Positions 1 through 64,000 are shown, numbered from the stretch's first letter. The stretch: 64,000 nt of DNA from Diadema antillarum (GCF_040938485.1 NW_027272677.1:186001-250000); one strand, 5' to 3'. Made by a program: numbers and translations. Notes: generated from the letters alone by a model not told the origin.

Positions 1-855
1 CCTTTTTGGTTATTAAGACAAACAGGGGTGGTCAAGTGTGATGATATCTGGTGTTTGTTGCTAGGTAACACCATTTACCAGTGTTAGAATCAGGTGCCTT
101 GGAAATTCACAGTGATGACAGATAGTTGCCTGTTTGGCAGGTAAAAACTCTTCAATAAGCAATGATCACTTCAGTTTTTGTAGATCATGTGATTCTTTGC
201 TAATGGCTTGTAATGCTGGATGTATTCATTTCTTCTTCAGCAGGGACCGGATTTGTTATTGAAAACAAATAAAAAAAGTTGCTCCCTTCCCATTTCATTG
301 CGTTGATTGAGCAATGTAAATATCAACAATATCATGATTAGAGTGCCAATTGCCAAGCATTCTAAACATTGACTGTGTGACAGCAAAAATAACCCTGAAA
401 TATTTTTAGTGAGAGGAAAGTCCATTTTTAGCTTGCCTTAAGACTGAGGCCAAGGTTTGTTTGTTATGTTTCTTTATGTTGCATGTGTTGTTTTGACTGG
501 TTTAAAAGTAGAACATGAATATGTAGCCTTTTTATTTAGAAGTAAATTAAGTACACAGTTCTTACTTTCCTTACTTATGATAGAATATATTTGTAGATTT
601 GTTTCTTTGTGTTGCCATATAGATGTTTCGTTGTTGTTGATTCCGTCATTGTTTTCACGCATCTCTTTGCTGCATTGATTGATTTAAAGCTGTAAGCACA
701 ACCCTGATTATGTGAACAACAAAGAGCACTATATCACAAATACAAATTATTTCATGCAGATTCAAATCTTTGGTAATGGATCACTGTATGTACAAAAGAG
801 CAAATCCATGTTTAGGACTAGAGTTGTACTATGCATGACTGCTTACCTTTCCATA

Positions 856-1670
856 GTTTTTGTCGAGCCCACCGGAGGTGAGGGAAGACTATAAGGGATC
901 GCCTGCGGCGTCTGTCAGTCCGTCGTCCGTCTGTCTGTCCATCCATCATCCGTTCGTAATGCTACAAAAACTTGAATAACTCTCTACTGAGGACTTCAAT
1001 TTCAATCAAACTTGGAGGGAGGAGTGGTTATACAAAGTTACATATTTCACCAAACATGAAGGTCATCTCAAGGTCAAAGGTCACAGGCAGGGGTCAATGA
1101 ACCATAGGGCCTAATGTTAAGTTTTTACGGCACGTTTCGATTATGGCTCATAACTTTTGATGTATATGTCTGTTTGTGACCAAACTTAGATGGTAGATGT
1201 CCCTTGGGGAGTTGAAGGTCACCACAAGAACAAATGTCACAGACAGGGGTCAGCCAACTTTTAGGGCCCAATGTTAAGTTATTACAGCGCGTTTCGATTA
1301 TGGCTCATAACTTTTCATCCCTATGTCTGTTTGTAACCAAACTTGGATCGTAGATGTCCCTTGGGAATTTGAAGGTCACCACGAGGTCAGAGGTCACAGA
1401 CCGGGTCAATGAACTTTTAGGACCCAATGCTAAGTTTTTACGGCGCGTTTCGATTATGGCTCATAACTTTTGATCCATACATATTCTGTTTGTGACTAGA
1501 CTTGGCTGATAAATGTCCCTTGGGGAGTTGAAGGTCACGACAAGGTCAAAGGTCATAGGCGGGGTCAATGAACTTCTGGGAGTTAGAAAAACATAAATTT
1601 CTTCTACGCAAATGGGCGAGACACATTTTGGCACTTGCTTTGCTGCAAATGCTCCATGTTTTTCGCCAGA
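856..1670 (+). mobile_element. Non-autonomous Helentron/DINE-1-like element with ~155-bp internal tandem array
   Basis: Short subterminal IR gtcgagccc (~862) / gggcgagac (~1614), GTCY microsatellite at 910-955, 3' hairpin gcacttgc...gcaaatgc, and T-run flanks. The core cgtttcgattatggctcataactttt recurs at ~1135, ~1290 and ~1445. Confidence 0.7.
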
Positions 1671-4139
1671 GCTTCAGACTCAATGAATACTCAGATGTGT
1701 ACAAGTGGGACTACATCCTGACTGATTTGCCTGTGGTGGGTACTTAATGCATCTTTGTAAACATCACTGCTCAACAACACAGAAGCGGAAAACTTTTCTT
1801 CCTCGTTCCGACATTGTAGCCCACTGTGACAAAGTAATACACTGTATTTGAATCATGCTGGTATTTAAGCCAGTAGATCTTTGTTAAACACAATGATTGC
1901 ATCACACCAAGAAGAATGTATACTGAAACAGTAAAACTATCAACAATCTGCTCCCACACAGAGGCTGTGCATGCATGTAGCATGGCCTGCCATCACTGCT
2001 AGGATAGACAAAGATTTGGAAAATGCCTGGATGCCCACTTCAATGCTGCACAAACAATGCAATGTGACACCTCTCAGTTTTGGGGATAAGTTGTCAGTTT
2101 TCTAGAATAGTGATGTTGTGTTGTTGCCAGTGGATGTAATCCACAAAATTTGTCATCTTTCTGTTTATTTCGTTTTTCCATGAGAAGCCAAAGTTCATAC
2201 TCATGTCACATTGGTTATGCTATGAAACAAATGAATTCAGTACAACCTTGCATGATCATTGTAATTAATAAAATGTAGTAAAAAAACGTGTAGATTTGTC
2301 TGACCAATTAGAAAGGTCTGGATGAGTTATATCAAATTAAAAATTATCAGAGACTGAGAAAGTGTCTTGCATTATTTCTTTATGTCGTGATTGAAAGGTC
2401 TTAGACGTACTATCGATAACATAGTACCGGTACTTCTGACTTCAAACCGGAAACCATGGATGATAGGTTATGGAATTTTGAATTTCATCACAAGGCAAAC
2501 TTAATCTAAAGTTATGTTGATTATTAATGCAAATCAAATACTGATAAACCAACTTAATTTGCATGTAGAAGGACAAATGTTAAGACATGTTGAGCAATGT
2601 CATTGGGGTAATATTTTCTCCCCTGTAAAATGCTTTAAAGAAACAAATTTTGTACATACATGTGTATGTTCATGGTAGCATGTTTTTGTTCACTTTGGTT
2701 TCTGTGAAATTAAGACAAATGTATGTGTGTGTGTTTGTGTGTGGTGTTTTTTATATTGTAAGAGAACATGTTTGTGATACGGGTATTAGACTGTGCCATT
2801 CAAAAGTGTAAGCTACTACACATTAAATCGATGAATGATATCAAACCTCGCACGTACCGCACAAAGCTTTACCTACCAACAAACATCTTCACATACATGC
2901 TTCAGACTGTGACTGTGTGTAGCTGTATGATTATATATTTCTTTATTTAATCATCTAGATAAATACAATATCACCAGCTTCTCAAGACAACGTATAAATA
3001 GACCTTTGAATAGGTAGTATTACCATCCGAATATCAAATATTTTTATACCCCAGCTATTCAGCCCTTTAATACTCTCTACCTGGTCCTCATAAATATGTT
3101 TTGTGCATACTAATATGCATGTAGGCACAGTATGTATTTTCTGTGCCTTGGTAAGAAAGCAGAATTTAAGAAAACAAATGTTTCAGTGCGTACTGATGAT
3201 CATTCAGCTCTGCGCATTATCATCGAAGACCATATCAAACAGAATAATTATGTAACCTCTCAATGAATTGTGTTATGGTTTCATTCATTTGGTAAAGGGC
3301 CTTTCATGCTACATTAACCAATTCATGTCATACATTTGAATATTATGTCATTCACAATGTCCCCAAATGCTTGATAAGCAGTAGAGTATAGATGATTCCC
3401 CCCCCCCCCCCCCGACATTTTCGTTACAATGAAGTAAAAATTCAGGCCCAAAATTATCCTGTTTATGTCTTTATATATGCTTTCCATTCGGCTAAAACGA
3501 AATTTCAATATAATTAAATGAAATTGTCAGTTCCGAGTGCTTCATTATATCGGGAGTCACCTGTAACAATCTTATCAGGGAATCCTAGCAGACTAGATTT
3601 TTTCCCCAGGTTAATTGCTTTTTTTTTTTTTTTTGGCGATTTTTTGACGAAAATCCAAGACGCATTACATGGCATGAAACATAACTGGGAGAGTCATAGT
3701 TTGTACCCGAAACATTGTTTGAACTCTACTTTATGACAGCATGTTTATATCATAAGTTATATTTTATCATAAATTGAATAAATTATGTTTTATAATATCA
3801 TAAGTTTCTGAACTTCACAGGAAACCAAATCTTCTGATATCGTTAATTACATTTCTTTTTCAAACCGAAGCCATGATAGTGAAAGAGAGATATAGATAAA
3901 ATCAAGCCCCTACGATACAATGCATTCTACTGTTCTTGCAATCAATTCTTACCCGCATTACGTGAACATGGCTAATACTTCATCTCAAGATATTACACAA
4001 TGCAATAATATGTATTAAATACGGCAAGCTTAAAAAAAGTCAAACACCTCCCGTCACCTCTTCATTCACATTCTCCTCGCTCGGATTCATGGCACAGCAA
4101 GCATAATTTACCCGTGTAGTTATAGCAATGTCAGTATAT

Positions 4140-4300
4140 AAGTGTTGATTTTCCCAGAATGCTGCGTCACTTTTATTTTCCAAGCATTTCTACATAGCCT
4201 TGGTCGAGAGGAAGGTAATGTGGTGTAATATCTTGTCCACGGGCGAACGAGCCAGCCACCAAACAGGATTCGAACTCGTGTTCAAAAACCCAGAACGCTA
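4140..4300 (-). mobile_element. Decayed tRNA-derived SINE fragment
   Basis: Minus strand B box GAGTTCGAATCC followed by a MIR-like ctctcgaccaagg segment; A box missing. Confidence 0.35.
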
Positions 4301-4714
4301 TATAGGTACATTTAGTATACTTTCTACTATACTATGACTAAAATCTTTAACAGAAGGGAACATCGTTATAAAAGATAGGAAATAACAAAAACCTTCTTAC
4401 AACGAGATGGTCTTGCAGTTCCCAATTCTTTAAATTTCTTGTTTTTGTATCCTGACAAGGTAAGAAATCTTACGCTTGTATAACAAGATTATCGCCACCA
4501 TTTTTAGGTACTCGGTCTAACGAGGTTCCCTATATTTTGTCCAATTCAAGATGAACAATCCCGTTTGATACTAGCTGACATAACGGACAATGGATCTCTA
4601 AATACTTCATTATGTGTAGGGCGTTCCATTACTCTCTCTTCCACCTCCCCGGTGGTACATGTATTACATTCCTCATGCTTCTCGTTAATAGCGGTCCTCA
4701 AAGTGCTACTGTAA

Positions 4715-5891
4715 AGGCCCGGTCACACCGCCAGAACTTTGTTGCTGGAGCGTTCCTAGAGCGGTGAAAAAAAAAATCATCACCGCTCGTAACCGTTCAC
4801 CACTGTTTAACAGAAGTTGCCTCCGTAAAGGCAATGCCGTATACGCTCGGCCACCGCTGATGGTCCCTCCTACCGCTCCGAAAGTTTTGAGCTGCACAAA
4901 ATATCGCGAGCGGTGAGCAGCGGGCAATTTTCCGCTCTGGCAAAGTTCACCACCGCTCCAACAACGCCCAGTCAAAGTTTGGCACCGTTAGACGCAAGTT
5001 CGTGAACGCTTGGGTCCGCTAGGCCAACGCAGAAATCTTGAACGCTGGACCACCGCTGCTTCGCTAGCTTTGCCCGGGCGGTGATTAAATGTTGCCAAAA
5101 CTTTGGTGGAGCGGTTGTGAGCGTTTTCGAGCGGACACGGGATTGCTGGAACGGTGTCGGGCGTTGAAGCAGCGATCCATTGCGGTGATGAACTTTGGTT
5201 TGGCGTTGGTGTGGAAGTGTCGGAGCGGGACCAGAATTTGGCTATCAATACGGGGAAAATGGACCAGGAGCCCATTTGAAATCGAGCTGCCGTTGAGTGA
5301 AGACCTCATTTATATCGAATTTGCTCAAAGTTACAGTAAAACTGTACTACCATGAATGCTGAGAGACTTGCTATGATTGGTGCACTAGTGCAGCTAGCAG
5401 CAGAATCAGAACCTCCTCAGATTTCAACAAGCCGTTGACAGAAGGAGAAGAGAGAGACAAAGCTGCCTGCTCAGTAATGATCTTCTTGGAGGCTGATGCC
5501 TTTCCTTCTCCAGCCTTCCTCTTCTTTTGTCCACGTAACATGATGAACTTCAACTATCGACTTCTATCAAAAATCTATCAGAACTTCTATCAAAGCGATC
5601 CGTTCAGCTCCGTATATAGTCAAAAGCGGTATGCCGCTAAACCAAATTTAAACCCCCGCCGAGCCGACGCCCACATACGCAGAATGACGCTCTATCAACG
5701 CTCACTTCCGCTCGCTACCGTCAAACCAACGGTAAAGCAACGCCGGCTTCAGCGGTGCACCGCTAAGGCAACGACCGTGTTTTCGATTTTTTCCCATTTT
5801 GTGCGCGGTGACGAGCGTTGTCGAAATTCGGCCCGCTCTCCCTACTATTCAAGGAACGCTCCAACAAAGTTCGGGCAGTGTGACCGGGTCT
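4715..5891. mobile_element. PIF/Harbinger non-autonomous deletion derivative
   Basis: ~30-bp TIR AGGCCCGGTCACACCGCCAGAACTTTGTTG / CAACAAAGTTCGGGCAGTGTGACCGGGTCT, flanked by a TAA direct repeat (4712-4714, 5892-5894). Many ACCGCT/AGCGGT subterminal motifs. Confidence 0.85.
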
Positions 5892-6107
5892 TAAGATTGT
5901 AGATTACAACATCAACCTCTTGTCTACCCAGAACCAACCCCCAAAGAGTAAACTTTAAATCGCATCTGTCTTTAGATATGACAACAGGTAAATGTGGACA
6001 GTTTTTGACAAACCGCAACTGTCAAAGCGCAGTTGAATATTCAGTACTTTTAAATCTGTGAGCGATGTACCCGTCTCGCAAAGTTACATAAAGGTATATC
6101 AACTTTT

Positions 6108-6113
6108 TTTATT
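6108..6113 (-). terminator. Candidate polyadenylation signal (AATAAA)
   Basis: First AATAAA ~160 nt past the stop codon. It runs into a genomic A-tract, so it may not be the site used. Confidence 0.3.
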
Positions 6114-6203
6114 CTTCCATGGAAAATCGTTCCCAAGGCTATTAAAAGTCCATGTAAGCAGTAACAGTTAGTCGCAAACTTTCGGATCGTTGTGACATTT
6201 CTG

Positions 6204-6246
6204 TTTTTGTTGTTGTTGTTGCTGTTGTTGTTGTTGTTGTTGTTTT
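6204..6246 (+). repeat. (TTG)n microsatellite in the putative 3' UTR
   Basis: Visible tract. Confidence 0.9.
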
Positions 6247-6272
6247 GTGCGTTCTCTTCTTTCACCGTGGCT

Positions 6273-7731
6273 TTAGGAACGTACACTTCCCAAGTCATCT
6301 GGGGTAGCGCGAAGCTCAAAATTACCGTTTATTGCGTTATTGCTGCCTAGCTGGAAGTTGCGGTCTGACCCGCTTCGCTTTATTACCGCGTAGGGCTGCT
6401 CCAGCGTTCCACTGCTAGGATAGTCCTGCATCTTTACTGTTTGTTCCACCGTGGAAGATTGGACGCGGGATTCCGGCAAGATCGACACGTTTAATTTACT
6501 GCTGCTCGTTTCTCCGATGTCTAGTACGTGGGATAAACTTGATTCCTCTCTGCCAGGAGGTGCCGACAGCTGAATGGATGCTAGGGAAGTTTGACGGGTT
6601 ATGATTCGTTTCGAGTCGACACGATTTTTGGCCCCGCTAGCACCTGCAAACAAAACTCCAACATTAATTGTCTGATCAAAGGATAAGTCTTTCACTTCCT
6701 GATCGACACGTACTGGCGTTAGCTGGATAGATGCTTGGGAAATTTGATTCTTCAACTGATGTCGTTTGGAGTTAACACGCTTTGTATCTCCAGTAGCCCC
6801 TCCCGAGTCTCCACTGTCACGGGACGCCAAAACCTTGATAGACGTCTGCGACACCTGTCTGTTGAACACTCGATTCTTGGTCGCATTCAATGAATCTTCA
6901 CTGGTCTGGTCTTTTTCATTCGATGTGGCCCAATTCAAATTATCCAGGCGCGATGTCATTATCTCGTTTTCCGTAGTGATCACTTGGTCTCTGGCGTTGG
7001 AAAGGAGTTTCAAATGCACGTCTTGGCTGGTTCTACTTGTCCCTTGTGACGTGTTTGTGCGGTTTTCGTCTCCTTGCGATCGGTTCAACTGACTGCCGTT
7101 ATAGCCATTCAGCACCGAGTCCATGGAGTCGTCGTGACTGGTGCTGTGCATCATTACCTTGATAGACTGCTGAGATGTCCGGCGGTCGATTGTTCGAGCA
7201 GAGTCCCCGCTTGCACCTGCCAAAATGAGACCACCAGCAGCAACACCAACACCAACACCACCGTCACCACCGTCACCACCACCACGACCAACATCACCAC
7301 CACGGCCAGCACCACCAGTGAGCTGTTCGTAATTGCTGCTGGGGCCAATATCAACATCGATAGCACGCGAGCCTGTGTGGATCGAGACTTCATTCTGATT
7401 CTTCATTCTAACTGCTGGGTCCAGGGAACCAGATGAAGCATGCACTTCGACGCCATCGACGTCATCCGTGTTGATTTCGTCCGATAATCTGGTCTTCACA
7501 TCGCTCAGCGATCTGCCAGACGGACTGCGGCGGCTATTCAGGGCGGAGTCATCCGATTCGTCGCTGTGACCCGCATCGGGCTGGTCGTCCCCTTCGAAGG
7601 CGGGATTTGTATTGCCCTGGCTGGCTGAATCATCGACCGCCTTGCTGATGACGGCTTCGAATGCATCTCCGCTGTCATCCTCGCTGTCGCCAAAGTGGTG
7701 AAGGTCTGGTTTCACGATGTCTAATTCACCT
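6273..7731 (-). CDS. Terminal exon: ~485-aa Ser/Asp/Gly-rich cytoplasmic tail
   Basis: Corresponds to the 500-aa ORF 6273..7775. Acceptor ttcttcag|A GGT GAA is phase 2, matching the TM exon donor. Low-complexity, no recognisable folded domain. Confidence 0.8.
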
Positions 7732-10700
7732 CTGAAGAAACAAAGACGAATGAAGACATCAGCATTAATGGACATAATATAATTTTGTTAGAAGATGATC
7801 ATTGCTGATATGTGTAGATTTTGATGGTATTGTCACAAAGACTTACGAATCATCAAAATAAACAATAAAAAGTGTGTTGGGAATAGTGTCAAAGCCCAAA
7901 TCTGTTTCGTTCTAACACCCACTCTTGGTATCACAACATTGTGAAGATGTTCGCAAACAGCAAGAGAAGCTACACGCAGGTCATATCCATACACACAGAC
8001 ACATCGCTCACTCACGTACATACATGGCCCGTATTTCCATGCACACTTGCAGAACTCGAGGAAACATTGAGTGTCCTGCTTTACGAGTCTGGAGTGGTGG
8101 AAGTAATGTTAACAACTACGGGCATGCATTGATCCACTGCACTATCAATCAAAAGAACAATCTTTTTTTCTGTGATATTAAATAGGTGGGGAGTGTTTCA
8201 AAGCATTATTGCTACCCCCAACGTCTGGAATAGTCTGCCCTGTAAAGTCAGCTATATGAGCCCCATGAGATACTTTTAATCCATTTTGAATGGTGTGCTT
8301 TGTACAGCTAGTATAAGCACTTCGTTGTAACTCTGTTGTATTTTACAATGTAGGCCTATATATTGTCTACGTACTCGTATCATAATTTGATATTGATTCA
8401 ATGTCAATGTTAGGTTGCGCCCAGCCCCCCATTTCATTTTAGTCTTACTCGTCGAAGTCATCCCGGCAGCAGCAGCGACGGAAGAGGACAGGAAGACACA
8501 GGAGAAGCAGCAGCAACAAGATGGCCGCCCACACGATGCCTACGATGGTGGCGACGAGTTGGGGCTCTGTCAAATCAAAGGACCAACATCAGAGATAAAA
8601 GAGGGAGAACAGCATCACAAATTAACCACGATTGCCTCAACGATGAAATTATACTCCATTGATAAGCTTCTTTGACGCTTTGTACAACCAAAACTTCCCA
8701 AGTCATTTACATGCAGAATTTTAGATGTCAAGCTCCTACCGTGGCTGTAAATTTGATTTGAATATAAGTTACAGTTTTCAGTTCGAATGAATTGGAATAA
8801 ATGTTTGTATTATTGTTGATGTTTTCGTAATTTAATGTTTTGAAAATTGATGTAAATTGTGACGATAAGTATTGTACTGTATTTTATAGTAGATTACCGA
8901 AGTATGATAACGTGTTGATTCTAAGACCTTTGGTTTGTTTTAGAGCACTGTGAAGTACTCCCCTGTATAGATACTTTCATATCACTTCTTAAATGCAAAT
9001 TCTGTCGTATAAATTATGTGTACACTCTGCGAAAGTGTCAACCAACCGGTGAATACTGAATTTCCGCAGTGGATAATCAATGCAATTACAGTAATTAATT
9101 AATTCATTCATCTCTAGTAGGGCCTTTATGCATAAATGGTGCTGGTCAAATAACGAGTTGACTGCTCAGAAAGTTTTTTGAATGGACCGCAATTCGAGGG
9201 AGTAAGAAATACTAGTACTTCATGGTATGTGAATTTAGCATTACGCTTGTTTAGGAGCAATGCGCGACTACGTGGAATTAGTACAAGGGAAATCACAACG
9301 TACTCTAAACGAACAACTCTAAAACCTTTCGGCATACGAAATATTACCATTTACGAAATCCGTCTTTTCACAGCGATCTCCAAAGTATGCATATTCGGAA
9401 CATCTGCATGGAGAGAAAGTCGATGGAAGAAATATCATCCGTGTGTGAGAATATTCTTTGTTTTATGACAGATTGGGATTACTGGATTTACAACAGAACC
9501 AAAGTCCATTTACCCCCTAAGCAAGAGTAAAGATAATGAATTGCACGATTTTCACTAAGCAACGGAAGACACGTGCCTTTCTTGCAGAGATATTTTCGCA
9601 CAGGTTGCTACTTCTCAAGCGTCATTAGAGTGGCGTTAATAGAGATTTCCTCAGTATACATGTACCGTATGATTTCATTGAAAGTTTGGCATGGTTTGTT
9701 TCACATTCATTCTTAATATAAAAGTTTTCTGTTCAGTTCAACATTTGTGTTATTTGTCCACTTGTGCAAATAAAACAAAACGAAATACATGTATTACAAC
9801 GGCAATTTAAGAATGAGAAAGAATCAGTGATAACTGAACTCACTCACAACATTATGTAGACATATACAGGTACATGGAAGAACTATTAACATATACGTGT
9901 ACACTTTTACATATTTCGAGGTACGGTTGTACAAAGTATAGGAGACCGTCATCAATAAGCAGTGTACCTGACTGGAATGACGGCCTCGAAAGTGCATCAG
10001 AACATTCAAAATTGAATGAGAACTGAAGAAGCAACGGCAGAAAAAATCTCTTCAGCCTCCTGTTATACATGTACATGTACCAATCGACCTTGATATGGAA
10101 TGACATTTCAACTGGACCTTATATAGACAAAGTAAAATGGTGAACTCACAGACACGAGATAAGGTTGGACGAAGCCGGCTTGAAGCAGGAGGCGCCATTC
10201 AAGCAATAGGTCGGGTTGTCGGCGCACGTGGAGATACAATTTAGATCTCGCACCGTGCAATTCATGGCTTCCGGACACGGCAAGGTGAAACACAGGTCGA
10301 CTGGTATATCATCGCCTAAATAGTGGTAAAGGTGAGGATGATGGCAGAGGTGGTCACAGTAACATGATAATTTATAGCCTACATTAGTTTGCACAGAAAT
10401 GCATATATACGTATATAATAATGTGTATGTTCCAATACGAGAATGCTCAGCTTTACATTACTGTAATTTTTCATGTTACTTAACCACTATAAACCCCTTG
10501 ATGTAATGGCTCTTCGTAGTACGTAGAGTAGTACAGTGGACTCCCGTTATAACGAAGTCCTCGGGACTGGCAGTTTTCTTTCGTTATATCAGAATTTCGT
10601 TATAACCGAACAAATACACAATAAAAAACGTATAGAGCTGATAATTTTGCGACCTGGATTTTTTTCCGTTGTAACCTGAATTTCGTTATAACCGTGTTCG

Positions 10701-13700
10701 TTATGACAGGAATACACTGTAGTATACTTAACCAATCCCGCTAGTTGGATTTACAGTGCTACTGTGTGCAGCCACTTTGTGTATAATATTATGTACGCCA
10801 GTGTGTCAAACATGTATTGTTTCTGTACAGACCTGATAAAGGTCTAAAAAGACTGAAAGCTTGACAACAAGCTATACGTTCGACCATGCACACATAAATG
10901 TATATTCATGATCTGTCATGCTTTGACACTGAAACAAGCAGTGAATAGAATACAGGAATGGTCAAAGAGGCGCTGATAATCATGATGACGCATTAAATGA
11001 TCACAGCAATCATGTCAAATTAATGATAACTATAGCATATAGGGCATCGCCATTATCACCACAGGAGTATTGGCTGGTATCTCACCTTCCTCGTTGACAA
11101 TGAAAACGTCTTCGACCTCAGTACCACCGAGACCCTCGCTCTCGAGCGAGATGAGGAGAGACCTGATCTCGCTTCGCCGCTCCTCAGGCTCAACGGGCTG
11201 GGAGAAGCCAATGCTTGTCAGGACAGACACACCACCGCCGTCAGCAACACTANNNNNNNNNNNNNNNNNNNNNNNNNNNNNNNNNNNNNNNNNNNNNNNN
11301 NNNNNNNNNNNNNNNNNNNNNNNNNNNNNNNNNNNNNNNNNNNNNNNNNNNNNNNNNNNNNNNNNNNNNNNNNNNNNNNNNNNNNNNAGAGAATACAATA
11401 TACAAAACAATACAATACAATCAGATCATTTATGTATCATAGCGCTCTTACACAATCAATGACTGGTTTCACAGCACTTTACAACAAAATTCATTCACAG
11501 ATTGGCATCAAAAAGAAAAGTCTTAAGAATCTTCTAGAAGACATCAAGGGATTGGGAAATGCGGACGAACCGAGGTAGATCGTTCCACAATCGCGATTGT
11601 CCCCCGATCTACTGTTGGTTTTGAGTACATGGGAGCACACAGTTATTTCTTTTCTTTTACATAATTGCACTATATACAAGATTGCAATCTTTGCATTTTC
11701 AATACACTCATATCTAATTTTTGCAAGGGAATCGAAAGCTAAATACACTACCCATAGAAACTGTGTTATGAATGGTGCATACGTTCCCAAGCGCCATTGT
11801 GGAACATAAATACTTCAAATAAATACCCACCTTTTTCATAATTATTTACAGAGGTCACATCACAAATACTATACATGTACTATGCGACACAAAGAATTGT
11901 CAAATTTACAAACGGAACACAGTACCATTACGTCGTCAGTTTACAAAACATTATTATAACGTTAAGTCATCAGCAGTACATCATACTTGCTAACTTGTAC
12001 TGCATCCTATTACGTGTGTATCACTGTATGTTGTATGTTCGATTCTGGACTGAGAGTAGCACGGAGTACTATAATCATAATCATTCCTATCCCATAAGCT
12101 ACAATATTTCACGCTACACAACCATACTATATAATCAACTTTGTTGAATCGTTGATGGTGTTTCCTTTTCCTTCGTTGTTGTCCTCGATATAAATAGTAA
12201 TACAGGTACAAACATAATACGTTAAACAAATTCATCATTGTAGTGTCCTGCTCTGTTGTATAGCAAAGTTGATTCAAGACGTACCTTATGTTTGTGATTG
12301 TGCTGTGAAGGTAAGTACTGTCCCCTTGGAAAGCGATGTCAGCCTACATCAGATGATGGTAAGGACAATAGACCATTATTATAGCACAGCATTGAGGAAA
12401 ATCGAGAACGTCTTTTTCTTGATTTGGGGTGAATTGTTGTGACGCAGGATATATACGCGTGTACACCAAATTTGTTAATGGCGTCCATAATTATGACCAC
12501 ACATACACAGCTGCAGCCTGTATTTTTTATGTGAATTCTTTTGCTTCGTTCTCTGGGAATTACTAAAGGCAAGAAACCACTACACTTACAGTTACCCTAT
12601 ATTTAATGATCCCTTCTATACCAAGACGAAATGAAGGCACTGACATCATCTTACCATATAGGCCTACCAGTATCAAATGTCTTTAATACATTATGATCCA
12701 CGATAAGACTTTTTCCCCTCCGGCATCCCATGTTGTTGCATTAAAAAAACTATTGTACATAATGACATTTCCAAACTCCCAACAAATTGTATAGTCATGT
12801 TGTGTGTAATACAGCAATGGCGGAGTCAGGAGGGCCCCCCATTATTTATTTTTTTAAACCTTTTTTTTTTTGTAAAGAAACCATCCTTGTCAGTCAATTG
12901 AATTGCCCTTAAGCCTTTGCCCCCCCCCCCTCTTTACGGAAATCCTGGATCTGCCCCTGTACAGTGACGACGTTCTCTCACCTTTTCGTTCGTCGGCAAA
13001 GACCAAAAATATAATATTACCCTCTTGATGATCATAATTATTATACAGGCTCAGCCGCTTTGCTAGGACAATATTTTCCGACTCCTCTATGGCGTTAAGG
13101 CAAAATGCTACACAGCCATGATCGTCAAGCCACCATTAATTATGAGGATATACCTGGGTTTGCCAGATGTGACTGAATCCTTGGAATTGCACCGAGTAAG
13201 GGTCGAGAAGGCTGCTGGAGAAGGCGAAGTTTGGCAGGAGGAATTCGATTTCGAACCTGTTGGACTCTGAGGTTGACGAGAAAGAATATTCAGGAAAATG
13301 TATATGCTATATTCAACACAAATAACTAAATGCATAGGTATCACTGCAAACTTTGCAAGCATAACATACGTTTTCACAGAGCAGAGGATATCGTTTGGAA
13401 GACTAGTCACTTTTTTTAAATCCAGCTAATGATGGGAAAGTAAAGATAGATGTATGAATGTAACTTCATAATTTCATCAGCGACCAATTTGTGATTATCG
13501 TATACTGTATGATAAAGGGCGGATCCAGGAATTCCGTAAAGAGGGGCGCCTTTACAAAATTAGAGGGGGTGCATGCAACCATTTTTTCTTTCTATTTCTT
13601 TTGTTTTAACAAAAAGTAAAAGGGGGAAAACGCGCGCCCGGTGAGCTCGCCCTGGATCCGCGACTGATGATGAATACAGACTATCTAAGTAAGTTGAATG

Positions 13701-16013
13701 TGATGAACATAATCTATAGGCCTACATCTCAACATCACGGAAAGGAAATTAGATAATTACCTGAAATATCAATGACTGACACAGTGAAAATGCACGACAC
13801 TGTATTTCCTGCTTCATCCATCGCAGTGTACTGCACTTCCGTGTCGCCTAGTGGGAACAAGGATCCAGGTTGATGGTTGGTGTCGAAGGTGACGAAACCC
13901 GTGTTGTCGGTCGCTTGCGGAGCTCTCCACGACACCGCTGCTGTATCTAAGTCGCTCGCATGAACGTATCCCGAGATTTGGTCGGGGCAGTACGTGAACA
14001 CCGGTGGCTCCACATCTAAGTTAGATACACAGAATAATGATAGCATAGACTAAAGGGAAATTTCCCATATGCAATATTTGGAATCAGTGAAAGCAGAACT
14101 GTATAGTACAGATCAGCGAAGTTTGAGTAAGATAAGAGAATCCGTTCAAAGTTATTAATCTTTGTTGATTTGGTCAAATCCTGCCATCTGTGAATATGAA
14201 GATTACAATCCCTCTGTTGTCACAGCAAAGCTAAAAAGAAGTGATAACGAGAATCCAACGTATTTTTTTTCTTTCAGCACAACGAAACTGCACGTACTGG
14301 ATTTACATTTTCAGAAGCTAAGGGGAGTAATATTACCCTCATTATTATATCAGTAACAGTACAGTTAAGTTCAGTTTAGTTAAGTTCAGTTTAGTTCATT
14401 TTTAAAATATTTCTCCATCGCAATATAATCAATAACATATATATGCACTGTGTACGTGAACAGGTGGTGAAAGTAAAGAATTTCAACATATTAAGCAATC
14501 ACTACAAAAAGGTACATTATACTTTAAAAGGGGATCATACAAACTAGCATTATAGTGACAAATTAATCAGGATGGAGATGGGGGACCCACTGAAAAGCGA
14601 AGCTTGTAGATTGTGCCCCCCCCCCCCCTAGCAATATACCATGTAACAAGTCCAAGGAAGATGTACTTTTCCTTTAAAAAAATGAAATAAATTGCATTTT
14701 TTTTACCGACGATCGTGACAGAAAACGAGCATGTGGCGTAGTTGAAGGACTCGTCGTGGGCTGTGTACATGACCTCCGTGGTGCCGAGCTCAAAGCGGTA
14801 GCCCGTCGGTAAGGACGAAACGAGATTGACCATTCCACTTCTGTCGTCGATTGCCCGTGGAGCGAACCAGGTGATGGCCGCTGAGGTCAGCCCGGGGTCA
14901 GCTTCTTGGACGATATCAAGGGGGCAGTCCATGATCACCGGCGGGATGTTGTCTGAATAAAGAATGATCTTACAGTATTGACTATACAGGCAGACATCGA
15001 AATGAAAATTTATAGAATCATGTGAGATTATTGATAGAAAGATCGGTCTGTATCTTGTCGAGATATGTTCCGCGGAGACTACGTCTGGCTTCATGGAATC
15101 CCGGAGGAGAACCGTTAAAGTTTAAAAAAAATCCTCCGGCCAGACGGATTTCTTTGTCTAATGAGAAAATGGTTTCATGCTTTCAATATTTTGACATGCG
15201 AAACTATCCAACCGAATATGTAAGTTATAAAATGCTACATACTTCTGCTATAATATCAAATGAACCAGGAAATCTTCAAAGCCGTAATATCTTTTAATTA
15301 GGCCTAATCGGTATAAAAATGATTTGATCGCGGAGATGTTTGCGTGGCACACTCAACAGGCAATCATCACGTAGACCTACCTCCTATCCTCTCAAAGTAC
15401 ACGGCTCCGCTAACTGCTTGGAAATCCCCCGCCGATCTCGCCACCGTCTCGCTCAGTCGACACTCGCCCGTGGGAGTGATGTCGACCGAACGGCAGATGA
15501 ACAGCGCCTCGGCGATGCACGAGTCCAGACAGCCTTCCACAGTTGTGAAGGCGATGATTCGGGCGTCGTTGCCGATGAGGCTCTGGCCTTCGATGCGAGT
15601 AAAGAGGCTTAGGACAAAACCTGTGTGAGATAGAGAGAGGGGCGTGGGTATAGGGGAGAGGGAGCTTAGTGCTGGAAAAGGAGAAACTATCAGGGGTAGA
15701 CTACAAGAATCAAATCTATAATGGGCTTTCGGACTCAACTCTTCAGTGACTGAATCTAATGCTGGTGCCTGCATCAGAAATCCCTTAATGTTATCACATC
15801 AAGTTATATAATTACGAGTTAATAAAATTACACATTTGATTCACCACTCATCAGTCGCTCAAGTAATTTTCATGACCAAACAATGATTATGTGAAATCAA
15901 TTCCTTTATCCATCGGATATCAACTTAATCAACAAAGAAGCCAGAAAAATGTAAACTTTAAAACAACAAAGCAAACTATCTACCACACTCAAGGGGGAGT
16001 AGAAATATAAAGG

Positions 16014-16049
<36 letters not shown>

Positions 16050-19000
16050 TTGTTTCTGTAATATTGGTGCCATATTCAGTGGAAACATGTTCACTATTCT
16101 TTGCTGAGATTAGATTATATAAAAAAATGATACTTTCACAGTTTTTGCGGGGCTAACCCAGGGGCTGCAGAGAAGGGGACGGGGGCTGAACCTTTAAGTG
16201 CCCCATGACCCTTTATCCCCCCCCCCTCCCACATAAGATAAAGTTCCGCGCCCCCTGTAACCAGACTGTTAGCTCTATAGGTCCTCACCTTGCACCCCTA
16301 TAATGAAGTCACACGTCGCATTATTTCCAGCCGTGTCGTTCGCGGTGTATGTTACAGTGGTATCACCCGATAAAAATTCGTCCCCGGAATCGTGGCTGCC
16401 CACTACGCTGCTAATCTCCACATTGTCAGTGGCGAACGGACTGCTCCAAACCACCGTGGCGTTCCCGTCGGGACTGCTTGCTATGACGCTGATGTCGGTG
16501 GGGCAGATGATGACTGGCTCCTCGACATCTGATGGGAAAAAAAAGTATTTCATCGAACTAGAATATCACTCCAAAATCAGATCGTCTTTTAACTTCAAAT
16601 GTAAGTTTACCAGTTGCTTGAGATTTACTATAGGCCTAACGGGTTTCAACTTGATTTAAGATGCAAAGTAGATACAGCTGTATAGCCATTTTAGTGATAA
16701 TCATTTTACCTGCTTACCTCACCTTCCTTATCTTAAAAAAAGAAACAATCCTTAATTTCACCATACAAAAGGAACAAAACATGATTTATGGGTAGACATA
16801 GCATAACATTCACTTCACACTTACAATATTGATATGGTTTGTTGTTATAGACAACAGTGTAGAGATAGTCACCTCGTAATTTTATTGTCATTAAAGAGGA
16901 TGGCTAGTAACCGATCAGTGGGAATCAGTGGGAATGCTGAGGGATGATTGTTCCAATCCTTGAGGGATTTATTTAAGAGTACATTATATATCTACTGTTG
17001 TGTGAAAATTATTTGCTTCAGAACGGTCTCATATTCAAGTAATGTGCAGATTAATGCCCCGTCACTGACCAGGGACGCTTACCTGGAAATATTAAACTGC
17101 ACATTACTTGAATATGAGACCATTCTGAAGCAAATACTTTTCACACAAGAATAGATATATAGTGTACTCTTGAATGAATCCCACAAGGATTGGAACAATC
17201 ATCCTCCAGTATTCCCACTGATTCCCACTGATCAGTTACTAGCCATCCCCTTTAAGAGCGTCTGCCTTCCAGTCGTTAGATATAATCTTGTATTTTGTAG
17301 AGACAAATTCAATGACAAATATAAAAGATAAAAACGGAGGTAGCAAAATCTATAGTCCAGTCTGTCAATACTTGAAAATAAGTCTGATTTCATTAATTTG
17401 ATATCGACAATTCATAACAATGATTTTATTCCTGTATAGAGATCTGCTGAAAAGTCGTGCAGCGCATAGAGAAACGAAAAATGTACATTTACAAATCGTT
17501 CCAGTCTATATTAGATCAAAAGCGCAATAATAGACAAACGATTCAAATACTATAGAAATTAATGTCAGGGTAGGCCTACATTATAATAATAATAATAATT
17601 GCATTTATATGGCGCTTCATACTGACGTTTCTAAGCGCACTTTGCTACTCATACAAATAGACTAGAAAACACAATAACATTAACAAAATTAACGTTAACA
17701 GTAACAAAAGAAGAAGAAAGAAAAGAAAAGAAAAGAAAAATACATGTGATACAATGGTACAATAATTGATAACTGTGTGCGCCTCCAGAAAAAAAAAAAT
17801 TACAGCTGATTAAACAGGTGAGTTTTAAGAAGAATTTTAAATGATTCGACAGATGAGGCATTCTGAATATAAAGAGGGAGTTTATTCCAAAGAGTGGGAG
17901 CAATGGAAGAGAAGGCTCGGTCACCATAACGGGTTTTTGTACGTGGGCCATGAAGTAATTGGAGAGAGGAAGATGAACGGAGGGGTCTGGCAGAAGAGGA
18001 GGAGCGGAGAGAGACTAGGTTTTGAAGATATATGGGTGCAAGATTACGTGTGATTTTGTACGTCAGAAGTAGGATCTTGAAAGTAATACGGGAATGGACT
18101 GGAAGCCAATGGAGTGAGCGGAGAACAGGAGATATATGGTCATGTCTCCTACTAAGGGAGACTAATCTAGCGGCTGAATTTTGGATACGTTGGAGAGGGG
18201 ATATGTGAGAAAGAGGGAGGCCGGCAAGGAGGGAGTTGCAGTAGTCCAGATAGGAGGAGACGAAGGCATGGACGAGCCGCTCAGCTGATGATTGATCAAG
18301 CAGACGCCTGATCTTCCCTATTTTGAAAATACCCCATGATGCAGACTTACAAATGTTTGTGATATGGTGTTTAAGAGTTAAGTGTTTGTCCAAAGTAAAG
18401 CCAAGGTCTCTAACACAGTCAGAGACCTTAATAATCCCATCCCGAGTAGTTAGATCTGGTAGAGGAACTGTGCTCCTAAACTGTGATGAGAAATGGATGA
18501 GTTCAGACTTGTCTTCATTCAGACGGAGTCTGTTGGCAGTGGACCAGGCTTTGATGTCGTTGAGACATTCTCTCAGTGAATTAACAGCAGCAATCCTATC
18601 GCCAGGTGACATAGTTATGTAAATTTGAGTGTCGTCAGCATACATAGCGTAGTTGACTCCATGATGACAATTGATGATTCTGGTGAGTGGACCTGTATAG
18701 AGGAGAAAAAGAAGGGGGCCGGCAACGGATCCTTGCGGAACTCCGCAGCTGATAGGACTAGGACATGACCAGGTCCCATTGATTATCACCCTCTGTGTGC
18801 GATCTTGAAGATATGACTTGATCCATTGGATGGCAGTGCCTGTGATGGAATAGTCATTACTAAGTCGTTGTAGTAGCAACGTGTGGTCGAGCGTGTCAAA
18901 CGCAGCCGAATAGTCAAGAAGAAGAAGAGCAGCCTCATTGCCCTTGTCGACAGCAAGAAGGAGATCGTTGAGCACTTTCAACAAGGCAGTTTCTGTTGAG

Positions 19001-22000
19001 TGGAGGTTGCGGTATGCTGACTGGTTTGTGGGAAGCAGATGATTACTGTCAACATAAGACATTAACTGTGTAGACACAATCCTTTCAAGAAGCTTACTCA
19101 CAAATGGCAGATTGGCAATTGGTCGGTAATTCCTCAGGACATCGGGATCTAGGTTCGGTTTCTTCAACAGAGGGGAAACAAGAGATGTCTTGAAAGGTAT
19201 TGGAACTATACCCGATGACAATGATGTGTTAATGATGTTTTTTAGAACCGGAAGCAGCTCATCAAGGCACTCTTTGAGCAGCCAAGTTGGAAGAGGGTCC
19301 AGACTGCAAGATTTTGGTGGAGATAGCATGATGAGACGTCGAAGCTGTTCATCAGTGACTGGATTAAACTCGCTCAGGTTGCAGTTCAAAGAGTTCTCAG
19401 GAGCCTGGACGGATAACTCCAAATGGTTCACGTCAGATACAAAGGAAGATACAATATCATCGATTTTCTTCATGAAGAATATACTGAACCTGTGCGCCAG
19501 TTCTGAATCAGATGAGTGTTCAGGATAGATAGAAGAGTCAGAAGGGGTGGACAGTTTCTTCACGAAGTTGAATAGTCGTTTCGAGTCAGCATTGGCGATC
19601 TCTTTTCTCAGGTACTGGGACTTTGCATCAGTAATCAGACTGTAGTACAGCTCACATTCTTGACGATACAGGTCCATGTCAGTCTGCATGCCGGACTTCA
19701 ACATGCGACGTTCAGCACGACGCCGACGCCTCCTGGCCTCCCTAATCTCATCAGAGAACCAAGGGGCATTGGGTCTAATTGTCACAGTCACGGTTTTAAC
19801 AGGGGCATGCTTGTCCAACAGATTACTCAGCATGTCATTATACATTGAAATTGCTTCTGTAGGACAAGACGTACACTGGGAAGTCAACAAAGCCTGTTTA
19901 ATATCCTGGCGGAAAGAGTTGGTGTCAATATTGCGAAGCTTTCTAAAGCTTACTTTCCTTCTAGGATTTGGTGGGCCTTTAAGATTAATGGCGGAAAGAA
20001 TGGCGGAGTGATCAGATGGCAAAGATGGCAATACAGTGATATGGGAAATAATATCTTCAGATTTCCTACTAAAGACTAAATCAAGTGTGTGGCCTGCTTG
20101 GTGAGTGGCACCCTTAACATGTTGATGAAACCCAAAGGCTTCAACGGCATTGAGAAAAGACTGAGCGAAACTATCAGCAGAATCATCTACATGTATATTA
20201 AAGTCACCAAGAAGAATAGTTGGATGAGCATCAACAGCAGCACTCTCAAGGAGAGTTAAAAACTCATCAAGAAAGTCGTTGCTGGTAAAGGTGTGACGAG
20301 AGGAATGGGGTGGGCGATAAATGCAATGAACCCGAACAGTAGATGAAGAAGTGAGATGAATCGTGAAATCTAGCAGTTCAAAAGACATAAATTTGTGTGT
20401 GTCATTGACAACACAACGCGCAGCAGACCTATACAGGACGCAGATACCACCTCCTCTAGATGTCTTTCTGGGATGATTGATAATATTGAAATTTGGAAGG
20501 GATAATTTCAATTCAGCAAGGGTAGGCTCATCCCTCTGGTCACCTGAAAGCCATGACTCAGTGATGACTAACACATCAATATCATTATCTATGATCAGAG
20601 TTGACACTGCATCGACTTTATTCGTCAAGGATCTTGCGTTCCATAAACCAAATTGAGACCCACTGGAAGCATCACAAAGGGACTGTGACCTTGGAATCCT
20701 GAAGTAATCTTGAAGTAATACGCACATTTGCCCTCTGATTTGTCTTGCAGATTATTATGAACGTTTTCTGCATTCCAATAAAAGCGTCCCGAGCTGTCAA
20801 ACAAAGACCGATGATTTGATAATTTGCATCTTTTGATACTTTTAAATTAATCACCGGAGAATATCATGAAGATAAACGACCTCCTGGGGGTGTTTCATCA
20901 ACGTTTGTCAGCGCTGACAACTTGAATCACCATAGTAACAGTCAGTGACCAGAGCATTTCAGCCAATCAAAACCAAGGAATTTGCTGAAATTGTCAGTGC
21001 TGATAGTTGTCAGCGCTGGCAAACGATGAAACACCCCAGATTGCAATAGACATGCGTCATGTCCACCAGATATCCAGTAATGGTTCTGATTCATTATAGC
21101 AGAGGGACCTGCGTATTTCATTCAAATTAATGTTTCTTGCGCCATCGTGGCTACTACTAAAACATGGGTTACTGTAATCGGTATTCATTTAGGTTGATGA
21201 AGGGCACTTTTTTTGGGTTAGTCAGTTGCGATAAACTACCAACTGTACAACAGAGACGACGATGAACATAATAGTGTTATATCTCCAGGTCGTCGTTGTT
21301 TCTAGTCGTTGTGTTTATTTGTTTTATCGTAAGGCATGCTAAAAGAGCTGTTACCAAACACCGTGACATTAAAGCTGCAGATGTCCTCCGATCCCGTTGG
21401 ATCTAGCAAGCGATAGGTGACGATGGTGGTTCCGATATCTAGTGGCGCTCCGGGAGTATTGCTCACGGTCTCTGTCCACTCCAATTTACGATCGATGACC
21501 GTAGGGGGCGTCCAGTAGGCGATTCCCGTGGCCAGACCTGGCGAATTGCTGGCGTTAACGTTGTCCGGACAACCAGTGTAAGCTCCCACTGCATGGGATA
21601 AGACATGAAGCAAAGTGATGCGAATGAGCTTTCATGTTTGTTTGTTTTTTGTAAGAAGAATTATGTTTACAGAAATGTTGCAGTAGCGAAAATCTAGATA
21701 TCTAGTTCGTCATGACAAAGATAAGTGAGTGTCAGTTTAATTTCGGTATAATCTTGGATTCATAAATAGCTTAGAGACTGTCTGCTACCAATGGTGTCGA
21801 AAACTTGCCCGCCATCATAAACGCGTTATATGTCTTACCAAGGATTGTTACGTTAAACTCGCAGAAGTCGGTATTATTATAGGAGTCTGTCGCTGTGTAC
21901 ACCACTGGCGTAGTTCCGCAGGGTAAAAGGTCTGTCCCCGGTTGTCGCGTTGAGCTCAGTGCAGGCGTACCAAAGTTATCCTCGGCCACGGGAATGGTCC

Positions 22001-25000
22001 AGTCTACCGGAGAGCCGCATGCAGAGTTCGAGAGTACCCGGTCCTCCACGGAACCAGGACAAAATGTGAAGGTGGGACTCTCGATATCTGGCAAAGGTAA
22101 GGTCAAATTGTATTTTACAGGAGATATGGGTACATTCTTACAGTCTGCAAGGAGTCTTCAGCTAATTGAAGGAGTCAGACTTAACCAGAAGAAGAAGGGA
22201 AAAAACTGTATTAATTGTTTAACATGACAACTCAATTAATATCTGGTTATATACATTGCAATAGTTTCTCCAGAGAGCTTTGTTGACGAGTGAACTTTAA
22301 TGTCATAATTATTCAGGAATATCTGTACACCCGTCACTTCAGAAAAATTTAAGAGAACGTCGTGATTTTAATGTCATGATTCCGTTGTTCAGTGGATTAT
22401 TAAGAGATTTTGGTGTTAGAAAGTGAGCACATGGCCCCAATTACAAATCTCAATTTATAATTTCGAAGCCATGACTACAAGTACTTAATAAAACACAAAC
22501 ACGGTTCTTCAATCGCTAAACTTTCCAGAGGGTGGTTACCAGTTCATTAAATGTTTGGTATTGCTGTGATAAATGAGTGGAGAGAACCCGTGTAATCAGT
22601 AAGCCAAAAAAGTGAATGGAACTCTCAAGTTTCTTGTTGCAGCATTATTCAATTGTTTGCCGCCAATGTGTGCGCAGCCTTGTTAGTCCATTCTTCCGAT
22701 TGAGACAGAGGTCAAATAATGTCCTGACGATCATTTCAAGTGCAAGTTTTAGTGTGTAAAACGTGATGGGTTATACAGGGAAAACTATGGACAGTACATC
22801 ATGGCTCAATTACTCGTTGCCATGGGAGGGTGATGTTGGTCTCACGAAGGCTCATTCCGAAACACACAAAATCTCTATGTGATACTCTAGGCTCGTTAAT
22901 CCTAAAATGAAAAAGGGTTCATTAATCCGAATCCGCGGCGTTATTCCGAAGGTTCGCTCATTCGTAAACGAAATGATGTTCGTTATTTCGAAAGTTTGTT
23001 AATCCGCAAATGAAAAGAAGGTGGGTACTACGAACTTTTGGCATTATGAACCTATTTTATTTTGGAGTAACGAACCTTTAGAATAACGTACTTTTTGAAT
23101 AACAAACTTTCGGAATAACGAACTGTGACGGTTCCGCCGGCCCTGATGCAAACATGATAACTCCTGCCCAAAGCCTATGTTAATTTTCACTTTTTCAAAT
23201 CTTTAACTTTAACGGAAGGAAGGGAGTTACCATTGACAATTACAACGAATGAACACACGTCTGAGTCGCCGTCGATGTTCGAAATCGTGTACGTGACAGT
23301 GGTCATCCCGATGGTAAACGACTGTCCGGGAGAGTGACTAGAAGTCTCCGTCCACAACGAGTCAGGGTTTACGATGGTGGGAGGAGTCCAGGTCGCCACG
23401 CCCGTCGACATGCCGGCCGTGTTGTTTGCGACCACGCTCATTGGACAGTTCTCGTACGAAATGACTGTCGATGAAAGTGTGAAACAATTGACTCATAAGT
23501 TACAATTATTCAAATCATTCAATGACGACATCACAAGATGTGGGTAAAAGATGGAGAGATAAACTTAAGCGAAAACAACTCTGTAATGTTACCACCACTC
23601 GATATTCCTCATGTAAACGTCTCTCTGGAAACGAAATTGTGGCATACGTATGGTCTGGTTCTATACAGGCTTTTAATTTTCTCCAGCTTCTTTAATTTTC
23701 TGCCAAATGGACAATGGCATCAATGAAAAATATTTCCATCTTTACTATTTATTCTATATGTTGTAAACATTTTGTAATGAACCGTTTAAGCACCCTAAAA
23801 GTACACCTTCTTGGTCAAAAAAAATTGATGTAAAGAAGTGATTAAAATAACAAGTTTTGAAGTGCAGTGTGTCTGAAATTGGATTTTGAACAACAAATGG
23901 GGACCGGACAGCGTGACATATTGGGAGGAATGCATTCTTCTTTTGTTGTCTTATTGTTGACTTTCCTAAATTCTCGAGACTCATCAAACCATGCCATAAC
24001 CATCATGATTGTATGGGAAAGACAGCATGCACTATTGGTCACATAGAAAACGTAACCAGTGGTTCGTAAAACATTTTTATGCAGAAAGTAAATTCTGTTT
24101 TGGTCAATTTTGTAAACACGCGATTCTACCTAACGCCGCACGGTGTTACTAGAGGCAGGGTCATCTTCCTAAGTGTTTTGTGTGTTTGTGTGCATGCGTG
24201 TGCGTGTGTGTGTCTGTGTGTGTGTCCGTGTGTGTGTCTGTGTGTGCATATGTATATTTATATATGCGTGTGTTGAATCATAGCTTGTGCACGTTATCAG
24301 CTTCAGGTCCTCAAGGACTAAGTTATGAGATAGAGTGCTTTGCCAAGGAGCACAACCGCTGATGACAGAGGACTCGAACCAGCGACATCATAATTGAGAG
24401 TCCGGGGTCATAACCACTGGACCACAACGGCTTCTAAAATGTATTCACATTACAACGAACTTGGCAATGATTCTCATTACAACGAAGTAAAATCTCAGGT
24501 ACCCAAATTATCATCTATACATCTTTATATACTTTTCTGTTCGGCTGTAACAAAATTTCGATAGAACGAAGGAAAACTGCCGATGCCGGGAGTGCATTGT
24601 ATTGGCTGTGAAAAAAAAAGTGGGAGTAGAGGCCTATCCCCTTGCAGGGCTGCACCCCTCCCCACCCCCCCCCCCCCACCCCCATCAACCTTTGGTCCAT
24701 GTTTATGACAAAGGAAACCCTCGTCCCCCCCCCAAAAAAAAAAAAAAACAATAATAATAATAAAAATAAAAATCGATTGTTCTGTTAACAGTAGTTACCA
24801 TAGCATAATCAAGATTCATACCATTGGCCGTTCTGATCATCATCGGAAGATAAGGTAAATTTGTAAAAGGAAATGGGCTATATAATAATATGTACCTTCA
24901 ATTGTCACGTTGAAGCTGCAGAAGGCCTTGTTCCCAGCTGAGTCTGCGGCCGTGTAAGTCACCAAAGTTCTCCCGCATTCAAAGCGAGTGACGCCGGGTT

Positions 25001-27318
25001 GGTACAACGACGTTTCGCGAAAGGCTCCCGAGTTGTCCTGTGCGAGGGGGATTTCCCAGTGTATGGGGTTCCCGCACGACGATTGCGACAGAACCCGCTC
25101 CTCGATGTCATCGGGGCAAGTCAGGAAAATTGGGTCCTCAACATCTACAAACCACATCGTTTGCAAAATTTAATATAAAAAAATATATATGTTCCATGCA
25201 TATGCTGTTACATGTATATGTGTTTTTACTCTTTCTTTCTTTCTTTTCTTTTTTTTTTTTTTGGGGGGGGGGGGGGGTTAGTTAATACAATATGCATTAC
25301 GGGAGGGGTGGTCGATTACAGTGTGCTTATAATGCAAGTTTAATACTAAACAGTAATGATGCACTGAACTGATGCCCGCAGGTCATAAATCGCATTTTTG
25401 GGTTAGAGTGTCGTCAAGTATATTACATGAAGTCATATTCTGCTCAAGATTTCTATATTTGTCACAACCGGTGAAATTTGTAAACGTAAAGTGAAAGTTC
25501 AAGAAACTTCAATTATGATCAAGTCAGATCGCTGCAGGAAGATGTAACATATAGTTTATGATGAGTACCGGACGCTCATCTTACATATCTTATGATTTGA
25601 CACAAATGAGAGTTCCATTTTGGGTTTATGAAGAATTCATTTTCAACACAGCTCTATTCAGTTCAATACAGTTCAATTCAGTTCAACCCAGTTCAATGTA
25701 CCATTGACGGTGACAGTAAAGTGGCATACGTCTTCCCTTCCTGATCCGTCCATGAGCCGATATGTGACGTTTGTCTCTCCGATGAAAAACATCTCCCCTG
25801 GGTTGTGGCTACTTTCTTCTATCCAATCAGCCGACGGGTTCTGGACAGTGGGCGGGGTCCACGACACAACGGCCGAGAACGTACCGGGGTCATTGTCTTT
25901 CGTCACATCACTTGGACAGTTTTCGTAGGCGCCGTCTGTTCGCGGGGGAAAAGCATGAAATCATCAAGGCCACCATCTCGACGGGTCGATTTGCATGAGG
26001 CTCTAGAAATCAGTTTCACAAGCGCAACAATAGGAAATGTTGCCGTATACATGGCATATAGTATGTTTGCTTTCGTGTCGCTTATCGTACTAAACAGTGA
26101 CTGACTAAACCAAATATCCGGGGGAAGTTGTTCGTTTGTATGCTTGGTTTGTTGTTTACTCTTTTTTTTTTTGGGGGGGGGGGGTCTGTTTTGTGTCTGT
26201 TGAATTGTCAGGTGTTCCAACGGATGCCTCGGAAAGATTCGAGTTTTAAAGTTTGTAAAGAAAAAAGTTAACATTCCGCAAGAGCAATGAATCATCGGCA
26301 TGATTGACAAGTCTTGTTGAAAATTCACGCATGATTTTCTGTGATTATACGCATAATTATTGATACTTTAAACTCACTCCTGCAAACTATTGAAAATCCT
26401 GATTATAAATCGAGATAGTGATAGTCAACGCACAAGAATTGTTTGACTCAAATCAGATTTGATTCAGCCCGATAAAGGGTGAAACATATATAAATCAAGG
26501 CTCTCGGACACCACGATGTTGATAATGAAAGAAAACGAGTTTGTGTTTGCCACTTTACCAACGACTGCATTAACCACGGTTACTTGGGTGCCATCTTTCA
26601 TATGGTTTTCCTACCCTGTATCGTGACATCAAACGAACAAGTTGCCATGTTCTTGGACGCATCGACAGCCGTGTAGGTCACAGTAGTGGTGCGACAGTCG
26701 AACCGGCTGCCAGGTTCGTGGGAAGTCGTCACCGTCGGCGTTCCGGCGTTGTCCGTTGCCGTTGGAGTCTGCCAAGACACAGTGCTATTGCACTCGTCGC
26801 TGAAAAGAACACGCCGATGAATGCTCGTCGGACAGAAGGTGTACATAGGGGGCTCGACATCTGTGGACGGGACAAACATTTCGGAGAAACAAAGGCTATA
26901 CTTTAGGTTATCAAAAACAAAAGAATGCAAACAAACTTACAATCAACACACAAACCTTCCGTCAGAAAATGGATGGTAACCAAACTGGAAATGACCAGCA
27001 AAGATCGAGTCACTGTAAAGAAAGGAAACAAAATTTCCACTATTTCATCCATCTAACCGACATTGTCTGCAGAGTCGGAGAACTGAAGGTGCATTTTGAT
27101 TGAAAATAAAAAAAGACTTTTGACAATAAGCACCATTTGAGTTGTTTTCAGATAGAGCTGACAATACGGCGCGCCGGTGCCTCAAAGCAGAAATTGTTAA
27201 CCATACTAATATAAAACTATTTTGCCCCTAAGAGATATCGACAAACCATCGTCATTTTTTATTGAACTACCTAAAGATTAACCCCTTCTACAGCTGACAT
27301 AATAACATCTCGTTCCCC

Positions 27319-27361
<43 letters not shown>

Positions 27362-30300
27362 AATGCTATGAAAGGTTAGCATTCATTGGTGATACAATGT
27401 ACCTCTTACATTTTTGTGTAAATAATGTCCAAAGCGTACTTAAACGCCAAATTTTGGTTAGGCCAGAATGCATTGTAATAAACTTTGCAAAGATTATGGT
27501 CATTTCTTTTGTTTTAACAAAAATTAACGGGGGTGTCCGCTTGGATCCGCCACTGCCTTTGCTGGTTTAATTCTTCAGTGTACGCTGTTCTCAAACACAG
27601 TGAAGAAGGCGACACAGAAAAGCAGTTTTCTAACTAAAAGTTCTATACCTTTTTAACGGAAAGCAGATGTCAATGGATAGATCAATAAATCAATGAATCA
27701 ATCAATCAATGAATTAATAAATCAATCAATCAATTAATTAATCCGTCAATCAATGATTCCACCTATCAATCAACCGACCAATCCACCATTCAATCAAACA
27801 CCACTTAAACAATCAATCAATCAACTAAGTTTACTGCAATTTGAACCTTACACTCGTTTTGTTTCCCAACTGTCAATCTAATTCATTTGAACTCTTATTG
27901 ACTTCAATAGAGTGTAATATTTGTATACGCATCTATGGTGGCATAAATCATTCGAGATTCCCTAAACACTTTGGCACTTTAACACACACGCGACAAAAGG
28001 CATTCTGAGTGCAGCCGATATTTGAATTCATTTATTCATCGATAAATATGACACTAGAAAGCTACTGAATTGTATCCACATTGCATGCATTTGTCATCAG
28101 AGATTGTTCAGAAGGTCGTTATGATTATGAAGCTTCTAAAATAAATATTGTATAAAAAAATATACAGTATATTTGGCAAGAACTAGCACGGTAATTGACC
28201 CAGGCGTTCATGTGAAAAAGCACTTTAACTGTGGTGGATGAATAGTTGAATAATATCTCTTATACATGGGCCTTAAATAGGCGGGCATATTTTTTCCAAA
28301 ATGAAATCACACCCTGAGGGCTCAGCTCTGATGCTGTCGGTTGGTTCCCCTCTTTTCTCGTATCTGTCGTAAAACAGAGCCCCCGTAATTATTTTACTGT
28401 ATACTTAACAATGTCCCCCTCTCTATACCTGTCAAAGTAACATCGATATCAAAGCATGCTGATGATACATAAACCTTAATCATTTACGTCTATGCTAAAA
28501 TGCTTCAAACTCTTGATTTTTTTAACCCTAGTCTCGGGCTATGTTATTAAAAATGAATTGACCCTTACCCTTATGAACTCTGCCCAAAAGTAAACTCAAG
28601 TGTAGAACAAAGACTTAAAATGAAAAAAAAAAATCTCACTCAGAAATGCCTCGGAATCACCATCAATCCATGTAACCTTTTAAATCCATAGCCTTGGTTG
28701 TTTAACACACATTTTGGGCATTTTGGTGAATACGCAAAAGTATGAATGCATCCATAACAGTATAATCACAGCGTAAGTATGACCTTCTTTGAAAATCTTG
28801 TTCCGGTAGGGAAACAAATATTCCAAATCCCATAACAAGATTGAATGGATCCCATTGTACCAGACCTGAACTCTGGAATGCATTACCTGATACGATTTGA
28901 ATAGAGGCATGCTTTCTATCATTCAAAAGATTCCTTCAAAAAAGAAGCACCGCATTAATAAGCCTATGGACCGGCACAGAAAACATGTTTGTTATATTGG
29001 GTAGACTCGTCCATGTTTTAATTTTCTCTCTTTTTTGTCTTCCCCTTTTGTACTAACTATACACAGCCCAGTCGCTGCAACTCCCAGTCGGGCTACTTCT
29101 GTACTAACCGTTGTGTATTGAGTTTTACTGCATCTTTACATTGCATAAACCTGATGTAGTATAGTATTCATGCTGCCTTTCACCATGGACCTAATATATA
29201 CATGGACTGTTCACGGCAGTCTTTCTATGATATAATCATCGTCGCCGACACATGAGTACGTGCATTTTAATGAGTACATTCTGGGCCCTGTTTCATAAAG
29301 CTGTTCGTAAAGTTACGAACAACTTACGAGCGACTGGTGATCAGTTCTGATGTGATATATACTTATCAGAATTTCCATAATTCAGCACAAGAACTGATCA
29401 CCAGTCGCTCGTAAGTCGTTCGTAACTTTACGAACAGCTTTATGAAACACTCCTAGGTGGCTGGACAATAACGATTGTGTGATCGTGTATTGTCACTAAC
29501 AAAAGAATCGCTTCCCTCATTTCAGTCTTGTTTCGCTGATGTGCCTTTTCAGACGGAAATGTCTTTCAATAAATACAGATGATGAGGAGCAGCACACCCT
29601 GAGAACATGACAAATTTTGTGTCAAAAGATGGGTAATTGCTGATTTGCACATTTTCGCACACGCATAAGACCTTGTCTAATGGCAAGATACACCTGTTCT
29701 CTACCATTACCGTCCCTTTTTGCTCTGGAATAAGCTGCGGAAAAGTGAAATATTGAGATCACAAATGACAATCATTCTGCTGAAATGTAAGCTTTCTTTT
29801 AAAAACTGCCTGCTTCTCCCAAGCGAAATTGTTTGAGGCATGATTTCCTAACATACACCACAACTGCACATTCACTTTACTTGATTTTTGTGAGTTATTT
29901 TCTTCTGCGCATATAGTTTTAGATTTCTCGAATCTCCGTCTTGTTCTTCTCCCGGCTTGCTTGCGGCGACGATGATGAGATCAAAGCAGAGAAGCATGTT
30001 AAAAATGTCTTTGTGGCGCTTTTGAGATGGATAGGTGCATGAATTAATATACCTTACAATGAGTGTCCTTGCATATTAGGTCCATGCTTTGACTTATTGC
30101 TTTTACAGCTGAGTGACGCGCCCCTTCCAAGACCTGCCCTGGTATTGTCATAAGAATTACGATGTTACACAGCCGTGTATATCATACGGCCGTTCGGATC
30201 GCATTTGTATTACTTAGAAAATGCTCTCTCATTCATTAACATCTTTTTGCAATATCATTGCTGACTGGATTATTCGTCAAAACATTTGGAATAATAAACA

Positions 30301-31150
30301 GAAAGAGAATAATGAAACCATTATATCACATGCACAAATACATCAAGCAGACACACATACATATTTTTCAATATTAGTTGGAAATGGAAAATGGAATTCT
30401 GGCAAATGATTTAACAATGACACTGAAGTATAATCATTCCACTCGATGATGCAGAATGAATAAATAACACACACAAACACGCTCCCCACACAGATACCCT
30501 ATATCCCTGTTTTTCTTTCTCACTACAGTATCTCATTCTCTTTCCCTTTCATTCTCCCTTTTTCTGGGCCCCTCATGAAAGACCCAACTGTTTTCAAAAT
30601 GGACTCATCTGAAAGGGTCGCTCATCCGGTTTTCATGATTTTCGGTCGCTATACAACCCCTTTTCACGTTGATCCCATTTGTCTCTTTCGTGGAAATTTA
30701 TATACAAAGAATCAATAAAGCAAACAAACACACAAACAAGCGACTTCGGAGGCCCATTTATGTTACGCCAACAATCATTTTTGTCAGACAGAATGCTAAC
30801 CATAATTTCAATTTCAGCGATGGTTGATGCATTATATACCCTTTGCAAACCTTTTGTAAAACAATTAACTCTCAGATAGAGAGATAGAGAGAAGGGGTTG
30901 TGTCACATTCAAGAGTGAACTGAAAAAAAAAAACGTAAAAGAATTTTTTTTTAGTGACTACGGAAATGAAAGCTACACTTTAAAGGACTATTAACGTGTT
31001 CAGCGCGAATGTTATTAAAGAGATTCAAGTCGCCAGCTGTTGTTTACACTGTGTGAGTGATATGGTATTTCAGAATGTGGGTAATTCGGGTGTGTATTTG
31101 ACTCATACAGATTGTATAAATACCATCTAGACTTACCATTACGGTATCAA

Positions 31151-31201
<51 letters not shown>

Positions 31202-34200
31202 TATTACTTGCAGTGTGTGGTAAATTGGTTCTGTATGACTCTGAAAATGGAGCTTGAGACGGCTTGGAACCATTGCAGCTGGAATTTCTTTGTGAACATG
31301 CAGCTGATAAAAATCGTTGGGATGAGGACCATTTAGTTTGAAAGTTCGCATGGTGATGTATATGAGGACGAATGGTTTGCCTCAGTACATTGTGAATAAA
31401 GTCTTTGAAAGGAATGTTGTTTGGCTATAGGAGGAGGAGAGTAAAGGGACACGACCTTGGATAGCACATAGTGTAAGGAAGGCACGGACAGTCGAAGAGA
31501 AGTTAGAATGTAAAGGATTATAGGAAAAAGAATGATGGGCAATCTTCCTGGAGAGGAAATAAACGATCGAGCGATAGTTCAAGACACCGAATACTCGCAT
31601 ATTATCGAATCATACTCAGTGACTATGAAAGGACAGTCAAGTCGACATCCCTCTTCCCCATCATCTCACCGTCTCGTTTCTCACGCTTTGTTTCCATTTA
31701 GCACCTCTCGGAAGTCCATGTCTTTGTCACCTTTTTCTCTCCTATCTCCAAGATATTCCAACTTTCTCCTTCATGCTTTCTTCTTCATCTTTCTCCTCTC
31801 ACCTACTTCCCAAACCATGATCTGATTCTCACACTCTATTCTTCCCTTTCTCCTTTCCTCTCGTTTCAATTAGCTCAACCTCAAATTCCAGCTCACCTGT
31901 CCTGTCGACTGTCACTGTTTGCCTTCCTTTCACTCTCTCTATCTCCCTTCCTTTCTTCTCTCTCCTTTGCCCAGGGTCTTCTTTCGCCAAACAATAGTCC
32001 TTTCAAGGGCTTGTCTATACATACACAGGAGGACCATTAATTTCTAGAGAATAGGGATCAGAATTGAGTACGGTTACTTTAGAACTAGTAAGAAATTCAG
32101 AGAGTTGGTGGAGTCTCTTCCTACCTCCTTGACAAATATTTTGTGATTCAGCTCACGTGTACATTCAACTTTATTCTTCCGCGTGCAAACTCTCTTACCT
32201 CTAACAACGATGAGGAAGCGACATGTCTCGACGTTCGGACCGTCGTCCGCCAGGATGTACGTAACGGTGATCTGACCGACGGGCAGCCGCAGCCCGGGCT
32301 CGAGGCTCGAATTGAGGTTACTACTGGGTGATGCGTGTAGTATCTGGGGTTCAATCCAGTTCACCAGGGCGCTGCCCTGTCCCGGCTCGGTGTCGAACAC
32401 CACCGCACGGTCAGGGCAGCCGTAAATGCTCGGCGCTGATGGTAACAGAACATAATTGCATACATACATTATCTACTAAGCTATCCAAAAAAGAAAAAAT
32501 ATGCAGCTGACATTCTTGGCTGTGTAGCTAATGTATAAGACCAGAATTAATCCTGAGCAACTCCACAACAGCGTATCTACAGGATTGCATCACAATGTGA
32601 CTTTGTTGTTGGAAGTGACGTGTACCATGTACGTCCATTATGATATACATTATCACCATACATGTCATCCAGTTTGTTTTCTTTCTCACTACATATACAT
32701 AAAAAGATGAGATAGGAGATTAACATAATGATCCAACTATTTTGATGAAAGGTGTGGATACACATTACGAGTATATAATTTATTATTTTGTCGTATCAAA
32801 AATTATCAAATAGCATGCAGCAGCATGTAATGGGGCAAATCATCTATACCACAATAGCAAGAATGGATGCTTGATAAACACAAATGCAGGTAAGGGTGGT
32901 TGACGAAATACCATCTCGCAGAGGGCAAGAAGGAGAAAAAGGAATTTTAAAATTTCATTGTTAAATTCCGGGAAGTCCAAACAGCAACTACAATGTGGAG
33001 ACATGACGTAAATCACGTGTTTCTCTGAATGCAAACTTCAGCTCCCCTCTTTTGTGTTGCATGCTGAAGGCATGAAATTATTTATCATATTGCTCAACCC
33101 GCAGAATGTTACTGTCTAGAGCTTTCTGTGAGGTTTCTACATTCAGGTTCGTTTGATCAATGCTAGGCTTCAATCAATCATTTCGTCGGCTCATTTTTGT
33201 TGCTGTTGCTGTTGTTGTAGCTGGTCTTGTACGAGTAAATCTTATGTAAACCCACTGCATTGTTAGAAATGAGGAATGAAACCATGCTCTGCATGCAGTT
33301 ACGACTTTGTATGTCATTGTGGACATGCACATTATGTGGATATTGTGATAGGATTTCTCTTGTTTGCTGTCTACCCTGAGAAATGAATTGCCTCGTCTTT
33401 ACAATGCTAGTCGGGTTCTCTGAAATGCAGAATGTTTTTTTTTCACCCATCCATCCACACACCAATTGCACATTCACATATACATGTACTTCTCAAACAG
33501 ATTTCCACAATATAAAACGAGAGGAGAAAGGAAACTTGGCATGGGGCTGCCAAATAGCTCAGTTAAATGTGAAACGCCTCGGGCAAATATCAGAATATTT
33601 ATGTTATGAGATAGTCTCTTCATCTTTAACATAATCACATAAGCTGCAGGCTGTCTTCTTCCCGACTGCTGTTCGAGAACAAATTATTCTACCATCCCCT
33701 CAAGCAAACAAAAAAGCAACAAGGAAAACAGTTTTTTTCTTTCTTAGAAGAGGAAAGAAAGATAAAACGCTGTAAGGTCCTACATGAGCAGATTGTTTGT
33801 GTGGCGACTGAGGGATTTAAACACCGGGAAAAGTAGCGCAATGTGACCCAAGAGTGAACCTTAGGGAGATGATACAATATTGACATCAACAGAGTGGAAA
33901 AAGAGGAGTGCATAACGAATCGCTAAACAGCGGAAATAGCCACAGGCTTGTTTTAAGGCCACAGACCCTCACTAGTTCCACATGAAACCAACTATCCACT
34001 CATCTACAATGTAATATACCAAGAACGCATTCCAGTTGGTGATGGTTTGTCAAAGTGATAATCTCAACGTGAATTTCATATAAAAAGGGACAAAAATGTA
34101 AATAGTACAATGTAGTACATGGAACAAGCTTCATTATCGGAAACTGACTCGTTCGATGGCGTCATAAGAAAAGAAAAAGGAAGATATTTATCTGTTTGTG

Positions 34201-37200
34201 TTTGTATCAATCTTACATGCATTTCTGAAAGGAGACTCATAACATTAGGCCTACATAAGTAGGTCCTAGTGCATTAGCGAGAATGCACTGTCTTAAGACC
34301 GTTAGCATAATTCTGATTTGCCCAAAGTCGGTGACAAATGGGAAAGAAGTGACTTTCATGAGGGCTGATCATACATTCGGAGTGTAAAAGACTTCGTAGT
34401 TTTGTTATTTCGCTTCTGAAAAATCCTATTTAAAAGTTGTGAAACATCGTACTAATCGATATACTTGCTTTAACTGGGTGGATAGCGATGCCGCATTGAT
34501 CTGCATGATGTTGATTATGTTTGCAGTGCATTCTACTGTAATGTCTCTGCTGCCTTTCGAAAAACTACTCTAACGGTCATCCTCCTACCACTCCTAGAAG
34601 CATGGACGACCCGCTTACCTCGTACTGTAACCGTGAACTCGCATGTAGCCGACTTCCCTGCGGAGTTCGTGGCCGTGTACCGCACGATGGTGTTGCCGAG
34701 TCCAAACGTGCTGCCCGGAGACCTGGTAGAATCCACCGTCACCGTACCCGAGTTGTCTGACGCCGTTGGCTCCGTCCAGGTGACCGCTGTTTCCGTTTCA
34801 CCAACGAAGATTAACTCAACTCGGTCTTGCGGACAGAAGTTAAACTCTGGATTCTCAGTATCTAATGACGGGAAAATTGTTTGGGAAGTTTGAATAATGC
34901 AAGCTATACTCCGACAAAAATAACAAGTAATTTCTGTCATAATTAGAAATGTGAAAATAACTGCAACAAATAGAGAAATGTTAAACTGGTTTAGACAAAT
35001 AATTAGAAAAAAACTATGAACGTTTTTAAATTTTACTCTCATACAATGTTCCATAAATTCTATGACCCTTTTTATGGTCCAGACCAAGTGACCACGACGC
35101 ACTTGTGTTGTACGTCTTACCCGCCACTTCTTATTCCTTTTATTTTATCTATTCTTAAAATTGTATATCCCCGACTGCCACTTATTATATTATATATATT
35201 CTTCAACAAAACATTACTTCCCGAATGAGCTCATTGCAAATTGAGTAAGACAGGTCTTTCAAACACTCTTTTTTTAAAATGTGATTTCGTTTAATGTTTT
35301 CAGTATTCTTGATGCAGCGCCAGAAACTTCAGTGTCACGTAGCCAAGCAAACTTGGGGATGTTGTTCCTGAGACATATCGTAATGGGTAAGATTTGTAAG
35401 ACATCTGACTATCAGACGGAGGTCCCGAGGTCGTATCCCATCAAGCGCCTATAATGTTCTTGGACAAGATGTTTTTACCTCTGCCATGTTCCTATATACT
35501 CGAACCATGTTCCCATATATACTCGACTCGAGGGCGATGTGTTAGCTCAGTCGGTAGCGCGTCTGCCTCACTATCCAAAGGACCCCGGTTGGATACCTGG
35601 GTCCCACTGAGTAATGTTGTGTGTAATCATACCGTCCCCTCTAGTAAGAGGCAAAACACTCTGTCCGTCGGATAGGACATAAAATGGAGGTCCCCTATGT
35701 GAGAGAGTTACAACTCACGCAAGTAAAAGATTCCGCTTTATTTATTTATTGCAAAGAGCAGGGTGTTTAACCCGGTGAAGTGGTCCTGCCTTACATCCAA
35801 CTGGATCCCATGGAAGACCAGCTGTCGCAGCTGAATATGGGCTACCCATCCATCTTCTCAGAAGGAAATGAACAAAACAAACAAACAAACGAAAACCCAG
35901 CCCCAGTTCAAGTGCATAAATGGGAAGTGGCAACGCTAGGGCAATAATAGTAGTGGGTCCTCATGAAGAGGAGTGGCAACACAGGAGAGGCTATACCTTC
36001 ATAGATAAAGACAACTAAAGTGATGATGATCATCATCATCATTATCAATATCTTTGTTCCCTTTTGTCAACAAGTTACCAACTATTGGCATTGTATAATT
36101 TTTCTCGCATCTGTCACATGTTCTTCAGAATCTTGCTTTGTAATGAATTTCTCATTGACGTCCCCTCTCTTCCCACCTACAGGCCTATCTCACTAGAGGA
36201 GACTGTCGCAACCGATAAGTCGCAGCGACTCGTGCGACTCGAAAGACTAAAAATTGACTCGCGCTCTGACCAAGAAGGCGACTCCAGGGAGACGTCCGAG
36301 ACGTCTCCAATCAAGATGACAAGTTATTCGCCTGGCAATCGCATGGATCGACGTTGCGGTAACATCTCCGGCCGTCGCGGAGACTTCTCCGAGACGTCTT
36401 CACATCATCAGCGTTAGGTCGTCATTGGTCTCCGCATGGTTGCGGAGAAGTCGCAAGACAAAACTAGTCTCCGCGACGAGGCCGCAAATAATGGAGATGT
36501 CGGAGAGACATCTCCGAGAACAGCTGGAGACTATGGAGAAAGTTCCCGGAAAAACGATATGGAACTTGCACCATCCTCCCTTAATCCCCTAGAGATCTGT
36601 CTGTCGCCAGGAGACGTCGTGGAGACGTTTTTGCAACCAGTGGAGACTCGAGTGACCAACAGGTCACCACCTTTCGTCTCTATAGACCAATGAGATACCC
36701 AATGTCGCAGTGGATGTAGAAAAGTTGCTTCCATCTTGGAACGATCATTTCATGTTGTGATTCTAGTGAACGACCATATAACGAGTTTGTGTAGGCACCT
36801 TTCTGTGGCAGGGTATTTAACATTAAACGGAATTTATCTTGTGATAGAGCTAACAGAGTCTCTCATTCTACCACGTCACTTTATTGAAGGATACGACGAT
36901 ATTATGAAAACAAGCAAGCAAGCAAACAAACAAACAAACAAAAGCAAACCAAAAACACGCATTTACTCAGCGCGAATAAAGTATGCCTAAAGTGTGCACC
37001 GACGGAAATCACTCTTGGAATGAGGAAGCTTTTGTTGCTGGTTGTTAAAAATGCAATTGAATATGACATCAGGCAAAACAAACAAAACATTTTATGTTTC
37101 ATGAAAAAGGAATAAAGAGTTTAAAGGGTGTAGATTTGAGTTCTTTCGTGATAAATTGTTTAGTTACAATGTATATTAATATGCTTTCGAGAAGTATAAT

Positions 37201-40200
37201 GATATCGGTCCAAATCACATGATATGTAAGCTTCACTGGGAAACCAATGTCAGTGCCTCCTTGTCTCCCCGTGGTTCAACAGAACTGTACTGTATGATTA
37301 TTATTTTCGTCAAGAAATCCTTATTAGACATAACGATGAAGAGGTCAGTCAGCTAGCCTTTATCAAGGCCTTCTTCCTGTAGTTATTGTAAGAGAAGCAA
37401 GTGTACGATGATAGCGAGAGGCAGAGTCATGTATTATAAGCGAAAAGTGACATGCGATGCGAAAACATAGTGCATGAGGGCCTTTGAGAAAAGGCTACCA
37501 ATCAACGTACAGTTCAGCTATCATCAGCATGGTGAAAGAAGAATACATTTTCATCTCATCCTCGATTAACATGTAAATAGGGGAGATCTAAATTCGATAC
37601 AAAGTTTTCAACTTTCGATTTTCAATATCTACGCTATAGTCAGAAGAAAATCTCCGTTAGGACAATTTTCGAGGGAATCAGTATCATCCGATCTCGCAAT
37701 GAATGAAAAAGATATTACTCTCACAATTTTAGGAGGTAAATAATTATACACTCACTTGTCATTTCCCACGAAGCTGTTCCCTGGATAACAAAGTGATATT
37801 GTAATTTTCCCATGACCATGATGTCATGAGTATTCGCGCATGTCATATATTTCCCCCCCCCCCCCCCCATTACCACTCTGTGACCATGGCCGTAAAGATG
37901 GGCAGGATTCTTCTTTTTTTTTCGGGTACACATTGTCACAAGCCAGACACCTATGAGTCATACAGCGTACAAGTCAATGGCCCACGAGTCATATAGTCCA
38001 CGATTTATACAGCTCACCACTCATACAACCCTTGCAGACATGAAATGAATAAAGTCCACGAGCACGAGGTGAAGTAAAATAGGACTATTCACGAGCTGTA
38101 TATGGTCAACGAGACTTATTGACCTACAGCATGTATTATAACTATATAGTGTCTAGCTTGTGCATGGGCCTGTTTTACTTGGTGTCCATAGGTCAGGGCT
38201 GTATGACTCGTGGATGTACCGGTATATATGACTCATGGACCTTTTTTCATGTCTATAGCTCGTGGGCCGTATATGGGCCCTATGCCTCGTGAGTGTGTAG
38301 CTCGTGGGATGACACCGATTTTTCCGGGAGGTGAGTTATGTGGAGGGAAAAACACTCAAGTGAGTGTGTAGGATCGGAGGGGCATCCTCTCTCCCCCATG
38401 AGGTATAGGCTAGCTTCTGCACTTTTAGAATAATATTGTGGAATTTGACGATCTGATGTGCACTTTACGTGCGCTATTTGGCAATGTTTGCGTTAAAAAA
38501 GTAAGAAAATTAGGTATTAAGGAAATATGCGAATGGCTAAATCGTGGTATCTGTCACCACTCGAATCGCATGTGTGTCTTCAGGAAGTGCATGGATTGCA
38601 TTCGCCGGCCAGTACAGAGTAAACGACAGAAAAATTAATTAGGTGGTGACAGATGTCATGATAAATGAGTATTTTCACACTTTTGGATAACAAGAAATGT
38701 TGTCGTTATTACCAAACATAGCTAGCAGCTATATCAAGAAAAAAATGCACCTAAAATCTTTCATTGTTGCGTGATTTTCTCATTCACTCATTAAATTGTG
38801 TGAAAAACTGTCTTCCCCTTCGAAAGGGGGGGGGGGGACAATATTTTGGATATAATAATTTATTGTTTATTGTCCTCTCAATTCAGATTGTCACTGAGAT
38901 TTGGTCAGATAATAACGAGAACAACTGAGGAAGGAATTTCATTGTGGTCCAACTTCGTTTCGTTTCATTCATTTTTTTTTTTGTAAACAAAGAGTGAAAA
39001 CCCTGGTACAGATATATCAGGTATATCACGAGAAAAGAATAAATAGTATGAAAATGAAAATAAAAATTCTCAATACGTCGAAATATAAACACCATGAATT
39101 GAGGAAGAAAAAGTAAACGTATACATGCTATTTACTGCGTAATGTTGAAAATGGAGGGTAAGCTAAAAAGCAGAGCTTGTAATATGCTTTCCCTTCAAAA
39201 CCAATATTAGTAAAGAACAAAAATGTAACCATGTATGGGTAGACAGAAGCATAAATATAAAGTGACTAAAACACATCAAACACTGACAAAAGAACTAAAA
39301 CCTTACACAGCCCTTCACAAGGTCGCCTTATTGCAGCAAAGAATGGGGTTTGGAAGGAATCTTATGAAGGTTGCTAGATAGCTCATAATATTATGAAATA
39401 AAATATTATAAAATGAAATATTTCAAGGTAACTGAACAGATTTCTTGGGCGGCTCCCCAGATATTTCTTGTTATTCATTCTTTACGTATTGTATGTAATC
39501 TACAAATATTTTACGCGGCGCCTATATGGTGACTTGATTCACCATCCGGCCTTGTTGGAAAAACATTTTAGTAAAGAATCCACATAATCACCAAAAAATG
39601 TGACCCTCGTATTTTTTTCTCTTTGGGTCAATCAATGTAAAACCTTTATAGGCAGGGAGACAAACGAATATATACATTGTATATAAGCTTATATATATTA
39701 TATATTGGCAGCAAAACTTATTACATATATATATGTTTAGTTAGCTTATCTTACAGGGATCAGCATTTGAATGGCCTTTATGTCACTATTGATTCCCCCA
39801 CTTTCAACCTATTCATGACATATATCTCACATTATGTACGATATGAATTTTGTAATGTCATGTCTTTCTAGTCACGATGTGAGAATAAATTGATTGAATT
39901 GAATTGAATAAACAATATCGCAAACACCGTAGTGCATCTTTAACATATACATCGGTAGGTATCCAACAAAGAAAACACATTCATTTGAGTTATTGTTGAC
40001 TGGCAAGGAACTGATTTGATACAAAATGCTAAAGGCAGGGCTACATAATTATGGGTGATTCTACATTTGTGATATCCTGATTTGTAATTTCGCTTTTTAT
40101 GTAGCCTATAACAGTGTCCTATATCAATCATAATTATGATTTGTTGTGGTACGTGTGGGGGAGGGGATGCACCCTATTTATACTAGCACTGCTTTACTTC

Positions 40201-43200
40201 TCCCCGTTTCCAGCATTTCCGTATACTTGAAATACTCGAAAACAGAGGGAAACTGACCAGAAAGGAATGTACTTAAAATATTCCGTAAACTTATCTTTTG
40301 TTATGTATTGTGATGTAATTCATGTATTTAATTTTGGTAAAATACTTACATGTTTCTTTTGAAATGGAAAAAATACATGAATGAATGAAAACAACCCCCA
40401 AATTAGTTGCTAAATACGTGTTGGTCTCCATATACCAATAATTGCCCAATTCTTATACCAATTCTTTTCCAAAGGAGACACAAAGTTAGCTGAGAGGATA
40501 CATGTTACAGAATGATATTGCATGATATACACACAGAGAGAAATATGCTGTTTACTGGGACTGTTCGACAATTATCAATTTCGCAAGGCTGCACTGTCTT
40601 TACAGTACATTCATGCAGTAAATACTTTTGAAAAGCGGGGTTGAGTTTCATTGACGTAGATGTTTGACAGTACAAAAGTCACTTCGTGACAAAGAGTTTA
40701 AAAACAATGGAAGCAAGCTGGCAGTGCAGTCATCTTTTTCTGTAGCATTGAAAACTAAGCTGCCTTTTGTTTATTTGCACAAGTTTTATTCCTAGAAAGA
40801 ATGCAAAACTAAAATTGCATGACGCATTTGACTGGTAGAGGTTTGCTAACACCTTCCTCACGCAATTACCTCTATAGTGGGGCTTTTATTACACATCGAA
40901 TGGAGTGTTACCGTGCCAATACGCCGGAACAAGCTTATTTTGCTCGTTCCAAACTGCCACACGTGAACTGCAAAAATGCGCAATCATTGAAGCGAAAACT
41001 GACTTCTTCAAAATTATTTCTATAATGATATATTCCAGTGCAAGATAATTGTGTTGTTGCTATATCATTAACAATACAAATTTTGTCCAAACAGGTATTT
41101 CTAGATTGAAAGCAAATTTGTTTGTGGTAGTGTTTGGGATTGAATAAATGGAATTTAAGGAAGTACCTGAGCCCTTGGAAAGCGGAGCTGAATAAGCAAC
41201 ATAATCATTGAAAGAGCGATCTGTGTGTGCAAGAGATTTTTACCGTGTAAAAATCCAAAGTTACACTTTCTCCAAGTTTAAGCACATGCATATATCTAGG
41301 ATGACTGAATGGGAACTGCTTGAAACACTTTCATTGATCGTTATACCAAATAATAATCATGTAACTATATACCTTCATCAATGGCGTGCCACGTACAGGT
41401 GCCTGCAAGTGAGCTGGTTCACGTCATAAGATGGATATCATCAACTTTTCGCACTATGCCGACAAAATGAACTCCACTGGCAAACAAATTCCGTTTTTAC
41501 CCTTGTTATTTTGATGATTCCTAATTTGTATTAAAGGCATGATTTACCATTTAGAGATGAAACAAAAACCCAGCATTAGTGCTTTAGAATAGTAAATTGT
41601 GAGTTACGGATAGAAACAACCACTTTAAAAATTTGAAACGGTAAAATCGACGTTAAGTATTGTTAAATATACAAAATTTTAACAATAGTTATGATAAAAA
41701 TGTTTTCAGACTAAACCGTCTACAGTTACGATTTATTGAGAAAAATACAGATAGCTCCTTATATTTTAGGCTTTATCACGAAAATGTTATATAGGTTTTG
41801 TGGCACAACAAACCTACACAATGTGCATTAAATGTCATGTCTAGAATTTTTTTTAATCACTGTTCTCAAAGATAAACAGAACCTTTAAAGTTCTCAAAGA
41901 TAAACAGAACCTTTAAATGTATCTTGCCTATTGTATAAAGGTGAATTTGTGAAATCATTAACTCCTCCGTAAATAATTCATTATCTGCTTTTCTTTAAGA
42001 TTCGCACTTGTTTACTTGGATTGTTTGTCTGTTTGTTTATGAACATACACTGTCTTATTATTGTGACATTGCCCTGGTATATTTTACAACGATGGAGTAT
42101 TGGAAATGAAAAATTGATTTTAACCGTTATACCAACTATAATCGTGATACATTTCAACATAAAGTTATCCTATTATAGCTTCCATTTTCACTTGAAAGCA
42201 ATTTAAATGCCGTTTGACATCAAGGGTACTAGAAAATCATGGACATTAAGATGTCTGCCAATTAAACAGTGACATCATAGGTATTTTAACCGTGTTTCTA
42301 TTCTGAAATAATTTGCTTTCTCATCTTCATTTTAGCCTCAACATTTTAGGAGTACAGCAAATTTGAATATGATAATCTAAAACATACTCTTTATTTTCTA
42401 CGTTTCTCATCGCTCGTTATCATATCCGTCGTCCACTCCTCAGGAAGGTTGCAGAGATATTAAAGAAATTGAAACAGTACTGCACATACGATGACGTCAT
42501 GCGGGGTTTGCGCCAGAGAGAAATAGTGCGAAAAGCTCTCCTTTTTTAAGCCAGGGTTCGTATCAAAGATTTCCAGTATAACCGGGCAAGTCATTTTCTC
42601 GTTGAATGCTATAGTAAGTTCAGTCATGCATGCTTGTTTCCCCTTAAATGGCCGCACTAAACATGTGTCAAAGAGATCTTCAAGTCTAAGAATAAGTCTT
42701 TTCATTGTAAGGTCTCACGTCTCACCCGTGAGACATTCACAACGAAGGTTTGGCGACGTGGTATTCCTCATCAAGCAACGTCAAGAGGCTTGAATATGTT
42801 TTCGACCGTGCGTTGTTGTATAGCTCTGTAATAAACGACTTAGATTTACGATGTGCAGTATATACACCAGCTACTTCGTTCTACAGCCGTCATGTTTTTC
42901 GTTTCATATCCTTTGGCTATAACAGAAAGGTAACAACTCGGACTGACGACGCGTCTTGCCTGAAGCAAATGTGTCCTACTGTCTTCTTGACGTGACGTAC
43001 GCATACTAGGTTCTCTGCGTTTTCATTCGGTAGTCATGCAGTTACTATGTTCATCAGCCCATTTATAGTTACTGTTAATAAATGATGACATGAAAGCAGG
43101 CTCCTAAATGTTGACACAAGTAAAACTAAAAATGGACCCTATTGCAAAGACGTTGGCCAAATTGGTGAAACGCGAAGTAAAAAGAGGCTCAACAATCAAA

Positions 43201-44352
43201 CATTCTCAAATCATCACAAAAGCCTCAATGATAAATGAACAGACATTGTAAGATGATGACATGGTAGTTTTAGTGGCTATGCAGGAGTGAGAGGAATTAA
43301 AAAAAAAAAGTGAACGACTCAGATTTCCCGATTCTTCAAGGTAACAGGTAATAGAGACAATTGTTGCTTTGGGACTTGTCGTGTGATTCGGAAGAAAGTT
43401 ATGTTCACAGTGATTTAATCGTAAACGTCCTTTGATTTCTGCACTGACAGATAAAACAAGTGTTGAAAATATGCTCGAAAAGCAAACAAACAAATAAACA
43501 AACAAACAAACATACAAACAGAAAACTGACAAGAAATTCTTCACATGGAGCAAGTCAAAAATGACAAGGTCAGCAAAAATCATAGAAAAACAACAGCACC
43601 AGTAATATCTGGACTGCTGTGATAATCAGACTTCAAGTGACAAATAAAGTTACTTCGGCACGTGGTTTTCGTTTCTCACCAAGCGTTTCGTTGATACGTC
43701 GTAAGACGTAAGACGTAATTTTCCAAAGGTTGTTTCTTGCGTGAAGAAAACTTCATCCTCCTTTGTATTCACTATTTTTGATACACATTCTAAGTCAGCT
43801 CGAGTCAACTTTGCTCACTCAAAATTGATAGCATTCAAATTAATTTCGTCGAAACAGGTGTAGGCCTAGATGTTGATACCCCCCCCCCCGTTAGACATAT
43901 AATATATCAAATTTTCTATACCAATTCTGCGTGACTCACAAGATACACACAACAGACACGATCTATGTTCACATAAACTCACATATAGACGCAAGTTTTT
44001 CAAAGTACAGTAGCTCCACACATTCACCAGCTCAAATTGATATTTGGGAACATGATTCGATTAAACTATCTCGATGCAGCAGTCACGCCTAACCGTTTTT
44101 ACACCCAGACCGACCCGCACCTCATCGAGCGAAGAACGGGGTGAGAACTCCCGTGGAGTATGGTGCAGAATTTCACCAGGCATTATAGTGGTCCTATATA
44201 CTAACTCGACAGAACTGAAGAGCATGGTGTTGAAACGAATCCTCCTTACCTCCTCCCGCGATCTGATGCAGATGACAAGTTAGCAGGATCAACATAAAGA
44301 TGATGTGAAGGAGAAACGTGCTCCCCCATCTTGCTCCTAGCCGTGATTCCAT
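6273..44352 (-). CDS. Whole gene model (19 coding exons): type I membrane protein SP-(HYR)9-PAN-(HYR)2-SEA-EGF-TM-long cytoplasmic tail, ~1,700-1,740 aa
   Basis: Exons were read manually on the minus strand and join in frame: 44250-44352, 34619-34861, 32199-32435, 26615-26860, 25702-25935, 24896-25144, 23231-23464, 21839-22087, 21355-21588, 16289-16528, 15381-15620, 14707-14952, 13761-14015, 13154-13266, 11086->11252 (start in N gap), 10150-10315, 9348-9403, 8449-8566, 6273-7731. Visible coding sum is 5,089 nt. All visible junctions are GT-AG with matching phases. Confidence 0.85.
8449..8566 (-). CDS. Transmembrane exon
   Basis: EPQLVATIVGIVWAAILLLLLLLCLPVLFRRCCCRDDFDE: a hydrophobic span of over 20 residues followed by a basic stop-transfer. 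tgacag|AG ... GA|gtaag; 118 nt, phase 1-2. Confidence 0.88.
9348..9403 (-). CDS. Micro-exon completing the EGF domain (absent from ORF track)
   Basis: (L)CSEYAYFGDRCEKTDFVN supplies the C5 and Y/F-x-G-x-R-C6 motif. atgcag|A ... G|gtaat; 56 nt, phase 2-1, exactly bridging the neighbouring exons. Confidence 0.85.
10150..10315 (-). CDS. EGF-like exon (partial EGF plus first part of a full EGF)
   Basis: DLCFTLPCPEAMNCTVRDLNCISTCADNPTYCLNGASCFKPASSNLISCL. atttag|GC ... CT|gtgag; 166 nt, phase 1-2. Confidence 0.85.
10534..10719. mobile_element. Tc1/pogo-like MITE
   Basis: TA|CAGTGGACTCCCGTTATAACG ... CGTTATGACAGGAATACACTG|TA, with repeated CGTTATAAC motifs. Confidence 0.75.
11086..11252 (-). CDS. 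SEA domain C-terminal exon (5' part hidden in assembly gap)
   Basis: SVADGGGVSVLTSIGFSQPVEPEERRSEIRSLLISLESEGLGGTEVEDVFIVNEE; phase-1 donor G|gtgag. A T-rich tract lies just beyond the gap at 11388-11420. Confidence 0.65.
11253..11387. other. Assembly gap (135 N)
   Basis: Run of N in the sequence; it interrupts the SEA coding exon. Confidence 1.
12815..12959. mobile_element. Short GGCGGATCCAG-type MITE
   Basis: Imperfect TIR caatggcggagtcagg / cctggatctgcccctg; related copies at 13516-13666 and a fragment at ~27500-27555. Confidence 0.5.
13154..13266 (-). CDS. SEA domain N-terminal exon (not the frame shown in the ORF track)
   Basis: Phase-1 reading gives ESNRFEIEFLLPNFAFSSSLLDPYSVQFQGFSHIWQTQ, matching the SEA start F-x-F-x-L...F...L-x-D-P-x-S-x2-F. 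cctcag|AG ... CAG|gtata; 113 nt, phase 1-0. Confidence 0.75.
13516..13666. mobile_element. Short GGCGGATCCAG-type MITE
   Basis: TIR gggcggatccagg / cctggatccgcga; shares tttcttttgttttaacaaaaa with the ~27500 fragment. Confidence 0.55.
13761..14015 (-). CDS. HYR domain exon 11
   Basis: DVEPPVFTYCPD...VSWRAPQATDNTG...PGSLFPLGDTEVQYTAMDEAGNTVSCIFTVSV. acttag|AT ... G|gtaat; 255 nt. Confidence 0.9.
14707..14952 (-). CDS. HYR domain exon 10
   Basis: DNIPPVIMDCPLD...ITWFAPRAIDD...FELGTTEVMYTAHDESFNYATCSFSVTI. attcag|AC ... G|gtaaa; 246 nt. Confidence 0.9.
15030..15160 (+). repeat. Fragment homologous to the MITE at 48440-49053
   Basis: gaaagatcggtctgtatct...tgttccgcggagact.cgtctggcttca.gga.tcccggagga...tcctccgg.cagacggat is shared with 48460-48590. 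Confidence 0.7.
15381..15620 (-). CDS. PAN/apple domain exon (4-Cys type)
   Basis: FTRIEGQSLIG...TVEGCLDSC...FICRSVDI...GECRLS...AVYFER fits the PAN C-x3-C...C...C pattern. acacag|GT ... G|gtagg; 240 nt, phase 1-1. Confidence 0.85.
16013..16050 (+). repeat. (TTG)n microsatellite
   Basis: Visible tract; source of the polyQ ORF 15906..16094. Confidence 0.9.
16289..16528 (-). CDS. HYR domain exon 9 (canonical)
   Basis: DVEEPVIICPTD...VVWSSPFATDN...SGDEFLSGDTTVTYTANDTAGNNATCDFII. catcag|AT ... G|gtgag; 240 nt. Confidence 0.9.
16895..17251. mobile_element. Kolobok-type MITE
   Basis: TTAA|AGAGGATGGCTAGTAAC... and ...GTTACTAGCCATCCCCT|TTAA. Near-perfect TIR of ~75 bp, purine (RR) termini and a TTAA TSD. 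Confidence 0.8.
17581..20860 (-). mobile_element. L2-clade (CR1 group) LINE, 5'-truncated, intronic, same orientation as host gene
   Basis: Intact ORF2, a 3' UTR ending in a GCGCTT...AAGCGC stem-loop, and an (ATT)n tail at ~17581-17600. No ORF1 and no clear TSD seen. Confidence 0.9.
17800..20727 (-). CDS. LINE ORF2: apurinic-like endonuclease + reverse transcriptase (975 aa, uninterrupted)
   Basis: APE motifs WNARS, ITESW, IYRPP, GDFNIH, TLDL, SDH. RT motifs YRPIANL, QSAYR, LDYSAAFD, GVPQGS, YADD. L2-type C-terminus LDYCNSLL...LHWLPV...WNKLP. Confidence 0.95.
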   Translation of the reverse strand: MCVLLQDYFRIPRSQSLCDASSGSQFGLWNARSLTNKVDAVSTLIIDNDIDVLVITESWLSGDQRDEPTLAELKLSLPNFNIINHPRKTSRGGGICVLYRSAARCVVNDTHKFMSFELLDFTIHLTSSSTVRVHCIYRPPHSSRHTFTSNDFLDEFLTLLESAAVDAHPTILLGDFNIHVDDSADSFAQSFLNAVEAFGFHQHVKGATHQAGHTLDLVFSRKSEDIISHITVLPSLPSDHSAILSAINLKGPPNPRRKVSFRKLRNIDTNSFRQDIKQALLTSQCTSCPTEAISMYNDMLSNLLDKHAPVKTVTVTIRPNAPWFSDEIREARRRRRRAERRMLKSGMQTDMDLYRQECELYYSLITDAKSQYLRKEIANADSKRLFNFVKKLSTPSDSSIYPEHSSDSELAHRFSIFFMKKIDDIVSSFVSDVNHLELSVQAPENSLNCNLSEFNPVTDEQLRRLIMLSPPKSCSLDPLPTWLLKECLDELLPVLKNIINTSLSSGIVPIPFKTSLVSPLLKKPNLDPDVLRNYRPIANLPFVSKLLERIVSTQLMSYVDSNHLLPTNQSAYRNLHSTETALLKVLNDLLLAVDKGNEAALLLLDYSAAFDTLDHTLLLQRLSNDYSITGTAIQWIKSYLQDRTQRVIINGTWSCPSPISCGVPQGSVAGPLLFLLYTGPLTRIINCHHGVNYAMYADDTQIYITMSPGDRIAAVNSLRECLNDIKAWSTANRLRLNEDKSELIHFSSQFRSTVPLPDLTTRDGIIKVSDCVRDLGFTLDKHLTLKHHITNICKSASWGIFKIGKIRRLLDQSSAERLVHAFVSSYLDYCNSLLAGLPLSHISPLQRIQNSAARLVSLSRRHDHISPVLRSLHWLPVHSRITFKILLLTYKITRNLAPIYLQNLVSLRSSSSARPLRSSSSLQLLHGPRTKTRYGDRAFSSIAPTLWNKLPLYIQNASSVESFKILLKTHLFNQL
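20884..21039. mobile_element. Small TIR element (GGGTGTTTCAT-type MITE) abutting the LINE 5' end
   Basis: ctgggggtgtttcatcaacgtttgtcagcgctgacaac / gttgtcagcgctggcaaacgatgaaacaccccag; internal sequence similar to 56449-56648. Confidence 0.7.
21355..21588 (-). CDS. HYR domain exon 8 (type B)
   Basis: GAYTGCPD...AYWTPPTV...PGAPLDIGTTIVTY...DICSFNVTV. atgcag|TG ... G|gtaac; 234 nt. Confidence 0.88.
21839..22087 (-). CDS. HYR domain exon 7 (type A, 4 Cys)
   Basis: DIESPTFTFCP...RVLSNSAC...WTIPVAEDNFG...PGTDLLPCGTTPVVYTATDSYNNTDFCEFNVTI. tgccag|AT ... G|gtaag; 249 nt. Confidence 0.9.
22843..23135. mobile_element. MITE-like element built from GGTTCGTTATTCCGAA motifs, inverted between its halves
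   Basis: ttcgttaatccga/ttattccgaa in the left half and ttcggaataacgaac in the right half. Its right end resembles that of 57830-58485. Confidence 0.55.
23231..23464 (-). CDS. HYR domain exon 6 (type B)
   Basis: ISYENCPM...ATWTPPTI...SHSPGQSFTIGMTTVTY...DVCSFVVIV. cgacag|TC ... G|gtaac; 234 nt. Confidence 0.88.
24180..24431 (-). mobile_element. tRNA-derived SINE with CORE-like segment and (CA)n-rich tail
   Basis: Minus strand: A box TGGTCCAGTGG, B box GGTTCGAGTCC, then tgtgctccttggcaaagcact (similar to the CORE-SINE motif). Confidence 0.65.
24896..25144 (-). CDS. HYR domain exon 5 (type A, 4 Cys)
   Basis: DVEDPIFLTCP...RVLSQSSC...WEIPLAQDNSG...PGVTRFECGRTLVTYTAADSAGNKAFCSFNVTI. ttgtag|AT ... 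G|gtacat; 249 nt. Confidence 0.9.
25702..25935 (-). CDS. HYR domain exon 4 (type B, WTPPT)
   Basis: DGAYENCPSD...PGTFSAVVSWTPPTV...SHNPGEMFFIGETNVTY...DVCHFTVTV. gaacag|AC ... G|gtacat; 234 nt. Confidence 0.88.
26615..26860 (-). CDS. HYR domain exon 3 (type A, 4 Cys)
   Basis: DVEPPMYTFCP...RVLFSDEC...WQTPTATDNAG...PGSRFDC...VTYTAVDASKNMATCSFDVTI. ccacag|AT ... G|gtagg; 246 nt. Confidence 0.9.
27322..27360 (+). repeat. (CT)n microsatellite
   Basis: Visible tract. Confidence 0.9.
27680..27825 (+). repeat. Degenerate (AATC)n tract
   Basis: Repeated atcaatcaatca with interruptions. Confidence 0.75.
29282..29457. mobile_element. Near-perfect foldback MITE (~60-bp arms)
   Basis: tgtttcataaagctgttcgtaaagttacgaacaacttacgagcgactggtgatcagttct versus its reverse complement at ~29390-29449, with about one mismatch. 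Confidence 0.8.
31154..31200 (+). repeat. (CA)n microsatellite
   Basis: Visible tract. Confidence 0.92.
32199..32435 (-). CDS. HYR domain exon 2 (divergent, lacks the DN motif)
   Basis: PSIYGCPD...PGQGSALVNWIEP...PGLRLPVGQITVTY...TCRFLIVV. catcag|CG ... G|gtaag; 237 nt, phase 1-1. Confidence 0.88.
34619..34861 (-). CDS. HYR domain exon 1 (canonical)
   Basis: DTENPEFNFCPQD...VTWTEPTASDNSG...PGSTFGLGNTIVRYTATNSAGKSATCEFTVTV. cattag|AT ... G|gtaag; 243 nt, phase 1-1. Confidence 0.9.
35532..36045 (+). mobile_element. tRNA-derived SINE with Deu-domain-like core
   Basis: A box TAGCTCAGTCGG and B box-like GGTTGGATACC. Core gtccgtcggataggacataaaatggaggtccc...gtaaaagattcc...aagagcagggtgt...cccggtg...gtcctg. 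(GAT/CAT)n tail. Confidence 0.7.
36180..36690. mobile_element. GC-rich MITE-like element dense in GGAGAC/GTCTCC/GTCGC motifs
   Basis: High density of short repeated motifs in both orientations; termini are degenerate. Confidence 0.45.
37930..38320. mobile_element. Degenerate foldback element with CACGAG/CTCGTG motifs
   Basis: Left half has cacgagtcata-type repeats and right half has tatgactcgtg-type repeats in inverted orientation. Confidence 0.4.
44250..44352 (-). CDS. Exon 1: start codon and signal peptide (MESRLGARWGSTFLLHIIFMLILLTCHLHQIAGG)
   Basis: ATG in good context (gtaATGG). Basic n-region, hydrophobic core FLLHIIFMLILL and small residues at the end. Phase-1 donor G|gtaagg matches the phase-1 acceptor of the first HYR exon. 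Linkage across the 9.4-kb intron is inferred. Confidence 0.75.
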
Positions 44353-44850
44353 TACTGAGGTCACATACCATGTGTGTTTGTGGCATAGAACCGTATCGGC
44401 TGTTCTCGCCACCTCCAAAATGACTCGTGAATTCACGAAACATTATATCTGCTCTTTGAAGGGTTCCGATCCAGTGCACAGGTGTGACGCACTGTACCGT
44501 GTCATGTATAATGATGAACTGTTGTGGGTGTTAGTGCTTCTCTCCCTCCATCCCTCCCCTCTACCCCCCCCCCTCCATTATTATAGTATACTTAGTAATG
44601 TAGTTGGATATCTCTGAATTGAATTGAACAGGTTTTATTAAGAAAAAAAAATTAAAAGAAAAGGAAAAAGGTAAGAAGTATGCTGTCAAACATGGCAACA
44701 CACTGCTCGAAGCTAAAAAGAAAAAAAGATATAGCGTTACTATTACAACTATAATTCAACTTCATCAGTAAGGGTACCAGCCCAATCCATTCTAGGGTTG
44801 TTTTATCTCTGAATGCAGTGTACGCGCTACAACCCTGAAAATTCCTTTGA

Positions 44851-45194
44851 AAGGATATAGTATAGTTTTGGTCGAGATGGGGATTCAGGTTTTAAATTAG
44901 AAACCGGTTATATGAAATAATAAAGAGCATATAATTCAAGAGGAATTAAAAGTTTATTTGATGAAAATCGGTTTTGAAATGTTCGAAATATCGCCAAGGA
45001 AATTGAAGCTAATAAAAACCATTTTGTATTTGTTTTGTTTTGTTTTTGGACGTCTCAGCCATTTCAAAACCGATTTTCATCAATAAAATATGTTCAATTT
45101 CTTTTAGAACTGAAATACTTCATTTAAGTGGCATCTAATTATCTAAAAAAAAAAAAATCTGAATCCCCATCTTAACAAAAACTACACCATCCCT
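44851..45194. mobile_element. Kolobok-type MITE
   Basis: ttga|aaggatatagtatagttttggtcgagatggggattc versus gaatccccatcttaacaaaaactacaccatccct|ttaa. Confidence 0.65.
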
Positions 45195-45471
45195 TTAATG
45201 CTCTGCAGATGAAGCCACTATTGACAAAGCTGTGACGCCACTAAAAAGACGAGAAAACATAATCGACTTCTCATCCTTTTCGGGTCCAAGTGGGAGATAG
45301 GAGGCGAGATCCGAGAGATCTTGTCCTCTCGACTTCTCCGTGCCTGAGATAGCCCCAATCTTGACACGTCAGTCAAACGATATCATACCAGGTAAGTCAG
45401 GTACAATAACACAAAGTACGTGCCTTTCAGATGGAAAATATTATGGATACAAGGTCAAGAAAGACTACCAA

Positions 45472-46166
45472 AGCGGCCTTCCCACATACAGGTAGAATAC
45501 GGCGGATGCGGGGCGGAACGTAATTTGGCGGATTGCTGGCGGATGCGACGGGAAAAATGCAGTGCACGGGTGAGTCGCCGGGTGTGCAGGATGTGCGCCA
45601 ACTGCCCGGCGGCTGTCAGGCGGGTGATACGCCGAATTCGGTGCAGACGAGCAGGGGTTAGGCCCGGCTGTGACGGTCGATCCGTCGGGTTGTACGGATC
45701 AGTCGGCGGATACAAGGAGTAAAACAGTAGGGATGCCTCTAGGGACTCGTCGGCAAGGACAGCTAATATGGCGACTGTCCGGCGACTGTCCGTCGACTGT
45801 CCGCCGACTATCCGTGACGCATCCCTGCACACCCGGCATGGAGCTGTGGTGGATCCGACGACTTCACACGCCACGTGTCTGCCACGGCTGTTCACGTATG
45901 TGCCGGATTAGCCGCCGGGTGTAGGCGTATGTCCGTCGGCTGTGCTACGGGTGTGTCTCACCGGGAGCAGAGTCCCGGATATTTCGGATATTTCAAACAT
46001 GTTTGAAATTTTCGCGGCGTGGCCACCGCTTCGCCGTATCCGCCACGGCTACTAGGGATGCCCAGGGGTGTACTGGGGATCCTCAGGGATGTTTCCCGGA
46101 TGAGCAGGGATGGGCATCCGCCGTCGATATATACGCCGTACTATACCTGTATGTGGGAAGGGGGCT
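45472..46166. mobile_element. GC-rich Harbinger-like MITE
   Basis: TIR agcggccttcccacatacaggtagaatacggcg / cgccgtactatacctgtatgtgggaagggggct; CGGC-rich interior; TSD not preserved. Confidence 0.7.
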
Positions 46167-47247
46167 CTAGACCATTGACTGATTTGGAATGATTTCATCT
46201 CACATGGTGAGAATTACCTCCAGTACATCAATGTGTATATGGCAGTCTTTGTAATGTATTTTGCATTGTCTGTGAAGCGCTGATCGCTACATGTACGTGG
46301 ATGCATTGTGACAGGCTGTCCAACGCTTGATGATAAAACTGTTATGTGTTAATAAAGACGTATTGTGAAATATCATGCAGATAGATCTTATGAATACTAG
46401 TTTGTAGATACGTATGACAGGATTAGCTTCGGAGGAAGTTATAAATTAGGGCCTACGTACAATAATTGATAAAATCCAAGAGCCAAAAGCTCTGAAGTGT
46501 TCTCTCTTTCGTGATTTCATGTTTCTTTCATGTATAAATTATGATTTTGAATACTCTATGCATGATAACGTTATCTTACATGATTAGTCTTTACATCTTC
46601 TCAATTAATGAAATACATGTAGTAGTCCTACGTACTATGTAAGGCATTAAATTGTCTCATAAATATTTTCTCTACAAGCGTGGGGGACGCAGCTGCATGC
46701 TTCTGCTGGCCGCTTCCTGCATGCGTATACAGCTGCAATGATCATCGCGAGGAATATGCGAACATAATTATTACGTGTATTCATAATTATCATGATCCAA
46801 GAACGAATGCATCCTCATGACAGTGTTTGAATACATTCTCATGTCGTGATAGAGCGTAATTTTGCTCGGCCATTTTTATTTCTATTTTTCGTTCTTTTAT
46901 CTACCTTTTGTTTTAATGTCACATCGTCAAAGGAAACGAAACTATTTCGATCAGTTTTAATTTCTATCTCACCAACAGTACTCAATCTCTGAACAGATCA
47001 AACGAGATAATAGGATAATATATTGCCGACATATAACAGCTTCTTCTCCTAAGTCTATCAAAATATTTTCATATTGTACACTGTTATAGTCCTGAAGTAT
47101 AGATGGATGAATGTTCGCTGTTGAGAAACTTTTTATTGTGTTCTTTATAAAAAAAAAATCAACTGAATTGAATAATGTTTAATTCATTTGCTAACATCGC
47201 CAGCAACGGCATTGATAATGGCTGGAATGCTTATTTTGATGCTGTAA

Positions 47248-47285
<38 letters not shown>

Positions 47286-48439
47286 TGTGTTTTTTTTTTA
47301 TTTTGATTGTAATCACTCCAGCAAATGCATAACGTCTCCAGACATTTCATGTCCGGTAAGACATTTTGTCTATACGTCTGGAAAAAAGATATACAATTTC
47401 GTGGCTTGCGAAACCTTACAACTGCGGAGTATCGACACAACTGCCCTCGACTCCTGGACCAGCTTGCCTTGGTTAACACGAAATCCTTCAGTGGTAGTAA
47501 TCCAACATTGTGAAGAATACAATAGGCCCTACTTATATATTCATAAAAAATATTTATACGCTCCCATCATCAACAGACTTTCGAGACTTCTAATCTTTTA
47601 ATTTCTGGAGTGAGCAGTTGAAAATCTATAGTGAGCTTCTCGAAGTGAACGTGGCTGTATTCAGAAGTTTTCTACTGCATGGCCCTCTATTGTTTGATCT
47701 GCACAATGAGTGCCACTACATTACCCCAGCGTTTTAGTACCAGCATTGTCTTCTATTCTTGCGCGCAGCCTCAGTGGCCGTACAACATGTAGGCAACATG
47801 GTGTTTGTTTGTTTGCTTGTTTGTTTTTTATTTTGTACGGCTCGGTAAAAAGCGCCACTAAAAAAAAAAAGGAAAAAAAAGAGGGATGGAAAAAGTAACA
47901 ACACAAAGAATTTTTTATATATTGTGTTTACCTGACTGACTTGCGAAAAGCATGAAGGCACACACACTTCAAAGAGCTTTATCCGCGCTCTTTGATGTAT
48001 GGTGTCACCAAATTATTTTGATAATCGTTTTTCTATCTATCTATTTAGAACTTATAACAGTCATTCGTTCCTGTGGGTACGGAAAAAGAGAAACAAGAAC
48101 ACAAAAAAAAAAGACAAACAGACTAAGTTCACATGTATAGTATGCTACTTTTCTCCAAACACTGAGTAAAAAGATTTTGTAAATGCGGCTCCAACTTCAC
48201 GCGGACTAAACTCAAGTGTTAAAAAAAAAGAATGAAAAGAAGCATAAAGAAAAAAGCAATCTTTTTCACAAACAGCCTATACTATAGACGAGTTATGTCT
48301 TTCATCCCCCGCCCCTCCCGAACAAACATTGCAAACGGTGCAAACATTGTTAGCTCAGAGTACTTTTTAGTTGTACTGGTTCCCTCTTTTATAACTCTCT
48401 TGGCATTCATAGTAAATAAACTTGTACACTAAATTCGTA

Positions 48440-49053
48440 ATGCTGCGTTTACAGTTGACCGAAAGATCGGTCTGTATCTGTCCGTCGGGGAATGTTCCGC
48501 GGAGACTGCGTCTGGCTTCACGGATCCCGGAGGACAGCGTTAATGGCAAAATATAGAAGAGTCCTCCGGACAGACGGATCTTTCTGTCTACGTTTACAGC
48601 TGCATGTTCCCGGCTATAGATACCACGACAATCACGTTCCATAAGTCCACCGTGGACAAAACGGGATAGACGTGAGACAACGCGGGGGACGGGATGGGCA
48701 AACGTGGCTGTGTCAGAGTTTTAAACTGTCAAAAATTGCCACGGCAGTCCCGGTGCTAATGAGATATCTTGTAGACCGTTATAAAACGGGGTGAACGCAA
48801 CAAAAGGCCGTAACAAAACTTGGAGGCGTGTCCGTACTGAGACGCGACGGAAAATATTGTGTATTCTAACCTAACTAGACGTTGTGAGAACGGCGTCTGA
48901 TAGTTACGTGTTCATCGGAGCGATGACTGGAATGAACAAGACTAGAATGTGCCGGGGAAAAACAGGAGACTATCTCGTCTACCCACGGCGCACTATACGT
49001 TTCGGGCAAACGGGGCTGCCGTGACCGCCGGGAACTTGGTGTAAACGTAGCAT
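48440..49053. mobile_element. TIR-bounded MITE (ATGCTGCGTTTACA termini)
   Basis: TA|ATGCTGCGTTTACA ... TGTAAACGTAGCAT|TA. A diverged internal fragment also occurs at ~15030-15160. Confidence 0.7.
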
Positions 49054-62900: not shown

Positions 62901-63452
62901 AGCTTATCTTCGATGTATTTTCATATTTCTTTCTTTCTGCAACTGTCTTTGCAATAACTCAAGAAAAAACAGGCCCTATCACCCCCATCTTTGGCACATG
63001 TTTAGTTCATGTCACGTACATTATTTCATAAAATAACTATTTGATCTGACAACATCTTGGGTATGCAAATTAGGGTCAAAGGTCATACATTTTTTATCTA
63101 GTATCTTGGTGAATACCTGTCCTATCTTTCCCATATTTTGCACACGTATAGACGATGTCGCAAGAATCATTTCACAAAATAACCACTTTTTGCTCAGATG
63201 CCATCTTGGGAGTGTAAAGGTGGGTCAAAGGTCATGTGTATTTGTTGCTGTATCTTCGTTATCTAGTGTATGCAGAATTTGGTACCAAAGATGGCAGATA
63301 TGACTTCCTTTTCTAAATGAGAATCCAAACATCACACGGCCAATGTCTCTAAACACAGATGAAACCTGTATGGTCATCAGGATTCGAATCATTGATCAAA
63401 AAAAAATCGGATCACCTTAATTTGTCAGTAATGACAAATTACAATCTCTAGT
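59991..63452 (+). mobile_element. Complete Helentron/DINE-like non-autonomous element carrying a ~564-bp tandem array
   Basis: 5' subTIR plus inverted copy (GGTGATCCGA...TCGGATCACC). 3' subTIR TCGGATCACC (63407-63416), followed by hairpin AATTTGTCA-gtaa-TGACAAATT and CTAG-TTTT. T-run flanks. Confidence 0.75.
61010..63250 (+). repeat. ~564-bp tandem repeat, ~4 copies
   Basis: Anchor gtgttatctctatgggag at 61010, 61577, 62141 and 62703 (periods 567, 564, 562). Confidence 0.92.
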
Positions 63453-64000
63453 TTTATGCGTGGTTTCCTTCTTTTCGTTATACATTGCATATTATATTTG
63501 TTCGGTTATGACGAAATTTCGTTAAAACGAAAAAAAAAAAAAAAAACTGCCGGTCCTGAGCATTTCGTTTTAACGGGAGTGCACTGCACATGAACACACA
63601 CGAGATAAATCCCTTGTAATGAGAGAAAGAGGAAAGGTGAGTTATGAATGACAGGAATAGACTACCTTCACGGTGGACAGAGAAAAGCGAGAGGGAAGAG
63701 GAAGATGATGGGTCAAAACCAGGGCACGTGAGGCATGAGATATAAGCGCCTCAAAATAAAGAAGTGTTACATGGAGTTGTGGTAAACGATAGACAATTGT
63801 GGTTAAAAAATTATTGCAAAAAGTTTAACTCATTCTGAAGTGTAACATTTCTTCAAAATGTCTTTAGTTCAATGATAAAGGCATTCAAACTTAAAACTTT
63901 TATTTTATACTATACTATCAAGAGAAATCCAAAATTTCGGAACAGCAAAAGAAAATACAGATTTAGCGAAAATAGTTTTGGTTAAAGGCATTGACATTTA

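What the first reader, a model, noticed from the sequence alone, without database searches (positions are those of the whole stretch)
6273..44352. Mucin-like SEA-EGF-TM chassis carrying an 11-HYR + PAN stalk: candidate undescribed cell-surface receptor architecture
Seen: 19 phase-compatible exons give SP-(HYR)9-PAN-(HYR)2-SEA-EGF-TM-~490-aa tail. Four of them (signal peptide, SEA start, EGF micro-exon, TM) are absent from the ORF track as such or appear there only in another frame or context. Established: SEA followed by EGF and a TM helix defines the membrane-proximal part of MUC3/12/13/17 and IMPG2; HYR is an Ig-like fold known from echinoderm hyalin and SVEP1/SRPX; PAN mediates protein or glycan binding. 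The segment CISTCADNPTYCLNGASC...CLC...YFGDRCE resembles the IMPG2/mucin juxtamembrane EGF, including a phase-2 intron inside C-x-C. Inference: a folded HYR rod replaces the O-glycosylated PTS stalk, giving a long adhesion or recognition receptor with a signalling tail. I do not recognise a named gene with this domain order.
Basis: partly seen in the sequence, partly recalled or inferred. Interest (0 to 1): 0.75.

Follow-up and report, generated by a model that had tools for sequence, protein, structure and literature searches.

The report
Sea-urchin HYR-PAN-SEA-EGF membrane protein gene
This is a real, intact 20-exon sea-urchin gene for a long cell-surface protein (11 HYR modules and a PAN module on a mucin-type SEA-EGF-membrane anchor); the same gene is already predicted in at least four other sea urchins and mentioned once in the literature, but nobody has tested what it does.

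Summary
On the minus strand, 44352-6273, 20 canonical AG/GT exons in compatible phases give one ORF of 1714 aa: signal peptide, 9 HYR, PAN, 2 HYR, SEA, Cys-rich linker plus EGF, one TM helix and a 486-aa tail.

Pfam passes all 11 HYR exons and the PAN exon. SEA is below Pfam's cut-off, but a predicted structure of the orthologous module matches only solved SEA domains at the top.

The N run (11253-11387) is intronic and ends one base before the acceptor AG. Ortholog residues 1060/1061 are contiguous across it, so no coding letters are lost.

The architecture is not undescribed. XP_072167903.1 (Diadema setosum, "hyalin-like") is 94% identical and colinear. Lytechinus pictus, L. variegatus and Strongylocentrotus purpuratus have 5HYR-PAN-2HYR-SEA-EGF-TM orthologs. 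Kober & Pogson 2017 describe Sp-Ebr1_5 as TM + SEA + seven HYR and positively selected.

New here:
- The SEA lacks the autocleavage serine (GGV instead of GSV).
- A paralog in the same genome has a true mucin stalk on the same cassette.
- Diadema carries four extra HYRs and a tail about twice as long.

No RNA run was listed.

The parts
44250..44352 (-). Exon 1: start codon and signal peptide (34 aa), phase-1 donor GAG|gtaagg
   Evidence: Hydrophobic segment at residues 5-33. The ATG, the frame (a 6-nt in-frame indel) and the donor are conserved in D. setosum DNA about 9.4 kb upstream of HYR1. No SignalP run and no RNA evidence.
34619..34861 (-). Exon 2: HYR1
   Evidence: Pfam HYR 73.8 bits; phase 1-1, AG/GT; dN/dS 0.11 against D. 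setosum
32199..32435 (-). Exon 3: HYR2
   Evidence: Pfam HYR 37.3 bits; dN/dS 0.16
26615..26860 (-). Exon 4: HYR3 (type A, extra Cys pair)
   Evidence: Pfam HYR 67 bits
25702..25935 (-). Exon 5: HYR4 (type B)
   Evidence: Pfam HYR 53.9 bits
24896..25144 (-). Exon 6: HYR5 (type A)
   Evidence: Pfam HYR 55.5 bits
23231..23464 (-). Exon 7: HYR6 (type B)
   Evidence: Pfam HYR 37.5 bits
21839..22087 (-). Exon 8: HYR7 (type A)
   Evidence: Pfam HYR 47.3 bits
21355..21588 (-). Exon 9: HYR8 (type B)
   Evidence: Pfam HYR 41 bits
17803..20751 (-). Not part of the gene product: non-LTR retrotransposon ORF (endonuclease + reverse transcriptase) inside the HYR8-HYR9 intron
   Evidence: Pfam RVT_1 108 bits and Exo_endo_phos 65.6 bits. 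The orthologous intron in D. setosum is only about 440 nt.
16289..16528 (-). Exon 10: HYR9
   Evidence: Pfam HYR 60.5 bits
15381..15620 (-). Exon 11: PAN/apple domain
   Evidence: Pfam PAN_1 24.3 bits against cut-off 21.4; 38-41 bits in the camarodont orthologs; borders from the ortholog
14707..14952 (-). Exon 12: HYR10
   Evidence: Pfam HYR 57.6 bits
13761..14015 (-). Exon 13: HYR11
   Evidence: Pfam HYR 68.4 bits
13154..13266 (-). Exon 14: SEA, first strand and first helix
   Evidence: 97% identical to P0001 residues 1004-1041. SEA fold of the orthologous module.
12285..12343 (-).
   Evidence: 100% identical to P0001 residues 1042-1060; AG/GT, phase 0 in and phase 2 out
11253..11387 (.). N run (gap or masked), intronic; ends one base before the acceptor AG of exon 16
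   Evidence: Its letters were not looked up anywhere.
11086..11249 (-). Exon 16: SEA, strands 2-4 and second helix; GGGVSV stands where G|SVVV would be
   Evidence: P0001 residues 1061-1117; alignment A1; fold
10150..10315 (-). Exon 17: four-Cys linker and first four Cys of the EGF-like domain
   Evidence: 98% identical to P0001; Pfam EGF below cut-off; dN/dS 0.05; paralog matches
9348..9403 (-). Exon 18: EGF micro-exon (last two Cys), entered by a phase-2 intron inside C-x-C
   Evidence: The donor at 9348 was chosen because it gives the invariant VNEP. 9355 is an in-frame alternative.
8449..8566 (-). Exon 19: transmembrane helix and RRCCCR juxtamembrane stretch
   Evidence: Kyte-Doolittle maximum 3.05; 100% identical to D. 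setosum
6273..7731 (-). Exon 20: 486-aa cytoplasmic tail and stop codon
   Evidence: 485-codon open frame. A 474-codon orthologous open frame with the same end exists in D. setosum. dN/dS 0.43. No Pfam domain. NPAF motif and four RxxSQxSI(K/Q)(V/L) repeats.

Best explanation
The span holds one intact protein-coding gene of a diadematid sea urchin. It is the ortholog of the echinoid 'hyalin-like' / Sp-Ebr1_5 family.

The product is a type I single-pass membrane glycoprotein of about 1714 aa. A signal peptide is followed by a rod of Ig-like HYR modules: nine, then a PAN/apple module, then two more. This rod sits on a membrane-proximal SEA domain, a four-Cys linker plus EGF-like domain, one TM helix with a Cys-rich cytosolic border, and a long acidic, Ser-rich, probably disordered tail.

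Shown here:
- the exon structure and the single reading frame;
- the domain identities;
- orthology and purifying selection on every exon;
- absence of the SEA autocleavage serine;
- common origin of the SEA-EGF-TM cassette with a true membrane mucin in the same genome.

Inferred:
- The protein stays in one piece at the cell surface, because the SEA should not self-cleave.
- It binds a partner through the distal HYR/PAN modules. Those are the modules reported as positively selected in strongylocentrotids.
- It couples to adaptors or endocytosis through short motifs in the tail (NPAF, repeated RxxS sites).

On this reading it is an adhesion or recognition receptor, possibly in gamete or microbe recognition.
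For: Gene structure:
- 20 AG/GT exons chain into one ORF of 1714 aa.

Domains:
- 11 HYR and one PAN pass Pfam.
- The SEA region of the orthologous module has pLDDT of about 90 and a beta-alpha-beta-beta-alpha-beta layout.
- The seven best Foldseek matches in the PDB are all SEA domains, from MUC16, TMPRSS11D and TMPRSS6, with TM-score by target 0.6-0.69 for six of the seven (0.13 for the long TMPRSS6 chain).
- The only hydrophobic segments are the signal peptide and the TM helix.

Orthology:
- The D. setosum protein XP_072167903.1 is 94% identical and colinear exon by exon.
- dN/dS is 0.14 for HYR, 0.19 for PAN, 0.22 for SEA, 0.04 for EGF, 0 for TM and 0.43 for the tail, at dS of about 0.15.
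- Single-protein orthologs with 5HYR-PAN-2HYR-SEA-EGF-TM exist in L. pictus, L. variegatus and S. purpuratus.
- The SEA-EGF-TM block is 41-43% identical, with all 10 Cys and VNEP invariant.

Other:
- All four orthologs have GGV where cleaving SEA domains have G|SV.
- The paralog is PTS-SEA(GSVI)-EGF-TM with the same intron positions.
- PMC5521101 gives Sp-Ebr1_5 as TM + SEA + 7 HYR, ranked 5 of 1008 positively selected genes, with the selected sites in HYR domains.
Against: - No transcript evidence could be obtained; no RNA run was listed. All junctions rest on splice consensus, phase, orthology and other species' RefSeq models.
- The first exon is absent from the D. setosum model, which starts with a different exon lacking a signal peptide.
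- Pfam SEA and EGF scores are below the curated cut-offs in every ortholog.
- The structure model was made from four sequences, and its EGF part has low confidence.
- I could not show that XP_781917.4 and SPU_006534 are the same gene.
- Function, ligand, tissue and tail signalling are untested.
- Between the two Diadema genomes the HYR exons are under purifying selection, not positive selection.
Confidence: 0.85

Rival explanations
1. Two adjacent genes are wrongly joined: a secreted HYR-PAN protein ending after HYR11, and a separate short SEA-EGF-TM membrane protein.
For: No RNA evidence was available. If the 494-nt intron after HYR11 were retained, the frame would stop 7 codons later, so a secreted isoform is conceivable.
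Against: - HYR11 ends on a phase-1 GT donor that matches the phase-1 acceptor of the first SEA exon.
- No start codon or signal peptide lies upstream of the SEA exons.
- The only hydrophobic segments are at the N-terminus and the TM helix.
- RefSeq models in four other species join the two halves in one protein.
- The order PAN-2HYR-SEA-EGF-TM is conserved between Diadema and the camarodonts.
Confidence: 0.05
2. The gene is the same, but the protein is a shed or secreted matrix component, like hyalin, rather than a signalling receptor. The tail would then serve only sorting or anchoring.
For: - The sources name it hyalin or hyalin-like.
- HYR arrays are typical of extracellular matrix proteins (established knowledge).
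- The tail has no Pfam domain and is the least constrained part (dN/dS 0.43).
- Tail length differs more than twofold between lineages.
Against: - The TM exon is 100% conserved and the tail frame is kept open over 474-485 codons in two species, ending at the same place.
- The SEA lacks the serine needed for the usual self-cleavage route to shedding.
- A membrane-proximal acidic NPAF stretch is shared with Lytechinus.
Confidence: 0.1

Closest known systems
XP_072167903.1 'hyalin-like' of Diadema setosum (RefSeq prediction)
   Same: Ortholog. It is 94% identical over 1277 aligned residues, with 11 HYR, PAN, SEA and EGF in the same order and colinear exons.
   Different: The database model lacks the conserved signal-peptide exon. 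It also ends 70 residues into a tail frame that stays open for 474 codons in D. setosum DNA. The window's model is therefore more complete.
S. purpuratus XP_781917.4 'hyalin' (very probably Sp-Ebr1_5, SPU_006534, of PMC5521101), with the L. pictus and L. variegatus orthologs
   Same: The membrane-proximal core PAN-2HYR-SEA-linker-EGF-TM is the same. The SEA-EGF-TM block is 41-43% identical, with invariant Cys, GGV and VNEP.
   Different: They have five HYRs before PAN instead of nine. Their tails are about 200-215 aa instead of 486 and lack the four RxxSQxSI repeats. That XP_781917.4 is SPU_006534 was inferred from matching domain content and was not tested.
SEA-module membrane mucins (MUC3/12/13/17 type) and IMPG2; within this genome, the paralog on C468/C1578
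   Same: SEA, then EGF, then a single TM and a cytoplasmic tail. The genome's own mucin paralog shares the exon layout and the phase-2 intron inside C-x-C. The comparison with the human proteins rests on my own knowledge and was not tested here.
   Different: There is no PTS stalk: ectodomain S+T+P is 28%, against 48% in the paralog's PTS exon. There is no G|S cleavage motif. A four-Cys linker stands before the EGF.
Hyalin and EBR1 (egg bindin receptor) of sea urchins
   Same: Tandem HYR modules.
   Different: By established knowledge, hyalin is a very large secreted protein without a TM helix. EBR1 has an ADAMTS-like head and TSP1/CUB repeats. No such domains are found here or in the orthologs.

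Membership tests
Echinoid HYR-PAN-SEA-EGF-TM family ('hyalin-like' / Sp-Ebr1_5) | HYR array interrupted by one PAN domain that is followed by exactly two HYRs | tested here: met
   Window exons. Orthologs: PAN at 763-834 of 1299 aa, 431-502 of 1094 aa and 434-505 of 1111 aa.
Echinoid HYR-PAN-SEA-EGF-TM family ('hyalin-like' / Sp-Ebr1_5) | Alignable SEA, four-Cys linker, EGF and TM block with invariant cysteines | tested here: met
   E 4.5e-57 to L. pictus over this block alone. Alignment A1 shows 41-43% identity to the D. setosum sequence and 73% mean column identity. The window's exons are 86-100% identical to P0001.
Echinoid HYR-PAN-SEA-EGF-TM family ('hyalin-like' / Sp-Ebr1_5) | Orthologous, colinear locus under purifying selection | tested here: met
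   All 19 exons after the first map in order onto the D. setosum locus, with dN/dS 0-0.43. The upstream region, including exon 1, is colinear.
Echinoid HYR-PAN-SEA-EGF-TM family ('hyalin-like' / Sp-Ebr1_5) | Identity of XP_781917.4 with SPU_006534 (Sp-Ebr1_5) | not testable with these tools
   Only the description (TM, SEA, seven HYR) in PMC5521101 matches. No SPU sequence was at hand.
SEA-module transmembrane mucins | Long Pro/Thr/Ser-rich O-glycosylated stalk | tested here: not met
   The ectodomain is filled by HYR, PAN, SEA and EGF. S+T+P is 28% overall, against 48% in the paralog's 859-codon PTS exon.
SEA-module transmembrane mucins | SEA domain next to the membrane | tested here: met
   The fold model has pLDDT of about 90, and the seven top PDB matches are SEA domains. 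Pfam SEA scores only 18.5-23 bits against a cut-off of 26.4, so membership rests on the fold.
SEA-module transmembrane mucins | G|S(V/I)VV autoproteolysis site | tested here: not met
   GGGVSV in Diadema and GGVVIQ / GGVEIQ in the camarodonts. The mucin paralog keeps GSVI.
SEA-module transmembrane mucins | EGF-like domain between SEA and TM | tested here: inconclusive
   The sequence shows the six-Cys spacing and an aromatic-x-G-x-R-C end. HMM scores are below cut-off: EGF 14.8-16.8 bits and EGF_2 15.8 bits. PDB profile matches to EGF, TGF-alpha and Spitz have E 0.03-0.2. The fold model has low confidence there.
Hyalin | Secreted protein without a membrane anchor | tested here: not met
   A strong TM helix is followed by a 486-aa tail.
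EBR1 (ADAMTS-like egg bindin receptor) | Metalloprotease-like head and TSP1/CUB repeats | tested here: not met
   No such Pfam families appear in any exon or in the four orthologs.

The most novel reading that the evidence does not exclude
An echinoid-specific recognition receptor made by putting a HYR/PAN rod on a membrane-mucin SEA-EGF-TM cassette whose SEA has lost self-cleavage. Its distal HYRs would engage a fast-evolving partner, either a sperm or egg ligand or a microbe. In the Diadema lineage it would have been rebuilt with four more HYRs and a doubled tail carrying four new RxxS repeats. If so, it would be a second, membrane-anchored HYR-based gamete or pathogen recognition system beside EBR1.
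Probability: 0.12. Interest if true: 0.65.

Novelty: new member of a known kind. Interest (0 to 1): 0.35.

Why it matters
The gene family is conserved across sea urchins that split more than 200 million years ago (my own knowledge of echinoid phylogeny). It ranks among the strongest positively selected genes in strongylocentrotids (PMC5521101). It still has no functional study and a misleading automatic name.

This window gives a fuller gene model than the public D. setosum one, with a signal peptide and the whole tail.

It also shows how the architecture arose. A mucin-type SEA-EGF-TM cassette is shared with a true mucin in the same genome. The symmetric phase 1-1 HYR exons can be duplicated in pairs.

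The missing cleavage serine is a clear, testable difference from the membrane mucins.

L. pictus has an ortholog and is, to my knowledge, genetically tractable, so a knockout is feasible.

Tried and rejected
- **RNA evidence:** The look-up of sequencing runs with the tail exon listed no run, so read laying could not be used.
- **Word search with the tail:** nothing. Its length window excludes full-length relatives.
- **Big protein search with the tail:** only the D. setosum protein. The tail is not recognisably conserved outside Diadema at that level.
- **Pfam on single SEA and EGF exons:** nothing or sub-threshold. These domains are split over several exons.
- **Joined model:** It was built only in a local script, to check frame, hydropathy and identity. 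The database orthologs served for whole-protein scans instead.
- **Gap as a break in the coding sequence:** rejected.
- **Second copy on C1332:** it was used only for coordinates. Its stretch opposite the N run was not fetched or read. The same stretch in the D. setosum loci was not inspected either.
- **Border variants 9355/8564:** rejected, because they delete the invariant VNE.
- **Longer HYR1 exon of the D. setosum model:** rejected for this genome. A 1-nt indel between the species lies in that extension, and the GTAAGC donor is conserved.
- **Literature:** searches for XP_781917 and SPU_006534 found only PMC5521101.
- **Flanks of the window:** no Pfam-recognisable gene.

Full report
**1. 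What is in the sequence**

Stop-to-stop frames on the minus strand between 6.2 and 44.4 kb hold a row of HYR-like pieces, a PAN-like piece, a Cys-rich piece, a hydrophobic piece and a 504-codon open frame.
- Pfam confirms HYR in eleven separate pieces (37-74 bits, cut-off 21.7) and PAN_1 in one (24.3 bits, cut-off 21.4).
- A local HMM built from these eleven units finds no further unit anywhere in the window on either strand.
- The 983-codon frame at 17803-20751 is a non-LTR retrotransposon (RVT_1, Exo_endo_phos). It lies in an intron.

**2. Gene model**

Candidate splice sites were listed with their phases and then checked against an ortholog. The final model has 20 exons. All have AG acceptors and GT donors, and they chain into one frame of 1714 codons plus a stop.
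- Every HYR exon and the PAN exon is phase 1-1.
- For the EGF-2 and TM borders two in-frame choices exist. I take 9348 and 8566 because they give VNEP, which is invariant in all orthologs.

The joined protein was built only in a local script, for frame, hydropathy and identity checks. It was not sent to any search or fold tool.

**3. The N run**

The N run at 11253-11387 ends one base before the AG acceptor of exon 11249-11086. Residues 1042-1060 of the D. setosum ortholog map to 12343-12287, and residues 1061-1117 map to 11251-11081. No coding residue therefore falls in the run; it is intronic. What it hides is the polypyrimidine tract and branch site of that intron.

The distance between the flanking exons is the same (2951 nt) on a second, 100% identical copy of the gene on contig C1332. 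That copy is probably the other haplotype. I used its coordinates only. I did not fetch or read its stretch opposite the run, nor that stretch in D. setosum.

**4. Relatives**

The tail exon found nothing in the word search. In the exhaustive search it found one protein: XP_072167903.1, 'hyalin-like', Diadema setosum, 1299 aa.
- Pfam on that protein gives 11 HYR, PAN, SEA (18.5 bits) and EGF (16.8 bits).
- My model is 94.4% identical to it over 1277 aligned residues.

Searching with its SEA-EGF-TM part, and then with that of the first hit, found three more proteins:
- XP_063957984.1 (L. pictus);
- XP_041469399.1 (L. variegatus);
- XP_781917.4 (S. purpuratus).

Each has seven HYR, with PAN after the fifth, then SEA (20-23 bits), EGF and a TM helix.

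The literature search found Kober & Pogson 2017 (PMC5521101). [quoted passage not shown] They rank it fifth among 1008 positively selected genes, with the selected codons in three HYR domains. No other paper in the library mentions it. My data show only a close relative of D. setosum, at dS of about 0.15.

**5. Selection and conservation**

Every exon after the first has a colinear counterpart in the D. setosum locus:

| Part | dN/dS |
|---|---|
| HYR (877 codons) | 0.14 |
| PAN | 0.19 |
| SEA | 0.22 |
| EGF | 0.04 |
| TM | 0 |
| Tail | 0.43 |

- The tail frame is open for 474 codons in D. setosum and ends at the same place, although the public model stops after 70 tail residues.
- The public model also starts with a different exon that has no signal peptide.
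- The window's exon 1 has a conserved counterpart about 9.4 kb upstream of HYR1 in D. setosum. The ATG is kept, the frame is kept through a 6-nt in-frame deletion, and the GGTAAGG donor is kept.
- That exon is no better conserved than its flanks (84% against 92-94%), so it remains the weakest part of the model.

**6. Domain tests**

- **SEA.** AlphaFold2 on an alignment of the four orthologous SEA-EGF-TM blocks gives pLDDT of about 90 for residues 8-113, with a beta-alpha-beta-beta-alpha-beta layout. The seven best Foldseek matches in the PDB are all SEA domains (MUC16, mouse TMPRSS11D-like, TMPRSS6). A PDB profile search also touches 2e7v (SEA) and EGF, TGF-alpha and Spitz, at weak E-values.
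- **Cleavage site.** Where cleaving SEA domains have G|SVVV, all four orthologs have GGV. The nucleophilic serine is missing, so self-cleavage is not expected. This is an inference from established SEA chemistry.
- **Topology.** Hydropathy shows only the signal peptide and one TM helix, giving a type I topology. The ectodomain has 14 N-glycosylation sequons.
- **Tail.** It is rich in S, G and D and has no Pfam domain. It shares an acidic stretch with an NPAF motif with Lytechinus (NAAY in S. purpuratus) and a GNF-x-x-R island near the end. It has four RxxSQxSI(K/Q)(V/L) repeats that the camarodont tails lack.

**7. Origin of the architecture**

The EGF-1 exon finds paralogs in the same genome. 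The best one, on C468 with its haplotype copy on C1578, has these parts:
- an 859-codon exon that is 48% S/T/P;
- SEA exons with GSVI;
- the same four-Cys linker and EGF, split by the same phase-2 intron in C-x-C;
- a TM exon and an acidic tail exon.

That paralog is a classical membrane mucin.

Within the rod, HYR3/5/7 and HYR4/6/8 form two alternating types, 45-51% identical within a type and about 30% between types. This fits duplication of two-exon units. It also fits the difference of four HYRs between Diadema and the camarodonts.

**8. Verdict**

Function as an uncleaved adhesion or recognition receptor is my best inference, held at about even odds. Existence of the single gene with this architecture I hold at about 0.85-0.9. 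No RNA run was listed, so transcript proof is still missing.

Noticed in passing
window 17803-20751 (-): A 983-codon open frame of a non-LTR retrotransposon (endonuclease + reverse transcriptase) lies in the HYR8-HYR9 intron, in the same orientation as the gene. The orthologous D. setosum intron is only about 440 nt, so the insertion is lineage-specific and possibly recent.
   Followed up: partly
G000:C1332:577705-584696 (+), against the window: A second, 100% identical copy of the SEA, EGF and tail exons lies on another contig, with a 3-nt intron length difference. The paralog is likewise present twice (C468 and C1578). The 1.75-Gb assembly seems to hold both haplotypes.
   Followed up: partly
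L004 + L006 (G000:C468:724600-733100, +) and L005/L003 (C1578, -): A classical membrane mucin gene. It has an 859-codon exon that is 48% S/T/P, a SEA with GSVI, a four-Cys linker plus EGF with the same phase-2 intron, a TM helix and an acidic tail. It is paralogous to the cassette of the gene studied here.
   Followed up: partly
L008:1400-1500 and L007:29605-31029 (D. setosum): The public D. setosum model XP_072167903.1 seems incomplete. It misses the conserved signal-peptide exon and ends 70 residues into a tail frame that stays open for 474 codons.
   Followed up: yes
window 54891-55425: A minisatellite of about 35 copies of a 15-nt unit, which explains the strong GC skew there. It reads as GGSYP repeats in one frame; no Pfam scan was run on that frame.
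   Followed up: partly
window 61332-63300: About four copies, some 565 nt apart, of a repeat that carries similar 100-codon open frames on the minus strand. One copy was scanned and has no Pfam match.
   Followed up: partly
G000:C1308:132504-132623 and C713:2581774-2581890: Weaker matches (45-46% identity) to the four-Cys linker and EGF exon. They may be a third gene with this cassette.
   Followed up: no
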